DNA of 64,000 nt from Gammaproteobacteria bacterium (GTDB lineage: Bacteria > Pseudomonadota > Gammaproteobacteria > Steroidobacterales > Foliamicaceae). The first letter of the stretch is position 1. Each line of letters opens with the position of its first letter. A program made the position numbers and the translations under genes. The notes below the pieces were generated by a model, which worked only from the letters and a program-made list of their open reading frames with translations, had not been told where the DNA came from and did not search any database. The DNA lies in contig VYBN01000034.1 in assembly GCA_009844425.1 (NCBI GenBank), positions 55,301-119,300 of the forward strand. Reading direction: 5' to 3'. Below, in pieces: positions 1 to 64,000 of the stretch.

Positions 1-32
1 TACATCAACCCGGATTGACTTTGAGGCAGGCC

Positions 33-61
33 TTGATGTGTGTACCGTAACGCGGTACACT
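33..61 (+). promoter_or_regulatory. sigma70-type promoter of higBA with an overlapping palindromic operator
   Basis: TTGATG (33-38), 17 bp spacer, TACACT (56-61). The inverted repeat GTGTACCG-N5-CGGTACAC (40-60) covers the spacer and -10 box, as expected for antitoxin autorepression. Confidence 0.7.
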
Positions 62-345
62 CAATTGCGATTCGGCGATTCAAGAACCGTGGACTCAAGC
101 GGCTTTACGAGAGAGGAGATACCAGCAAAGTGCGCACAGACAACGCTCGGCGAATTGCACTCGCCCTGGCAGATTTGGATAGCGCCAACAAACCCGCGGA
201 CCTCGACCTGCCGGGCTACCGGCTGCACCGACTGAGGGGCAGCTTGAAGGACTATTGGAGTATTGCAATCTCCAGGAATTGGCGAATCACGTTCCGAGTC
301 GAACAAGGCGATGTTTACGACGTTGACTTGGTCGATTACCACTAA
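40..345 (+). CDS. higB: HigB-like (RelE/ParE superfamily) toxin; true start probably near 64-70
   Basis: IRRFKNRGLKRLYE...LPGYRLHRLRG...WSIAISRNWRITF...VDLVDYH; toxin-first order with higA. Confidence 0.88.
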   Translation: MYRNAVHSIAIRRFKNRGLKRLYERGDTSKVRTDNARRIALALADLDSANKPADLDLPGYRLHRLRGSLKDYWSIAISRNWRITFRVEQGDVYDVDLVDYH

Positions 346-360
346 GAAAAGGCAAGAACG

Positions 361-657
361 ATGACCATGAAGAATCCACCCCACCCTGGCCTCAGCATCA
401 AGGAGAATTGCCTTGAACCGTTGGGCGTGAATGTAAGCGAAGCCGCAAGGATACTGGGAGTGGCGCGCCATACCCTCTCGCGCGTGCTTCACGGTCACGC
501 CGCCATCTCGCCGGAAATGGCCGTGCGCCTGGAAAAGGCAGGTTGGTCAAACGCCGAGTTCTGGCTGCGGCATCAGACGAACTATGACCTCGCGCAAGTG
601 CGGCGCACTGAAGATGAACTCAAGGTGGAACCCTTTCAGCCCCAACTCACTGCCTGA
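361..657 (+). CDS. higA: HigA family HTH antitoxin
   Basis: [11 protein letters not shown] ([21 protein letters not shown]), [20 protein letters not shown]. Confidence 0.9.
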
Positions 658-662
658 CTCCG

Positions 663-776
663 TTTGGAAGCGCAGGGGCACTATGCTGTTTCCGCCTCCT
701 CCAACTGGCCTTTGATCTGGCCCGGTCGCGCCATCTGCAACAGGAGATCAACATCGAACGCATCGTTGCTGCTTAG
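663..776 (+). pseudogene. 3' remnant of a second HigA-like antitoxin
   Basis: Manual translation FGSAGALCCFRLLQLAFDLARSRHLQQEINIERIVAA* parallels the HigA C-terminus (compare [26 protein letters not shown] upstream). No start codon or HTH. Confidence 0.6.
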
Positions 777-897
777 ACAGCGATAGATTGGCAAACTGCG
801 CCAATTGACCTGGTCACGCACAGGTTCTTCCGATGATTGTTTCCCTTGATCCGACTGGAGTTCTAGCGGGAGCACGGTGACCGTAAAATTGCGCTGG

Positions 898-2451
898 ATG
901 AAAGGGGGGCTGCCGACTTATCCGATTGTTGATCTGTTTGCCGGGCCTGGCGGGCTTGGCGAAGGGTTTGCCGGCGTCGGCGAAAAAGAAGGGAGACCCA
1001 AGTTTCGCAGCGTCGCTTCGATAGAGAACAATCAATTCGCCTACAAGACGTTGCTTCTCAGGCATTTTTTCCGCGCATTCCCACCCGGCGAAGCTCCCGA
1101 CACTTATTACGATTACCTTGGAGGGGACATTGATGCGGAGGAACTGTTTAGTGCCCATCCAGAGCAGCTAAGCGCAGCTCAAGAGAGCGCATTGGAGATT
1201 TCTCTTGGCGAAGAAAGCCATGAGAAAGTGCGAAAGATCATCACTGATCGGCTCTCCGGAAAAAGAAAATGGGTGCTCGTGGGCGGTCCGCCATGCCAAG
1301 CTTATTCGATGGCTGGGCGGTCCCGCAGGACAGGCGACCCGGACTTCAGTGAGGACAAAAAGCACCTCCTCTATGAGGAATACCTGAAGATCATTATTGA
1401 TCACCGGCCACCCGTATTTGTAATGGAGAACGTCAAGGGACTGCTGTCAGCGAAGATCAACGATGAACCCACAATTGACCGAATAGTTGGTGACCTAAAG
1501 GATCCATTGAATGCGCTGGAAAAAAGTGCAAACAGCCTGCACTATCAACTTTTCTCGCTCTCAGAGGATCAGATTCCTGATCGAGATGTGCCGCCGCGGC
1601 ATTACGTTGTGCGGGCTGAGCGTTATGGCATCCCTCAAGCCAGACATCGCATGTTCATTGTCGGCGTCCGAAGTGATGTAAATGTAAAACCCACTACGCT
1701 TCGCGAACATAAGCCACCGTCGGTTTCGGAAACGATCAGAGACCTGCCAAGGATTCGAAGCGGCGTTTCCCGAACCAGAGATAGCTACCAGAAATGGCTG
1801 GAGGAAATAGATCGCCTAGCGGATATGGACCGTAAGAACCAACTCAGCGATGCCACGCAGGGATCTGAAGTAAGCAAGGCAATACGGTCCCACTTGAAAG
1901 CAGGAAAATTTCCGAAAGAACGATCATCTTCCAAGCATCCCCGAAAGCAGGTTTCTGATCATGACACTTTGCGAAGTATGTTTGATCGGAGGCTAAGTGT
2001 GCTGAACGGACATGAGGCCAGATCACACATGCCCTCAGATCTTCGGCGCTATATGTTTGCAGCTACCTTCGCCGAACAGACAAGCCGAAGTCCCAAACTT
2101 CCAGATTTTCCAGTCCGATTGTGGCCGAACCACAAGAACGTTAACAGGGCTATGCTCGGCGCAACATTTGCCGACCGATTCCGCGTGCAGCTTCGGAACA
2201 ATGTCTCAAAAACAGTTACTTCCCACATCTCAAAGGATGGTCACTATTACATCCATTACGACCCTACCCAATGCAGAAGCCTGACGGTGCGCGAGGCCGC
2301 CCGGCTTCAGACTTTTCCGGATAATTTCAAATTCGAAGGACCGAGAACGGAGCAGTACCATCAGGTTGGAAACGCGGTACCGCCTTACCTGGCGAAGCAG
2401 ATAGGTGAAGTCATCGCCGATGTGCTCGATTCAATGAACGGGAAAGCATGA
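898..2451 (+). CDS. dcm: DNA (cytosine-5) methyltransferase
   Basis: Motif I DLFAGPGG, IV GGPPCQ, VI ENVKG, VIII QARHR, IX REAARLQTFPD, X GNAVPP. Start is ATG 898 or GTG 877. Confidence 0.95.
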   Translation: MKGGLPTYPIVDLFAGPGGLGEGFAGVGEKEGRPKFRSVASIENNQFAYKTLLLRHFFRAFPPGEAPDTYYDYLGGDIDAEELFSAHPEQLSAAQESALEISLGEESHEKVRKIITDRLSGKRKWVLVGGPPCQAYSMAGRSRRTGDPDFSEDKKHLLYEEYLKIIIDHRPPVFVMENVKGLLSAKINDEPTIDRIVGDLKDPLNALEKSANSLHYQLFSLSEDQIPDRDVPPRHYVVRAERYGIPQARHRMFIVGVRSDVNVKPTTLREHKPPSVSETIRDLPRIRSGVSRTRDSYQKWLEEIDRLADMDRKNQLSDATQGSEVSKAIRSHLKAGKFPKERSSSKHPRKQVSDHDTLRSMFDRRLSVLNGHEARSHMPSDLRRYMFAATFAEQTSRSPKLPDFPVRLWPNHKNVNRAMLGATFADRFRVQLRNNVSKTVTSHISKDGHYYIHYDPTQCRSLTVREAARLQTFPDNFKFEGPRTEQYHQVGNAVPPYLAKQIGEVIADVLDSMNGKA

Positions 2452-2879
2452 TGGCGGACAGAATTTCATCGGAACGGCGAAGCTGGAATATGTCTCGAAT
2501 TCGCGGGAAGGACACCAAGCCGGAGGTGCTACTACGCTCTCTGCTGCATCGGGCCGGTTTCCGATTCCGGCTTCACAATCCGAATCTCCCCGGACGTCCG
2601 GATATTGTGCTGGCCAAGTATCATGCTGCGGTGTTCGTTCACGGCTGTTACTGGCACCGCCATGAGGGATGTGCTTTGGCAGCCACGCCAAAAACGCGAA
2701 CTCGTTTCTGGCAGGCCAAGTTTGACGAAACCGTGCGGCGTGACCAGCGCAAATCCGATGAGCTAACGCAACTGGGCTGGCGTGTTATGACTGTGTGGGA
2801 ATGTGAGCTTGAAAAGAATCCTGAAGAAGTGCTTCAGGCTATAAGAAAACAGTTCATGGAGGGGAGTAATGGCTCGTGA
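2448..2879 (+). CDS. vsr: very short patch repair endonuclease
   Basis: RSWNMSRIRGKDTKPE, LPGRPDIV, FVHGCYWHRH, VWECE; overlaps the dcm stop. Confidence 0.95.
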   Translation: MMADRISSERRSWNMSRIRGKDTKPEVLLRSLLHRAGFRFRLHNPNLPGRPDIVLAKYHAAVFVHGCYWHRHEGCALAATPKTRTRFWQAKFDETVRRDQRKSDELTQLGWRVMTVWECELEKNPEEVLQAIRKQFMEGSNGS

Positions 2880-4347
2880 ATGCAGCTTACCTCCCAGCGC
2901 ACGGTCGTTGTCCGAGTCGTTACGTGATCTCGGATACTCGCTCGAAACTGCCATCGCCGATCTGATCGATAACAGTATCTCGGCTCGCGCCAACTTTATT
3001 GAAATCCTGTGTGACCTGAGTCAGAGCGACCCAGCGCTTGCCATCATCGATAACGGCAGAGGAATGACAGCAGATGAGCTTTTCGCTGCAATGCGGCACG
3101 GCTCGACCAGTCCCAAACAACCAAGAGCGCAAGGCGATCTGGGAAGGTTCGGGCTTGGTCTGAAAACCGCCTCCTTCTCACAGTGCAGGCGGCTGACCGT
3201 AATCAGTGCGCAGAAAGGAATTCGGTCAGGAGCGGAATGGAATCTTGATCTGATTGACAGAAGAGACGATTGGATTGTCACTATTCTTGAGGACGACGAA
3301 ATTGCCGAACTGCCATTCTCGGATCGAATTGGGGATAGCGGAACGGTCGTAATCTGGAGAACGATGGATCGTCTCTTCGAGGACGAGTCCGGCAGGAAGC
3401 GCGATGAGATCGTCAACGAAAAACTGGACGTGGTGGATAGACACCTTTCCCTGGTGTTCCACCGATTCCTGGCCGGCCAGGTCAGGGGACGGAAGAAACT
3501 GTCAATCTCGATCAATGGCCATGAGCTTGAACCATTCGATCCGTTCTGCCTCAAAAACAGTGCCACGCAGATTCTGCCGGAGGAAACTGTGCGGATTAGC
3601 AGCACGCCGGTGCATATGCAACCGTACATCCTGCCTCACCACAACAGGCTCACCGCGAAGGAATACGACTACTACCAGGATCGGAGCGATTTCATATCAA
3701 ATCAAGGTGCCTATATCTACCGCAACAGCAGACTAATGGCATGGGGAGACTGGTTCCGCCTGATTCCTAAAGGCGAAGCAACAAAACTGGCGCGCGTTCA
3801 AATTGACTTTCCCACCAGCCTTGATGAATCCTGGACGATCGATATCAGGAAATCACGCGCGAAGCCTCCCCGTGCGGTACGAGAGCGGTTACGCCAGATC
3901 ATTACCCGCATTGCAGGACGAAGCACGACGGTTCATCGAGGGCGAGGCAGGAAACTTTTCGACGAAACAAAGGCGCCGCTATGGGAGCGGTACGCGGATC
4001 AGGGCCGAATCCGCTATGAACTGAACAGCACGCATCCCATTGTTGTAGCCCTGCGGAACGAGCTGGAGGATGATTCCGACCCAAAACTTGGTCTGCTTCT
4101 GGAGACGGTTTCAGCCGCGCTGCCCGTCGAGATGATTTATTCCGATTACTCGACTCACCCCAGACAGGTAAAGCAATCGGTAATGAGCAACAATGCGGTC
4201 ATTGATAAGCTGGCTGCGCTTAAGAATTTGCTTTTTCATGGCAATAACTGTACTGCGGAGGAGTTCAGGGAGGTCATGCGGTCAACAAGGCTTTTCGACG
4301 ATCATCTGGAGAGCGCCGAGGAATTCATACGCGAGGAGTGGAAATGA
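2869..4347 (+). CDS. GHKL (MORC/MutL-like) ATPase
   Basis: AIADLIDNSISA, IIDNGRGM, LGRFGLGLKTAS, GTVVIW Bergerat-fold motifs. Confidence 0.9.
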   Translation: MARECSLPPSARSLSESLRDLGYSLETAIADLIDNSISARANFIEILCDLSQSDPALAIIDNGRGMTADELFAAMRHGSTSPKQPRAQGDLGRFGLGLKTASFSQCRRLTVISAQKGIRSGAEWNLDLIDRRDDWIVTILEDDEIAELPFSDRIGDSGTVVIWRTMDRLFEDESGRKRDEIVNEKLDVVDRHLSLVFHRFLAGQVRGRKKLSISINGHELEPFDPFCLKNSATQILPEETVRISSTPVHMQPYILPHHNRLTAKEYDYYQDRSDFISNQGAYIYRNSRLMAWGDWFRLIPKGEATKLARVQIDFPTSLDESWTIDIRKSRAKPPRAVRERLRQIITRIAGRSTTVHRGRGRKLFDETKAPLWERYADQGRIRYELNSTHPIVVALRNELEDDSDPKLGLLLETVSAALPVEMIYSDYSTHPRQVKQSVMSNNAVIDKLAALKNLLFHGNNCTAEEFREVMRSTRLFDDHLESAEEFIREEWK

Positions 4348-6998
4348 CCCTGAACCGTGTTGAAGCCGAGAAGAATATTACAAGTTCTCTGGTAACAGCT
4401 CTTTCATTGCTGCCGGATACTCCAACAGAGACGGTTGTCAGGGATAAGGCAATTCAGCTTGCCGAAACTTTTGGATATGAAGGCGACCTTGACCCCGTTG
4501 TCGATAAAGTGATGATCCAAGTTGATACCCGCATGGGAGCGGGAGTCTCTCTCATCGATGTGGAGGCCGAGCATGATGACGATTGGGCCCGGAAACGAGA
4601 GGACATCACTTGGATTTATTCAGATTCCTACGAAACTCTTCTTAAGCATACTGGCTGGAGCCCAAGCGTTGTTCAGTCCTTGAGCGATGTCAGCGCAAGA
4701 ATCCTTGGCCATCTTCAGGACCCCCATAGCGAAGGAGCGTGGGACAGGCGAGGATTGGTGATCGGCCATGTGCAATCAGGGAAAACAGCCAACTACATCG
4801 GGCTTATTGCCAAGGCCGCCGATGCAGGCTACAAGTTCATCATAGTAATCGCAGGTGTCCACAACAATCTCCGCCGACAAACCCAAGAACGCATCGACGA
4901 AGGCTTTGTAGGCCGATCCAGCGATCCCCGTAATCGCGTGCGCGTAGGCGTCGGACTTGAACCTGACTACCCCTACCCCGCGACGCTCACCAATATTCAT
5001 GCAGATTTCAAAAAGCAGACTGCCGAACACAGCGGATGGCGACTCAACGATTTCAGCAAGCCGATCATTCTTGTTATCAAGAAGAATGTACTCACTTTGA
5101 AAGCACTGCACGAGTGGCTCAAGGAAATGAACGCTCAAGGTGACGGCAGAATCTCAGATGTCCCCATGCTTATGATCGACGATGAGGCGGATCACGCGTC
5201 GGTCAATACAAACAAGCCGGACATTGATCCGACGAAAACCAACGCCATGATCCGGCGAATACTCCAACTTTTCGCGAAATCCAGTTATATCGGCTACACC
5301 GCAACACCGTTCGCGAACATTTTCATTAACCCGGAAGCGTACGACGATGAGGTGCGAGAAGAGTTATTCCCCCGCGACTTCATCTACTGCCTTGACGCAC
5401 CCAACACTTACTTTGGGCCTGAGCAGATTTTCCTAGATGACGAGTACAGCGGGGAATTTCTTCACCCAATAGACGACTGCGAAGACTATCTGCCATTCAC
5501 ACATAAGAAGGACCACGATCTTCAGGAACTGCCCCCAAGTCTGTACGAGGCGGTTAACAGATTCATCATTGCTCGCGCAATCCGGGAACTTCGCGGCCAA
5601 GGCAATCAGCATTGTTCGATGATGGTTAATGTATCGCGGTTCGTGAATGTCCAGAACCTAGTGAGGAATCTTCTCAGCCTTTACGAAAAGAAACTCAAGA
5701 ACGCCGTAAAGGCATGTTACGCCATGCCTGAAGAGGTGTCCCGGAAAAACGCATACATGCAGGATTTGAAAAAGGCGTTTATGGAAGATTATGCGGATCG
5801 CTGCGGATTTGGATGGACGAAAGTGAGGCAAGCTCTACACAAAGCCTGCGACAGCCTGCGTCTGTTCGTAGTGAACAGCAAGTCAGACGAGATTCTCGAT
5901 TACAGAAAATACGAACGCGATGGCGAGGGTCTTACTGCAATCGCGGTGGGCGGCCTTAGCCTTTCCCGTGGCCTGACTATTGAAGGGCTATGCACTAGTT
6001 ACATGTACCGCAATACGCGGATGTACGACACGCTAATGCAAATGGGCCGATGGTTCGGTTACCGGCCAAACTACGAGGATCTCTGCCGGGTGCATCTTTC
6101 GCCCGATTCCATAGACTGGTACGCACACATCGCAGAGGCATCGGAAGAGCTGCGCCAGCAAATCAGGAGAATGCGAAGGGACGGGTTGAGTCCGCGCCAA
6201 TTCGGTCTCTATGTCAAAGCGCATCCGGACAGGCTGCTTATCACCGCGGCAAACAAGATGCGTTCTGGAGAAAGACTCACGGTCCGACAAAACCTAAGTG
6301 GAAGACTGCGCGAGAGTTACATTCTGCCGAAAAATGATCAGATAAACAGCGCCAACGAAAAATTGATCGGCGAATTCTGGCGCATGGGGTTCGGTGGAAT
6401 TGTCCAACCCAACAAAAAAGGGTGGGAAGTTCTCGATGTTCCTATTGAGATCATTGAGGACTTCCTGAATCGGTTCCGCACCCACTTGGATTTTGCTGAA
6501 CAGAAAGCAGCTGTCGTCGCTTATCTGCAGAAGATCGCGGAGAAACACCCCACAGGCGATGTGCTTCTCATATCCATTAAGGGAAAGGAAGAAAATGAGG
6601 CACGTTTCCTCCTTGGATTGCAGGAGCGCAGGAGCGCTATACCGAAGGGCGATGCTTGGAGGGTAAGCAAGGATCGGGTTGCCAGCCGTGGCGACGAGAA
6701 GCTCGGCCTGACAAAAATACAGCAGGATCAAGCGCAAGCGGCAGCGCGTGCAAAAGGACTCGACCGACCATCTGATTACGATTATCGTGAAGTTCGTCGG
6801 AAGCCCCTGCTGATGGTTCATGTGCTTGGGCCGGTTGGATCGAGAGATCCTTCACACCGTGTTCCGGCCTTTGGCGTCAGCTTCCCACCCGGAGATTACG
6901 AAACTGAGGTGGAAGTGGTCGCAAATACGGTCTGGATTGAGCGAATGCACAGCCACGCCGTTGATAGTCCCGACGACGAAGAAGACTATGACACCTAA
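4344..6998 (+). CDS. Z1-domain protein with SF2 helicase-like N-terminus
   Basis: GHVQSGKT (Walker A), IDDEAD (Walker B), YTATPFAN, SRGLTIEGL, QMGRWFGYR; ATGA overlap with the upstream gene. Confidence 0.9.
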   Translation: MTLNRVEAEKNITSSLVTALSLLPDTPTETVVRDKAIQLAETFGYEGDLDPVVDKVMIQVDTRMGAGVSLIDVEAEHDDDWARKREDITWIYSDSYETLLKHTGWSPSVVQSLSDVSARILGHLQDPHSEGAWDRRGLVIGHVQSGKTANYIGLIAKAADAGYKFIIVIAGVHNNLRRQTQERIDEGFVGRSSDPRNRVRVGVGLEPDYPYPATLTNIHADFKKQTAEHSGWRLNDFSKPIILVIKKNVLTLKALHEWLKEMNAQGDGRISDVPMLMIDDEADHASVNTNKPDIDPTKTNAMIRRILQLFAKSSYIGYTATPFANIFINPEAYDDEVREELFPRDFIYCLDAPNTYFGPEQIFLDDEYSGEFLHPIDDCEDYLPFTHKKDHDLQELPPSLYEAVNRFIIARAIRELRGQGNQHCSMMVNVSRFVNVQNLVRNLLSLYEKKLKNAVKACYAMPEEVSRKNAYMQDLKKAFMEDYADRCGFGWTKVRQALHKACDSLRLFVVNSKSDEILDYRKYERDGEGLTAIAVGGLSLSRGLTIEGLCTSYMYRNTRMYDTLMQMGRWFGYRPNYEDLCRVHLSPDSIDWYAHIAEASEELRQQIRRMRRDGLSPRQFGLYVKAHPDRLLITAANKMRSGERLTVRQNLSGRLRESYILPKNDQINSANEKLIGEFWRMGFGGIVQPNKKGWEVLDVPIEIIEDFLNRFRTHLDFAEQKAAVVAYLQKIAEKHPTGDVLLISIKGKEENEARFLLGLQERRSAIPKGDAWRVSKDRVASRGDEKLGLTKIQQDQAQAAARAKGLDRPSDYDYREVRRKPLLMVHVLGPVGSRDPSHRVPAFGVSFPPGDYETEVEVVANTVWIERMHSHAVDSPDDEEDYDT

Positions 6999-7962
6999 AT
7001 CAACTCCTTGGGACGACATCGGAACACCGGGCGCGGACTACAACGTTCGTCTGATCGCAAACTCAAAACAGATTCCCCTCTATTGGGGCCGGGACTCCGA
7101 AGGACATTGCCTGTTCATTGTGGAACTCAAGGGAGACCACTCCGCTCAGTTCACAAGAAGCAGAGCCAGCGTTCGCGGAATAAGGGTCGATCTTCGCTCC
7201 CTCGGCTCGACAGAAACTCAAGGACTTGTTCTCAAGCTGGAGCAACATGTGGACAAGGATCTGTTTCTGGGCCTGTGCAACACCCTGTCGGCAAGCCTTC
7301 GCGAAGTGCCGGATTCCGCTGGCGCTCTGTCAGTGACCCTGACTCACCTCGGGCGCTGGAGGACTTTTCTCGCCAGCCGGCGACTCCGTCTGCTTTCTCG
7401 TGAGGAAATTTACGGACTGTTTGCGGAACTGCAGTTTCTGCGGCTGCTCTATGAAGAGCATCTTTCAGAAGAAGCAACCTTGGATGCCTGGTGCGGACCT
7501 GATGGTGCCCACCAGGATTTCATATTCGGCAATACAGCTGTCGAAATCAAGGCGCTATCCGGGAAGGAGCGCAGTATGGTGCGGATCTCCTCAGAGGATC
7601 AGCTTGAGGCACTTTGCGACAAACTTTTTCTGAGAGTCTTCCGTCTGAATGCTATTTCGGAGTCGGATCATGCTCTCTCACTGAATGAGGCTGTACGGCA
7701 GGTCGCAGGAGAGCTGTCAGCCGCATCGGCTCTTGAAAAGTTCTTTACTCAGTTGGCCGCATATGGCTATGTGGAATTACGCGAATATGATGAACCCCGG
7801 CTCGTTGTCACAGGACAGAGAACTTACCGGGTCACCGAAGAATTTCCGCGCATCGTCCGCTCACAATTGCCTGACGGTCTGACGCGTGTGGGATATGCAA
7901 TTGAGCTGGAGTCAATCGCAGAGTTTGAATGCGAAACGGCTGAAGTATGGAGGGATGCCTGA
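6988..7962 (+). CDS. PD-(D/E)XK motif protein (DUF4420-like)
   Basis: GLFAELQFL, WCGPDGAHQDF...VEIK, ISSEDQL; position between the Z1 and AIPR genes. Confidence 0.85.
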   Translation: MTPKSTPWDDIGTPGADYNVRLIANSKQIPLYWGRDSEGHCLFIVELKGDHSAQFTRSRASVRGIRVDLRSLGSTETQGLVLKLEQHVDKDLFLGLCNTLSASLREVPDSAGALSVTLTHLGRWRTFLASRRLRLLSREEIYGLFAELQFLRLLYEEHLSEEATLDAWCGPDGAHQDFIFGNTAVEIKALSGKERSMVRISSEDQLEALCDKLFLRVFRLNAISESDHALSLNEAVRQVAGELSAASALEKFFTQLAAYGYVELREYDEPRLVVTGQRTYRVTEEFPRIVRSQLPDGLTRVGYAIELESIAEFECETAEVWRDA

Positions 7963-10036
7963 ATTGGAAATCACTACGCAGGAGTTTTTCCACGATCTGA
8001 AACAGGACCTGATGGCCGGTGCGGAAGCAAACAGTGCTTTTCAGTTGGCTGAATTCATGAATGTTGTGGCCAACGAACTGACGGAAACAGGATTTATTGA
8101 AGGTTTTGAATTCTGCCATTACCGCGCTCAGCGTGGAGTGCGCGTTGATGGATACTGGTTTACCGACGACGGCAACCTGGATTTGTTCATTGCCGATTTT
8201 GACAGCCGCACCGAATTAGCCACGCTGACTCAAACCAATGTCCTGACTATTTTCAAACGTCTGGCGAATTTTCTGGAAGCCAGCAAGGAAAAAGAGCTTC
8301 ATCGAGGCCTTGAAGAGACATCACCTGAGTACGGACTTGCCCGCGATATTGCGGACCGGAACAGTCAGATCCGGCAGGCTCGCTTTTTGCTTTTTTCAGA
8401 ACGAACACTCAGCGAGCGGCTGCAGGCTCTGGAAGACGATTCGGTTGCGGGTGTCCCGATAAGCTATCACGTCTGGGACGTGTCCCGGCTCCACCGCCAG
8501 CAGTCTTCCAGGGGGCACAAGGAAGCACTTGATCTCGACCTGGTGGACATGTTCGGAGATGGAGTTTCCTGTCTGCGCGCTCACTTTGGCAGAGATGCGT
8601 ACCCGTCCTATCTGATCGTAATACCGGGAGAAATACTCTCGCGGCTTTACGACAAGTACGGGTCGCGATTGCTTGAGCAAAACGTGCGCACCTTCCTTCA
8701 GGCGCGCGGCAAGGTCAACAAGGGCATCCGCACCACTATCCTTGCAGAACCCGGCATGTTCTTCGCCTACAACAACGGAATTACGGCTACGGCACAGGAG
8801 GTGGAGACCCGAACAACAGATTCGGGACTGCAGATCACTCGTATCCTGGACCTTCAGATCGTGAATGGTGGCCAGACTACCGCTTCCCTTTTCCACACTG
8901 CACGAAGGGACAACGCGTCGCTCGAGCAGGTTTTCGTGCAGATGAAGCTCTCTGTCGTCGACAGCGAAGACAGCGAACAGGTTGTTCCCCGCATTTCGGA
9001 ATATGCCAACACCCAAAACAGGGTGAACGCCGCTGACTTTTTCTCGAATCATCCGTTTCACAGGAGAATGGAAGAATTTTCAAGGCGAATCTGGGCACCC
9101 GCGCAACAAGGCGCGCAACGTGAAACGAAATGGTTCTACGAAAGAGCGCGGGGACAGTACGCTGATGCTCAATCCAAGCTTACACGGGCTGGACGGCGGC
9201 GATTCAAGGCGGAGTATCCGCGGCTACAGATGTTCACCAAAACCGACCTCGCCAAGTTCGAGAACGTCTGGGAAGATCACCCGAAGTGGGTGAATCTGGG
9301 CGCACAGAAGAACTTTGCTCGCTTTGCGAACCGTATAGGAAAGGAATGGGTCAAGTCGCGGGAGAGTTTCAACGAACTCTATTTTCGTCGCGCCATCGCG
9401 CGGGGCATCATGTTTCGGCGAACCGAGAGGCTCGTTTCCAGTCAGTCCTGGTACAACGGTGGCTACCGAGCCAATATTGTCGCCTACGCAATAGCCGCGA
9501 TCAGCGAAATCTGCAAACAGCGCAACCAGGAGGTGGATTTCATGAGTATCTGGAACACGCAGATGCTAAATCCATCCTTGATTGACGCTCTCACGGCTTC
9601 CTCCCTGTTCGCAAATGAATATATCACGCAACCACCACCGGGAGTTGCGAACATTACGGAGTGGTGCAAGAAGGATGCGTGCTGGCAGAGGATTCAGGCG
9701 CAGGTCAAGCAATTGGAATCGAAGCTTACACAGGCTTTTTGGGACGACCTCGTTTCGCTTGAGGAGCACAAGGAGGAAGCGCGGAACGCAAAGAAAACAC
9801 AGAAAATCGATGACGGAATCGCCCTGCAGCAACAGGTGTTCGACGTTCCCGTCAAGGATTGGACGCTCATCCTGGAGCAGGGAATGAAAAAGAAAATCCT
9901 CACGCCAAAGGAGGTGGGAATCCTCCGAATCGCACAGCAGATACCGGCCAGGATTCCGTCAGAAAAGCAGAGTGCCGTGCTCATTGAGGTGCTCGAAAAG
10001 GCGAGAGCGGAAGGGATATCAATCGCTAATGCTTGA
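7955..10036 (+). CDS. AIPR family protein
   Basis: LLEQNVRTFL, FFAYNNGIT, QIVNGGQT, ISEYANTQN, WFYERARGQY. Confidence 0.9.
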   Translation: MPELEITTQEFFHDLKQDLMAGAEANSAFQLAEFMNVVANELTETGFIEGFEFCHYRAQRGVRVDGYWFTDDGNLDLFIADFDSRTELATLTQTNVLTIFKRLANFLEASKEKELHRGLEETSPEYGLARDIADRNSQIRQARFLLFSERTLSERLQALEDDSVAGVPISYHVWDVSRLHRQQSSRGHKEALDLDLVDMFGDGVSCLRAHFGRDAYPSYLIVIPGEILSRLYDKYGSRLLEQNVRTFLQARGKVNKGIRTTILAEPGMFFAYNNGITATAQEVETRTTDSGLQITRILDLQIVNGGQTTASLFHTARRDNASLEQVFVQMKLSVVDSEDSEQVVPRISEYANTQNRVNAADFFSNHPFHRRMEEFSRRIWAPAQQGAQRETKWFYERARGQYADAQSKLTRAGRRRFKAEYPRLQMFTKTDLAKFENVWEDHPKWVNLGAQKNFARFANRIGKEWVKSRESFNELYFRRAIARGIMFRRTERLVSSQSWYNGGYRANIVAYAIAAISEICKQRNQEVDFMSIWNTQMLNPSLIDALTASSLFANEYITQPPPGVANITEWCKKDACWQRIQAQVKQLESKLTQAFWDDLVSLEEHKEEARNAKKTQKIDDGIALQQQVFDVPVKDWTLILEQGMKKKILTPKEVGILRIAQQIPARIPSEKQSAVLIEVLEKARAEGISIANA

Positions 10037-10084
10037 CTTGTGCTGGCAGTCATGGCGAATAGGGGTGAGACAATGGGGGCCACC

Positions 10085-11224
10085 ATGAAGATCCGCAAAT
10101 TGCACCTGCGCAACTGGAAGAACTTCCTAGATGCGGAAGTTTCGGTCACGGATCGTGTCTTCCTGGTAGGCCCAAACGCCTCGGGAAAATCCAACCTTCT
10201 TGATTCTCTGCGGTTTTTGCGCGATCTCGCCTCGGCAGGCGGCGGCTTTCGAGAGGCTGTGCGGCGGCGCGGCGGCGTAGGCGCTATTCGTTGCCTGTCA
10301 GCACGCCGGAAACCGGACATTGAAGTCCGTGTCGAGCTGCACGACGAAAAAGAAGGTTCTCAATGGACCTATGGAATCGTTTTCTCGCAGGACAATCGGA
10401 GCCGACCGCTTCTCCGCAGGGAACGTGTTACCCGGAACAGCAATCTGATCGTCGATCGTCCTGACCAGGAGGATGATGCTGACCGCACGCGCCTCACACA
10501 GACTTATCTGGAGCAAGTAAACGTCAACAAGCAGTTCCGCGCTCTGGCTGATTTCTTCATATCAATCAAATACCTGCACATTGTCCCGCAATTGGTCCGT
10601 GAACCCGATCGTTCGATTGGGCGAACCAACGATCCTTTCGGTGGAGATTTCCTGGAGCAGATAACAAAAACACACACGCGAACGCGCGATGCGCGTCTAA
10701 AGCGCATACGTCAGGCGCTTGGCGTCGCTTTGCCGCAACTGGAGGAGATTGATCTCCAGCGAGATAACCGCGGCCAGCCGCACCTGCGCGGCAAGTACCA
10801 GCACTGGCGGCCGCGAGGCGCCTGGCAAACGGAAGAGCAATTCTCGGACGGGACATTACGGCTTATGGGACTCTTGTGGGCAATCATGGAAAAGGGTGGC
10901 CCCTTGCTTCTTGAGGAACCGGAACTTTCGTTGCATCCCGAGATCGTTCGCGCACTGCCACAGATGCTGGCCAGGGTTCAGCGAAAATCCAATCGGCAGA
11001 TACTTCTCAGCACTCACTCGCCCGATCTGCTGCGCGATGAGGGAATTGGGCTTGACGAAACACTGCTGATTACTCCGGGCAAGGAAGGCGCCTCGATAAG
11101 ATCGGCATCAGCCATTAGCGAGGCGCAGTATCTGCTGGAAGGCGGACTTACGCTTGCCGATATCGTGATCCCCAAAACCCGGCCAGCGCAGGTGGAGCAG
11201 CTGGCCTTATTCGAGGGCGCCTGA
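10085..11224 (+). CDS. ABC-type (AAA_15/AAA_21-like) ATPase, defence-associated
   Basis: GPNASGKS, FSDGT signature, LLLEEPE, STHS; no transmembrane partner. Confidence 0.88.
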   Translation: MKIRKLHLRNWKNFLDAEVSVTDRVFLVGPNASGKSNLLDSLRFLRDLASAGGGFREAVRRRGGVGAIRCLSARRKPDIEVRVELHDEKEGSQWTYGIVFSQDNRSRPLLRRERVTRNSNLIVDRPDQEDDADRTRLTQTYLEQVNVNKQFRALADFFISIKYLHIVPQLVREPDRSIGRTNDPFGGDFLEQITKTHTRTRDARLKRIRQALGVALPQLEEIDLQRDNRGQPHLRGKYQHWRPRGAWQTEEQFSDGTLRLMGLLWAIMEKGGPLLLEEPELSLHPEIVRALPQMLARVQRKSNRQILLSTHSPDLLRDEGIGLDETLLITPGKEGASIRSASAISEAQYLLEGGLTLADIVIPKTRPAQVEQLALFEGA

Positions 11225-11231
11225 GCCTGCG

Positions 11232-11861
11232 ATGTCCGTGACCATCTCCGCGGCAGTCGAAGGCGCTGTTGACGAGGCAGTGGTGCGAAAGCTGGTTGCC
11301 CATGCGGGAGGGCAAACCGGCGGTGTGTACGGGAAAAACGGCAAACCCGATCTGCTTCAAAAACTTGACGGCTACAACAATGCCGCCCGGCACGCACCGT
11401 GGATAGTGCTTGTCGATCTTAACGGTGATGCGGAATGCGCTCCGTCCATACTCAATGACTGGGCGCCCGCGCCTGCTCCCACACTTTGTTTTCGCATCGC
11501 AGTGCGCGAAGTGGAATCCTGGCTGATCGCGGATGCGCCAACATTCGCTAAGTATCTGAGTATCCGGCCAGGGAACCTGCCGTCAGAGCCCGAAAACCTG
11601 GAACAACCAAAGGACACGGTCGTCAATCTTGCGCGCCGCTCGCAACGTCGATTCATCCGCCAGGACATGGTCCCGCGGGAAGGCAGCGGGCGGCGTGTCG
11701 GTCCTGCGTATGCGTCAAGGCTTATCGAATACATCAAATGGCACTGGCGGCCCAACGCCGCTGCGCAGCGATCCGATAGCCTGCGCCGCGCCATCGCATG
11801 CATAGAGAAACTCGTTACGAACACGCGGCGCCAGGAAACCGGCAGCGAGAAAAATCCTTGA
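11232..11861 (+). CDS. TOPRIM-like (DUF4276-like) protein, partner of the ATPase
   Basis: AVEGAVDE, LVDLNGD, REVESWLIAD, RSDSLRR. Confidence 0.7.
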   Translation: MSVTISAAVEGAVDEAVVRKLVAHAGGQTGGVYGKNGKPDLLQKLDGYNNAARHAPWIVLVDLNGDAECAPSILNDWAPAPAPTLCFRIAVREVESWLIADAPTFAKYLSIRPGNLPSEPENLEQPKDTVVNLARRSQRRFIRQDMVPREGSGRRVGPAYASRLIEYIKWHWRPNAAAQRSDSLRRAIACIEKLVTNTRRQETGSEKNP

Positions 11862-11863
11862 CG

Positions 11864-13036
11864 CTAACCGATTATCGGGCTTCCATCCTGGATGATGATT
11901 CTTTCGGCGGGGCGGCGCGACAGGATGTCGTTAAAATCCGTCCCCCGCACCAGCACCAGGTTGGCGGGCTCGCCGGCGCGCGGCTTTGAGCGGCCGTCGC
12001 AGACCGATTTCACCAGCGCCGAGATTGAATCCAGCTGCGCGCCCAGCATGCCGGCATGCAGCGTGTCCAGCAAATCCGCATCGCCGTAAGGATAAAAAGC
12101 ATCGCGGACGTTGTCGCTGGCAAAACGCAGCTCGATGCCCGCGCCGAGCAGCTCATGGACGCAGGTCAGGCCGCGTTGCCGCGGCGTGCCGGCTCCCCGG
12201 TCCTGCAGGTAAAGGTTGGTGAGCGGCAGCGCAATCACTTCGATTTGCGCCCGCAGCAGTTTTTCGATGATCTTGTTGCGCGCCGCGGGCTCCAGCATGG
12301 CCAGGGCGCAGCCGTGGCTGAGCGTGACCTTCCCCTGCAGGCCATTGCTGATAACCGCATCTGCCAGATACTCCACGGATGCCTGATAAGGACTCAGGTG
12401 CTCGTCCTGATGCAGGTCGAGGGGCGCGTCCTGTTCGATGGCCAACTCGATAAGGGCGTCGATCGAGCGCTTCGGCTCGGCATACAGCGCCGGGGCGGCG
12501 CCGATGAGCCTGGCGCCTGCGGCCAGCGCCGCCGCAATCAGACTCCGGGCGGTGGGGGTTGCCGGGTCCAGCCGCTGCGTAGCAAAGGCAACCACCTCGA
12601 TTTGCATCTTCGCGGCCATGTCCGCCGCGGCATCCAGGGTGCCTTGCACCGCTGCCAGGCGGGTTGAGCTATCGAGGTCGGCATGGGTGCGGATGCCGGT
12701 GGTGCCGTGGGAAAAAGCCCGATGAAACAGCTTGCGCGCATGCAAGCGGTATTGATCGCGGCCAAAGCCGCCGAGCATTTCCAGGGTCAGGGCAACGGCA
12801 TGCTCGAAGGAATCGGGTTTGCCTCCCGCCAGGGTAAAGGCCCGGTTGGCGTGAACATGCTTATCGACCAGCGGCGGCAGGCAAACCCACTCGGCCGCCG
12901 CGTCGATCTCCCTGATTTCCGCTATTTTCCCATCGGATACGGCAATCTCCAGTACCTGATCCGAGCCTGGAAAGGCGACATTGCTGATGATCGCGCCACC
13001 GCCATTGCCGGAAATTGCGACGAGGTTGGCAGGCAT
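11864..13036 (-). CDS. cytosine deaminase-like amidohydrolase
   Basis: DKHVH, GTTGIRTH, LHQDE, SHG, LPLTNLYLQ, ASDNVRDAFYPYG. Confidence 0.85.
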   Translation of the reverse strand: MPANLVAISGNGGGAIISNVAFPGSDQVLEIAVSDGKIAEIREIDAAAEWVCLPPLVDKHVHANRAFTLAGGKPDSFEHAVALTLEMLGGFGRDQYRLHARKLFHRAFSHGTTGIRTHADLDSSTRLAAVQGTLDAAADMAAKMQIEVVAFATQRLDPATPTARSLIAAALAAGARLIGAAPALYAEPKRSIDALIELAIEQDAPLDLHQDEHLSPYQASVEYLADAVISNGLQGKVTLSHGCALAMLEPAARNKIIEKLLRAQIEVIALPLTNLYLQDRGAGTPRQRGLTCVHELLGAGIELRFASDNVRDAFYPYGDADLLDTLHAGMLGAQLDSISALVKSVCDGRSKPRAGEPANLVLVRGTDFNDILSRRPAERIIIQDGSPIIG

Positions 13037-13215
13037 CGCTGTTCCCGACGCCTGCTAGTGTGCTGCTCTGGAAATAACTACCATCATTCGCGGCCCTGTT
13101 TCCTCCCCGGCTGCGTTGCTCCTCCTTGTGCGGGGCCTGCCACGCTGCATCGTCGCGCCTTGCCAGGAAGAAAACATGCCTCGCGCCTTATCGCAGTTGC
13201 TCACGGGGCAGGACA

Positions 13216-14565
13216 CTAGCCGGCGGGGCGGGTGATGCAAACGCCTTGGCCTTGCTGCTGATCGTCGATTTCGCCGTTTTCATAAACGACGCGCCCATTC
13301 GCAACCGTCGTCACGGGCCAGCCCTTCAGCTTCATCCCTTCATAGATGCAGGTGCCGCGCCCTTCATGCTTGACTTCGCGTTCCTCGTCCAGATCGACCA
13401 GCACCATATCCGCATCGGTGTTGGGCTCCAGCGAGCCCTTGCGCGGGTAATAGCCGAACCGTTTGGCCGGAGCGTATGAATTCATTCGGACCAGCTGCTG
13501 CAGCGGCAGCCCCCGGTTGATGACCCCGTGCGTAAGCAGCAGCGGCAATTCCCAGGGAAAGCTGACCACCCCAGGGAACTCCGTCCACAAATCCTCGCCC
13601 TTCTTCGGCAGAAACGGCACGTGATCGCTGCCGATGGAATTGACCTTGTTCGCCAGCGCCCCCCGCCACAGCCATTCCAGCTGCTCACGATCACGCAGGG
13701 GCGGCGAAATTTTGGCCTTCATGTCCAGGTCTTCGTCGTAGCAGGTGCGGGTCAGGTAGTGCGGGCAGGTTTCCACGGTCACGTCTATGCCCTTAGCGCG
13801 CGCCTCCGCGGCCAGATCCGGGCCGGCGCCCACGGAGGTATGCACCAGCTGCAGGGCGCAGCCGGTGCGCTCGGCCAGAAAGATCATGCGCTTGATGGTT
13901 TCCACTTCGCAGAATGCGGGGCGCGATTCCGTGTAGGCGCCCAGATCCTGGCGCCCGGAGGCCAGCATGTCCTGCTTGAACCAGGAAGCGATGGCCGTGT
14001 TTTCGCAATGCACGGACACCACGCCCTGTGGGAGTTTGGCCACTTGCAGCATGGTTGCGTACACCCAGCCGTCATTGGCCGGCACGATCCCTATGGGATT
14101 GTCGGGCTCGTAGCCGAAATACAGCTTGAAGGATTGCACGCCGGTGTGTTCGACGATTTGCGGAATCTCGCGGATGTGCTCTTCGCGCTGAATGCCGAAG
14201 TGGAATCCGAAATCGATGCAGGCGTTTTGCTCGCCGACGCCTCGGCGTTCATCGTAAAACGGCAAATAGGATTCCTGCTTGTTGCGGATGTACAGGAAGA
14301 TGGTGGAGATGCCGCCGCGGGCCGCCTGGGCGGTTTCCGTGCGCATGTCCTCGTCGTAGGGATACGCCACCCCCAGGTGGCAATGCGTATCGATGACACC
14401 CGGAAACAGGCACAGGCCTTGCGCGTCGATGACCCGCTTTGCCTGCGGCAAGGCATCGTCGGCGCCGGTCATCAGGATCTTGCCGTCCTTCACGGCAACG
14501 CCGCCGAAGAACTCGCCTGAGTGGTCAACCACCCGGGCATTGCGAATCGCCAAGTCCGCCTTCAT
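13216..14565 (-). CDS. cyclic amidohydrolase (dihydroorotase/allantoinase/hydantoinase family)
   Basis: PGVIDTHCH, FKLY, VHCE, ETCPHYL, GSDH; start at MKADLAIRN. Confidence 0.88.
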   Translation of the reverse strand: MKADLAIRNARVVDHSGEFFGGVAVKDGKILMTGADDALPQAKRVIDAQGLCLFPGVIDTHCHLGVAYPYDEDMRTETAQAARGGISTIFLYIRNKQESYLPFYDERRGVGEQNACIDFGFHFGIQREEHIREIPQIVEHTGVQSFKLYFGYEPDNPIGIVPANDGWVYATMLQVAKLPQGVVSVHCENTAIASWFKQDMLASGRQDLGAYTESRPAFCEVETIKRMIFLAERTGCALQLVHTSVGAGPDLAAEARAKGIDVTVETCPHYLTRTCYDEDLDMKAKISPPLRDREQLEWLWRGALANKVNSIGSDHVPFLPKKGEDLWTEFPGVVSFPWELPLLLTHGVINRGLPLQQLVRMNSYAPAKRFGYYPRKGSLEPNTDADMVLVDLDEEREVKHEGRGTCIYEGMKLKGWPVTTVANGRVVYENGEIDDQQQGQGVCITRPAG

Positions 14566-15470
14566 CGGCCATGCCCCCCGCGCAACCTGTCGATAATCCT
14601 GGCAACGCCTCGCCACTGGCTTGCGCCCACCGTGACCGGCGCCCGCCGCCCCAAAGCCCGCGCCCAGACCGCCTTGCGCCCGCTGCGCCGGGCATGATCC
14701 AGGTCAACGCCTCCCGGCGGCGCCGACAAATCCATCACCAGGGCGGTTGCGGGCAGTGCGTCAATGATCGTTTGGGTAACGATGGGCGCGGGCACGGTTG
14801 AAAGGATCATGTCAAAACCAGGCGCCGCTTTGGCCAGACGCTCCAGAGGCAAGCCTTCGGCGCCGGCCGCATAGGCCATGGCCCGCTGCGCCGGATTGCG
14901 CGCCGCAACCGTTACCCGGGCGCCCAGGGCGATCAGGGAGCGCGTCAATACCGAGCCGATATTGCCCTGGCCCACCACGCACACGGAGGAATTGTGGATG
15001 GTGATGACGGTGTTTTCAATGATGATCCTGATGGCGGCTTCGACGATTGCCGGCGCCCGCAGCAGCATCAGCTCCTGATCGTGCTCGTATTCATGGATGC
15101 CTATGCCTAAGCGGCCCGCCGCATCCTTCAGCCCTTCATCCGCTTTGCCCAGGATAATGTGGGCGCCTTCGGCCATGGCCGAAAGCAGGTCCTCCCGGGG
15201 AATGATTTTTTCCTCAGCGAAAATGCTGCCGTCCGCAGCAATGCCCGGTATGGGCATGAGGCAGAACTCGGCGCCTTGCAAGCAATCCCGCGCGCTTGAA
15301 GCCAAATGAACACCCGCCACCCCGCCCTCCGGCCAGGGAAAACCAAAGGCCGTTACGCTGGCGCCGGCGGCGGCCGCCAGACGGGCGATTTCCTGTTCGC
15401 GCTCATCGCCGCCCAGCACGGCGATTTTCAGCGATTCCAGCTTTCCTGGGGCTTTTTGTTGATTGGGCAT
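14562..15470 (-). CDS. dipicolinate synthase subunit A (DpaA/SpoVFA)-like NAD(P)-binding protein
   Basis: KIAVLGGDERE, ITIHNSSVCVVGQGNIG, STVPA, MDLSAPPGGVD. No subunit B in the window. Confidence 0.75.
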   Translation of the reverse strand: MPNQQKAPGKLESLKIAVLGGDEREQEIARLAAAAGASVTAFGFPWPEGGVAGVHLASSARDCLQGAEFCLMPIPGIAADGSIFAEEKIIPREDLLSAMAEGAHIILGKADEGLKDAAGRLGIGIHEYEHDQELMLLRAPAIVEAAIRIIIENTVITIHNSSVCVVGQGNIGSVLTRSLIALGARVTVAARNPAQRAMAYAAGAEGLPLERLAKAAPGFDMILSTVPAPIVTQTIIDALPATALVMDLSAPPGGVDLDHARRSGRKAVWARALGRRAPVTVGASQWRGVARIIDRLRGGHGR

Positions 15471-15477
15471 AGTGATG

Positions 15478-16926
15478 TTATTCCGTGGAATCGAAATTAA
15501 TGTGCTTGGTCTGGGTGAATTCGTGCAGGCCGTCAAATCCGGCCATGCGCCCGACTCCGCTTTCCTTGTAGCCTCCCACTTCGGTTTCGGCATAAAAACG
15601 GTTGTAGTTGTTGACCCAGACTGTCCCGGCCTTTATTCCCCGGGACAGGAACCAGGCCCGGTCCAGGTTTTGGGTGAACACGCCCGAGGCCAGGCCGAAA
15701 GGCGTGCTGTTGGCCAGATGCACAGCCTCGTCATCGCTGGCAAAAGGCTGCACCGTAAGCACGGGGCCGAAAATCTCCTCCTGCACCAGTGGCGATTGCG
15801 GATCCACGCCGGAAAAAATTGCGGGCGCAATAAAATTGCACTTGCCGTGATCGACGCCCGCAACCGGCTCGCCGCCGGCCACCAGAGTCGCCTCCTTCTT
15901 GCCCAGTTCAACGAAGCTGAGAATTTTCTCATATTGATCGCGCGTGGTGATGGCGCCCATCTGGCTCGCCGGATCCAGGCCGGGGCCTACCTTCACGCCG
16001 TCGATTGCCTGAGCCAGCCGCTCGCAAACCTCCTTCTCGACCGAGGACTCGACCAGCAAACGCGAGGGGGCCGTGCAGATCTGCCCGCAGGTTGTGAAGA
16101 AGATGAAGCGCGCCAGGGTGGCAATGGCTTTTTCCATGTCGGCATCGGCGCACAACACGAAAGGCGACTTGCCGCCCAGTTCAAGGGCAACTTTCTTCAC
16201 TGTGGCGGCCGCATCGCGGGCGATGCCCTTGCCGGTGGCGCCGTCGCCGGTAAAGGCGAGCATATCGACCCCGGGATGCTCCACTATCGCCTGGCCCACG
16301 CTGCCGCCGGAGCCTGTGAGCATGCCCACTACGCCCTCCGGCAGCCCTTCGCATTCCACCAGCAGCGACAGGATTTCGATGCTGATGCCCGCGGTCTGCG
16401 AGGCAGGTTTGGACAACACGGCATTGCCGGCCGCCAGCGCCGGCGCCAGGTCCCGCACCAGCAGGCTGATCGGCCAGTTCCACGGTGAGATGACCGCGAC
16501 CACGCCCATGGGTTCGCGCAATACCACTCCCATGACTCTGGCGCCCAGGCTGTGGCTGTGGCCGCAAAGGCTGCGGGCCAATCCGGCGTTGAAGCGAATC
16601 ACGTTGACCTGGTTGGCGATTTCAAATTTCGCCTCGCCCAGCAGCTTGCCGTTCTCAAGGGTCAGCCGCCGCGCCAGTGCTTCAACATTCCTTTCGATCC
16701 GCCCGGCCCATTGCAGCAGCACATCGGCGCGCAGCCTGGCGTCGGTTGCCCAATCGCTTTGCGCCAATGCGCGTTGCGCCGCTCCCACCGCCGCATCAAC
16801 ATGCTGCGGCGTCAGCGCCGGCGCCTGGGATACTTCTTCGCCTGAGGCTGGATCGACGATGGCGTTGCCGCCGTCTGCACCAGCGTCAACCCATTCCCCG
16901 GCCACATAAGCTGCATATTTCTTCAC
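15478..16926 (-). CDS. aldehyde dehydrogenase
   Basis: ISPWNWP, FTGD, LELGGKSP, GQICTA, EEIFGP. Confidence 0.95.
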   Translation of the reverse strand: MKKYAAYVAGEWVDAGADGGNAIVDPASGEEVSQAPALTPQHVDAAVGAAQRALAQSDWATDARLRADVLLQWAGRIERNVEALARRLTLENGKLLGEAKFEIANQVNVIRFNAGLARSLCGHSHSLGARVMGVVLREPMGVVAVISPWNWPISLLVRDLAPALAAGNAVLSKPASQTAGISIEILSLLVECEGLPEGVVGMLTGSGGSVGQAIVEHPGVDMLAFTGDGATGKGIARDAAATVKKVALELGGKSPFVLCADADMEKAIATLARFIFFTTCGQICTAPSRLLVESSVEKEVCERLAQAIDGVKVGPGLDPASQMGAITTRDQYEKILSFVELGKKEATLVAGGEPVAGVDHGKCNFIAPAIFSGVDPQSPLVQEEIFGPVLTVQPFASDDEAVHLANSTPFGLASGVFTQNLDRAWFLSRGIKAGTVWVNNYNRFYAETEVGGYKESGVGRMAGFDGLHEFTQTKHINFDSTE

Positions 16927-18050
16927 GAAGTCATATTCCCTGATGTTTGCGAAGCCGGGCCTGATTCCTGCGGCCGCACCAGTCCAAGCAGTTCGTCCTT
17001 GCCGAGTCCGTCAATGCCCATTGCCGCGGCGGAGCGTCCTTCGGGCAAGGCCGCGCCGCCCACCAGGATTTCCGCCAGATTCATCAGCGAGGCGGCGACC
17101 GGAACACTTGCGCCGGCAATTCCGGCCAAGGCAAGAAACGGCTTGATCCCGTACCAGAAATCTTCGCGGTAGTAACGGTGGGCCAGCGAGTCGGGCGCCT
17201 TGATCCGGCTGTTGGCCTTGCCGCTGCGAACCGCGGCCGCCAGCCCGGCGGATTTGTCAGCGCCGCTTTCGATGGTGCCTATGGACTGCATTTCGGCAAA
17301 CAGATCCGGCAGGTCATGCCCGTAGCAGCGGGCAACGGCCAGCCGCTCGTCATCCAGCGCAGCCATGACGCGGCCCACGCCATCCGGCAGGCCCTGCACA
17401 TAGAACGTGAAATCGCCCCGGCGCGACTCCACCCAGGCGGCGCCCAGCAAGGCGCCGGGCGGATGCAGCACCATGTTGACGTTGGCCAGGCCGGTGGCGA
17501 TCACGTCGGTGGCGTCCTTCGCGATCGGATACAGAACCTTTGCGGCGCTCAGCGCTGCTTCGCCGCCCGGCATCGCCGCTACCCGCACCTGCTTCGCCGC
17601 GCCCGTGATCGAAACCATGCCGGGCTGCGGCTTTCTCGCCACGTAGGTCAAAGTGGAAAATTCGGCTGTGGGCGGCGGCGCCACGCCATGGCGCTTAAAC
17701 GCCGCAACAAACTCCAGCGCGCCGCCGGTATGGCCAGGGTTCAGAACGACGGGCGCGGCATTTGCGCCGAGGGCCGCCAATGCTGCGGCAATGCGACCGT
17801 GCGCCGTAGTCGGCAGGCAACTGAGAATAACGTCGGCGCCATCAATAGCCGCGGCCAGATCAGCCGTCATCAGCTCCGGCGCGGCCAGACCCTCGCCCAG
17901 AACCCCGTTGTATCGAATGCCCCCGGCCCGCCGAAAAGGCAGCAGCGTTTCATCGGAGCGGTTCCAGAGCCGGACCTTGAAGCCCTTGTTGACCAGTTCC
18001 GCCAGCGCGGCGCCGCCGCCATTGCCGGCCCCCAGCACAGCCACGATCAT
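16923..18050 (-). CDS. NAD/NADP octopine/nopaline (opine) dehydrogenase family
   Basis: VLGAGNGG, LNPGHTGG, NMVLHP, LDDERLAVA, HRYYRED. Confidence 0.85.
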   Translation of the reverse strand: MIVAVLGAGNGGGAALAELVNKGFKVRLWNRSDETLLPFRRAGGIRYNGVLGEGLAAPELMTADLAAAIDGADVILSCLPTTAHGRIAAALAALGANAAPVVLNPGHTGGALEFVAAFKRHGVAPPPTAEFSTLTYVARKPQPGMVSITGAAKQVRVAAMPGGEAALSAAKVLYPIAKDATDVIATGLANVNMVLHPPGALLGAAWVESRRGDFTFYVQGLPDGVGRVMAALDDERLAVARCYGHDLPDLFAEMQSIGTIESGADKSAGLAAAVRSGKANSRIKAPDSLAHRYYREDFWYGIKPFLALAGIAGASVPVAASLMNLAEILVGGAALPEGRSAAAMGIDGLGKDELLGLVRPQESGPASQTSGNMTS

Positions 18051-19204
18051 GGCGCCGCATATTTCTTCAGCTTGTCCGTATCCACCTCGATGCCGAGGCC
18101 CGGGCCGTCCGGCACCAGCACGCAGCCGTCTTCGAATCTGAAAGGCTCGGTGATCAGGTCGTCCAGGTAATAGACGCCCGCCACCGAGGGTCCCGCAGCG
18201 CCTTCGGGCTTGGATACGGGAGACACGCTGGGCAGGATGGCGATCTCCGATGCGGCCCCCAGATGCAGATTGGCCGCATTGCCGATGCCGGACTCTATCG
18301 AGCCGCCTATGTCGCTGTACATTCCCAAAGCGCCGGCTATATCCGCCTGCTGTCTGGCCCGGTACAAGCCTCCCGGCTTGGTTACGTAGCAGGAAAAGCA
18401 GGCAGCGGCCTTGAGCGCGTGCAGCTCCAGAATGTCATGCACCGTCCAGGCCGATTCATCCGCCATGACCGGGCAGTCGATGCGCTCCGCCACCTGGGCC
18501 AATTGCCTGTTGTCCATCAAAGGCTGCTCGCACAGCAGGATGCCGTATTCCTCCTGCCGCCTGGTCACATCGATCGCTTCCCACACCGTGCGATAGCCTT
18601 CGTTGCCGTCCACTCTGATCCTGATGTCACTGCCCAGCCGCTCGCGCAGTTTTCTGACCACCTGAACGTCGCGTTGCGGGTCAAGGCCGGTCTTGCATTT
18701 CAGCGTTTTCGCGCCCTCCTCGACCGCCATCACCGCTTCATCGACGCATTTTTCCACCGGCATGATGCCCAGCGAGTGCGCCACCTCGATGCGGTCGCGG
18801 AATGCTCCACCCAGCAGCCGGTAAACCGGCACGTCCGCCGCTTTTCCGGCTATGTCGTAGCAGGCCATGTCCAAAGCCGCCTTGGCGTAAGGATTGCCCT
18901 TTACCGTCCTGTCCATGGTGCGGTGAATGACCGCAATGTCGCGCGGGTCGAGGCCCTTGATGGCTTCGATCAGGTGCCCGGCAATAACATGCCGAACGGT
19001 CTTCGGTGATTCGCCGCAATAGCGGCCGTGCGGGCCGCCCCAGGAAATGCCGGCCGGAGCCTCCCCCCAGCCGCTGATCCCCTCATCGGTATCCACCCTT
19101 ACCACGGCGTGATAGCCGATAGGCGCCGTCATCTTGCTGGCCCAGGTGTGATGCCGCCGGTTCGGCAGCGTCACCAGAAAAATTTCGCAATCGGTAATTT
19201 TCAT
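18047..19204 (-). CDS. mandelate racemase/muconate lactonizing enzyme family (enolase superfamily)
   Basis: GWGE, AKAALDMACYD, KCK, DGNE, EQP, DES, PGLG. Confidence 0.9.
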   Translation of the reverse strand: MKITDCEIFLVTLPNRRHHTWASKMTAPIGYHAVVRVDTDEGISGWGEAPAGISWGGPHGRYCGESPKTVRHVIAGHLIEAIKGLDPRDIAVIHRTMDRTVKGNPYAKAALDMACYDIAGKAADVPVYRLLGGAFRDRIEVAHSLGIMPVEKCVDEAVMAVEEGAKTLKCKTGLDPQRDVQVVRKLRERLGSDIRIRVDGNEGYRTVWEAIDVTRRQEEYGILLCEQPLMDNRQLAQVAERIDCPVMADESAWTVHDILELHALKAAACFSCYVTKPGGLYRARQQADIAGALGMYSDIGGSIESGIGNAANLHLGAASEIAILPSVSPVSKPEGAAGPSVAGVYYLDDLITEPFRFEDGCVLVPDGPGLGIEVDTDKLKKYAAP

Positions 19205-19250
19205 AATACCTTGCCGGGTCGCGCAGTGGTTTGCGGGACGGCGCGCCGGC

Positions 19251-20513
19251 TCAGACCGGCCATTCGACATGGACCTCGCGCGGGCCGTGGAAACAGATGT
19301 TGGGCAGGTAATCGAAACGCTGGTTGGCGGCGAGCCGCATCGCGGGCAAGCGCCGGCTCAGCGCCTCCAGCGTAACCCTGGCCTCCATTTGCGCCAGCGT
19401 CGCGCCCAGGCAGCGATGGACGCCGGTGCCGAACGACAAATGCCGGCTGGCATTGCGCCTGGCTATATCCAATAGTTCGGGATCATCAAACATCTCGCCG
19501 TCGCGGTTGGCGGCGCCCAGCAGCAACAGTAACTGGGCATCGGCCGGCACCTTCACGCCGGCAATTTCCATTTCCTGCTTCGATTTTCTGCGCCAGCTGA
19601 TGACCGAGGAGTCGTATCGCAGGATTTCTTCAATGGCGCCGGGGATCAAGGCCGGCTCTGCGACTATCTTTTCCCATGCTTCCCTGTGGCGGAGAAGCTG
19701 AATGATGCTGTTGCCCAGCAGGCTGGCGGTGGTTTCGTGCCCCGCGGTAAAGAAAGCGAACAGAATGCTGGCGATCATGTCCAGGCTCAGGATTTCGTCG
19801 TTCCCGGCGCGCACTCGCAACAGCTCGCTGGTCAGATCATCGGCAGGGCGGGCAAGCCGCTCATCCACCAGCTCCCGGCACAGGCCGAAGAAGCCCGCCA
19901 GACCCGCAGCGAGCAGGGTTTGCTCCTCGTCCGTGGGGCGCCCCCAAACAAACAGGATGCGGTTTTTTGCGCCCTCCTTGATCGCCGGCGCCTGTTCGTC
20001 CGGGAAACCCAGCAGCTTGAGAATGACCAGGGCGGGCAAATCAAAAAGCGCCTCGGCCATCAGCTCCGCCTTGCCGTTTCGCACGCAGTTGTCCAGGGCG
20101 CTGTTCAGCATGGCGGCCACATAAGGCTCCAGGGCGGCTATGCGGCGCGGGGCAAATGCCTTGACCACGCTCCTTCGGGTTTTGGTGTGCTGCGGCCGGT
20201 CCGCATTGCCCAGCGCCGGCACCATGTTCCAGCCTCCTTCCGCGAGCGCGCGGCGGGCGGCTTCGCAAAGAGGATGAATTGGCGCGATGGTGTTTTGCGC
20301 CGAATAATTCTCGTGATCCCTAAGCACCCGCTTAACATCCTGATAGCGGCTTACGACCCAGTGATCGATATCCCGAGCGTAGAAGACCGGCGCTTCCCGC
20401 CGAAGCCGCTCGAAAAAAGGATAGGGATCGGACAATTGCGGCTCCCGGAACAAGTCAAATCGGCTGCTGACTGTCCCGGATAGCGTTGTGTTTCCGCTGG
20501 TCGCCACGGCCAT
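19251..20513 (-). CDS. cytochrome P450
   Basis: AGHETT, EEILR, HLSFGTGVHRCLG heme-Cys motif. Confidence 0.95.
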   Translation of the reverse strand: MAVATSGNTTLSGTVSSRFDLFREPQLSDPYPFFERLRREAPVFYARDIDHWVVSRYQDVKRVLRDHENYSAQNTIAPIHPLCEAARRALAEGGWNMVPALGNADRPQHTKTRRSVVKAFAPRRIAALEPYVAAMLNSALDNCVRNGKAELMAEALFDLPALVILKLLGFPDEQAPAIKEGAKNRILFVWGRPTDEEQTLLAAGLAGFFGLCRELVDERLARPADDLTSELLRVRAGNDEILSLDMIASILFAFFTAGHETTASLLGNSIIQLLRHREAWEKIVAEPALIPGAIEEILRYDSSVISWRRKSKQEMEIAGVKVPADAQLLLLLGAANRDGEMFDDPELLDIARRNASRHLSFGTGVHRCLGATLAQMEARVTLEALSRRLPAMRLAANQRFDYLPNICFHGPREVHVEWPV

Positions 20514-20603
20514 GCGAGTAGTATAGCAATGCGCGGCTACCCATCCGGCTCGCGGCCGAATCTACTGCAATTGCTTCCCCTCAGCGCTTTATATTTAATT
20601 CAA

Positions 20604-21611
20604 GTGATTGATAATATTGATAAAATACCGATAAACATGATAACCGGCTTTCTTGGCAGCGGAAAGACGACCGTGTTGAATCAGTTGCTTTCCTCGCCCG
20701 ACTTGGCGGACACGGCCGTGCTGGTGAACGAGTTCGGTGAAATCGGGGTCGATCACCTGCTGGTAAAGTCCATTGACGAAGATATCTTCCTGCTGGAGTC
20801 GGGCTGCATTTGCTGTTCCGTCCGCGATGACTTCAGCGCCTCCCTGCTCAGGCTTCACGCCAGACGAGCGCAAGGCAGCGCGCCGCGGTTTCAGCGGGTG
20901 CTGCTCGAAACCACAGGCATCGCCGACCCCATCGCGATCAGTGAACTTGTGCTGTCGGACAACGAAATAATCCAACGCTATGTTTGCCGGAAAATCCTGA
21001 CTGTCGTCGATGCCGTCCATGGCCAGGGAAATCTTGACAAGCATCTGGAGGCCGTCAAGCAGGTGAGCGTTGCAGACCATATCGTTATCTCGAAAACCGA
21101 TCTGTGCGACGAAGCGCCACTGGCCGTCATGGAGGAAAGATTGCGCCGGTTGAATCCCCTCGCGCCGCAATCCCATGCCGGCCTCAAACCTGTCGGGCCC
21201 GGTATTCTTTCCGGTCCGTCCGGCGCAGCGCCGGGTCCGGAAAGGCAGCAGCTTCCGCGGCAAGACGCGCTTGAGGGAAAAGCGAATTCACTTCCGCACG
21301 ATAATCGCTTTGCCACTTTTTCCCTTACCTGGCCTGAGGCCGTGGCCTGGGATGAATTCGCTGCCTGGCTGGAAGCGATACTCTTTGCTCGCGGCGACAG
21401 CATCCACCGCGTGAAAGGTTTATTGAAGGTGGCCGGAGAGACGCGGCCCACGGTGATACAGGGCGTGCAGCACTCGTTTTATTCCCCGACAAGGCTGGAT
21501 CGCTGGCCGGATGGCGATACGGCGACAAGGCTTGTGTTCATCACGAGCGATTTCAGCAAACGGGCTGTCATTAATAGCCTGGAAAATATTCTGGACGTGT
21601 CGGCGTGCTGA
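20604..21611 (+). CDS. CobW/COG0523 G3E GTPase metallochaperone
   Basis: GFLGSGKTT, NEFGE, GCICC, ETTG, RVKG, IQGV. Start uncertain. Confidence 0.9.
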   Translation: MIDNIDKIPINMITGFLGSGKTTVLNQLLSSPDLADTAVLVNEFGEIGVDHLLVKSIDEDIFLLESGCICCSVRDDFSASLLRLHARRAQGSAPRFQRVLLETTGIADPIAISELVLSDNEIIQRYVCRKILTVVDAVHGQGNLDKHLEAVKQVSVADHIVISKTDLCDEAPLAVMEERLRRLNPLAPQSHAGLKPVGPGILSGPSGAAPGPERQQLPRQDALEGKANSLPHDNRFATFSLTWPEAVAWDEFAAWLEAILFARGDSIHRVKGLLKVAGETRPTVIQGVQHSFYSPTRLDRWPDGDTATRLVFITSDFSKRAVINSLENILDVSAC

Positions 21612-22381
21612 ATTGCCGGCAGCCGGGCGAATACCGGGAAAAAGGTGCGGTGGCCATTCGCGCAGCGCCGGTGGAGGATTATCTGCCTTTCCTGCGGGAG
21701 CAGTTGGCGGCAATCTCTCAACCCGGGCGGAAGAAACGGCCATGGCTGCTATGGGAACTGCATAACCCCTGGAGCCGTTCCGCCTCCGTTGCCGACAGTT
21801 GGAAATTCCTGGAGTTATGCCAGTCGGAGACGCTGCTCTCGCACATCGCGCCGCTCATGGGCGAGGACATTATTCTTTTTGACAGCCAGTTTTCACCGGA
21901 CCTGCGGGATGCGGGCAATTCGGAATCGTCATGGCAAAACGACCGTCTGCGCTGCCCGGCAAGCCCGCTGCAGGGACTGGTGGCGCGCATTCCCTTCGCG
22001 TGTCCGGCCAACGAAAGCGCAAGGTTCATCTACCAGCCCGGGCCGTCCGCGCAACAGGCGATCGAATACCGCGACGGCGCCGTCCTTTGCCACAACATCG
22101 ACTTGAACTACCGCATTGTTGCCAGGAAGAAAGCCGCGCAGCAACCCTGGGAGTACGTGATTCGCTACTTTCCCGCAACTTCGCGTTATTTGCGCGACCC
22201 GGCAACGGAATTTCACCGCGAATTGACGGAACGATACCCGCTGCTCAATTACGCCAAGATGCCGCTGTGGCTGGTTCGCGGCGATGACAGGGGCGGCAAC
22301 GATTTCGTCACCGGTTTTCAGCCTAAGGCGGGGAGGTGGATCGATCGTCCCGGTCCTCCCGCACCAGCAGAATCAGGATGA
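21605..22381 (+). CDS. degenerate PhyH (phytanoyl-CoA dioxygenase)-like protein
   Basis: FLELC...LMGEDIILFDSQF, YVIRYFPATS, LWLVRGDD resemble PhyH proteins, but the HxD...H triad is not recognisable. Confidence 0.5.
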   Translation: MLNCRQPGEYREKGAVAIRAAPVEDYLPFLREQLAAISQPGRKKRPWLLWELHNPWSRSASVADSWKFLELCQSETLLSHIAPLMGEDIILFDSQFSPDLRDAGNSESSWQNDRLRCPASPLQGLVARIPFACPANESARFIYQPGPSAQQAIEYRDGAVLCHNIDLNYRIVARKKAAQQPWEYVIRYFPATSRYLRDPATEFHRELTERYPLLNYAKMPLWLVRGDDRGGNDFVTGFQPKAGRWIDRPGPPAPAESG

Positions 22382-22832
22382 GGAGAAACGAGGCCGCAAA
22401 AAAGAAAGCCGGCTGTTGGGCGTTCCAGTCCTGCGATTGCCACATCAGAAACCATTCCCCCGCAACCACCAAAAAACCGCCGAACCAAAGCAAAATGCCC
22501 AGAGTCAGCGCCAGGACCGCCTTTGTTTTTCGCCGGTTGAACTGCGCGGCGTCGCGGCGCGCCCGCCACAGGTCAGAGGCGCCCCAGAAACCCAACAGCG
22601 CGATGGCGACTTCAGTGGCGATGATCAGCCAGTAGGCCAGGTGATGCAGCCAGGGCGCCTCCACCGCGCGCCACATGGAGTTGTTGCCGGGGAACACGCT
22701 GTCCATAAGCATCACATGCCGCACCGCGGCAAAATTGATCTGATAATCCAGTATGTTATTCATGCTGACGAGAGCGGCAAACAGCGCAGCTGACAACACG
22801 AATAGGATTTTGCTGATCCTGACCGTAAACAT
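22323..22832 (-). CDS. DUF2165 family membrane protein
   Basis: NNILDYQINF..VRHVMLMD, GEWFLMWQSQDWN; four hydrophobic segments. Confidence 0.8.
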   Translation of the reverse strand: MFTVRISKILFVLSAALFAALVSMNNILDYQINFAAVRHVMLMDSVFPGNNSMWRAVEAPWLHHLAYWLIIATEVAIALLGFWGASDLWRARRDAAQFNRRKTKAVLALTLGILLWFGGFLVVAGEWFLMWQSQDWNAQQPAFFFAASFLLILILLVREDRDDRSTSPP

Positions 22833-23131
22833 TTTTCCCTGAGGTCTTTTTCAGGAGCAGATACTACAACACGAGGAAGCAGTCCCAACCTCCACCGTTC
22901 GACGCCGCTGCAGGCGGGTTCTTGGCCGAAACACTGGACTTTGCGGGATGAAACCCGCTAGAATTTGGGGCCGTGCCGCGGGAGGGAGCCCCCGGCGCTG
23001 GTTTCGGTCTGTCCCCAGGTTTCTTCAGGCGCATTCTGGCGCGCCAATCAGGTGTGGGTGTGGGCGACCGGCGCGGGGCAAACTGCCGCTCCCCTGGAGA
23101 AACTTATCCGGCATTTGGGGGCCGAATCGCA

Positions 23132-24541
23132 ATGAAAGCATCACAAGTTCTCGCAATGATCGAGGAAAAGGGCGTGAGGTTTGTCGACCTCCGCTTTACC
23201 GACACCCGGGGCAAGGAGCAGCACGTCAGCGTGCCCGCGAGTGTTGTCGACGAGGAATTTTTTGTTTCAGGGAAGATGTTTGACGGGTCTTCCATCGCCG
23301 GCTGGCGGGGGATCGACGAATCCGATATGGTCCTGATACCCGAGGCGGACACGGCCGTCGTTGACGTATTCGCCGAGGACACGACGCTGCTGCTGCGCTG
23401 CGACGTATACGAACCGGTCACGATGCAGGCCTACGCGCGCTGCCCGCGGCTGACCGCAAAGCGCGCGATCGAATACCTGCGCTCCACCGGCATCGGCGAC
23501 GACGCCAATTTCGGGCCGGAGAACGAGTTCTTCATCTTCGACGACGTGCGCTACGGCAGTTCGCTGGAAAGCGCCTCGTATTACGTGGACTCGATCGAGG
23601 GAAGCTGGAACTCCACGCGCGAATTCGAGGAAGGCAACTACGGCCACCGGCCGGGCGTGAAAGGCGGTTATTTCCCGGTTCCCCCGGTGGATTCGCTGCA
23701 GGACATCCGCTCCACCATCTGCCTGGCGCTGGAGGACCTGGGCCTGCCGGTGGAAGTGCATCACCACGAAGTGGCCACGGCTGGCCAGGGCGAGATCGGA
23801 GTGCGTTTCAACAGCCTCGTGGCCAAGGCCGACGAGGTGCAGATTCTGAAGTACGCGGTCATGAACACGGCCCACCAGTTCGGCAAGACGGCCACGTTCA
23901 TGCCCAAGCCCCTGGTCGGCGACAACGGCAACGGCATGCACGTTCACCAGTCGATCGTCAAGGACGGCAGCAACGTCTTTTCGGGCGACGGCTACGGCGG
24001 GCTGTCCGAGGCCGCAATGTATTACATCGGCGGCATCCTCAAGCATGCACGCGCGCTGAACGCTTTCACCAACCCGGCCACCAACAGCTACAAGCGGCTG
24101 GTGAAGGGCTTTGAGGCGCCCACGCTGCTTGCCTACTCGGCGCGCAACCGCTCGGCCGCGGTGCGTATCCCGTTCGTGGCCGATTCCCGGGCGCGCCGGG
24201 TGGAAGTGCGGTTCCCGGACAGCATGGCCAATCCGTACCTTGCGTTCGCGGCCTTGCTGATGGCGGGCATCGACGGCATTCAGAACAAGATTCATCCGGG
24301 CGACCCGGTGGACAAGGACTTGTACGACCTGCCCCCCGAGGAAGAGGCGGGGCTGCCGACCGTGGCGTTCTCACTGGAGGAGGCGCTCGACGCATTGCGC
24401 GCCGACAACGATTTCCTCAAGGCCGGCGACGTCTTCACCGACGACCTGCTGGAAGGCTACATCGAACTCAAGGACGAGGATTGCACCCGCCTGCGGGCCA
24501 GCACCCACCCGGTCGAGTTCGAGATGTACTACAGCCTGTAG
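23132..24541 (+). CDS. glnA: glutamine synthetase type I
   Basis: VDLRFTD, FDGSSI, HHHEVA, GNGMH, RNRSA, adenylylation site DLYDLP, C-terminal EFEMYYSL. Confidence 0.98.
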
Positions 24542-24581
24542 TACCTCTCAAGACGTCACACGACGGAGTCCAGGGAGGACC

Positions 24582-25172
24582 ATGAAGACAGGGTTGGCGG
24601 GCCTGCTTTTGATGGCGGGCCTGCCGCCCGCATTGCAGGCGCAGGAGATCTGGCGCCATGTGGATGAGCGCGGTTCCGTGCGTTATGCGGACCGGCCCTT
24701 TGCCGGGGCTGTTCCGGCGGAATTGCCCGAGACGTCCCGCTGGTCCGGGCGAGCCGCTGATGCGTCCGGCAATGAGGAGCGCGGGCCGAAGGCGGCCGGA
24801 CCGCGAGCAGGCGCAGGGTCCGAACTTGCGATCGTGCGGCCCGCTCCGGAAGAGACGGTTCGCGGATCCGGCGGCGCGCTCGACGTCATGATTGCAGCGG
24901 GCCGGGAGTTCGAGCCCCGCAGCCGCCTGGTGCTGGAACTGAACGGCGTCGAGACCGTATGGCGCGGCGAGCCGCCGAAAGTGACGCTAAGCGAGGTCTG
25001 GCGGGGCGAACATCGCTTGCGCGCCCGTCTGCTTGACGCACGGGGCAGGGAACTTGCCTCCAGCGAGGAAATCCGCTTCTACAAGCGGGAAGCATCGGTG
25101 ATCAAGCCGGGGGAGCAGGCCCGCGGAGACAGCTTGCGGTTTCCGTCCGAAGGCCCGAACGCGAAGCTCTAA
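24582..25172 (+). CDS. DUF4124-like secreted protein
   Basis: Signal peptide, then IWRHVDERGSVRYADRP and WRGEH; usual glnA neighbour. Confidence 0.7.
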   Translation: MKTGLAGLLLMAGLPPALQAQEIWRHVDERGSVRYADRPFAGAVPAELPETSRWSGRAADASGNEERGPKAAGPRAGAGSELAIVRPAPEETVRGSGGALDVMIAAGREFEPRSRLVLELNGVETVWRGEPPKVTLSEVWRGEHRLRARLLDARGRELASSEEIRFYKREASVIKPGEQARGDSLRFPSEGPNAKL

Positions 25173-25206
25173 AACGGAACGCGCAGAATGGTCGTTCGCA
25201 TGCCGA

Positions 25207-26169
25207 TCAGCCGGACAGCGGACTGTCCTCGACATCCGGTTGCAGCTTGAGCGCTCCGGTGAGTTCACTCACATTGCCGATCCCGTGCTCGTCAAGGTAT
25301 TCGGCGATGCCCGCGTTGATCTTCCTGCACACCAGAGGATCGTAGAACAGAGCGGTCCCCACGCCGACCGTGGTGGCGCCGGCCAGCAGAAACTCGATCG
25401 CGTCGGCGGCATTCATGACGCCGCCCTGGCCGATGATCGGTGCGTCGTACTTTCGCGCGACCTGATACGTCTGGTAGACCTTCAGCAGCGCCAGCGGCTT
25501 GATGGCCGGCCCCGACAGGCCACCCTGCACGTTTCCGATCACCGGACGGCGGCTTTGCGCGTCGATCGCCATGCCCATCAACGTGTTGATCACGGCCAGG
25601 CCGTCGGCGCCCGCTTCCAGGCAGCGTCGCGCATTTTCGGCGATATCGGTCTGGTTGGGCGAGAGCTTTACGATCAGTGGCTTGGAGGTCGCGGCCCGGC
25701 ACGCCTCCACCACCCTCGCGGACATGTCCGGATCGTTGCCGAAAGCCACGCCGCCCTCGCGCACGTTGGGACAGGAGATATTGATCTCCATGCCCTGCAT
25801 CGGCGTGTCGTCGAACCGCCGCGTCACTTCGGCGTACTCTTCGACCGTGCTGCCGCAGATGTTCGCGAACCAGCAGGTTTCGTCGTAGTCGAGTCCGGGC
25901 GCAATGTCGCGAACGACCGCGTCCACACCCGGATTCTGAAGACCGATGGCGTTGAGCATCCCGCCGGGGGTTTCCCAGAGGCGGTGGCCCCTGTTGCCCA
26001 GGCGCGGCTTCAGCGTCGTTCCCTTGCACACGATGGCTCCCGCGTCGGCGTTGGAGAAGCCTTCGACACGGGTGTACTCGTCGCCGAAGCCCACGCAACC
26101 GGACAACAGCACGATCGGCGAGTTGAGCCGCAGGCCGCAAAAATCGACGGAGAGCGCGGAGTTGCTCAT
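25207..26169 (-). CDS. pyrD: dihydroorotate dehydrogenase, family 1
   Basis: GMLNAIGLQNPG, INISCPN, VKLSPN, INT, GGLSG. Confidence 0.9.
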   Translation of the reverse strand: MSNSALSVDFCGLRLNSPIVLLSGCVGFGDEYTRVEGFSNADAGAIVCKGTTLKPRLGNRGHRLWETPGGMLNAIGLQNPGVDAVVRDIAPGLDYDETCWFANICGSTVEEYAEVTRRFDDTPMQGMEINISCPNVREGGVAFGNDPDMSARVVEACRAATSKPLIVKLSPNQTDIAENARRCLEAGADGLAVINTLMGMAIDAQSRRPVIGNVQGGLSGPAIKPLALLKVYQTYQVARKYDAPIIGQGGVMNAADAIEFLLAGATTVGVGTALFYDPLVCRKINAGIAEYLDEHGIGNVSELTGALKLQPDVEDSPLSG

Positions 26170-27176
26170 GCCGCCGCCACCGGCACTTCGTCCTCGGACT
26201 TCAGCGGCCGGCTCAAGAGCGCCTTGAGCACCGTTCCGGGATCCCGTCCCCGGTGCAGCACCTGGTAGACCTGTTCCGAAATCGGCAGGTCAAGCTTGAG
26301 CCGGCGCGACAGACGATGCACGGCATCGGCGGCATAAAGCCCTTCGGCGACTTGTCCGAGTTCCTCCAGCGCCTTTTCGACCGGTGTGCCGCGCGCCACC
26401 TTCAGCCCCAGTCGCCGGTTGCGGGACTGATCGTCGGAGCAGGTCAGCGCCAGGTCGCCGAGGCCCGCCAGGCCCATGAAACTGCTGGCGCGCCCCCCCA
26501 GCGCCACGCCCAGGCGCACGATCTCGGCCAGGCCGCGGCAAAGCAGCGCGGCACGGGCATTGGCCCCGTAACCCAGGCCGTCCGACAGGCCGGCCCCGAT
26601 CGCAATCACGTTCTTTGTGGCGCCGCCCACCTCGACGCCGGTCAGGTCGCCGGAAACATAGGCCCGCACCGCGCCCGAGTTGAGCTTTCGGGCCAGCCAG
26701 CGGGCCAGTTCGGCGCTCCCGGAAGCCACCGTGATCGCTGCAGGCTGCCCGGCGGCGACTTCGGTGGCGAACGTGGGGCCCGAGACCGCCGCCAGCGGGA
26801 AACCGGGGCCAAGCTCCTCGGCCGCCACCTGGTGCGTGAGCAGCCCGCTTTCGACCTCCAGGCCCTTGGAGGCGCAGCAAAGGCGCACGCCGCGCGCGAG
26901 CAGTGGCTTGAGGCGGCGGAAAGTCGCCCGCAAGGCCGAGCTGGGCGTCACCAGCAAGACGCACTCGGCGCCCCGGACGGCGGTTTCCAGTTCCTCCACG
27001 GGCTGCACGCAGCGCGGGAGGGAAACCCCGGGAAGGTATCGTGTGTTTTCCCGGTGCGACAGGAGATTCGCGATGTGCCCCCGGTCAATGTCCCAGAGCT
27101 TCCCGGGGCAGCCTGCCTTGCCCAGGTGAACCGCCAGCGCCGTGCCCCATGCGCCGGCGCCGATTATCGCGAACAT
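26166..27176 (-). CDS. gpsA: NAD(P)H-dependent glycerol-3-phosphate dehydrogenase
   Basis: GAGAWGTALA, SGPTFA, GGATKN, GLGDL, SRNR. Confidence 0.95.
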   Translation of the reverse strand: MFAIIGAGAWGTALAVHLGKAGCPGKLWDIDRGHIANLLSHRENTRYLPGVSLPRCVQPVEELETAVRGAECVLLVTPSSALRATFRRLKPLLARGVRLCCASKGLEVESGLLTHQVAAEELGPGFPLAAVSGPTFATEVAAGQPAAITVASGSAELARWLARKLNSGAVRAYVSGDLTGVEVGGATKNVIAIGAGLSDGLGYGANARAALLCRGLAEIVRLGVALGGRASSFMGLAGLGDLALTCSDDQSRNRRLGLKVARGTPVEKALEELGQVAEGLYAADAVHRLSRRLKLDLPISEQVYQVLHRGRDPGTVLKALLSRPLKSEDEVPVAAA

Positions 27177-27197
27177 AGAAAAGCGTTCTTCGGCCGA

Positions 27198-27626
27198 CTA
27201 TTTGCGCCGGCCCCGCCCAACGATCACCGGCAGGTTGTCCCGCTGCCAGGCGGCCAGCCCGCCCTTCAGGCAGAACACCTGTTCGGAACCCTTCTTGCGC
27301 AGTTCCTGGGCCAGCCGGCCGCTGGCCGAGCCGTTGTCGCACACCAGCAGCACCGTCTTGCCGGACTTGAACTTCGGCGCCGCCGGCACGTCCACGGCGC
27401 GAATATTGCGGGCATTGGGAATATGGCCCTGGCCGAAGGCTTGCGGCTCCCGCAAATCGAATATGGCCGCCCCCTTGTTGATGGCCTGTACCGCAACGTC
27501 GGGGGCGAGCGCGCTCACACCCAGGGCCCGCAGGCGCACTTCGTTGAACAGCGCGGCCAGCAGAGTGCCCACCACGCCCAGGCTGAGCCAGGGGTGGGCG
27601 GTTGCGAATTCGATAAGGCGTCCCAT
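27198..27626 (-). CDS. rhodanese-like membrane-anchored protein (YibN-like)
   Basis: N-terminal TM, DLRE, GHIPNA, LKGGLAAW; upstream of gpsA. Confidence 0.85.
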   Translation of the reverse strand: MGRLIEFATAHPWLSLGVVGTLLAALFNEVRLRALGVSALAPDVAVQAINKGAAIFDLREPQAFGQGHIPNARNIRAVDVPAAPKFKSGKTVLLVCDNGSASGRLAQELRKKGSEQVFCLKGGLAAWQRDNLPVIVGRGRRK

Positions 27627-27724
27627 TTCGGCGGAGAAATTATAACGAGACCGATATAATTTCCGCGCCTCCCGCCCGGTTCCCCAGCAATCATCCCATC
27701 GCCAAGCCGAGTCCCTCCGCTGCA

Positions 27725-28846
27725 ATGAGAGGCGCCATCGCAAGCCTTCTCGCCGTCCCGCTCCTGGCCGCCGCACAGGATGCCGGCGGGGACCGGGAAC
27801 TGGCCGAACTGCTCGGGCGCATCGAGGCGATCGAGCAGGAGCTCGACCGGGACATGCGGGCGAAAGGTCAGGCGGAAGCCGAACTCAGGGATACGGAAAT
27901 CGAAATCATGCGCTTGCGGGAAGAGTCCGCTGAAGTGGAGCGGCAACTAGCGGCCAGCCGACAGAAACGGTCCCGGCTGGAAGCCGACCTGAGCCGCAAC
28001 GGAGACGACCGCCGCCAGGCCCGGCAGGCCTTGACTGCCTCGATGCGCCTTGCCTGGCGCTCCGGCAGGCAGGAAGAGTTGAGGGCGCTGCTGAGCGGCG
28101 AGAGCGCCGGAGAAGTGGACCGCCGGCTGGCCTGGGCCGGCATGCTGGTCCGGTCCTGGGCGCGGCGGGCCGGGGATTCGGCCCGACTGGCGGGAGAGAG
28201 ACGATCATTGACCGAGGAATCGGGCAGCTTGGAGCGGGAGCTGGCCGGCTTGCAAGCGCGACGTGCCGGACAGATTCGCATGCTGGAACAGGCCGCGGCC
28301 CGGCGCAGGGCCACTGTTGCGGAGCTCGCCAGGCGTATAGGCGCGGCCGGGGACGAGATCGGGAGGCTCAGGAGCCGGGCGGCCACGCTGGCTTCCCTGG
28401 TCGAGAATCTGGGGGAAGCGATAGAGGAGCACCCGCCGGCTGCGCTGCCCTCGATCACCGCGGCGCGCGGTCAACTTTCGTGGCCGGTGGACGGCTCCGT
28501 CGTGCGGCGTTTCGGGGCCGGGCTGGGCGCCGGCCGCGCCAGCTGGGACGGCATCCTTCTCGAGGCCTCGGAGGGCGCTGAGGTGCGGGCGCCGCATGCC
28601 GGTCGCGTGGTGTTCGCGGACTGGGTGCGCGGGCTGGGATTTCTGCTGGTGCTGGATCACGGAGAGAACGTCATGAGCCTGTATGCATACAATGACCGGC
28701 TCGTGGGCAGGAAGGGCGAAACGGTGGACAAGGGACAGATAATCGCCCATGCCGGAAGCTCCGGGGGGCGTCCGCAACCCGGCCTGTATTTCGAGATACG
28801 CCGTAACGGCAAACCCGAGGACCCGATCCGGTGGCTGAGCAGGTAA
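27725..28846 (+). CDS. envC: murein hydrolase activator EnvC (coiled coil + M23)
   Basis: Signal peptide, long coiled coil, WPVDG, WDGI, LYFEIR. Confidence 0.85.
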   Translation: MRGAIASLLAVPLLAAAQDAGGDRELAELLGRIEAIEQELDRDMRAKGQAEAELRDTEIEIMRLREESAEVERQLAASRQKRSRLEADLSRNGDDRRQARQALTASMRLAWRSGRQEELRALLSGESAGEVDRRLAWAGMLVRSWARRAGDSARLAGERRSLTEESGSLERELAGLQARRAGQIRMLEQAAARRRATVAELARRIGAAGDEIGRLRSRAATLASLVENLGEAIEEHPPAALPSITAARGQLSWPVDGSVVRRFGAGLGAGRASWDGILLEASEGAEVRAPHAGRVVFADWVRGLGFLLVLDHGENVMSLYAYNDRLVGRKGETVDKGQIIAHAGSSGGRPQPGLYFEIRRNGKPEDPIRWLSR

Positions 28847-28857
28847 GCGCGGGAGGA

Positions 28858-29628
28858 ATGACCGGCTGGGAACAGGCTGTCGGCCTGTACACCATTCTGC
28901 GCAAGGAAGCGCGCCGCATCCTGCGGATCTGGGTGCAGACGATCGTCCCGCCCGCCATCACGATGTCGCTGTACTTCATCATCTTCGGGCAACTGCGTGA
29001 GCGCATCGGTTCCATGTCCGGCTTCGACTACACCCAGTTCATCGCGCCCGGGCTGATCCTGATGTCGGTGATAACCAATTCCTACGGCAACGTCGTGTCC
29101 TCGTTTTTCAGCGCCAAGTTCCAGCGCCACCTTGAGGAAATGCTGGTCTCGCCCCTGCCCAACTACGTGATCATCCTGGGGCACGCCGCCGGCGGGGTGA
29201 TGCGGGGCCTGATCGTGGGCCTGATCGTAACGGCCGTCGCCATGGGTTTTACCGATCTCGAGATCCGTTATCCCGTGATCGTCGTGTTCACCCTTTTCTG
29301 CACCGCGATCACGTTTTCGCTGGGCGGCATGATCAACGCCATCTTCGCGCGCAAGTTCGACGACGTGTCGCTTATTCCGGCTTTCGTCCTTACACCGCTG
29401 ACCTACCTGGGCGGCGTGTTCTACTCGGTGGACCTGCTCCCGGGGATATGGCGCACGCTCAGCCTCTTCAATCCGATCCTGTACATGATCAACGCCTTCC
29501 GCTACGGCATGATCGGCACGACGGATGTCGATCTGAACACCGCCTTCATCATGATGGGCGTGTTCGTGTTCGTGCTGTTCGGGGTGTGCGCCGTGCTGAT
29601 CCGCAAGGGCGTGGGCATACGCGACTAA
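28858..29628 (+). CDS. yadH: ABC-2 transporter permease (YadH-like)
   Basis: RIWVQTIVPP, PGLILMSVITNSYGN, PLTYLGGVFYS. Confidence 0.85.
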   Translation: MTGWEQAVGLYTILRKEARRILRIWVQTIVPPAITMSLYFIIFGQLRERIGSMSGFDYTQFIAPGLILMSVITNSYGNVVSSFFSAKFQRHLEEMLVSPLPNYVIILGHAAGGVMRGLIVGLIVTAVAMGFTDLEIRYPVIVVFTLFCTAITFSLGGMINAIFARKFDDVSLIPAFVLTPLTYLGGVFYSVDLLPGIWRTLSLFNPILYMINAFRYGMIGTTDVDLNTAFIMMGVFVFVLFGVCAVLIRKGVGIRD

Positions 29629-29650
29629 CTCCACAAGGCGCATCGCAATC

Positions 29651-29757
29651 CCTCGCCCTTTGTTCGCTCCCCTTTCTCGCCGGAGACGCCATCCCTGGCT
29701 CGGTTTCGCTGTCCTGCTTCAACGCTCCTGCGAGAAAGGGGAGCGAACAAAGGGCTT
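29651..29757. repeat. palindromic GGA-core element, copy 1
   Basis: Perfect 26 bp inverted repeat 29655-29680 / 29730-29755 around core GGAGACGCCATCCCTGGCTCGGTTTCGCTGTCCTGCTTCAACGCTCC. Confidence 0.92.
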
Positions 29758-31551
29758 GAGCGGTAGTGCCGGGATGGCGGCGGCGAGCAGCGCTCCGGGT
29801 CCGGCGTGTGCGCTCACTACCGCGCCCAGTTCGGTCACGTAGCTGGACACGAGGTTCGGGACACTTTCCACCAGCAGTTCGTGCAGGCGTTGCCCGGATT
29901 CCGGGCGGTTGGCGTGCGCGACCGCAATCCGCAACGGCTGGCGGGTGGGAAAGCGCTTGAGCACGTAGCGCGCAAAGCGCTTGACCCGGTCGCCCGACCG
30001 GCGCTGCACGCCGCAGGCCTTCACGGTTCCGTTGCGGCCGATGCCGAGCAGGGCGTCCACCTTGAGCAGGTCACTGAGTTGCTTGATGCGCGGCGAGATG
30101 CGTCCGCCGCGCACGCCGTGGGACAGGTCCTCGATCACGCCGAAGGTGCGGGCGGCCTCCAGCAAGGGCGGCAGGGCAGCAATGATCTCGTCCGCGCCGG
30201 CTCCATCCCGCGCCCACTCGGCTGCGTGCTGAACGATGAGGCCATGGCCGATGGAAACGTTGACGCTGTCCAAGACCCGTACTTTCCCGCCGGTCAATTC
30301 CGAAGCCACGCTGCGCGTCACGTCGGCGGTGCCGCTTACCGCGCCGGCCAGCGTGATCCACACGGACTCGGGGAAATGTCCGGCCAGAAATCCCATTGCC
30401 CGTTCCATGTCGCCGCGCGGCGGCGTGGCCGTTTGCGCTCTCTCGCCATGGTCCTCCATCGCCCGCCACAGCCAGTCCGCCGGCAGCCCCAACCCGTCGA
30501 GATAGCCTTGCTCGCCCAGGTGGATGCGCAGTGGCGCTGTCGTGATCCGCAGTTCCCTGACCAGCTCCGCGGGGATGTCCGCGCCGCTGTCGCAACCGAT
30601 GGGAACTCTCGAGCCGTTCAGCAGCGCGAATTGCACGTGCATGTCGTCGGCCTTCTCGCTGCTGACTTCGCCGTGCTCGTGGGCGACGGCAAACACCTCG
30701 TGCGGCGTGTCCGTGTGTATATGCAGGCGCACGATGCGGGCGCCGCCCGCCACGACGATGGAATCACCCAACGGCTGGATTTCCTCGCGTATGCCGGCCG
30801 GCGTCAGGTCCTCGCCGGAGATCATGCACTCGGTGCAATAGCGGAATTCGGACTCCTCGCCCAGATCGTGGGCGTGCGCGGTGCCCGCCAGGGCTCTTGC
30901 CGCGCCGGCAAACTCGCCCGCCTCGGCGCCCCGCCCTGTCCTGACGAGCTGTTCGATGCCGCCCAGCAGCTGCGCCAGGCCGGCGCCGCCGGCATCGACC
31001 ACGCCGGCGCGCCGAAGCACTTCGAGCTGTTCCGGGGTTTTCTGCACCGCGTCGTCGGCCGCTTCCCGAGCGGCCGACAGGAGGGCGGTGAGCTCGCCCT
31101 CCGGCGAAACGTCAAGCGCGCCAATGCCGACCGCGCTCATCACGCTCAGGATGGTCCCCTCGCGTGGATTGCTCAGGCCGTTGCGGGCGGACTCGGCCGC
31201 CGCCTTCAGCCCCAGCGCGACGTCGCGCGTATCCAGGCGCGCCTTGTCCTCCCAGGCCTCGGCCAGTCCGTGCAGGAACTGCGCCAGTATCACTCCGGAA
31301 TTCCCCCGCGCGCCGTATAACGCTCCCCTGGCCGCGGCATGGGCCACCTCGCCGGCGCTCCGCGACGGTGACTCGGCCAGCGCAAGGATCACGGCCTGCG
31401 CCGTATGCGCCATATTCAGGCCGGTGTCGCCGTCCGCCACCGGAAACACGTTGATACGGTCCAGCTCCTCCCGGCTGTTCTGAAGCTGCAGCATGCCGGC
31501 GGTGATGGCTCGCGCCAGACGCCGGCCGTCGAGGTAGTGAATGCCTTTCAT
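29719..31551 (-). CDS. DAK2 (FakA-like) plus DegV (FakB-like) fusion protein
   Basis: INVFPVADGDTG, GARGNSG, EGTILSV, VVDAGG, YCTE, HIHT; then DSGAD, GGRI, HAGPG. Confidence 0.88.
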   Translation of the reverse strand: MKGIHYLDGRRLARAITAGMLQLQNSREELDRINVFPVADGDTGLNMAHTAQAVILALAESPSRSAGEVAHAAARGALYGARGNSGVILAQFLHGLAEAWEDKARLDTRDVALGLKAAAESARNGLSNPREGTILSVMSAVGIGALDVSPEGELTALLSAAREAADDAVQKTPEQLEVLRRAGVVDAGGAGLAQLLGGIEQLVRTGRGAEAGEFAGAARALAGTAHAHDLGEESEFRYCTECMISGEDLTPAGIREEIQPLGDSIVVAGGARIVRLHIHTDTPHEVFAVAHEHGEVSSEKADDMHVQFALLNGSRVPIGCDSGADIPAELVRELRITTAPLRIHLGEQGYLDGLGLPADWLWRAMEDHGERAQTATPPRGDMERAMGFLAGHFPESVWITLAGAVSGTADVTRSVASELTGGKVRVLDSVNVSIGHGLIVQHAAEWARDGAGADEIIAALPPLLEAARTFGVIEDLSHGVRGGRISPRIKQLSDLLKVDALLGIGRNGTVKACGVQRRSGDRVKRFARYVLKRFPTRQPLRIAVAHANRPESGQRLHELLVESVPNLVSSYVTELGAVVSAHAGPGALLAAAIPALPLKPFVRSPFSQER

Positions 31552-32195
31552 CGATCCATTGCCAGAAGAACGTTCTTCCCCTGATAGGCCAGAATCACGC
31601 CGTGAGGGGCTATTTCCAGCACCTCCGGTCCGTCCTCCAGGCGTTCGCCCACGCGATAGTTCCGCCCATTGATCTGCACGAAGCTGCGACCGCCTTCCGG
31701 GCCGTAGAAGAGCATCTGCAGTGTGAGTTCCGGCCAGTCCGGCGGCGCCATTTCCAGCGGAAGCTCTTCCGCCGGCAGCAAGATTGGCGTCGCAGGCGCC
31801 GGCTCGGCCGCGGCGGCGGGGACCGGGGCCTCGGGCGAAGGCTGTTCCTTTACGGTCAAAGCGGACGGGCCGCCAGGGGCTGCCGGGCCGAGGCCGCGGG
31901 ACATCTCCAGGCCGTTGATCGTGGCGGGCGCCGTGTCGGGGCGTGTCGCGCCGGCTTCGGTGGCCGCGGACATGTCGGCGGCGTCGGCCGGAGCGGGGAG
32001 TGGGGCCGGGGATGGAGGAGCTGCCAGACGCCACGCCAGGAAGACGCCGGCAATGATCGGGGCGGCCGCGAGCACGGCAATCCAGCGCCGCCGCCTGCCG
32101 CTCCGATGTGCGGGAGGAGGATGGGCGTACACCGGCCGGGCGAATCGGGACCGCCGCTTCTCGGAAAGCTTGAGTGCGTCGAGGACGAAAGACAT
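31548..32195 (-). CDS. gspB: GspB/ExeB-like protein
   Basis: MSFVLDALKLSE, TM, Pro/Ala linker, FVQING..YRVGE, EIAPHGVIL. Confidence 0.8.
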   Translation of the reverse strand: MSFVLDALKLSEKRRSRFARPVYAHPPPAHRSGRRRRWIAVLAAAPIIAGVFLAWRLAAPPSPAPLPAPADAADMSAATEAGATRPDTAPATINGLEMSRGLGPAAPGGPSALTVKEQPSPEAPVPAAAAEPAPATPILLPAEELPLEMAPPDWPELTLQMLFYGPEGGRSFVQINGRNYRVGERLEDGPEVLEIAPHGVILAYQGKNVLLAMDR

Positions 32196-32199
32196 CGGA

Positions 32200-33051
32200 T
32201 CAGCCGGTCGCGCCGCTCCAGAGCGCCCCTGCCGGTGCGCCCTGGCGCCCGTAAATCTCGCGCGCCGCCAGCCGCACCAGCTGCGGACCGATGTCATGCT
32301 CCTTGCGAACGAAAGCCCCCAGCAGAGCGCGGTCGGCCACGACGTTGATGATCCTGGGAATTCCGCGGGATATCCGGTGCAAGCGGCGTCTTGCGCGGGC
32401 ATTGAATACCTCACGGCTTGAACCGGCCACCTTCAGCCGATGCCGGAGGTACTCGCCGGTTTCCGCGCGCGACAGCGGCCCCAGGTGGCAGCGCGCCGTG
32501 ATGCGTTGCGCCAGTTGTCGCAGGTCCCGCCTCGCCAGCGTTTCGTGCAACTCCGGCTGGCCCACCAGCACGATGCCCAGCAACTTGTGCCGGGCGGTCT
32601 CGAGATTGGTCAGCCGCCGCACCTGCTCCAGCAGGTCCGCGCCCAGCGCCTGGGCCTCGTCCACGATCAGTATCGTCCGCCTTCCGGCGGCATAGGTTCG
32701 CAGCAGCTTGCGATTCAGCGCCGCGCCCAGGGAGGAGGGATTCTCCGCCCAGCGGGGCGTGCGCATTCGCAATTCACGGCAGATGGTTTGCAGAAACTCG
32801 ATGCGGGTAGCGGGCGGATCCAGCACGATCGCGGTGTCGGTCCGTTCCGGCAGGCGTTCCAGCAGGCACCGGACCAGCATCGTCTTGCCGGTACCCACCT
32901 CACCGGTCAGTTGGGTGAAGCCGCCGTTTTCCCGGACCCCGTACAACAGGTGGGCGAGGGCCTCGGCGTGGCGCGCGCTCAGGTACAGGTAGCGCGGGTC
33001 GGGCGTAATGCTGAAAGGCCTTTCGCTCAAGCCGTGAAATTGCTCGTACAT
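32200..33051 (-). CDS. gspA: ExeA/GspA family ATPase (short form)
   Basis: PFSITPDPRYLY, GEVGTGKT, DEAQ, LVGQPEL, GIPRIIN. Confidence 0.88.
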   Translation of the reverse strand: MYEQFHGLSERPFSITPDPRYLYLSARHAEALAHLLYGVRENGGFTQLTGEVGTGKTMLVRCLLERLPERTDTAIVLDPPATRIEFLQTICRELRMRTPRWAENPSSLGAALNRKLLRTYAAGRRTILIVDEAQALGADLLEQVRRLTNLETARHKLLGIVLVGQPELHETLARRDLRQLAQRITARCHLGPLSRAETGEYLRHRLKVAGSSREVFNARARRRLHRISRGIPRIINVVADRALLGAFVRKEHDIGPQLVRLAAREIYGRQGAPAGALWSGATG

Positions 33052-33086
33052 GGCCCCCAGGATCCGCCTTGGTGTTCCTCTTCGCG

Positions 33087-33989
33087 TTATTTCATTGTAG
33101 AGGCGGAGTGCGTGCCGCGCATGAAGCCGATCAGCCACTGCAGTCCGCCCGCCCGATCCCCGAAAACCCCGCATGCGGTGCGCATGATCGCCGTCAACTC
33201 CCCAATCCGTTCCTGCGCCGCCTGCGTCCCGAATCGCTGCACCCAGGAAGGCAGGTTTGCTCCGCCGCCTTGCGGCTGCTGCCGCCGATCGATATCCCGA
33301 TCCGCCAGGTCGTCGCGTATCTGGAACGCCAGGCCGAGGGCGTCGGCGAACACTTCCAGCGAATGCCTCTGGCGCACCGCCAGATCGGGGCGCACGCAAG
33401 CCGGCGCCAGCGCCGCGGCGCGGAAAAGAGCTCCGGTCTTGGTTCGATACGCGTGTTCCAGTTCCGCTACATCGGGTCGCTCGCCGCCGTTCAGGTCCAG
33501 GTCCTGCCCGCCCGCCATGCCCGCCGAACCGGCGCATTCCGTCAGGAGCTCGATCAGGCGCACCCGGGCGCCATCGTGGCCGTTCAGCGAGGAGTGGGTT
33601 GCCAGGACCTGCCAGGCCAGGGTCTGCAGCGCGTCGCCGACCAGCAGCGCGGTGTCCTCGCCGTACATCTTGTGAATGCTGGGCTTGCCGCGCCGGAAGT
33701 CGTCGTCGTCCATGCAGGGCATGTCGTCGTGCACCAGCGAGTAGCAATGAATCAGTTCGATTGCGGCGGCCGGCGCATCGACGAGCGAGTCCGGGACGCC
33801 GGCCGCTTCGGCGGCCGCATAGCAGACCAGCGGCCTCAGGCGCTTTCCGCCGCGCATGACCGCTTCGCGCATTGCGCCGTGTAATCGCATGGGCGTCGTC
33901 GCCGCGCTCGGCAGCACGCGCTCGAGCAAGGCGTTGACGCGAGCCTGGTAGCCGGCCCGCCTGTGTTCAAAGTGCTCGCTTGAGTCCAT
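33087..33989 (-). CDS. ispA: farnesyl diphosphate synthase / geranyltranstransferase
   Basis: GGKRLRP, HDDMPCMDDDDFRRG, GQDLD, KT, FQIRDD. Confidence 0.9.
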   Translation of the reverse strand: MDSSEHFEHRRAGYQARVNALLERVLPSAATTPMRLHGAMREAVMRGGKRLRPLVCYAAAEAAGVPDSLVDAPAAAIELIHCYSLVHDDMPCMDDDDFRRGKPSIHKMYGEDTALLVGDALQTLAWQVLATHSSLNGHDGARVRLIELLTECAGSAGMAGGQDLDLNGGERPDVAELEHAYRTKTGALFRAAALAPACVRPDLAVRQRHSLEVFADALGLAFQIRDDLADRDIDRRQQPQGGGANLPSWVQRFGTQAAQERIGELTAIMRTACGVFGDRAGGLQWLIGFMRGTHSASTMK

Positions 33990-34141
33990 GCTGGCGTCGG
34001 GTGATCATGTCGCGCGCTGCCCGCCGCTACGGGGCGGCTGCTGAGGAAGGAAGGAATTTTATGTCGCGCCCGCCCGGTGTTCTCCTAAAATCCCGCAAGG
34101 AGATTCTCGGCCGAGGTAGCGCCGTGTCAAGCGAGGACGTC

Positions 34142-35110
34142 ATGCAGGGCAGCGCCATCGCGCACCCCAACGTAGCGCTGGTGAAATACTGGGGCAAGCG
34201 GCCGGCCCGCGGCAACCTGCCGGCCATGGGGTCGCTGTCGCTGACGCTGGGGTTCCTGGCGACCCGCACGACGGTGCGCTTTGACCCGGCCGGGGGTCGG
34301 GACGCGCTGACGCTGAACGGCTGCCGAAACTCCAGGGACCTCAAACGGATGCAGGACTGCCTTGCGCCCCTGCGCCAACGGGCCGCCGAGTCCGGGTCCG
34401 CGACGGTGGAATCGCGCAACGATTTTCCTACCGGCGCGGGCCTGGCTTCGTCCGCCTCCGGGATGGCGGCGCTGGCCCTGGCCGGCGCATCGGCGCTTGG
34501 CCTGGCCGAAGAACTTGACCTCGTCGGGCGGTCGGCAATGGCGGGTTCGGGGTCCGCGCCCCGCTCGCTGCATGCCGGAGTCGTGTTGCTGTCGATCGAT
34601 CGGGAGGGAAGCTGGTCCTGCAAGTCACTGCTTGCGCCGGAGGAATGGCCGCTTAAGGTGGTTGTGGCGGTTACGCAAACCGGGCTCAAGCAAACGGACT
34701 CCCGCTCGGGCATGGAGCTCACCCGGCGCACGTCGCCCTTCTACAAGGCCTGGCTCAAAAGCCAGAAGGGCGACCTTGAGGATGCCCGCCGCGCCGTGGC
34801 GCTTCGTGATTTCGGACGTCTTGCCGAATTGTCCGAAGGCAATTGCCTGAGAATGCATGCCACCGCCATGGGCGCTTCGCCACACCTGATGTATTTCAAT
34901 GGCGCCACCATCGAGTGCATGCACCGGGTCAAGGCCCTGGCGCGCGACGGCCGGCCGGTGTTCTTTACCGTGGACGCGGGACCGCAGGTCAAGGCGGTCT
35001 GTCTCCCGGACGTGCTCGATGAAGTATGCGATGCGCTGGGCCAGGTGCCCGGAGTGCATCAGGTGCTTAGCGGCGATCTGGGCGGCGGAGCGCGGCTCGT
35101 CCCGGGTTAG
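34142..35110 (+). CDS. mvaD: diphosphomevalonate decarboxylase
   Basis: NVALVKYWGK, PTGAGLASSASG, SGSA, SRSGM, DAGPQVK. Confidence 0.92.
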   Translation: MQGSAIAHPNVALVKYWGKRPARGNLPAMGSLSLTLGFLATRTTVRFDPAGGRDALTLNGCRNSRDLKRMQDCLAPLRQRAAESGSATVESRNDFPTGAGLASSASGMAALALAGASALGLAEELDLVGRSAMAGSGSAPRSLHAGVVLLSIDREGSWSCKSLLAPEEWPLKVVVAVTQTGLKQTDSRSGMELTRRTSPFYKAWLKSQKGDLEDARRAVALRDFGRLAELSEGNCLRMHATAMGASPHLMYFNGATIECMHRVKALARDGRPVFFTVDAGPQVKAVCLPDVLDEVCDALGQVPGVHQVLSGDLGGGARLVPG

Positions 35111-35119
35111 CTGGCCTCG

Positions 35120-36073
35120 ATGCCGGTATCCAGGATCCAGGCCCGGGCCCCGGGCAAGCTGTTTCTTTCCGGCGAGTACGCGGTTCTGCTGGATGCGCCG
35201 GCCGTGGCCTGCGCCGTTGGCAGGCATGTCAATGCGCGCTTTCTGTCTGGCGATACCGCCGAGGATCCCGAAGCCGCGCGCTGGCGGCAGGCGGCCGGCG
35301 AGATACTGCTCCGGCACGGTCTGGATCCGGCGCCGGCCGGCCGGCCGCTTGAGATCGACAGCAAGGCGCTGTACTCGGACGGCGAAATCAAACTGGGCTT
35401 CGGATCCAGCGCCGCCGTGGCCGTGGCGGTAAGCGGATTGCTGCTTGCTGCGCAGGACGGGGGCCGCCGGTCTCCCACCGTCGACCGGCTGCGCCTCGCC
35501 GATGACCTGCACAGGGCGCTTCAGGGCCCGGGAGGGAGCGGCGTTGACGTGGCGGCGAGCCTGCACGGCGGAGTGATTGCGGCAGAGGGTGATCGGGTTG
35601 ACAGCCTTCACTGGCCCCAAGGCCTTCATTGCGAGGTGATCTTCACCGGCCGCGATGCGGACACCGCCCATGCCATCGGGCGATTCCGAGAGGCGCTGCA
35701 GGGCGGGAAGGGCGCGCACTTCAGGGCGCTGTGCGCCGCCGCGGAATCGGCCCGGCGGGCCTGGAATCGAAGCCCGGAAGCGATCGTCGCGGCGGTGCAG
35801 GAATACGCGGCGGCCTGGCGGAAACTGGATCGCTCGGCCGGGCTGGGCGTATACAGCCGCGAGCATCTGCGATTGGAAAGTCTGGCGCGCGCGGCCGACT
35901 GCGTGTACAAGCCGTCCGGGTCCGGCGGCGGCGACTGCGGGCTGGCCTTCTCGACCGACCGGGGGAAACTGCTCGCCTTGCGCGAGACCGTCCGGGAAGC
36001 GGGGTTCCCGCCGCTGGCGGTCGATCTCGGCGTGGAGGGCTTGCGGGTCCGCCGTCAGTCCGACCGCGCGTAG
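35120..36073 (+). CDS. phosphomevalonate kinase-like GHMP kinase
   Basis: APGKLFLSGEYAVL, KLGFGSSAA, SGVDVAAS, KPSGSGGGD; operonic with mvaD. Confidence 0.82.
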   Translation: MPVSRIQARAPGKLFLSGEYAVLLDAPAVACAVGRHVNARFLSGDTAEDPEAARWRQAAGEILLRHGLDPAPAGRPLEIDSKALYSDGEIKLGFGSSAAVAVAVSGLLLAAQDGGRRSPTVDRLRLADDLHRALQGPGGSGVDVAASLHGGVIAAEGDRVDSLHWPQGLHCEVIFTGRDADTAHAIGRFREALQGGKGAHFRALCAAAESARRAWNRSPEAIVAAVQEYAAAWRKLDRSAGLGVYSREHLRLESLARAADCVYKPSGSGGGDCGLAFSTDRGKLLALRETVREAGFPPLAVDLGVEGLRVRRQSDRA

Positions 36074-36084
36074 CGCTTCACGCC

Positions 36085-36609
36085 CTAGTTCGTCACCTCA
36101 ACCGTAATGACTTCGGACATTACCGGCGGCTCGTGCGGGATGTGCAGGTCGTCGCCCAGCAGCAACTGCAGCGTATAGGTGCCGGGCGCCAGTGACAGCT
36201 CCACGTTGGTCTGGGCCAGGCCGAAGTGCATGTGGGCGTCGTCGGTGATGATCGGCAGGTCCATGCGCGGTAATGGGGTGTTCACCAGCAGGTGATGATG
36301 TCCGGTGTTCTCCCCGATCTCTCCGGCGGGCAGCAACTTCATGCCCTCCAGCCCGAACTCCACCGTGAAGGGGGAAGTCAGCCCGGCGCCGTCCCCGGGG
36401 GAGACGAACCATACGCGCGCGCCTTCGGGCGAGGGCTTGCGCGGAGGCAGCGCGACTTCAGGCGCAGGCGCGCTCGCCGCATCCGCGTCCGGCGCGGCCT
36501 CTTCCGGCGGCTCGGGGCTTCCGCAGGAAACCATAAGCGCCGCGGCCAGCAGCATTGCGAAAGTGGTTCTGTTCATGGACAAAGCGATTGTCCTGGATAA
36601 ATCGATCAT
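36085..36609 (-). CDS. DUF4399 family lipoprotein
   Basis: Lipobox MVSC, GHHHLL, HFGLAQT, LQLLLGD..HIPH. Start uncertain. Confidence 0.75.
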   Translation of the reverse strand: MIDLSRTIALSMNRTTFAMLLAAALMVSCGSPEPPEEAAPDADAASAPAPEVALPPRKPSPEGARVWFVSPGDGAGLTSPFTVEFGLEGMKLLPAGEIGENTGHHHLLVNTPLPRMDLPIITDDAHMHFGLAQTNVELSLAPGTYTLQLLLGDDLHIPHEPPVMSEVITVEVTN

Positions 36610-36635
36610 AGCCTGACCTCCCGGGCCATGGTTCA

Positions 36636-37616
36636 CTACAACATCAGATCGCTTGCCGCCGCCCGCTCGTCAAGCAATTCCTCGCCCGTGATGCGAATTT
36701 TCTCCTGCGAGAAATCGTCCAGGTCCAATCCCCGCACGATTTCCCAGTCGCCTTCCTCGCAGCGAACGGGATAGGAGAAGAACACCCCTTCGGGCGAACC
36801 GTAACTGCCGTCGCCGGGCACCGCCATGCTTACCCAGTCGCCCTCAGGCGTGCCGTGCGCCCAGTCGCGCATGTGCTCGATGGCGGCGTTGGCGGCCGAG
36901 GCGGCGCTGGACGTGCCGCGCGCCTTGATTACACTGGCGCCCCGCTGCTGCACGGTGGTGATGAATTCACCCCGCGCCCAGTCCCTGTCGACGAGTTCTG
37001 CAGCCGCCTTGCCGTCCACGGTCGCCTGCGACAGGTCCGGATACTGGGTGGCGGAATGGTTGCCCCAGATGGTCATGCGCCTGACGGTGCTGACGTGGTG
37101 GCCCGTGCGCGCCGCCAGTTGCGCGCAGGCGCGGTTGTGGTCCAGTCGGGTCATGGCCGAAAAATTGCGCGGATTCATGTCCGGTGCGTTCGACGACGCG
37201 ATCAGAGCGTTGGTGTTGGCGGGGTTGCCCACCACCAGCACCCTGGCGTGCTCGTCGGCATGCTCGTTGAGCGCCGCCCCCTGCCGCGAGAAGATGCGCG
37301 CGTTCTCGGTCAGGAGGTCGGAGCGCTCCATGCCGGGTCCACGTGGCTTTGCGCCGACGAGGAAAACATAGTCGGCGCCGCGGAAACCCTCCTCCAGGCG
37401 GTCCGTGGCGATCACCGCCTCAAGCGAGCCGAAGGCGCAGTCTTCGAGCTCCATCGCGACGCCCTCGAGCGCCTGCATTGCGGGAGCGATTTCGATCAGC
37501 CGTAACGTGATCGACTGGCCATGGCCAAGGAGTTGTCCCGAAGCGATGCGGAACGCGAGCTGGTAGCCGATCTGACCGGCCGCCCCGGTGATGGCGATCT
37601 GCGTGGATGCTGACAT
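36636..37616 (-). CDS. mdh: malate dehydrogenase
   Basis: [35 protein letters not shown]. Confidence 0.96.
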
Positions 37617-37755
37617 TTCTCTAAGGCTTCAGTCGGAGGACGGGCATTGTATCGCCGACGCATCCATTTGGGGGTCGGGCGGCATCTATGTAGCGAGTTT
37701 GGAGCAAGGGTGAAGCCTTGAACAGAGGCCACCGTCGACACAGAGGAGCACAGCG

Positions 37756-38175
37756 ATGACTTACGGTACGGCATTTTTCTCCGCCCTGGCCTGCGCGTTC
37801 GCCCTTGCCGCGAGTCCGGCGGGCGCCGGGGTGGCTTCGGACGCCGGAACGGCAATGGGAACGGAACGGATCTCAAGCGACGAGATCGGGGAACTGAAGG
37901 AACTGCTGGTCGCCCACGGGATACCCCCGGCGCGCCACCTGGCCGCGGAAATCAGCCGGGAAATAACCGGGAGCAATCGCGAGGCTGCAACGGCGGCGCT
38001 GTTCCGCCCGCCCGTCGTGCATGCGCCGGGAGCCGCGCCGGCGCCCACCGCGGTCGCACAGGCCGGAAAAGCCGGAGGCGCCGAGCCCGCCCGTGCAGAT
38101 ACGCCGCGCGGTACCCAATCGCCTGTTCGCAACTTGCTGCGAAGGGTCCTGCGCTTCCTGAATTTTTCGAACTAG
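37756..38175 (+). CDS. hypothetical secreted protein
   Basis: RBS GAGGAG and a signal-peptide-like N-terminus; no recognisable family. Confidence 0.5.
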   Translation: MTYGTAFFSALACAFALAASPAGAGVASDAGTAMGTERISSDEIGELKELLVAHGIPPARHLAAEISREITGSNREAATAALFRPPVVHAPGAAPAPTAVAQAGKAGGAEPARADTPRGTQSPVRNLLRRVLRFLNFSN

Positions 38176-38178
38176 AAG

Positions 38179-38212
38179 GCGAGGCGCCCCGAGGGACGTG
38201 ACGCGCCCTCGC
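38179..38212. terminator. hairpin between convergent genes
   Basis: GCGAGGCGC ... GCGCCCTCGC stem; no clear U tract. Confidence 0.35.
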
Positions 38213-38233
38213 TCCCGTGTGTTCCGGGCTGGC

Positions 38234-38584
38234 TCAGTCGTCGCTCTGGTTGATTTCGTTCCACAGGCGGATCTGCTCGTTCATCTGGTCCGCCAGTTGC
38301 TGCTCACGGTCCACGGAACCGTCATAACGCCTGACAAACAGCTCCCTGCGTTCGTCGGTCCTGGAGTCCTCGTCCAGAGATTCGAAGTCGTCCTCAAGAC
38401 ACTTCCGATAACCTTCCAGCGCAGTCTGGAATTCCCGGAACTCGGCGATCGCGGCCCTGAATTCATCGATAGTCATTTCCTCCGCATTCGGTGTCGTGGG
38501 TTCGTCGGGATAGTCGCACCCGGCCCAGGCTGCTCCGCCTGCCAGAACCAGAGTCATTACGGAAAGTGTGGCGATACGTTGCAT
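38234..38584 (-). CDS. small acidic secreted hypothetical protein
   Basis: RBS AAGGAGG, signal peptide ending AWA, two Cys, helical acidic body. Confidence 0.65.
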   Translation of the reverse strand: MQRIATLSVMTLVLAGGAAWAGCDYPDEPTTPNAEEMTIDEFRAAIAEFREFQTALEGYRKCLEDDFESLDEDSRTDERRELFVRRYDGSVDREQQLADQMNEQIRLWNEINQSDD

Positions 38585-38857
38585 TGTTTCCTCCTTCGGA
38601 CTACCCGCTTTTGCGGCGGGCCGCGCAGCACTGCCTATGCGCCGATGTGCCACCAGCGGGCCGCTGGCCGGCCCATTATGCCCGAAGCCCGGGCGCCGCA
38701 AGCCTGACACGACACCGGTCCCGGTGCGCTTACAATTGGCAGCCGCACAGCGCCGCCATCGCGTGGATTCACCGACAGGTCACCCCTCGAAATGCAACCT
38801 CTTCGTACCAGCGCGGCGTCCTTCCGGTAGGTCCGTCTCACGGAGCGCGAAGCGCCC

Positions 38858-40411
38858 ATGCAAGGCGCAGTCATCAGGCAACGAATAAGTCGGCTTACCC
38901 GGCAGCAGCTTTCGGGCGGGCTCAGGGGCGTCGAGCGGGAGTGCCTGCGCGTCACCCCGGCCGGCCGGGTCGCGCCCACGCCGCATGGCGAGGATCTCGG
39001 GTCGGCCCTGACCCACCGCTATATCACCACGGACTTTGCCGAGGCGCTGCTGGAACTGATCACCCCTCCGGTGAAATCCACCCACGACGTCAGCGACTGG
39101 CTGGCGGCGCTGCACGAATTCGTCCTGGCGCAACTGGACGGCGAACAGCTTTGGACGCCCAGCATGCCGCCCGCGATTTCCTCCGACAGGCAACTTTTGC
39201 CGGCCCGGTACGGAAGCTCCAATATCGGCATGCTCAAGCATATTTACCGTCTCGGGCTGGCCAACCGCTATGGCCCGCGCATGCAGGCCATCGTGGGCAT
39301 CCATTTCAATTACTCGCCGCCGCCCGATCTATGGAGGTCGCTGCCGCACCTTGAGAGCCCGCCCTCCGGAATCGTCGCGAAGCGCTCCGCCTGGATCATG
39401 GGCCAGATGCGCAACGTGCGGCGACTCGCCTGGCTGCCCACGTATCTGCTTGGCGCTTCGCCGGCGTTTCACGACACCCTTTCACAGGTGCGCACCGCCG
39501 ACCTGAAGAAGGGGCGCAAGGGAACGCTCTATGCGCCCGACGCGACTTCGCTGAGAATGAGCAGCCTGGGTTATACCAGCGCGCTGCAGGCGGGCCTTGT
39601 GATTTCCGCCAACAGCGTTCACGAGTACGTTCGCGACCTGGAGGCGGCGGTCCATGCCCGGCATGCCGAGTACAGCAAAATCGGCGTGCGCGTGCGCGGC
39701 CGGTACCGGCAATTGTCCGACAGCGTCCTGCAGGTGGAGAACGAGTACTACTCGGCGGCGCGGCCCAAGCGCCGGATTCGCAGGGGCGAGCGCGCGGCCA
39801 CGGCGTTGCGCAGGCGGGGAGCGGAGTATCTCGAATTGCGGCTGGTCGATGCCGATCCCTTCGAGCCGCTGGGCGTCAGCGAAGCCTCCATGCGTTTCCT
39901 GGAGGCCTTTCTTCTTTACTGTCTGCTGGAGGAAAGTCCTCCGATGGCTGCCGACGAATATCTGGCCTGCGTGTCGAACCTCGACCAGACCGCCTGGCGC
40001 GGGCGCGCCAGGGGCGTTCGCCTGATCCGCAAGCGGCGACGGATTAGACTCGACAACTGGGGCCTGGAGGTGTGCAGGGCAATGAGGCCGGTGTGCGAAG
40101 CGCTGGACGGCGGGGCGGGAGGCGAATATTCGACCGCGCTCAAGGCGGCCAGGGCTTCCCTGCGCGATCCGGGGCTTACCCCGGCGGCCAGGGTGCTGGA
40201 CGAGCTCGGCGATGCGGGCTGGGACCATCAGGCCTGGGGCATGGAGAAGGCCCGACTGGCCTCGCGCCCGCCACGGGCTCGGCCCAATGCCGCCAGGCGA
40301 CGGGCCCTGAAGGACGAAGCGCCGGCCTCGCTCGCGAGGCTGCTGGCCATGGAATCCGCGCCCGAGCCCCCGTTCGACGAGTTCCTGGCCCGATATCTGG
40401 ACAAGGGCTGA
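38858..40411 (+). CDS. gshA: glutamate--cysteine ligase
   Basis: RGVERECLR, ITTDFAEALLE, GIHFNYS, ATSLRMS, QVENEYY. Confidence 0.93.
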   Translation: MQGAVIRQRISRLTRQQLSGGLRGVERECLRVTPAGRVAPTPHGEDLGSALTHRYITTDFAEALLELITPPVKSTHDVSDWLAALHEFVLAQLDGEQLWTPSMPPAISSDRQLLPARYGSSNIGMLKHIYRLGLANRYGPRMQAIVGIHFNYSPPPDLWRSLPHLESPPSGIVAKRSAWIMGQMRNVRRLAWLPTYLLGASPAFHDTLSQVRTADLKKGRKGTLYAPDATSLRMSSLGYTSALQAGLVISANSVHEYVRDLEAAVHARHAEYSKIGVRVRGRYRQLSDSVLQVENEYYSAARPKRRIRRGERAATALRRRGAEYLELRLVDADPFEPLGVSEASMRFLEAFLLYCLLEESPPMAADEYLACVSNLDQTAWRGRARGVRLIRKRRRIRLDNWGLEVCRAMRPVCEALDGGAGGEYSTALKAARASLRDPGLTPAARVLDELGDAGWDHQAWGMEKARLASRPPRARPNAARRRALKDEAPASLARLLAMESAPEPPFDEFLARYLDKG

Positions 40412-40415
40412 ACCG

Positions 40416-43160
40416 ATGCCCGCCAGCCGTAAGCGCCACCCGGCCTCGCTGCCGGCCGACAAGCGGCGCAATATCCGCTTTTCCAAGACGGAAGTTTCCT
40501 TAAGGCAGGACGTGCATCAGCTCGGCGGCCTGATTGGCGCCATGATCCAGGATCGGGGCGGCGCGGAACTTTTCGAAGCCGTTGAATCGGCGCGCAGCCT
40601 GGCGATTGCACGCCGCAACGGCGACGCCGGCGCGCACGACCGCCTGCAGGAATTGCTCGCGGGGCTGGACGACCGCCGGGCCCAGGACGTTTCACGCGCC
40701 TTCGCCACCTGGTTTCAGGCCACGAATACGGCCGAGCAACTGCACCGCGTTCGCCGCCGCCGCGCCTACCTGTACGACGCCAGCCAACCGCAACGGGGCG
40801 GCCCCGAAGCGGTATTTCAGCGGCTTCGCAAGGACGGGACGGATCTGGCGGGCGCCGTCGGACTTCTGAACACGATCCGGCTGCATCCGGTGTTTACCGG
40901 CCATCCGACGGAGCCCACGCCCACCGCGGTCCTGCGTCAGCAGCGTGAAATTGCATTGAACCTCGAGGAACTGAAGCATTCCGACGCCGCTCCCCGGCAG
41001 ATCGATGCCCTGTTGCGGTCGATGCAGCAAAAGATCACCGCAATCTGGCACTGCGAGGAACATCCCCACGAGGAAACCACGATTGTGGCGGAGTTGCAGC
41101 AGTTGCTCTATTTCGTGACTGAAGTGATCTACCCCGCGTTGCCGGACTTCTACGACTCGTTGACGGAGGCCATGGCGATCGCTTTCGGGGAACAGGCCCG
41201 GGACGCGCACATCTCGAGCCTGCTTCGCTTTCATTCGGCCATCGGCGGGGACCTCGAAGCGGATGTGGAAATCACGCCACGCTTCATGCGGCAGCTCTTC
41301 GACCGTCAGCGGCTGGCGGTTCTGAACCTGTACCGCGAAGAGTGCCTGCAGCTTGCCGAGACGCTTACCCATTCGGCCCGGCGCATCGACCCGGGGGGAG
41401 AAATCCGGCGCCGGATCAGGGTTTATCGGGAGCATTTTCCGGACATATACGCGGAACTCGGACCGGACCAGCGGGACATGCCCTATCGGCTCCTGTTGCT
41501 GCTGATGGCGGCGCGCCTGGAGGCTACTGCGCTGGACAGCGCTTTCCACTACGACTACGAGCATGAGTTGCTTGACGACCTGGAGGTGCTCACGGACGGC
41601 CTCATCGAGCAGGGAGGAATGTTCGCGGGAAGCCGGGGCGTGCAGCGGCTGGTCCGGCGCGTGGAAACCTTCGGTTTTCACCTGCTGTCGGTGGAATTTC
41701 GCCAGCGGGCCGTGGTCCTGCGCCGTGTTCTGGGGAAGGCGTTCGGCGGTAAACGGTGGGAGACCCCCGCGGCGCGGCTGAAGTGCCTGCGCCAGGCGCT
41801 GGAGCAGGACCTGGGCCGTCCGGAGGGTCTCGGCAACGAGGGCTTGCGCGCGCTGGCGGTGTTCGACGCCCTTCGTTATCTGAGGGGGCGCTATGGCAGG
41901 AAAGCGTTGGGCGGGCTGCTGCTGGGCGGCGTCAAGGAGCCGGCGGACGTGCTCGGCGCGCTGCTGCTGGCGCGCTGGGCCGGATTCGAAAGGGCCGACG
42001 GACACACGCCCCTGGACCTGATTCCGGTGTTCGAAAGCGATATGGACGCCCGCCAGTGCGCTCGCGTGCTCGGCCAGTTGCTGAAGGAACCTGCGTATCG
42101 CCGACACCTGGAGAAGCGAAACCGGCGGCAGTTCTTGATGGTGGATCACGCCCGCTCAAGGCTGGTGTTCGATCTCCCGTCCGAGCAATGGTCGATCCGC
42201 GGGCTGCAGAAGGCTGCGGTGGGGGCGGTAGCGAATTCGGGAATTACGCCGGTGCTGCTGCAGGCGCGGGGAAGCGCCTATGAGCGCAGCGGCCGCCGCA
42301 GCCTGCTGGCCGACATTCCGTCCGAGCAGCTTCAGCAACCTTTCCGGTACGCCGAGGCGGGAGAACGGGCGGGACTGCGCTATGGCATGCGGGGTATCGT
42401 ACTGCGGTCGCTGGAGCTTGCGATCGGGGAATTGTTGCTGGCGCGAGCCGGTCGCGAGGGAAAAGAGACGGCCCGGCGAGCGGAGGAATTGCTGGAATGC
42501 CTGGCCAAGGCGAGCGTGCGGGCCCACAGCGAGTTCCCCGGCGGCCCGCGCGGCATGGCCGATTATTTCGAACTTGCCACGCCGGCGGACCTGCTGGCGC
42601 GCATGCCCACCACGGCCAGGCGCAGCGGCATGCGCGAGGGAACGGCCGTGGAACTGCCCCGTCCGCTGGTGACCTTCTGCTGGGCCCAGAGCCGCAATCT
42701 CTTGCCGGGCTGGTACGGGTTCGGCGCCGGTTTTATTGACGCCATCGAAGCATTCGGCCTCAAATTCATTCGCGGACTGGCCCGCGACTGGCCCTATCTG
42801 CAAGGCATGCTCCGCGACCTGGAACTGGTACTTGCCCGGTCCGATCTCGAAATTGCCATAGGCTATTCGCGTTTGGCCGGCGACCTGCACGAAGCTTGTT
42901 TCTCCGCCATACAGCAGGAGCATGAACGAACCCTGGCCGGTCTGATGCGCATTCTTGGTCAGAAAGTCCTGCTTGAGGACCAGCCCGCCTTGCGGCGTTC
43001 GATCCGGTTGAGGAATCCTTACGTGGATCCCATCAACCTGTTGCAGGTGCGGCTTTTGTCCCGCTGGCGGGCGAACGGCCGCGTCTGTTCCGGGGAGCTC
43101 TATGCGGCGCTCAAGTCCACCGTCTACGGCATCGCCCGCGGCGTGCAGGAAGCCACCTGA
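40416..43160 (+). CDS. ppc: phosphoenolpyruvate carboxylase homologue with degenerate active site
   Basis: GHPTE, VETFGFHL, WAQSR, LPGWYG, IRLRNPYVDPINLLQV give the PEPC fold; several catalytic motifs are altered (see findings). Confidence 0.8.
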   Translation: MPASRKRHPASLPADKRRNIRFSKTEVSLRQDVHQLGGLIGAMIQDRGGAELFEAVESARSLAIARRNGDAGAHDRLQELLAGLDDRRAQDVSRAFATWFQATNTAEQLHRVRRRRAYLYDASQPQRGGPEAVFQRLRKDGTDLAGAVGLLNTIRLHPVFTGHPTEPTPTAVLRQQREIALNLEELKHSDAAPRQIDALLRSMQQKITAIWHCEEHPHEETTIVAELQQLLYFVTEVIYPALPDFYDSLTEAMAIAFGEQARDAHISSLLRFHSAIGGDLEADVEITPRFMRQLFDRQRLAVLNLYREECLQLAETLTHSARRIDPGGEIRRRIRVYREHFPDIYAELGPDQRDMPYRLLLLLMAARLEATALDSAFHYDYEHELLDDLEVLTDGLIEQGGMFAGSRGVQRLVRRVETFGFHLLSVEFRQRAVVLRRVLGKAFGGKRWETPAARLKCLRQALEQDLGRPEGLGNEGLRALAVFDALRYLRGRYGRKALGGLLLGGVKEPADVLGALLLARWAGFERADGHTPLDLIPVFESDMDARQCARVLGQLLKEPAYRRHLEKRNRRQFLMVDHARSRLVFDLPSEQWSIRGLQKAAVGAVANSGITPVLLQARGSAYERSGRRSLLADIPSEQLQQPFRYAEAGERAGLRYGMRGIVLRSLELAIGELLLARAGREGKETARRAEELLECLAKASVRAHSEFPGGPRGMADYFELATPADLLARMPTTARRSGMREGTAVELPRPLVTFCWAQSRNLLPGWYGFGAGFIDAIEAFGLKFIRGLARDWPYLQGMLRDLELVLARSDLEIAIGYSRLAGDLHEACFSAIQQEHERTLAGLMRILGQKVLLEDQPALRRSIRLRNPYVDPINLLQVRLLSRWRANGRVCSGELYAALKSTVYGIARGVQEAT

Positions 43161-43174
43161 TTGTTACTGCCGAC

Positions 43175-43279
43175 CCTCGCCTGCTCTATCACTTTCCCTG
43201 TGGAGAGACGCCATCCCTGGCTCGATTCTCGCTGTCCCTGCTCCAACGCTCTCCACAGGGAAAGTGATAGAGCAGGCTT
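43175..43279. repeat. palindromic GGA-core element, copy 2
   Basis: Perfect 29 bp inverted repeat 43179-43207 / 43249-43277 around ACGCCATCCCTGGCTCGATTCTCGCTGTCCCTGCTCCAACG. Confidence 0.92.
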
Positions 43280-43300
43280 TAGTCGAAAGCTTGCGCTCTT

Positions 43301-43411
43301 CGCCTGTCCCATTACATAGCCCTTCCAGGAGTATTGGAGGCAGGGATGCCCGAGCAAGCTCCATGGATGGATTTATGCGTCTCCGGGAAGGGCTATGTAA
43401 TGGGACAGGCG
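43301..43411. repeat. palindromic GGA-core element, divergent copy in opposite orientation
   Basis: Perfect 26 bp inverted repeat 43301-43326 / 43386-43411; core GGAGTATTGGAGGCAGGGATGCC...CCATGGATGG...CGTCTCC aligns with the reverse complement of the other cores. Confidence 0.85.
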
Positions 43412-43439
43412 CGCCAGCGGACGGCGAGCGTAGTTCGGT

Positions 43440-45929
43440 TCAGTCGCCGCGCAGTACGCTCATGAGGGGGGCGTTGAGGGCGCCGCGCACGGCAAGCATT
43501 CCGGCCAGGCCGATCAGGACGGCGCCTGCCGCCACGCCCGAGGCCAGCAGCAGCGGATCGAGGCTGTAGTCGAGTTCGAATACGCGGTCGGCAAGCAATA
43601 GCCCCAGCACGCTGGCGGCGCCCGCCCCCAGCAGCCCGGCCACGGCGCCCAGCACGCCGAACTCCACGGCGAGGCTCCGCAGTATGACCCCTCTGCGCCC
43701 GCCGAGGGTCCGCAGCACGGCCGTTTCCACCGAACGCTCGCCGCGATTCGAGCGCACAGCCGCAAGCACCACCACCACTGCCGCCAGCAGGCTGAAGGCG
43801 AACACGAATTGCACCGCCAGACCGGCGCGGTCCAGTATTCGCCGCGCCTGACCGATGATGGCGTCCAGATCGATGATGGTCACCCCGGGATAGCGCTTGA
43901 GCAGGGCCATCAGAATCTGCCCCTCTTCCTGGGGGATGTAGGCGCTGGCGATCATCGTATGCGGCAGATCGGCGGCGTCCGGCGAGAGCATGAGCTGGAA
44001 ATTCGGATCGAAGGTGTCCCAATCGACGCTGCGCAGGTTGCTGAGTTCCGCCTGCAGGGCCACGCCGCCGACATCGAAGGTCAGGCGATCCCCAAGGTCC
44101 ACTCCCAGGCGGGCCGCGGTCTGCGAGTCGGCCGACAATTCCGGCGGCCCGGCGTGCTCCTCGTCCCACCACTCCCCGCTTACCACCCGGTCGCCTTTCG
44201 GGATGCCCGCCGACCAGGAAACGTTGGCGGCGCGTTCGATGAAGCGGCGGCCTTCAGGGAACGGAAGGGGCCACTCTGCGGCGGGGATGCCGTTGATTTC
44301 CGTAAGCCGCGCCCTGATGAAGGGCAGCGCATCGGACAGGTCCGGGACGCTCTCGCCGAGCAGATCGCGCATGCCCGGCCATTCCTCGGGCGCGATGTTG
44401 ATGAAGAAGTAGTTGGGCGCGTCTTCCGGCATGGATTGACGCCAGGCGTCCAGCAGGTCGGTGCGCATCAGGCCCAGCAGCAGCACGGCCATCAGCCCCA
44501 GGCCGAACCCGGCGACCTGCGCCACGCTCTCTCCGCCGCCGCGGCGGATATTGGCCAGGCCGTGCCGCCACGCCACCCCGCCGGCGCCCCGCACGGCCGA
44601 CAGCGCCCGGACCAGCAGCCAGCCGAGCAGCATGCCGGCCCCCGCCGTCAGCGTCAGGCCCAGGCTCATCCACAGGGCCAGTTCGGCGTCGCCGGCCAGA
44701 AGCGCGACAATGAGCAGGATGGCCGCGACCGGCGCGCCCTGGCGCAGCAGCAGTCCCGGCCCGCGCATGGGCAGGTCTTGCCGGAGAACGCGCAGCGGTG
44801 AGGTCCTCGCCAGGCTGCGCAGCCAGGGGACGACGCAGGCGCCGGTGACCGCGATGGCGATCGCCGCCCCGGGCAGCAGGCTGCGCAGGCTTGCCGGAGG
44901 CAGGGCCAGATTGATGACTTCGCGCGCGTAGGCCGAAAGCGCGAGGTGGGCGGCGTAGCCGGCAATGCTGCCCAGGCCGATTCCCAGCGCCGACACGATG
45001 AGGACCGGGATCAGGCAGCGTCGAAAGACCTGGCCCTGCGTGGCGCCGAGGCATTTCTCCAGCGCCGCGGTCACCAGCCGCCGGCGCGTATAGCTGCGCG
45101 CGGCGAGGACGGTGGCGACGGCCGACAGGATCACGCTCACAAGCGCGGCCAGCGCCAGGAAACTTCCCGCCCGGTCCACGGTGGAAGCGAGGGTCTGACT
45201 CGCCTCCTCGAGGTTCTGGATGCGCTCGTCGGAACGCAGCCCGCCTTCCTCGGCCGCGCGGAATTCAAGCACAAGGTCTTTTTGCCCGGCGAACAACTGA
45301 CGGTAGGAGACCCGGCTGCCGGGGCGCACCACGTCCATCTCGGGAACGTCCGCCAGGTTGGCCAGCACCGTCGGGCCGAGCTGCTGAAAGCCGGTTCCGG
45401 GATCCGGCCGGTAGCGCAACACGCGCGTCGCGCGCAGGTCCCTGGAGCCGACCCGCATGATCGCTCCCACGTCGATGTCCAATTGCGCAAGCAGGGCTGC
45501 GTCCACCCATGCTTCCCCCGGCGGTGGGATGCCTTCCGCGACGGTGGCGGCGCCATAGGGTTCCGCCGAAGTGCGGACCTCGCCGCGCAACGGATAGTCG
45601 CCGGTGACCGCCACCACCGAACTCAGGGCGGTCATCTCGCCGGCCACCGCCACCGTGGCGAAGGACCAGGTCTCGGCGCTTTGCAGGGAATAGGCGCCAG
45701 CGCGCTCGAGCCGGCCGGGGTCGGGCCGCACCGGGGCGGCGACGGCCAGGTCGGCCGCCAGCACTTCCGCCGCCTGCTGCCGCACTGCCGCGCTTATGCG
45801 CTCGGTCAGAAAACTCACCGCGGCGACCGCCGCCACCGAAACGGTGAGCGCCGAGAGCATCACGGTAAATTCGCCGGCGCGGAGTTCGCGCAGCCATCTC
45901 CGCCATCGCGTGGAGTGTGTAACGGTCAT
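43440..45929 (-). CDS. ybbP: ABC transporter permease, YbbP-like (two FtsX-type domains)
   Basis: RELRAGE, YPLRG, GSRVSY, PNYFFINI, LRTLGG. Confidence 0.85.
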   Translation of the reverse strand: MTVTHSTRWRRWLRELRAGEFTVMLSALTVSVAAVAAVSFLTERISAAVRQQAAEVLAADLAVAAPVRPDPGRLERAGAYSLQSAETWSFATVAVAGEMTALSSVVAVTGDYPLRGEVRTSAEPYGAATVAEGIPPPGEAWVDAALLAQLDIDVGAIMRVGSRDLRATRVLRYRPDPGTGFQQLGPTVLANLADVPEMDVVRPGSRVSYRQLFAGQKDLVLEFRAAEEGGLRSDERIQNLEEASQTLASTVDRAGSFLALAALVSVILSAVATVLAARSYTRRRLVTAALEKCLGATQGQVFRRCLIPVLIVSALGIGLGSIAGYAAHLALSAYAREVINLALPPASLRSLLPGAAIAIAVTGACVVPWLRSLARTSPLRVLRQDLPMRGPGLLLRQGAPVAAILLIVALLAGDAELALWMSLGLTLTAGAGMLLGWLLVRALSAVRGAGGVAWRHGLANIRRGGGESVAQVAGFGLGLMAVLLLGLMRTDLLDAWRQSMPEDAPNYFFINIAPEEWPGMRDLLGESVPDLSDALPFIRARLTEINGIPAAEWPLPFPEGRRFIERAANVSWSAGIPKGDRVVSGEWWDEEHAGPPELSADSQTAARLGVDLGDRLTFDVGGVALQAELSNLRSVDWDTFDPNFQLMLSPDAADLPHTMIASAYIPQEEGQILMALLKRYPGVTIIDLDAIIGQARRILDRAGLAVQFVFAFSLLAAVVVVLAAVRSNRGERSVETAVLRTLGGRRGVILRSLAVEFGVLGAVAGLLGAGAASVLGLLLADRVFELDYSLDPLLLASGVAAGAVLIGLAGMLAVRGALNAPLMSVLRGD

Positions 45930-46002
45930 CGCGGCGGGAACTTTCGCATATACTGCACGCCCGCTCAAGGCAAAGCCGAAGTGTCAGGGGGCGCTGCACT
46001 TT

Positions 46003-48171
46003 GTGAAAGCCTGTTTCCCGCCTTTCCTCCTGGCGGCCGCCGCGCTTGGCGCCTGCGCTGCCGAGGACCCGCAAATGCCCAAAGACCAGACAACCGTCGA
46101 GCCGCCGGTCGCGGACCGCCGCCCCTACTCCTACAGCCATCACGGCGTCACCATCGAGGACCCCTACCACTGGCTGAGGGACCGGAGTTACCCTCAGGTC
46201 GACGACCCGGACATCCTGGCCTATCTGGAGGCGGAAAACGACTACTTCGAGAGCGTGATGGCGCCACGCAACGAGCTGGTGGACACCCTGTTCGAGGAAA
46301 TCAAGGCGCGCCAGAAGCCCGACGACTCCGGCGTCCCGTTCAAGGACGGGGACTGGCGCTATCAATGGCGTTTCGAGGAAGGCGGGCAATACCGCATCTG
46401 GCTGCGCTGGCCGGCGGGGGATGCCGAATCGCCGGACTCTCCCGGCGCAAACGCCGAAATCATATTGGACGAACCGGAGCTGGCCGCCAAGCATGATTAC
46501 TTCCGCCTCGGCGCGCTGTCGGTCAGCCACGGCGGCGACCTGCTCGCCTACAGCACCGATACCGACGGCTCGGAGCGTTACCGGCTGTTCGTCAAGGACC
46601 TGAAGACCGGCGAGTTGCTGGAGGACGCCATCGAGAACACCCTGGGCGGCGCGGTCTGGGCGGCGGACGATTCCGCGTTGCTGTATGTGGTCGTGGACGA
46701 GAACTGGCGTCCCTACCAGGTGCGAAGGCATGTGCTGGGCCAGCCCGTGGAAAGCGACTCCGTCGTTTATGAAGAGCACGATCCAGGATTCTTCGTGCGC
46801 CTGTCGGAATCGGCCTCCGAGCATTACATATTGATCCACACCTCCGGGCATACGTCGTCCGAGGCCTACGTCATTCCCGCCGATGCAAGCGACGCGGCAC
46901 CGCTGCCGGTGGCGCCCCGGCGCGCCGACCATGAGTACTTCGTGGACCACCAGGAGGACCGGTTCGTTATTCGCACCAACGACCGGCACAGGAACTTCCG
47001 CCTGGTGACCGCTGCCGGCGATGATCCATCCGAGCCCAACTGGACGTCGCTGCTGGAGGGATCCGCGGAGCTCTACATTCGCGGATTCGCCGTCTTTGCC
47101 GATTTCATCGCGGTAGTGGAGCGAACCGACGGCCTGAACGCCATCCGGCTGATCGGGAGGGACGGGACCACGACCCACGTGGACCTGCCGGAATCCGCCT
47201 GCTCGGTGGGCCTGGGCGACAATGCGGAGTTCCTCACGCGAACGTTGCGGCTGGAATATTCGTCCATGATCACGCCGCCCACCGTTTTCGACTACCGGGT
47301 CGATTCGGGCGAACTCATGGCCCTCAAGGTTCGCGAGATTCCCAGCGGCTACGCGAAGGAGCAGTATCTGACCGAACGGCTGATGGCGCCGGCCCGTGAC
47401 GGCGCGGAGATTCCCGTGTCGCTCGTACGCCGCAAGGACACGCCGGCGGACGGCGGCGCGCCGTTGTACCTGTACGGATACGGCGCGTACGGGTTTGCCG
47501 TTCCGCCCTCATTCTCCACCAGCCGGCTGTCGCTTCTGGACCGGGGCTTTATTTATGCGATCGCCCACATCCGCGGCGGTGACGATCTCGGCTACCACTG
47601 GTACGAAGCCGGCAAGCTTGATCGGCGCGTCAACACCTTCAACGATTTCGTGGACGTGGCGCGCTTTCTGATCGACGCCGGCCACGCAGGGAAAGGCCGC
47701 ATCGCCATAGCCGGCGGCAGCGCCGGCGGTGAACTCATGGGCGCGGTCGTCAACCAGGCCCCCGAGCTGTGGGGCGCGGTGGCGACTCACGTGCCGTTCG
47801 TTGACGTGCTCAATACCATGCTGGACGAATCCCTGCCGCTTACGCCCACGGAATGGCCGGAGTGGGGCAATCCGATCGAGGACAAGGCCGCGTTCGAGCT
47901 GATCCGGTCCTATTCCCCGTACGACCAGTTGGTCGCCCGCGAGTATCCGCCGATGCTGGTGACTGCCGGCCTGAACGATCCGAGGGTGACCTACTGGGAA
48001 CCGGCCAAGTACGTCGCCAGGCTCAGGCGGCTGAAGACCGGCGACAGCCCGCTGTTGCTGAAGACCAACATGGGCGCCGGCCATGGCGGCATGTCCGGCC
48101 GCTATGACTCCCTCTACGAGGTTGCCGAGGAATACGCTTTCATGCTCTGGTCGCTGGGGCTGGCCGACTAG
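46003..48171 (+). CDS. ptrB: oligopeptidase B (S9A), probable lipoprotein
   Basis: DPYHWLRD, YGYGAYG, GGSAGG, DPRV, GAGH; LGAC lipobox if the start is GTG 46003. Confidence 0.92.
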   Translation: MKACFPPFLLAAAALGACAAEDPQMPKDQTTVEPPVADRRPYSYSHHGVTIEDPYHWLRDRSYPQVDDPDILAYLEAENDYFESVMAPRNELVDTLFEEIKARQKPDDSGVPFKDGDWRYQWRFEEGGQYRIWLRWPAGDAESPDSPGANAEIILDEPELAAKHDYFRLGALSVSHGGDLLAYSTDTDGSERYRLFVKDLKTGELLEDAIENTLGGAVWAADDSALLYVVVDENWRPYQVRRHVLGQPVESDSVVYEEHDPGFFVRLSESASEHYILIHTSGHTSSEAYVIPADASDAAPLPVAPRRADHEYFVDHQEDRFVIRTNDRHRNFRLVTAAGDDPSEPNWTSLLEGSAELYIRGFAVFADFIAVVERTDGLNAIRLIGRDGTTTHVDLPESACSVGLGDNAEFLTRTLRLEYSSMITPPTVFDYRVDSGELMALKVREIPSGYAKEQYLTERLMAPARDGAEIPVSLVRRKDTPADGGAPLYLYGYGAYGFAVPPSFSTSRLSLLDRGFIYAIAHIRGGDDLGYHWYEAGKLDRRVNTFNDFVDVARFLIDAGHAGKGRIAIAGGSAGGELMGAVVNQAPELWGAVATHVPFVDVLNTMLDESLPLTPTEWPEWGNPIEDKAAFELIRSYSPYDQLVAREYPPMLVTAGLNDPRVTYWEPAKYVARLRRLKTGDSPLLLKTNMGAGHGGMSGRYDSLYEVAEEYAFMLWSLGLAD

Positions 48172-48992
48172 GGACTGGCGCGGCGCTTGACGCCGGTTTC
48201 GCTAAGTATGGTGCTGGAGATTTCCTCGATGGAGCGATGCGTCGTGTCGATGTAGCTGATGCCGTGCTGCCTGAACATTCTCTCGGCGCTGCGCAGTTCG
48301 AAACGAACCTGCCTCGATGAGGAATAGCTGCCGTCCGGGCGCCGTTCGCGGCGGATCTGGATCAGGCGGTCCACCGAAATCGTGAGTCCATAGAGCTTCC
48401 GGCGATGCTCGAGAAGTGGCTTGGGCAGCCGGCCCGATTCCATGTCGTCCTCGGTGAGAGGGTAGTTGGCGGCGAATACGCCGTATTGCAGCGCCAGGTA
48501 CAGGCAGGTGGGCGTCTTTCCCGACCGCGAAACCCCGGTAAGTATCAGGTCGGCCTCGTCGTAGTGGATGATTCCGTGGCCGTCGTCGGAATCCATCGCG
48601 AAGTGGGTCGCGTCAATCCGGGAGTTGTAGCTGGACGCGTCCGACATCCCGTGCGTTCGCCCCAGGGTATGCGAGGACTTGACCCCGAGCTCCTCCTCCA
48701 GCGGCGCCAGGAATTCCGCGAAATAGTCCAGAACCAGGCCCCTGGAGCGCAGCAATGGCGCGCGGTTGGCGTTATGCACGAAACTGGTGAAGACGATCGG
48801 CCGGCAGCCGGTGCGTTCGGCTTCCCAGTCAATCCGCTTCGCCACCTGGACCGCCTTCTCGACGCTGTCGACGAACGGAACCGTAATCGGCACGAAGGTG
48901 ATTCCGTCGAACTGCGTAAGGAGGCTGTGGCCCAGCGTCTCGGCGGTGACGCCGGTGCGGTCGGACACGAAAAATACCGTGCGCTCTGCCAT
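48168..48992 (-). CDS. ppsR: PEP synthase regulatory kinase/pyrophosphorylase
   Basis: [23 protein letters not shown]; divergent from ppsA. Confidence 0.92.
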
Positions 48993-49030
48993 ACTACGCT
49001 ATCGGGTTTGGGGGCGAGCGGGAGTATAGC

Positions 49031-51388
49031 TTGCGCGAGTACGTAATCGGCCTTTCGGCCATCGGGAAGGACGATCTGGAGCGCGTCGGCGGGAAGAACG
49101 CGTCTTTGGGCGAAATGATCTCCCACCTCGAAGTACTGGACATACGCGTTCCCGACGGCTTCGCCACGACATCGGACGCATTCTCCGAATTTCTCTACCA
49201 GGACGGGCTGGGCGAGGCCATCCACGGCATGCTGGACGGCCTGGACGTGGATGACGTCGAACTGCTCGGCCGCACCGGCGCTCATATACGCGAACTGATC
49301 GGCAAGGCGCCGCTGCCTGGCGGCCTCGAGCGGTCGGTCCGATCGGCTTTCGAGCGGCTTTGCGACGGCGCGGAGATCGGTGTCGCGGTTCGGTCCTCGG
49401 CAACGGCGGAGGACTTGCCCGAAGCGTCATTCGCCGGACAGCAGGACACCCTGCTCAACGTGCGCGGGCCGGACCACGTCGTTGCGGGAATTCGCGAGAT
49501 TTACGCCTCGCTGTTCAATGACCGGGCCATCGCCTATCGGGTCCACCAGGGATTCGATCACCGCCGGGTTTCGCTTTCGGTGGCCGTGCAGCGCATGGTC
49601 CGCAGCGACCTGGCCAGTTCCGGCGTGCTCTTCACGCTGGATACCGAGTCGGGGTTCCGCGACCTGGTGCTGATTTCCTCGAGCTACGGACTGGGCGAAA
49701 CCATCGTTCAGGGCGCGGTCAACCCGGACGAGTTTTACGTCTACAAGCCGGGTCTTGCCCGTGGCCGCAAGGCGGTCATCCGGCGCAACCTGGGCAGCAA
49801 GGCACTGAAGATGGTCTATTCCGACGGCGACGGCGGGCGAGTTGCCACCGTGGAAGTACCGAGGGAGCAGCGCGACCGGTTTTCGCTCTCCGACGCGGAC
49901 GCCGAGGAACTGGCCAGGCAGGCGGTGGCGATCGAGCGGCACTACGGCCGGCCCATGGACATCGAGTGGGGCAAGGACGGTGTGGACGGCCATCTCTACA
50001 TCCTGCAGGCGCGCCCGGAGACGGTGAAGAGCCGGGCGGACCAGACCCTGGTGCGGTTCGAGCTCAAGGAGCGTTCCAGGGTGCTGAGCAGCGGGCGCAG
50101 CATAGGCCAGCGCGTGGGGGCCGGCGTCGCGAGGATCGTGTCCAGCGTGGAACGGATGAATCTCATTCAGCCCGGGGACGTGCTGGTGGCGGACATGACC
50201 GACCCCGACTGGGAGCCGGTCATGAAGCGGGCGGCGGCGATTGTGACCAACCGCGGCGGGCGCACATGCCACGCTGCGATCATTGCCCGCGAACTGGGCA
50301 TTCCGGCGGTCGTGGGTTGCGGGAACGCCACCGGCGATATTCCGGACGGGACGGAAGTAACGGTTTCCTGCGCCGAAGGCGACGAGGGATTCGTCTACCG
50401 GGGCAGGCTGCCTTACGAGGAACGGTCCATGCGGCTGGGCCGGCTTCCGGAAATCCCGGTGCGGCTGGCCATGAACGTTGGCAACCCCGATCGCGCTTTT
50501 GCCTTCGCGGCCATTCCCAATCACGGTGTGGGCCTTGCCAGGCTAGAATTCATCGTCAACCGGATGATCGGCGCGCACCCCAACGCCATCCTCGAATTCG
50601 ACCGGCAGGACCCGGATGTGCGGGAACTGATCGTTGAGCAGATGGCGGGTTACGCCGATCCCGTTTCCTTCTACGTGGAGAAATTGGCCGAAGGCATTGC
50701 CTGTATCGCCGCGGCCTTCGCGCCCGAGCCGGTCATCGTGCGGTTGTCGGATTTCAAGTCCAACGAGTACGCCAACCTGATCGGCGGCGCGCGCTACGAA
50801 CCCAGGGAGGAGAACCCCATGCTCGGCTTTCGCGGCGCCGCGCGCTACGTGGACGAGCAATTCAAACCCTGCTTTGAACTGGAGTGCCGGGCGCTGCTGA
50901 AGGTTCGCAGGGACATGGGGCTGGAGAACGTCCAGGTTATGGTGCCCTTCGTTCGCACGGTTCAACAGGCGCGCGAAGTGGTCGATCTGCTGGCCGCGAA
51001 CGGCCTTGAGCGCGGCGTGGACGGCCTGAAACTCATCATGATGTGCGAGCTGCCCGGCAATGCCTTGCTTGCCGGGCAGTACCTCGAATTCTTCGACGGC
51101 ATGTCGATCGGCTCCAACGACCTGACCCAGCTCACGCTCGGCCTGGACCGCGACTCGGGACGAATAGCGGCGCTGTTCGACGAACGGGACGAGGCCGTCA
51201 GGCGCCTGCTGGAGATGGTCATCGCCGCTTGCCGGGCGCGGGACAAGTACGTGGGGATTTGCGGTCAGGGGCCGTCGGACCATCCGGACTTCGCCCGCTG
51301 GCTGGTGGACAAGGGAATCGACAGCCTGTCGCTGAATCCCGACTCGGTGCTGGATACCTGGCTCCACCTGGCCAAGTCGGAGTCTTAA
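49031..51388 (+). CDS. ppsA: phosphoenolpyruvate synthase
   Basis: [37 protein letters not shown]. Confidence 0.97.
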
Positions 51389-51432
51389 GCTTCTTGCGCT
51401 TCGATTCCGCTTTCTAGTGCCTGTTTGTGCTT

Positions 51433-51537
51433 CCTCGCCTTTCGCTCGTCCCCCTCCTCGTTGGAGACGCCATCCTGGCTCGATTCTCGCTGTCCCTGCT
51501 TCAACGCTCCCACGAGGAGGGGACGAACGAAAGGCTT
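51433..51537. repeat. palindromic GGA-core element, copy 3
   Basis: Inverted repeat 51437-51461 / 51512-51535 (one mismatch, one bulge) around GGAGACGCCATCCTGGCTCGATTCTCGCTGTCCCTGCTTCAACGCTCC. Confidence 0.92.
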
Positions 51538-51549
51538 CAGCAGGCGCGG

Positions 51550-52212
51550 TTAGAGGCGGCCGCCGCTAAGGCGGCAGATGCGGTCGCAACGTCCGGCCAG
51601 CTTCTGATCGTGGGTAGCGAGCAGCAGCGTGGCGCCGGCCAGCTCGTTCATCTCGAACAGGATGTCGCCGACCCTCCGGCCGGTATCGGCGTCGAGGTTG
51701 CCGGTCGGCTCGTCCGCCATGAGCACCTGGGGGCGGGTCACGAAGGCGCGCGCGATGGCGACGCGCTGGCGCTCGCCTCCGGAGAGATGGCGCGGATAGT
51801 GGCGCCGCCGTTCGGAAAGTCCAACGCGGCCAAGGGCCTCGTCGGCCGCCTTGCGCGCTCCCCGGCCGCCGTTCAGTTCCAGCGGCAGCATGACGTTCTC
51901 GATCGCGGTCAGGGATTCGACCAGGTGGAAGGACTGGAACACGAAACCCAGGTGCTGTCCGCGCAAGCGGGCCCGTCCGTCCTCGTCGAGCCGGGAAAGG
52001 TCCTGGCCGCACAGCACGACCCGGCCCTCGGTGGGATGGTCGAGTCCGGCCAGGAGCGCCAGCAGCGTCGTCTTGCCCGCTCCGGACGGACCCATGAGCG
52101 CGCAGGACTCGCCACTTTCGAGGCGCAGGTTGATATCCTTGAGAATCTCAAGGTCCCCCTCGGGGCTGGACACAGTCATGCCCAGGTTCTCAGCGCTTAA
52201 GACTTCAGTCAT
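51550..52212 (-). CDS. ybbA: ABC transporter ATP-binding protein, YbbA-like
   Basis: [25 protein letters not shown]; head-to-head with tesA. Confidence 0.88.
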
Positions 52213-52864
52213 TCGTTGCCTTACAGCGGTCGCCTTGTGCCTTGTGTTTGCCGGCGCAGCCGCCAGGGATGCGCCCGTATTGCTGGTTTTAGGCGACAGT
52301 TTGAGCGCCGCCTACGGAATGCCCCTGAGCCGGGGCTGGGTAAGTTTACTAGAGCAACGTCTCAGTAATGCGGACCGGCCCTGGCGAGTGGTAAATGCCA
52401 GCATCTCCGGCGATACCACCTCGGGCGCACTGAAACGCCTGCCGAAGCTGCTGGATCTGCATGCGCCGGAAGTGGTGATTATCGAACTGGGCGGGAACGA
52501 CGGCCTGCAGGGCAAGCCGCTGGACGCGATCGAGTCCAATCTGAGTGGCCTGATCGGCGTTGTGCGCGGTGCGGGCGCACAACCGGCGCTGGTCGGCATG
52601 CGGATTCCGCCCAACTACGGCCGCTACTACACCGGCGAGTTCGAGCGGCTGTACGAGCAAATTGCGGAAAGGGAGGAGGTTCCTCTGCTGCGGTTCGACC
52701 TGGAGGGGCTGGCGAGCACCGAAGGCATGATGCAGGAGGACGGAATTCATCCGGCGCCGGAAGCGCAGGGGCGGATGCTGGATTCGCTGTGGCCGGCCCT
52801 GAACGCCCGGCTGCTCAGCCTGGAACGGGACCGCCAGTCCCGGGAACAAGGCCCCGGCTCATGA
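52178..52864 (+). CDS. tesA: arylesterase / acyl-CoA thioesterase I (SGNH)
   Basis: GDSLS, ISGDT, GGNDG, DGIHP; 5' overlap with ybbA. Confidence 0.9.
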   Translation: MPRFSALKTSVIRCLTAVALCLVFAGAAARDAPVLLVLGDSLSAAYGMPLSRGWVSLLEQRLSNADRPWRVVNASISGDTTSGALKRLPKLLDLHAPEVVIIELGGNDGLQGKPLDAIESNLSGLIGVVRGAGAQPALVGMRIPPNYGRYYTGEFERLYEQIAEREEVPLLRFDLEGLASTEGMMQEDGIHPAPEAQGRMLDSLWPALNARLLSLERDRQSREQGPGS

Positions 52865-54007
52865 ATCAAGCGCCAGGGCCCGGCAACGCCGGCCGGCGTA
52901 ACGGTCCGTCATTCCCGCGATGTAGTCGGCTACCGCCCGCGCCAGCGCTCCGGCGCCGCGCTCCCGGTCCGGCGAAAGCCTGCCGGGCAATTGGTCCGGG
53001 TGGTTCATGTAGTGGTTGAACAAGGCGTCGACCACGGCGCCTCCCCTCGCGTACTCCTGCTGCATGCGGGGGTGATGGTATAGCCGCTCGGTCAGGAAGC
53101 GGGCCAGCTCCCGGTGACGTTTGTCGACCGGATCGCTCAAGCCCACCAGCGGCATCGAACGGCTGCGGACCGCGTCCGCGTCCTCGGGCATGGCCTCTTT
53201 CAGATTGGCGCCGGTAGTCTCGATCAGGTCCGAGACCACCCGGTCGATCATTCCCCGTATGGCTTCCGACGCCAGCGAGCCGCCGTCGGCGGCGGGAAAT
53301 CTGCCGGCCGCTTCGTCACGGGACTCGCGGAACAGGCGCACCTCCATCAGCTCGCCGGGTTCCAGCAGGCCGCTGCGCAGGCCGTCGTCGAGATCGTGAT
53401 GGTTGTACGCGATCTCGTCGGCCACATTGGCCAGCTGTGCCTCCAGGCTGGGTTGGCGGCGCCGGATAAACCGTTCTCCCAGGTCTCCGAGCGCGCGGGC
53501 CTGGCGTCGCGAGCAGCGCTTTAGCAGGCCTTCGCGCGTTTCCCAGCACAGGTTCAGTCCCGGGAACCCTGCGTATCGGTGCTCCAGCGCGTCGACAATG
53601 CGCAGGGCCTGAAGGTTGTGTTCGAAGCCGCCATGGTCGGTCATGCAACGGTTCAGCGCAGTCTGCCCGGCGTGGCCGAACGGCGGATGCCCGAGATCGT
53701 GTCCCAGGCAGATCGCTTCCGTGAGATCCTGGTTGAGGCGCAGGCAGGCCGCCGCGGTGCGCGCGATCTGGGCCACCTCCATCGTGTGCGTAAGCCGCGT
53801 GCGGAAGTGATCGCCTTCGCCGGCGACGAACACCTGGGTCTTGTGCATCAGCCGCCGAAAAGCCCGGCAGTGGATGATCCGGTCGCGGTCCCGCTGGAAA
53901 GGGCTCCTGTAGGGGTGGCCGGGTTCGGCGTGAACGCGGCCGCGAGTCCGCTCATCGCGGACGGCCCAGGCGGCAAGGCGCACCGGCCACGCCGCGGCCG
54001 TCGTCAA
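52859..54007 (-). CDS. dgt: dGTP triphosphohydrolase-like HD protein
   Basis: FQRDRDRI, HKTQVF, RTRLTH, HDLGHPPFGH, DYIAGMTD. Confidence 0.92.
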   Translation of the reverse strand: MTTAAAWPVRLAAWAVRDERTRGRVHAEPGHPYRSPFQRDRDRIIHCRAFRRLMHKTQVFVAGEGDHFRTRLTHTMEVAQIARTAAACLRLNQDLTEAICLGHDLGHPPFGHAGQTALNRCMTDHGGFEHNLQALRIVDALEHRYAGFPGLNLCWETREGLLKRCSRRQARALGDLGERFIRRRQPSLEAQLANVADEIAYNHHDLDDGLRSGLLEPGELMEVRLFRESRDEAAGRFPAADGGSLASEAIRGMIDRVVSDLIETTGANLKEAMPEDADAVRSRSMPLVGLSDPVDKRHRELARFLTERLYHHPRMQQEYARGGAVVDALFNHYMNHPDQLPGRLSPDRERGAGALARAVADYIAGMTDRYAGRRCRALALDS

Positions 54008-55089
54008 GGCGCGCGTCCCGACAGCACGACGTCCAGCGCATCCATCGAGAAGTCTCCGGTCAGGTGCGCGTCGCCCAGGCCGCGGGGCAGGATCAGCCGG
54101 ATCCGGCCTCCGGCATTCTTCTTGTCGCCGAGCATTGCCTTCTTGAGGGTCCCTGCGTCCAGATCGCCCGCGTTCACCGGCAGGCCCAGGTGCGCCAGCA
54201 GCGTCTCAAGACGCCGTTGTTCCCCGCGCTGCAATGAGCCTTCGGCCACCGCCAGCCTGGCGGCCATGCACATTCCGGCGGCCACGGCCTCGCCATGCAG
54301 CCAGCGTCCGTAACCCGCCGTGTGCTCGATTGCATGCCCGAAGCTGTGGCCGAAATTCAGCACGGCGCGCCGTCCGCTGCGGTCGTGCTCGTCCTCGCCG
54401 ACGATCGCGGCCTTGATTTCTATCGAGCGCCGAACCGCGTGACGCAGGCCGGCCGGGTCGCGAGCCAGCAGCGCGCCGGCGTTGTTTTCCAGCCACCCGA
54501 GAAATTCCTCGTCGGCAATTGCGCCGTATTTCACGATTTCCGCCAGCCCGGCCTTCAGTTCCCGGTCGGGCAATGTGTCGAGAACGCCGGTGTCGCAGAT
54601 TACCGCCCGCGGCTGGTGAAAGGCGCCGACCAGGTTCTTGCCCCACTCGGTATTGATGGCGGTCTTTCCGCCTACGGAAGAGTCCACCTGCGCGAGCAGC
54701 GTGGTGGGAAGCTGCACGTAATCCACGCCGCGGTGATAGCAGGCGGCGGCAAAGCCGGTAACGTCGCCCACACAGCCGCCGCCCAGCGAAATCAGCGTGC
54801 AGCCGCGATCCAGCCCCAGGCGGGTCATACGGTGCAGGATTCGCTGCCAGTGCCTGATGTCCTTGGCCTCTTCGCCGTCGGGAAGGACGAGGGACTCGCA
54901 GCGGTCCCCGCCCGCAAGCACGGGCAGGCGATCCAGATACAGGCCCGCGACGGCGCGGCTGGTCACTGCGAGGACGCCCCCGTTCCCGACCCATTCGGCC
55001 AGGATTCCGGGACGTCCGAGGAGGTCCTGGCCCACCAGCACGGGGTACGTGCCGGATGCCGCCCGCACTTCTATTCGATCGACTTCCAT
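54004..55089 (-). CDS. aroB: 3-dehydroquinate synthase
   Basis: GGGCVGD, PTTLLAQVDSSVGGKT, LNFGHSFGH, HGEAV. Confidence 0.96.
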   Translation of the reverse strand: MEVDRIEVRAASGTYPVLVGQDLLGRPGILAEWVGNGGVLAVTSRAVAGLYLDRLPVLAGGDRCESLVLPDGEEAKDIRHWQRILHRMTRLGLDRGCTLISLGGGCVGDVTGFAAACYHRGVDYVQLPTTLLAQVDSSVGGKTAINTEWGKNLVGAFHQPRAVICDTGVLDTLPDRELKAGLAEIVKYGAIADEEFLGWLENNAGALLARDPAGLRHAVRRSIEIKAAIVGEDEHDRSGRRAVLNFGHSFGHAIEHTAGYGRWLHGEAVAAGMCMAARLAVAEGSLQRGEQRRLETLLAHLGLPVNAGDLDAGTLKKAMLGDKKNAGGRIRLILPRGLGDAHLTGDFSMDALDVVLSGRAP

Positions 55090-55115
55090 ACCTGATGTGA
55101 CGCGATGCCGCGTCG

Positions 55116-55634
55116 CTAGCTTTCCTTCAACAATTGCAGGATATCCTGCCCGACCTGCCTGACCCGGCGCCCGGTGGTATCCACGATGTGGCTGGCCACC
55201 TCAAGGTACAGCGGGCCGCGTTGCAGCATCAGATCCTTCAGAATGTCACGTTTCGGGCCCGAGGCCAATAGCGGACGATTGCGGATGTCGCGGGTCCGGC
55301 GCACCTGCTCGTCCAGGCCGCACTTGAGGTAGACCACGCTGCCGCCGGACCGCAGTGCCTCGCGGTTGCGCTCGCGGAGAACGGCGCCTCCGCCCGTGGC
55401 CAACACGATGTTTCGCTGTGCGCACAAGTGCTCGAGCGCCCTCTCCTCGCGAACCCGGAACCCTTCCTCGCCCTCGATTTCAAAGATCAGCGCGATGTCC
55501 ACGCCGGTCTGTTCCTCGATATACCGGTCGCTGTCGGCGAATTGCAAACTGAGGCGCCCGGCCAGCCAGCTGCCCACCGCGGACTTGCCCGATCCCATGG
55601 GACCTACCAGAAATATGTTTCGCGACGTTGGCAT
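55116..55634 (-). CDS. aroK: shikimate kinase
   Basis: GPMGSGKS, EGEEGFR, ATGGG, RPLL. Confidence 0.95.
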   Translation of the reverse strand: MPTSRNIFLVGPMGSGKSAVGSWLAGRLSLQFADSDRYIEEQTGVDIALIFEIEGEEGFRVREERALEHLCAQRNIVLATGGGAVLRERNREALRSGGSVVYLKCGLDEQVRRTRDIRNRPLLASGPKRDILKDLMLQRGPLYLEVASHIVDTTGRRVRQVGQDILQLLKES

Positions 55635-55700
55635 GGCTTGTGTTCGTCCCCGCGCAGGAGATTGCGGGATTGGCCGCAAATGGTACCCAGAATCGCCTTG

Positions 55701-57101
55701 CTATTGCTGCGGCTCGATGATTGTCGGTGTAACGAAAACGAGGAGTTCGGTCTCGTTGGAGGAATTGATGCTTGAGCGGAACAGGCGTCCGAGCCCGGGA
55801 ATGGACCCGAGCCAGGGCACGCTGGATTGGGTGTCGGCATTCTCGGTTTCCCGAATTCCACCCAGCACGAGGGTCTGGCCGTCCTGCACCAGAACTTCGG
55901 TTTCGATCCGGCGCGTATCGATGGACGGAACGGCTCCACCGCGCTCGGTGGCGACGATCTTTCCCACGCTGTCCTTGGTTACGAGCAGACGGAGGATGAC
56001 CCGGCCGTTGGGCGTAATCCGGGGCGTGACCGTGAGCCCCAGCGCGGCGTGCTTGAAATGGGTGGTTGTGGCGCCGCTGGAAGCCGCTTCCTGGTAGGGG
56101 ATTTCCACGCCCTGGCGGATGCTCGCTTCGCGCTGGTCGGAAGCGAGCACCCGGGGCGCGGATATGAGCCGACCATGGCCCTCGGCCTGCATCGCCGCCA
56201 GTTCGAGGTCCAGCAGGTAGTCGGGATGCAGCAGGGCAAGCGAAAACCTTCCGGCGGCCCCCGCAACCGGCAGACTGACGCTGTAGCGGTCGGCGACATC
56301 CGCGGCAGTCAATGCTCCTTGCCCGCCCTCCGTGTTTTCCAGCGTTTCGGCGATGCGGCTGGTGGCTTCCCCGGTACCGGAAAGCACGACCGAGCGGCTC
56401 TCGCCGCGGCGGTCCGCCGCCGTAACGCCCCAGCGCAAGCCCAGGTTGCGTCCGTAATTCCGGTTGGCGACCACCACGCGCGACTCGATCAGCACCTGCC
56501 TGGCCGGCAGGTCCAGTTCGGCCAGCAATTGCGCCAGCTTCTCCAGGCGGTGCGGAGTATCGTGAGCGATCAGGCTATTGGTCCGCTCGTCCACCTGTAT
56601 CGTCCCCCGTTCCGAAAGCAGCGTGGACTGACCTCCGGCGATCACGGTGGCCAGTTCGGAGGCCGCGGCGTAATTCACCCTGAACTGGCGCAACTGCAAC
56701 GTCGCCAGGGATTCCTGCGCACGCTCGGCATCGCGGCGGGCGGAGTCCCGCGCGAGGAACTCTTCGGGGGTGGCCACCACCCAGACGCCGCGGTTCATGC
56801 GCGCCTTCAGCCCCCGGGTGTCAAGTACCAGCGCGAGCGCGTCGTCATGGGCCATATCGGCGATTTCCAGGGTGATGTTGCCCGTCACGGAATCGGACAC
56901 CAGCATTTGCATTTCTCCGGCCTCCGCCAGAAGCTGCAGGGCGGCGCGGACGGGCAGTTCCCTGAAGCTCAGGGATATGCGCCCGGCTTCGTCCGCCTGC
57001 GAGAGACCGGCGCAGGCGATCGACAAGACCGCAAGCAGCCCGTGGCCGGCGGCGCGCCACCGGCGCGTTGCTCCCCGCTGCATTCGCCCGCGCCCGGTCA
57101 T
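55701..57101 (-). CDS. pilQ: type IV pilus/competence secretin (short form)
   Basis: ISLSF, VDERTNSL, QVLIESRVV, QGVEIPY, VPWLGSIPGLGRLF, ELLVFVTP. Confidence 0.9.
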   Translation of the reverse strand: MTGRGRMQRGATRRWRAAGHGLLAVLSIACAGLSQADEAGRISLSFRELPVRAALQLLAEAGEMQMLVSDSVTGNITLEIADMAHDDALALVLDTRGLKARMNRGVWVVATPEEFLARDSARRDAERAQESLATLQLRQFRVNYAAASELATVIAGGQSTLLSERGTIQVDERTNSLIAHDTPHRLEKLAQLLAELDLPARQVLIESRVVVANRNYGRNLGLRWGVTAADRRGESRSVVLSGTGEATSRIAETLENTEGGQGALTAADVADRYSVSLPVAGAAGRFSLALLHPDYLLDLELAAMQAEGHGRLISAPRVLASDQREASIRQGVEIPYQEAASSGATTTHFKHAALGLTVTPRITPNGRVILRLLVTKDSVGKIVATERGGAVPSIDTRRIETEVLVQDGQTLVLGGIRETENADTQSSVPWLGSIPGLGRLFRSSINSSNETELLVFVTPTIIEPQQ

Positions 57102-57931
57102 GGCGTGTCCGGTTGCAGACGCGGCCGGCCCTCGGGGTCGTCCACGATCCGGTAACGTCGGTCGCCCACCCGTATGAAGCCGCTTTCCCGTAGCGGCTCC
57201 CGCTCTTGCCCGCCGACGTCCGCAGCGAGGCCGCCGTTCTCCCGTGGCAGTGCGCCGAAGGGAGAAGGGAGGCCCCTGCTCGTGGGCGGTGCTTGCGGCC
57301 CGGTCGTCTCGCCCGCGCCGATGTCGGGAAGCCAGTCGGCGTTTCTCCCGTCGGCAAAGTAGGCCAGCAGACGCGCATCGGCGCGCAAGCGGCGGTTATC
57401 CGGACTGCCGCCCGATTCGATCGTCAACTCGACCATCTCACGCAGTTCACCGGCCGTGAGAACATGGCCGATGGCGCCGATGATCTGTCCGTATTCGCCG
57501 GCCAACTGCATTTCCGCGCCGAGGTGCGGGAACCGGCGGGACATTTCACCCGGCGGCTCCCAGGGCCGTACTTCCTCCACCGGCGACCCGGCCCAGGCAG
57601 CCGCCAGCGACACCGCCAGGTCCAGAGACCCGGCGCCGCGCGGTATCCTGGCCCCTGTTTGCCGAAGCTGCTCTTCGAGTTGTTCCAGTTCCATGCGCAG
57701 CAGTTGCGATCGCCGCTCGGCACGGCGCGCTTCCTGCAACCTTTCCTCCAGAGCGGGAAGGGTTTCCGCAGCAGCGGACAACTGCGGCAGCAACTTCCCC
57801 CGCACGCGGACCTGAAGCCCAACTGCCGTTACCAGTATCAGTAGGGAGCACGCCAGCGTGACGCTTACCCGCCTGCTCCACTGGCCCGGTTTTCCGGGCT
57901 CCACGTTGCGCAGTTCATCAAGCAGCGTCAT
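57098..57931 (-). CDS. pilO: divergent PilO-like protein with C-terminal extension
   Basis: Position in the operon, TM plus coiled coil, GEYGQI. Confidence 0.6.
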   Translation of the reverse strand: MTLLDELRNVEPGKPGQWSRRVSVTLACSLLILVTAVGLQVRVRGKLLPQLSAAAETLPALEERLQEARRAERRSQLLRMELEQLEEQLRQTGARIPRGAGSLDLAVSLAAAWAGSPVEEVRPWEPPGEMSRRFPHLGAEMQLAGEYGQIIGAIGHVLTAGELREMVELTIESGGSPDNRRLRADARLLAYFADGRNADWLPDIGAGETTGPQAPPTSRGLPSPFGALPRENGGLAADVGGQEREPLRESGFIRVGDRRYRIVDDPEGRPRLQPDTP

Positions 57932-58458
57932 TCCGCGAACACTCCCGCAAGCGCGAATTCGCGCGCCTGGCCCGAGTCGCTGCGCAAGTGTTCAATGCGG
58001 GATTCCGACACGGCGGGCATGGCCCGGATCGTTTGAAGAAGTTGCGCCGCCGGTTCCAGGTTGCCGGCCACGCCCTGCAATTCCCAAACCGTTCCCTTGA
58101 TCGAGAGTCGCTTCAGGCGCAATTCGGGAGGGACCGCTTCGGACAATTCCTCCAGCCAGGCCCGCACGGCCCGGTTGTGCCGACGGATCCGCTGCATTTC
58201 GGTCAGCACTGCGCCCATGTCGGCATTTCTTGACTGCAGGTTCCGCTGTTCGGCGGCTGCTCCCCGGTGAACGGCGATGGCGGCCTGCAATTGCGCAGCC
58301 CGGCGCTCGACTTCGCGCAATTTCCCGGCGAAATGAAGCTCGGTTGCGGCCACGACCGCCATTCCGGCGACAAGCCCGCAGAGCAGGGCGGTCCAGGCGT
58401 CGCGCCGCCGCGTCCTTTGCATCCGGTCGCGCCAGGGAAGCAGGTTCAGCGAACGCAT
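57928..58458 (-). CDS. pilN: type IV pilus assembly protein PilN
   Basis: LNLLPWR motif, TM, coiled coil. Confidence 0.82.
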   Translation of the reverse strand: MRSLNLLPWRDRMQRTRRRDAWTALLCGLVAGMAVVAATELHFAGKLREVERRAAQLQAAIAVHRGAAAEQRNLQSRNADMGAVLTEMQRIRRHNRAVRAWLEELSEAVPPELRLKRLSIKGTVWELQGVAGNLEPAAQLLQTIRAMPAVSESRIEHLRSDSGQAREFALAGVFAE

Positions 58459-58494
58459 CGCCCGTACTCCGCTCAGGGTAGCCATGCTTGCCGC

Positions 58495-59484
58495 TCAGGC
58501 GTGATCATTGAGCGCCAGGGCATACGCTCCGAACAAAGCGGGCGAGAATTCACCCGCGCCGTCCAGGGCGCCGAAAGCCGGGGCACGAATCGCCTCGACG
58601 GGCAGGTCCAGCTCCTCGCGCAGGGCCGTGCATGCGCCGTGAAGCAAGGCGGCGCCTCCCCAGAGAAGCATCCTCTCGGGCGGCGCGGTGTTTGGTCGCG
58701 CAGCCTGATGCAGTTGCATCGCGCGCGCTGCATGCCGGGCGAGGTCCTTGAGGAACGACTCCCTGATCCGGGCGGCGCCCCCGCCGGGCAGGGCGCATTC
58801 CGCAAGCGCCTTGTGCGTGTCGCTGTCCGACAGCCCGTAGGCGCTGCTGAGGCGGCCGGCCAGCTGCGCGCAGCCGAAGGGCTGGCTGTGCTGAAAAACG
58901 GACTCGCCTCCCGAGTGGACCGTCAGGCGCAATTGCCGGTGGCCTCCGTCGAGGACCGCCAGCGGCGCATCCCGGCCGGCCATCGCCGCTATCGCGCCCT
59001 GGACCGCGAACGTCGTGACGTCCACTGCGGCGACGGACATGCCGGCCTGCCCGACTGCCCGGCACAGCGCGTCTACGGTTGCCAAGCGGGCGATCGCCAT
59101 CCGGAAACCCTGCGTCTGTCGGCCTGCCGTTTCCGCCACGTAATCGAAGGCGGCCTCGCCGAGAGGAAAGGGTGCGGCCTGGCCGGCCTGCAGACGTGCC
59201 TGCTCTTCCATTTCCGCGAGCGGAAGGTCTTTCGGCAGGCTGAAGCGGTGCATGACGACGTCGGCGTTATCGAGGCCGACCACAGCCCTCCGCGCGCGCG
59301 GTGCGGTCCGGCGCAGGGCGTCCTTTATCACGCCTGCATCGGAATCGTGCGAGGAGTCCTCCGCGCGCGGGCGAAGCGAGAGGGCGCAGGATCGTATGGT
59401 CCCCCGGCTGAGTTCTACCATCTTGACCGCGCCCGCGCCGATGTCCAGCCCCAGCACTGCGCGTTTTGGCCGCAATCCCTGCAT
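58495..59484 (-). CDS. pilM: type IV pilus assembly protein PilM
   Basis: GLDIGAGAVKMVEL, PFPLGE..FDY, GGAA; divergent from ponA. Confidence 0.87.
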   Translation of the reverse strand: MQGLRPKRAVLGLDIGAGAVKMVELSRGTIRSCALSLRPRAEDSSHDSDAGVIKDALRRTAPRARRAVVGLDNADVVMHRFSLPKDLPLAEMEEQARLQAGQAAPFPLGEAAFDYVAETAGRQTQGFRMAIARLATVDALCRAVGQAGMSVAAVDVTTFAVQGAIAAMAGRDAPLAVLDGGHRQLRLTVHSGGESVFQHSQPFGCAQLAGRLSSAYGLSDSDTHKALAECALPGGGAARIRESFLKDLARHAARAMQLHQAARPNTAPPERMLLWGGAALLHGACTALREELDLPVEAIRAPAFGALDGAGEFSPALFGAYALALNDHA

Positions 59485-59580
59485 GGTCGCCTGATGTATT
59501 GAAACCGTCCGGGTCGAGGGAGATTCGTGCGGGCTGCCTATAATGGACAGTCGAGTCCCGCACAGCCTGGAACGTATCCT

Positions 59581-62202
59581 GTGATTACGCGGCTTCTACA
59601 GTCCAGATCGTTTATCAACGCATTCGTGAAGATATGCGTCCTGGGCGCATCGGGCGCCATCATGGGACTGATTGCGCTGGGCATGCTGATCGCCGGCGCG
59701 TATTTCTACCTCGCCCCGGGCCTGCCAAGCGTGGAGAGCATCCGCGAGGTGCCGCTGGAGATTCCCCTGCAGGCGAACACCCGGGACGGGCGGATGATCG
59801 GCGAAGTCGGCGAGAGGTTCAGGACTCCGGTGGACCTTGAGGATGTGCCGGAGCTGCTCCGCAATGCTTTTCTCGCGGCCGAGGACGATCGCTTCTTCGA
59901 GCATCCCGGTTACGACTACCAGGGTCTGGCGCGCGCCGCGTTCAATCTGGTCCTTACGCAATCCGCCAGCCAGGGAGGCAGCACCATTACCCAGCAGCTC
60001 GCTCGCGAGTATTACGTGGGAAGGGAACGCACCTTCGTCCGCAAGGCCAGGGAACTGTTCCTTTCCCGGCGGCTTGAGCGCGAACTCAGCAAGGAAGAGA
60101 TACTCGAGCTGTATCTCAACAAGATTTTCCTCGGCAACCGCGCCTATGGCGTGGCGGCCGCCGCGCAGGTGTATTTCGGCAAGAACCTCGACGATCTGAA
60201 TATCGCCGAGAGCGCTACGCTCGCCGGCTTGCCCAAGGCGCCGTCGGCCATCAATCCCGTCAGGAACCCCCGCCGCGCCACGACTCGACGGGCGTATGTC
60301 CTGCGCAGGCTCACGGAACTGGACTTCATATCGGAAGCGGAGCGACGGGAAGCCCTGGCATTTCCCATGGAGTCCAATCTGCACGGGCCGCGCCAGGAGG
60401 TCGGGGCCCCGTGGGTCCTGGAGATGGTGCGCAAGGAAGCGATTGCCCGTTACGGAACGGAAGCGCTGACCGGCGGATATCGGGTAACGACAACGATCGA
60501 TGCCCGCATGCAGGCCGCGGCCGAACGAGCCGTGCGCCGCGGTTTGCGGGAGTACGATCGCCGGCACGGATACCGTGGCCCGGAGCAGGCCGACCTCCTG
60601 CGCAATCTGCGGGCCGAGGGGCTGCGGACCGACGCGGAACTGCTGGAATACCTGGATTCCCTGCCGCAGGTCGCGGACGCGCGGCCCGCTCTTGTGATGT
60701 CCTTCGGCGAGGCGGGCGAAGTCGAGGTCCTGGTCCAGGATGCGGCCCGCGAGGAGCTGCCGTGGGAGCGGGTGCGCCGTCGGCCCTACGTCTCCGAGAA
60801 TGAAGTCGGCCCGCAGCCCGACGGCCCCGCGGACATGTTTGCCGTGGGAGACCTGATACTGGTCCGCGATGCCGACGAAGGCGGCCTGGAACTGACACAG
60901 CGGCCGGAAGTCCAGGGCGCCCTGGTGGCCATCAATCCGCACGACGGCGGAATCGTGGCGCTTGTTGGCGGCTACGACTTCCGCCACAGCAAGTTCAATC
61001 GGGCCGTGGACGCCCTGCGTCAGCCCGGCTCCGTGTTCAAGCCGTTCATTTACTCGGCCGCGCTGGATCACGGACTGACCGCCGCCACGGTCGTGAACGA
61101 CGCACCCGTGGTCATACAGGACCCCACTTCCGAGACGGTTTGGCGCCCCAAGAACAATTCGGGAAGTTTCAACGGCCCTACCCGATTGCGCGAAGCACTC
61201 GTGCGTTCGATGAACCTCGTGTCGGTTCGCGTTCTCCAACGCGTGGGCCTGAGCGACACCATCGGCCACATCGGCGCTTTCGGCCTGCCGGATTCCTCGC
61301 TGCCGGAAAGCTATTCCCTGGCGCTGGGCTCCGGCGGCGTCCCTCCACTTGAAATTGCCCGCGGCTACGCTGTTCTGGCCAATGGCGGATATCGCGTCGA
61401 GCCCTGGCTGATCGAGCGCGTGGAGCAGGACGGCCTTCGCTACCAGGCCGATGCGGCAGTTGCCTGCCGGTCCTGTGAATTGAAGGCGGAACATGTGGGT
61501 ACAGGGTCGGCCGCCGCCGCCGAGTGGCTGAACGGTGGCGAACCGCGGATGCCGATACGCCTGGCGCATACGTTTGCCAGGGTCGATCGGCTTGCGGCGC
61601 TTTACCCCGCCGCCGAGGACTCTTTCGATCCCTACGAATCGGTGGCCCAGATGCAGGCGGCGATCCTGCAGCGCAATCCGGACGTGACCGACAGGCCCGA
61701 ACTGTTCGCGGACCAGAATCTGGCTCCGCGCGTGGTGAGCGCCGAGAATGCCTACATCGTCTACGACATGATGCGCGATGTGGTTCTGCGCGGGACCGGC
61801 AGAAGGGCGCGGGCGCTGGAGCGGCAGGACCTGGCCGGAAAGACCGGCACGTCGAACGACAACCGGGACGCCTGGTTCAGCGGCTTCAACGGGGACCTGC
61901 TGGCCACCGTGTGGGTGGGCTTCGACCAGGAACGGACGCTCGGACGCTTCGAGGAAGGCGGGCGTACCGCCTTGCCGATCTGGATCTACTTCATGGAGGA
62001 GGCGCTGGAAGGGGCGCCCGAAGCACCCCTGCCGCGCCCGCGGCGTATCGTTTCCGCCCGGGTCTCGCCCGAGACCGGCTTGCTGGCGCCGCCGGGAGAG
62101 GCTGACGCGATCTTCGAACTGTTCAGGGAAGACGCCCTTCCCGGCGCCTCGAGAGGAACCTCATCCGCCGACGCCGACGAAGAAGAAGAGGAACTCTTCT
62201 AA
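59581..62202 (+). CDS. mrcA: penicillin-binding protein 1A
   Basis: EDDRFFEH, GGSTITQQ, RKARE; SVFK, SMN and KTG transpeptidase motifs. Confidence 0.95.
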   Translation: MITRLLQSRSFINAFVKICVLGASGAIMGLIALGMLIAGAYFYLAPGLPSVESIREVPLEIPLQANTRDGRMIGEVGERFRTPVDLEDVPELLRNAFLAAEDDRFFEHPGYDYQGLARAAFNLVLTQSASQGGSTITQQLAREYYVGRERTFVRKARELFLSRRLERELSKEEILELYLNKIFLGNRAYGVAAAAQVYFGKNLDDLNIAESATLAGLPKAPSAINPVRNPRRATTRRAYVLRRLTELDFISEAERREALAFPMESNLHGPRQEVGAPWVLEMVRKEAIARYGTEALTGGYRVTTTIDARMQAAAERAVRRGLREYDRRHGYRGPEQADLLRNLRAEGLRTDAELLEYLDSLPQVADARPALVMSFGEAGEVEVLVQDAAREELPWERVRRRPYVSENEVGPQPDGPADMFAVGDLILVRDADEGGLELTQRPEVQGALVAINPHDGGIVALVGGYDFRHSKFNRAVDALRQPGSVFKPFIYSAALDHGLTAATVVNDAPVVIQDPTSETVWRPKNNSGSFNGPTRLREALVRSMNLVSVRVLQRVGLSDTIGHIGAFGLPDSSLPESYSLALGSGGVPPLEIARGYAVLANGGYRVEPWLIERVEQDGLRYQADAAVACRSCELKAEHVGTGSAAAAEWLNGGEPRMPIRLAHTFARVDRLAALYPAAEDSFDPYESVAQMQAAILQRNPDVTDRPELFADQNLAPRVVSAENAYIVYDMMRDVVLRGTGRRARALERQDLAGKTGTSNDNRDAWFSGFNGDLLATVWVGFDQERTLGRFEEGGRTALPIWIYFMEEALEGAPEAPLPRPRRIVSARVSPETGLLAPPGEADAIFELFREDALPGASRGTSSADADEEEEELF

Positions 62203-62206
62203 GCCT

Positions 62207-63484
62207 TTAACGTTCCTCCAATGGAGCGTAGCTGCGCGCCGTGGGCCCGAGATAAAGCTGGCGGGGCCGGCCGATCCGGGACTCGGAGTCCCCGTGCATT
62301 TCGCACCAGTGCGCCGCCCAGCCCGCGGTCCGGCCGATCGCGAACATGGGCGTAAACATGGTCGCCGGCAGCCCCAGCGCGCGGTAGATGATGCCGGAGT
62401 AAAAGTCCACGTTGGGATACAGGCGCCGAGCCTTGAAGTAGTTGTCGCTCAGGGCGATCTCCTCCAGTTGCCGCGCCAGCGTGAACAGCCGCCCCTTGCC
62501 GGTCTTGAGCTCCTGCAGCACTTCATGACAGATGCCCCGGATGATGGTCGCGCGCGGGTCGAAATTCTTGTAGACCCGGTGGCCGAAGCCCATCAGTCGG
62601 AAAGAATCTCCCGGGTTCTTGGCCTTTGCTACGTATTCCCCGATATTCTCCGAAGTGCCGATCTCTTCCAGCATCTGGATAACGGCCTCGTTGGCGCCGC
62701 CGTGCGCGGGACCCCACAGCGCTATGCACCCGGCGGCGAGCGCCGAGAACGGATTGACCCCGGAACTCCCGGCCATGCGCACGGTGGAAGTCGAGCAGTT
62801 CTGCTCGTGGTCCGCATGGAGCACCAGCAGCGTGTCGAGCGCCCTGGCCGCCACAGGATTGGGCTCTTCGCCGAACATCATGTAGAGCAGGTTGGCGGCG
62901 TAGCCGAGATCCTTGCGCGGCGCTATGGCCGGCTCGCCGATTGCGTTCCGGTAGGCTGCCGCCGCCACGGTCGCGATACTGGCGATTGCCCGGTGGCTGA
63001 AGCGCCGCCTGTGATCGGCGTCGCCAGGGTTGGCGCAATCGGGATATACGGACGGCATCACTGACAGCGCGACCGTCAGGGTACTCATCGGATGGGCGCC
63101 GGCGGGCATTGCGGCGATCGCATCGAGCACTTCCGGGGCGCAGGCCCGCAAGTTCGCCAATTTCTCCGAGAACGAATGCAGTTCCGTGCGCGACGGCAAC
63201 TCGCCGTTCAGCAGCAGCCAGCACACCTCGGTGAAGTTGCTGTGCCGCGCGAGATCGTCCGCGGCGTAACCGCGATACATGAGCACGCCCTTTTCACCGT
63301 CGACGTAAGTGATCCGGCTGGTGCAGCTGGCGGTGGTCGCGAATCCGGGATCGTAACTGTAGGCGCCGGTCGCCCCTGGGACGGCCTTCAGTTCCAGCGC
63401 GTCGGCGCCGAGCACGCCCGCACGCCGCGGAAGAGGCACCGAGTGCCCGTCGCGGCTAACAAGTCTGTCGCCCGTTTCGGTCAT
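62207..63484 (-). CDS. gltA: citrate synthase
   Basis: HADHEQNCST, GPAHGGAN, MGFGHRVY, YPNVDFYSG. Confidence 0.96.
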   Translation of the reverse strand: MTETGDRLVSRDGHSVPLPRRAGVLGADALELKAVPGATGAYSYDPGFATTASCTSRITYVDGEKGVLMYRGYAADDLARHSNFTEVCWLLLNGELPSRTELHSFSEKLANLRACAPEVLDAIAAMPAGAHPMSTLTVALSVMPSVYPDCANPGDADHRRRFSHRAIASIATVAAAAYRNAIGEPAIAPRKDLGYAANLLYMMFGEEPNPVAARALDTLLVLHADHEQNCSTSTVRMAGSSGVNPFSALAAGCIALWGPAHGGANEAVIQMLEEIGTSENIGEYVAKAKNPGDSFRLMGFGHRVYKNFDPRATIIRGICHEVLQELKTGKGRLFTLARQLEEIALSDNYFKARRLYPNVDFYSGIIYRALGLPATMFTPMFAIGRTAGWAAHWCEMHGDSESRIGRPRQLYLGPTARSYAPLEER

Positions 63485-63633
63485 GCAACTGCCTTGTTCC
63501 AACCCGGCAGGACGGATGGCGCAGGCGTCACGAAATCGGCTCTCCGAACACCGGGATTGGCGCTCCGTTGGGGGGTGACGCCAGCCTAGGAAAGACGCGG
63601 CCCAGAATCTGGGCGTTCGCGCCGCAAAACGTT

Positions 63634-63661
63634 ATTATAGCCCAGCCGCCGGATTGGCGAA
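63634..63661 (-). promoter_or_regulatory. putative gltA promoter
   Basis: Minus strand TTCGCC, 16 bp, TATAAT (63639-63634). Confidence 0.45.
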
Positions 63662-63682
63662 AAACTTCCGGAAATGAAGGGT

Positions 63683-63895
63683 TTAAGCGGACTTTCCTGA
63701 ACCGTACCGGCGGCGGAACTTTTCGATCTGACCTGCCGATTCCATGATTCTCTGCGAACCGGTAAAGAACGGATGGCAGGCAGAACATACTTCCACCCGA
63801 ATGTCCTCACTCAAGGTCGAGCGAGTGATCAGTTCCCGGCCACAACTGCAAGTGACCTTGATCTCGTTGTACTTTGGATGTATTCCGGACTTCAC
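63683..63895 (-). CDS. rpmE: 50S ribosomal protein L31 (Zn-binding type)
   Basis: GIHPKY, CSCG, CSACHPFFTG, KFRRRYG. Confidence 0.96.
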   Translation of the reverse strand: MKSGIHPKYNEIKVTCSCGRELITRSTLSEDIRVEVCSACHPFFTGSQRIMESAGQIEKFRRRYGSGKSA

Positions 63896-64000
63896 GGGTT
63901 GCGGCCCCGGCTGACAGCGCGAGCGGGGCGGAAGCATAACCGAATAGCGGCCCGTCTTCAATCCGGCCGGACCTGCCCGAGGAGCGCGCATCATCGCGCT

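Follow-up and report, generated by a model that had tools for sequence, protein, structure and literature searches.

Genus-wide TwoAYGGAY-like palindromes with conserved cores and arms that vary yet remain complementary

Four palindromes in the window, i.e., the whole stretch of 64,000 nucleotides analyzed here (contig VYBN01000034.1 of assembly GCA_009844425.1), enclose a conserved core between arms that differ from copy to copy and yet pair with their own partner arm. What kind of element has this anatomy, and how does pairing persist when sequence does not? The four elements, e1 to e4, and a solo flank motif are listed with strand and lines of evidence.

29651-29757, minus strand (the TwoAYGGAY-like strand carrying the GGA loops): e1, A-type core; sequence, fold, our own family model R1, Rfam model RF01731
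43175-43279, minus strand: e2, A-type core; sequence, fold, R1, orthologue in congener G011, contig of run X2
43301-43411, plus strand (GGA-loop strand): e4, B-type core; sequence, fold, RF01731, R1, orthologue in G011
51433-51537, minus strand: e3, A-type core; sequence, fold, R1, contig of run X2, syntenic interval in G011
51396-51410, plus strand: solo flank motif GCGCTTCGATTCCGC upstream of e3; reading of the sequence

The window elements and the family they belong to

A preliminary description had given the coordinates of the four elements, which our reading of the sequence reproduced, and had noted their stems: each element indeed consists of a near-perfect stem of 29 to 31 bp and a conserved core of 40 to 49 nt. 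Specifically, the arms of e1 are perfectly complementary over 26 bp (29655-29680 and 29730-29755; core 29681-29729), e2 has a perfect 29-bp stem (43179-43207 and 43249-43277; core 43208-43248), the arms of e3 (51437-51466 and 51507-51535; core 51467-51506) show one mismatch and one 1-nt bulge, and the 31-bp stem of e4 (43301-43331 and 43381-43411) contains a single mismatch and closes a core with two small hairpins (43332-43380). The predicted folding energies range from -54.5 to -71.6 kcal/mol with z scores of -6.9 to -11.5, and none of 200 dinucleotide shuffles folded as well; individually, e1 reached -68.5 kcal/mol (z -9.4), e2 -65.6 kcal/mol (z -11.5), and e3 -54.5 kcal/mol (z -6.9). R1 scored e1 with 67.3 bits on the minus strand (41.9 bits on the plus strand), e2 with 67.4 bits and e3 with 56.4 bits, both on the minus strand, and e4, itself one of the training sequences of the model, with 118 bits. 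With up to three mismatches allowed, two occurrences of a 21-nt core word were found in the window, against an expectation of none from 100 shuffles.

The core and the ends CCTCGCC...GGCTT are common to e1, e2, and e3, as had been reported. The fourth element had been regarded as a diverged, inverted relative; its core is indeed related and its strand opposite, but it is not the odd one, since it belongs to the commoner of two core types. The A-type core bears a possible likeness to the -24/-12 consensus of sigma-54 sites; a likeness of the flank motif GCGCTTCGATCCCGCC plus the A-type core to a tRNA T-arm and acceptor was dropped, as the stem is unpaired in most copies. Elements e2 and e4 form a doublet with a spacer of 21 nt, their GGA strands directed away from each other. 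The motif GCGCTTCGATTCCGC also stands directly before the left arm in about 40 copies and remains behind at one deleted site; judging from the sequence, its solo occurrence is probably the leftover of an older, deleted element.

A search of the whole genome (G000) with the core revealed the four palindromes to be members of a very abundant family, with 119 core matches by blastn and 181 cores in 3.03 Mb in an nhmmer census (122 B-like and 59 A-like), the density reaching about one copy per 17 kb. Stems of at least 22 bp were found in 160 of the 181 copies, 145 of these 160 having 28 to 31 bp; truncated and nested copies are present as well. With a covariance model, the family was detected in every one of 22 genomes from the genus, with copy numbers from 2 to 150 or more, each count being capped at 150 scored candidates. 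The stem is flanked on the outside by the motifs GCGCTTCGATYCC, GTGCTTCCTC, and CTGGCG, which are conserved within subfamilies. A 13-nt flank-motif search allowing two mismatches returned 466 matches, mostly due to chance, and was used only to find a few extra copies. Many right flanks read GGC|TAC, i.e., GTAG beside the stem on the other strand, and some copies adjoin a second small-palindrome repeat. The family is dispersed, structured, and non-autonomous, as the preliminary description had proposed; no mobilizing enzyme was identified, and none lies near the elements.

The location between convergent genes holds for all four window elements, where a minus-strand open reading frame ending at 29719 extends 39 nt into e1; genome-wide, however, this setting accounts for only 39 of 107 examined copies, and 59 lie between tandem genes in either orientation, all according to our own crude GC3-based gene caller. 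Orientation relative to the tandem genes is random (32 against 27). The notion that the element always abuts the stop codon of a convergent gene was rejected, the distances from the stem end being -37 to more than 30 nt. Copies near gene ends sometimes alter the stop codon or the C-terminal tail of a gene.

Novelty, which had been left unverified, did not survive comparison with Rfam: a long unconserved basal stem and two hairpins with GGA loops is the architecture of the TwoAYGGAY RNA motif (RF01731), for which Weinberg et al. 2010 (PMC2864571) is a source. At the gathering threshold, Rfam gave no match within the window, and genome-wide no copy reached the RF01731 gathering score of 43 bits, the best scoring 33.5 bits. 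Below it, 21 matches at E ≤ 1 with full-length alignment were obtained in G000 (22 to 33.5 bits), among them e1 (22.2 bits, minus strand; contig C48, 84945-85065) and e4 (28.9 bits, plus strand, model positions 1 to 168). Other sub-threshold Rfam matches, to microRNA precursors and RUF6-5, reflect the long hairpin only. Conversely, a bona fide TwoAYGGAY locus from a different genus received 67.8 bits from R1, about as much as the A-type window copies, and bona fide loci from other genera of the same order have perfect basal stems of 30 to 31 bp of unrelated sequence. The family is a diverged, mobile-element-like variant of the known motif. A multi-copy, mobile-element-like character of TwoAYGGAY, with 68% of doublets divergent, has already been described in a 2026 preprint (bioRxiv 10.64898/2026.09.22.753630); among 20 adjacent pairs in G000, the GGA strands are divergent in 15 and convergent in none.

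Variable arms, reversible cores, and turnover of copies

The pattern of a constant core and variable arms extends to the whole genome, the mean ungapped distance between different copies being 0.48 to 0.52 for arms and 0.11 to 0.17 for cores. Only 24 of 2,389 outer stem pairs (1.0%) are mismatched, and wobble-type pairs on either strand number 25 of 3,138, so that pairing is almost exclusively Watson-Crick. Outside the inner zone, 12 of 16 mismatches of the transition type are G·U on the GGA strand, a lean that hints at some RNA-level constraint. For 12 copies, 95.6% of cells paired with a covariation score of 0.816, compared with 0.206 for shuffles (0 of 500 reaching the observed value) and 0.11 to 0.15 for slid controls; this result is favored by the choice of sequences with intact stems (at least 28 bp, at most one mismatch) and diverse arms.

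Further evidence comes from three orthologous pairs, which differ at six to seven outer arm positions each. Of 21 changed arm positions, 19 were mirrored exactly in the partner arm, one was not, and the remaining one is changed on both sides and unpaired in G000. In the G011 orthologue of e2, six of six arm changes are mirrored, and the seven changes in that of e4 are mirrored as well. Bulge-free stems occur with 28, 29, 30, and 31 bp, and therefore insertions and deletions must be mirrored too. Between orthologues, arms diverge by 26 to 29%, cores by 4 to 17%, mostly coding flanks by 10 to 18%, and a 24-nt spacer by 29%, the comparison of arm rates being based on the three pairs and this one short spacer. 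The preliminary description had considered that the arms might fall into a few identical subfamilies, as in ordinary repeat divergence; the arms do have a loose family consensus and form related subfamilies tied to flank motifs, but within each subfamily they are diverged, not identical. The newness of the mirrored stem may be touched by Additional file 2 of Weinberg et al. 2010 and by figures S17 to S29 of the preprint, which deal with the basal stems and flanks of TwoAYGGAY.

In one orthologous pair, the core is opposite in orientation while arms and flanks are the same; in three G000 copies, it is inverted relative to the flank motifs; and in one pair, homologous arms and flanks enclose cores of different types. 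The RNAalifold consensus of 12 B-type copies comprises a 29-bp stem and two hairpins, with compensatory change in 28 of 36 pairs, and the minimum-free-energy fold of e4 likewise shows two sequential hairpins on a common basal stem. In the folds of the A-type copies e1 to e3, one hairpin is clear and the other weak. Among 160 cores, 53 contain at least two AYGGAY words, 40 one, and 67 none; at least one ANGGA word is present in 152. The loop words AUGGAU and AGGGAU were counted 143 and 95 times, respectively, AGGGAU being the main alternative to AYGGAY.

Comparison of filled and empty sites revealed that most copies are missing at the syntenic sites of G011. Within 400 kb of G011, 31 G000 copies have syntenic flanks; three of these have true orthologues, 23 have no counterpart, two sites hold a different element, and three intervals with gaps of 2 to 2.5 kb were left unassigned. 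Whole-element presence or absence was also seen at four further loci and in contigs of run X2, one badly aligned case being excluded from all counts. One such contig fuses 43174 to 43298, which indicates a related strain without e2; at the e3 site, 51384 is joined to 51546 with eight other letters between, and the syntenic interval in G011 is shorter by about 150 nt. Neither arm, nor any hairpin resembling the pair, is found at empty sites, and the idea that the arms are an inverted duplication of the target was rejected, the arm sequence being absent there. Junctions show direct repeats of 2 bp, 6 bp, or none; no target-site duplication or target consensus emerged from these junctions, which are ambiguous in diverged intergenic DNA.

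How the arms may remain complementary

Taking these observations together, we consider it probable that the four palindromes represent a genus-wide amplified TwoAYGGAY-type variant that behaves like a mobile element and whose arms are kept complementary by DNA-level copying. For the complementarity itself, copying between the two arms is the most likely cause; such copying had been suggested beforehand and fits both the 19 of 21 mirrored changes and the almost pure Watson-Crick pairing. In each copy, a basal stem of about 30 bp, free to vary in sequence, closes a conserved core of two small hairpins with A(U/G)GGAU loops on one strand, with short flank motifs outside. The family behaves like a non-autonomous mobile element, whole copies being gained and lost beside the 3' ends of genes, in both orientations and frequently as doublets. 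In the proposed mechanism, one arm would serve as template for the other during replication or repair, through intramolecular template switching at the inverted repeat, and because of this templating a mutation in one arm would be either erased or mirrored; the same switching could invert the core. The arms would then drift at an approximately neutral rate while Watson-Crick pairing and fixed length are kept, and the similarity of the cores would be maintained by constraint or by exchange between copies.

The strongest competitor, possible but in our judgment rather unlikely, holds that the elements are functional TwoAYGGAY-type Csr/Rsm-binding RNA modules, in 3' untranslated regions or as small RNAs, whose pairing results from selection and compensatory mutation. 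Conservation within the element is highest in the GGA-loop hairpins, whose stems covary; the GGA strand carries an ANGGA word in 152 of 160 cores, and 21 of the 22 genomes have a CsrA gene. Among the Csr/Rsm families, presumably those of Rfam clan CL00106, no match was obtained with the models of CsrB (RF00018) and RsmZ (RF00166), and that of RsmY (RF00195) returned only two weak ones (17.2 and 16.1 bits versus a cut-off of 57); the excess of G·U on the GGA strand (12 versus 4 among outer-stem transition mismatches) points in the same direction. Gardner and Eldai (2015; PMC4333381) suggested that TwoAYGGAY binds CsrA. Three or more distinct family copies also turn up in contigs of one RNA library, which is weak support because DNA can occur in such a library; these data comprise seven contigs from one run, and contigs cannot give ends, strand, or level. 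Against selection on RNA as the source of pairing, the random orientation implies that roughly every second copy would lack co-transcription of its GGA strand, and the 21-nt spacer of the e2/e4 doublet is too short for a promoter. Furthermore, G·U pairs are nearly absent, whereas a 29-bp stem selected solely as RNA would normally contain some, the arms change at the rate of unconstrained spacer DNA, and selection hardly yields mirrored insertions and deletions. Finally, close relatives that all have CsrA differ in copy number between 2 and 150 or more. The transcripts may nevertheless have a role, e.g., in CsrA binding via the predicted GGA loops.

DNA-level copying and such a role could also be combined. 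TwoAYGGAY-type elements in general might be DNA-level mobile palindromes that are maintained and inverted by flip/flop hairpin-templated copying, loosely as in parvoviral termini, and that spread without a transposase of a known family, their transcripts scattering CsrA-type GGA hairpins and the family possibly forming a Csr-titrating pool; this wider proposal is speculative, and we would give it only a slim chance.

A further explanation, in which only the core is mobile and inserts into the loops of existing hairpins such as terminators or REP-like palindromes, the arms being host sequence, is very unlikely. It would account for the orthologous pair with homologous arms and flanks around different core types and for the second small-palindrome repeat beside some copies, but it is largely refuted by empty sites that have neither arm nor a similar hairpin. 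The loose consensus of the arms, the subfamilies tied to flank motifs, and arm differences that arise in place between orthologues also speak against it.

About as improbable, and marginally less credible than mobility of the core, is a REP/REPIN system moved by a RAYT (a Y1 HUH transposase) or a retro-element moved by a reverse transcriptase. The elements are intergenic, palindromic, and abundant, GTAG, a hallmark of REPs, stands beside the stem on the other strand, and contig C37 of G000 carries a single RVT_1 gene. However, G000 (94% complete) has no Y1_Tnp, which occurs in only 5 of 22 genomes of the genus, all of them low-copy (11 to 33 copies); relatives of the reverse transcriptase were detected in 7 of the 22, but not in G019, G015, G010, or G013, all of them high-copy genomes. 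Neither enzyme tracks copy number across the genus, and the arrangement is the reverse of a REPIN, with varying arms and a conserved center. Least plausible of all is the suggestion that the arms are guides against phage, plasmid, or chromosomal targets: although about 20 nt of arm sequence are peculiar to each copy, the idea is without support because the arms match nothing outside the family, 136 of 160 arms having no match of at least 18 nt elsewhere in the genome, the seven places read among the outside matches of the other 24 being further family copies or fragments, and a query with e2 plus e4 yielding no match among 50,697 phage records and 72,556 plasmid records; moreover, the arms drift by point changes from subfamily ancestors and are not acquired, and each arm, present on both strands, would be sequestered as duplex.

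Implications and comparison with known systems

TwoAYGGAY has been a motif without function since 2010, and its mobile-element-like behavior was noticed only recently. The genus provides a natural series of copy numbers (2 to 150 or more) together with comparative evidence for a basal stem whose changes are mirrored and accumulate about as fast as neutral ones, for flipping and exchange of the core, and for fast turnover of copies beside gene ends. These are handles on how such elements persist and spread, i.e., by DNA-level copying or RNA-level selection, and they bear on CsrA regulation. Under the wider, speculative proposal, transcripts would incidentally or adaptively spread CsrA-type GGA hairpins over many 3' untranslated regions; in this genus, where CsrA is encoded but the three models used recognized no CsrB, RsmY, or RsmZ, the repeats might themselves supply the RNA that titrates Csr. 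For annotation, the Rfam threshold overlooks a family of TwoAYGGAY architecture with hundreds of copies.

Quasipalindromes of E. coli undergo template-switch mutation, and parvoviral termini are hairpins that occur in flip and flop forms; both serve here as analogies of mechanism only. As in these systems, one arm would be copied from the other, imperfect palindromes would become perfect, and an asymmetric tip can stand either way. No nicking enzyme or linear end is known to be involved in these chromosomal repeats. MITEs such as Correia and ERIC are non-autonomous intergenic elements of about 100 to 150 bp with terminal inverted repeats and are often co-transcribed with their neighbors. The family is likewise non-autonomous and intergenic with terminal inverted repeats; however, the terminal repeats of MITEs are the conserved transposase-binding part and their target duplications are regular, whereas the long inverted repeats described here vary freely and no regular duplication was found. 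Like REPINs, the family consists of numerous intergenic palindromes that fold into a long hairpin and would be mobilized in trans from elsewhere, but REPINs have conserved arms and a variable loop, whereas here the arms vary, the core is conserved, and no high-copy genome has a RAYT.

The closest relative is TwoAYGGAY itself. The loops of the family are often AGGGAU instead of AYGGAY, and the first hairpin is degenerate in A-type cores. For Pseudomonas, TwoAYGGAY is described with three extra hairpins, a pseudoknot, and upstream arrays of 5- to 6-mers, none of which was seen here, the short motifs GCGCTTCGATYCC, GTGCTTCCTC, and CTGGCG flanking the stem in their place. Common to both are the multi-copy nature, the extreme variation in copy number, and the excess of divergent doublets, in comparison with the preprint, and above all a long basal stem, unconserved in sequence, that carries two small hairpins in succession with loops of the form A-Y/G-GGA-Y.

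Four palindromes and their family in the source genome

The preliminary description had placed four palindromes in the window, each with arms complementary to one another and each located between convergent genes. All four are borne out by the sequence at the positions claimed, their arms pair as described, and by our own crude gene calls four of four lie between convergent genes. Their folds were more stable than those of shuffled sequence (z-scores of -6.9 to -11.5, with 0 of 200 shuffles as stable).

Palindromic elements in the window
e1, 29651-29757: arms perfect, 26 bp
e2, 43175-43279: stem perfect, 29 bp
e4, 43301-43411: 31-bp stem with one mismatch; related core, on the opposite strand to e1-e3
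e3, 51433-51537: stem with one mismatch and one 1-nt bulge

In the source assembly (G000; 3.03 Mb, 64% G+C, 50 contigs), blastn searches with the two core types found 119 loci, i.e., 42 with the A-type core of e1-e3 and 77 with the B-type core of e4, and nhmmer profiles found 181; further copies with variant or extended cores surfaced beyond these 181 when arm matches were checked. An ungapped stem of at least 22 bp is present at 160 of the 181 loci and measures 28-31 bp at 145 of those 160; 69 of the 160 stems are perfect and 66 carry a single mismatch. Most mismatches fall at a single inherited position that lies 5-6 bp from the core, and once the inner 7 bp are excluded, only 24 of 2389 pairs are mismatched. 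Between copies, roughly half of the arm positions differ, compared with 11-17% of the core positions. Owing to these values, the pattern first described for the window, a constant core enclosed by variable but partner-complementary arms, holds for the entire family. For 12 B-type copies, picked for intact stems and diverse arms and thus favoring the result, RNAalifold predicted a 29-bp stem and two small hairpins, with both-sided changes in 28 of 36 consensus pairs. Counting of pairs gave 95.6% of cells as paired and 0.816 as the covariation score, against 0.206 for shuffles (0 of 500 reached the observed value) and 0.11-0.15 for slid partners.

On the plus strand, the A-type cores read CTGGCTCGATTCTCGCT (window 43220-43236, 29698-29714, and 51478-51494). 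Their GG and GC spacing matches the consensus of the -24/-12 elements of sigma-54 promoters; the GC element is absent from B-type cores, and the spacing may be a coincidence.

Mirrored arm changes and the origin of stem pairing

In three orthologous pairs, the outer arms differ at 6, 7, and 6 sites, and each of these 19 differences has its mirror image at precisely the partner position; in addition, there is one unmirrored change and one position altered in both arms that does not pair in the source genome. At 26-29%, the arms have diverged as much as the sole non-coding spacer available (7/24) and more than either the mostly coding flanks (10-18%) or the cores (4-17%), a comparison comprising three orthologous pairs only and this one spacer of 24 nt. 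The arms change in place, with their changes mirrored. Cores flip: one orthologous pair (case 23) shares arms and flanks and has its cores in opposite orientation, and in three copies of the source genome the core is inverted relative to its own flank motifs. Of 3138 pairs, 25 are of the wobble type on one strand or the other, so that the stems are almost purely Watson-Crick, and stem length is kept at 28-31 bp, free of bulges, yet varies between copies.

Given the mirrored in-place change of the arms, the Watson-Crick stems, the held length, and the core flips, we infer that the simplest single process giving all observed traits would be DNA-level templating of one arm by the other, through a template switch inside the inverted repeat while the DNA is replicated or repaired. 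Such template switching has a precedent in the quasipalindromes of E. coli. Selection on an RNA stem may also keep the arms paired, and there is a weak hint of RNA-level constraint: of the 16 mismatches of transition type lying outside the inner zone, 12 are G.U on the GGA strand, the strand with the GGA-loop hairpins. On its own, however, such selection should permit G.U pairs, keep double substitutions well below the neutral rate, and seldom produce mirrored insertions or deletions. Conservation within the element is highest in the loops and the covarying small stems. Similarity of the cores could stem from constraint on these parts or from exchange between copies, as in case 16, a pair with homologous arms and flanks and cores of different types.

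Insertion of cores into pre-existing hairpins is rejected, as the empty sites lack arms. Mobilization by a RAYT is equally rejected, as Y1_Tnp is missing from the source genome and occurs in only five congeners, all of low copy number, as is mobilization by a reverse transcriptase, since relatives of the single RVT_1 gene of the source genome, found in 7 of 22 congeners, are unrelated to repeat copy number. This gene (G000:C37:968-2455, locus L053) lies on a short contig and encodes 495 amino acids with RVT_1 as the only Pfam domain. The suggestion that the variable arms act as guides was not upheld, no arm match outside the family having been seen in the source genome or in the phage and plasmid collections searched.

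Turnover of copies and gene context

Within 400 kb of the congener G011 syntenic with part of the source genome, 31 copies of the latter were placed by both flanks. A true orthologue exists for 3 of them (e2, e4, and C3:56110), a different element occupies 2 sites, 23 sites are without an element, and the remaining 3 are unclassified. At 19 of the 23 element-free sites, including that of e3, the interval is at least 90 nt shorter, and the other 4, including that of e1, were examined by alignment. In comparisons with other relatives, four loci showed whole elements present or absent, and at three (cases 12, 34, and 63) the element occupying the intergenic site was a different one. Contigs from a public RNA library (X2) join 43174 to 43298, hence without e2, and 51384 to 51546 across 8 letters of other sequence, hence without e3. 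Insertion junctions are ambiguous in the diverged intergenic DNA. The 'empty' site of case 38, where the left flank motif survives along with a few base pairs at the outer end of the stem, is a deletion remnant. A similar solo flank motif is located upstream of e3.

By our own crude gene calls, copies lie no more than a few tens of nucleotides from a gene 3' end, and 39 of 107 lie between convergent genes, compared with 14% of all intergenic intervals; copies between tandem genes are randomly oriented (32 versus 27). This random orientation, together with copy numbers ranging from 2 to 150+, argues that most copies are individually dispensable. A minus-strand open reading frame ending at 29719 enters e1 by 39 nt (window 29719-29757), the right arm and core of e1 supplying its final 12-13 codons and the stop codon; its element-free orthologue in G011 has a different tail of approximately 10 residues. 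At another site (case 58), the copy of a relative starts within a stop codon and recreates it, the empty site reading TGA and the filled one TAA.

CsrA is encoded in 21 of the 22 genomes of the genus (in the source genome at G000:C7:32186-32341), the Rfam models of CsrB and RsmZ gave no match, and that of RsmY gave two weak ones (17.2 and 16.1 bits; cut-off, 57), which makes a CsrA-titrating role of the GGA-loop strand possible. Three X2 contigs match cores (window 43322-43392 and 51478-51510) but run on into the arms of other copies, indicating that several family copies are present in the RNA library, possibly through DNA carry-over; the RNA data are too thin to inform on function.

Distribution and relation to TwoAYGGAY

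BLAST detected the A-type core in 15 of 21 congeners of the source genome and in 0 of 20 genomes that represent other families of the order. An exact core 20-mer, searched in 185,579 species genomes, matched only records titled uncultured Gammaproteobacteria and one Mycobacterium, the latter match being taken for chance. A covariance model built from the 12 B-type copies analyzed above (R1) detects the family in 22 of 22 genomes of the genus, with copy numbers from 2 (G017) to at least 147 (G009), 149 (source genome), 150 (G019), and 150 (G015), the high values being lower bounds because the best 150 candidates were scored. In G016, which of the relatives compared has the highest similarity at the e2 locus (flank identity, 91.5%), R1 matched 29 times versus at least 149 in the source genome; the difference may reflect a real, rapid expansion or repeats lost in assembly.

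A second abundant repeat occurs throughout the source genome, in which two small palindromes, GAAGGCGTCTCGCCTTC and GAGGGCGGGACGCCCTC, are paired and enclosed by CCTGGGAG...CTCCCAGG, a layout like that of REPINs (e.g., C1:35376-35412 and C5:25299-25335, outside the window). A 17-nt pattern with 2 mismatches allowed gave 155 matches, 7 of them within 150 nt of a TwoAYGGAY-like core, and at two sites (cases 46 and 134) the two kinds of element directly adjoin.

At Rfam gathering thresholds, no match was obtained in the window. At relaxed thresholds, the best structured match was TwoAYGGAY (RF01731) on the plus strand of e4 (28.9 bits; cut-off, 43), with the whole model aligned, the long stem corresponding to the model's long outer stem and the two hairpins to its CAUGGAUG and CCAUGGAUGG hairpins. 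Across the source genome, 21 copies of both core types scored 22-33.5 bits, 0 of them above the cut-off. Among 121 genomes of the same order, the cut-off was exceeded in two genomes of other genera (49.4 and 48.5 bits; 44.6 bits), at loci that fold into basal stems of 30-31 bp, perfect or nearly so, with no sequence relationship to one another or to the present family. Conversely, R1 scored 67.8 bits on one such bona fide locus and 61.2 bits on its divergently oriented neighbor; e1-e3 score in the same range (56-67 bits), and the stem alone, on the wrong strand, reaches 34-44 bits, below both. The literature agrees with these matches and stems: TwoAYGGAY has been described as a probable RNA of unknown role (PMC2864571), and Gardner and Eldai call its outer stem 'not well conserved' and propose CsrA binding (PMC4333381). 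On the GGA strand, 15 of 20 adjacent pairs in the source genome are divergent and 0 convergent, e2 and e4 forming one divergent doublet. Because of the reciprocal model matches, the bona fide stems, the literature, and the divergent doublets, we file the family as a presumptive diverged variant of the TwoAYGGAY kind, which by the Rfam criterion is not a member. Some other copies have a loop replaced by a hairpin of 25-30 nt (GCGCCGGGGCATCGGCGC), and the core of one copy (G000:C3:113880-114140) is enlarged by an insert of approximately 150 nt holding several hairpins, both features being reminiscent of the 'structure extensions' described for Pseudomonas TwoAYGGAY.
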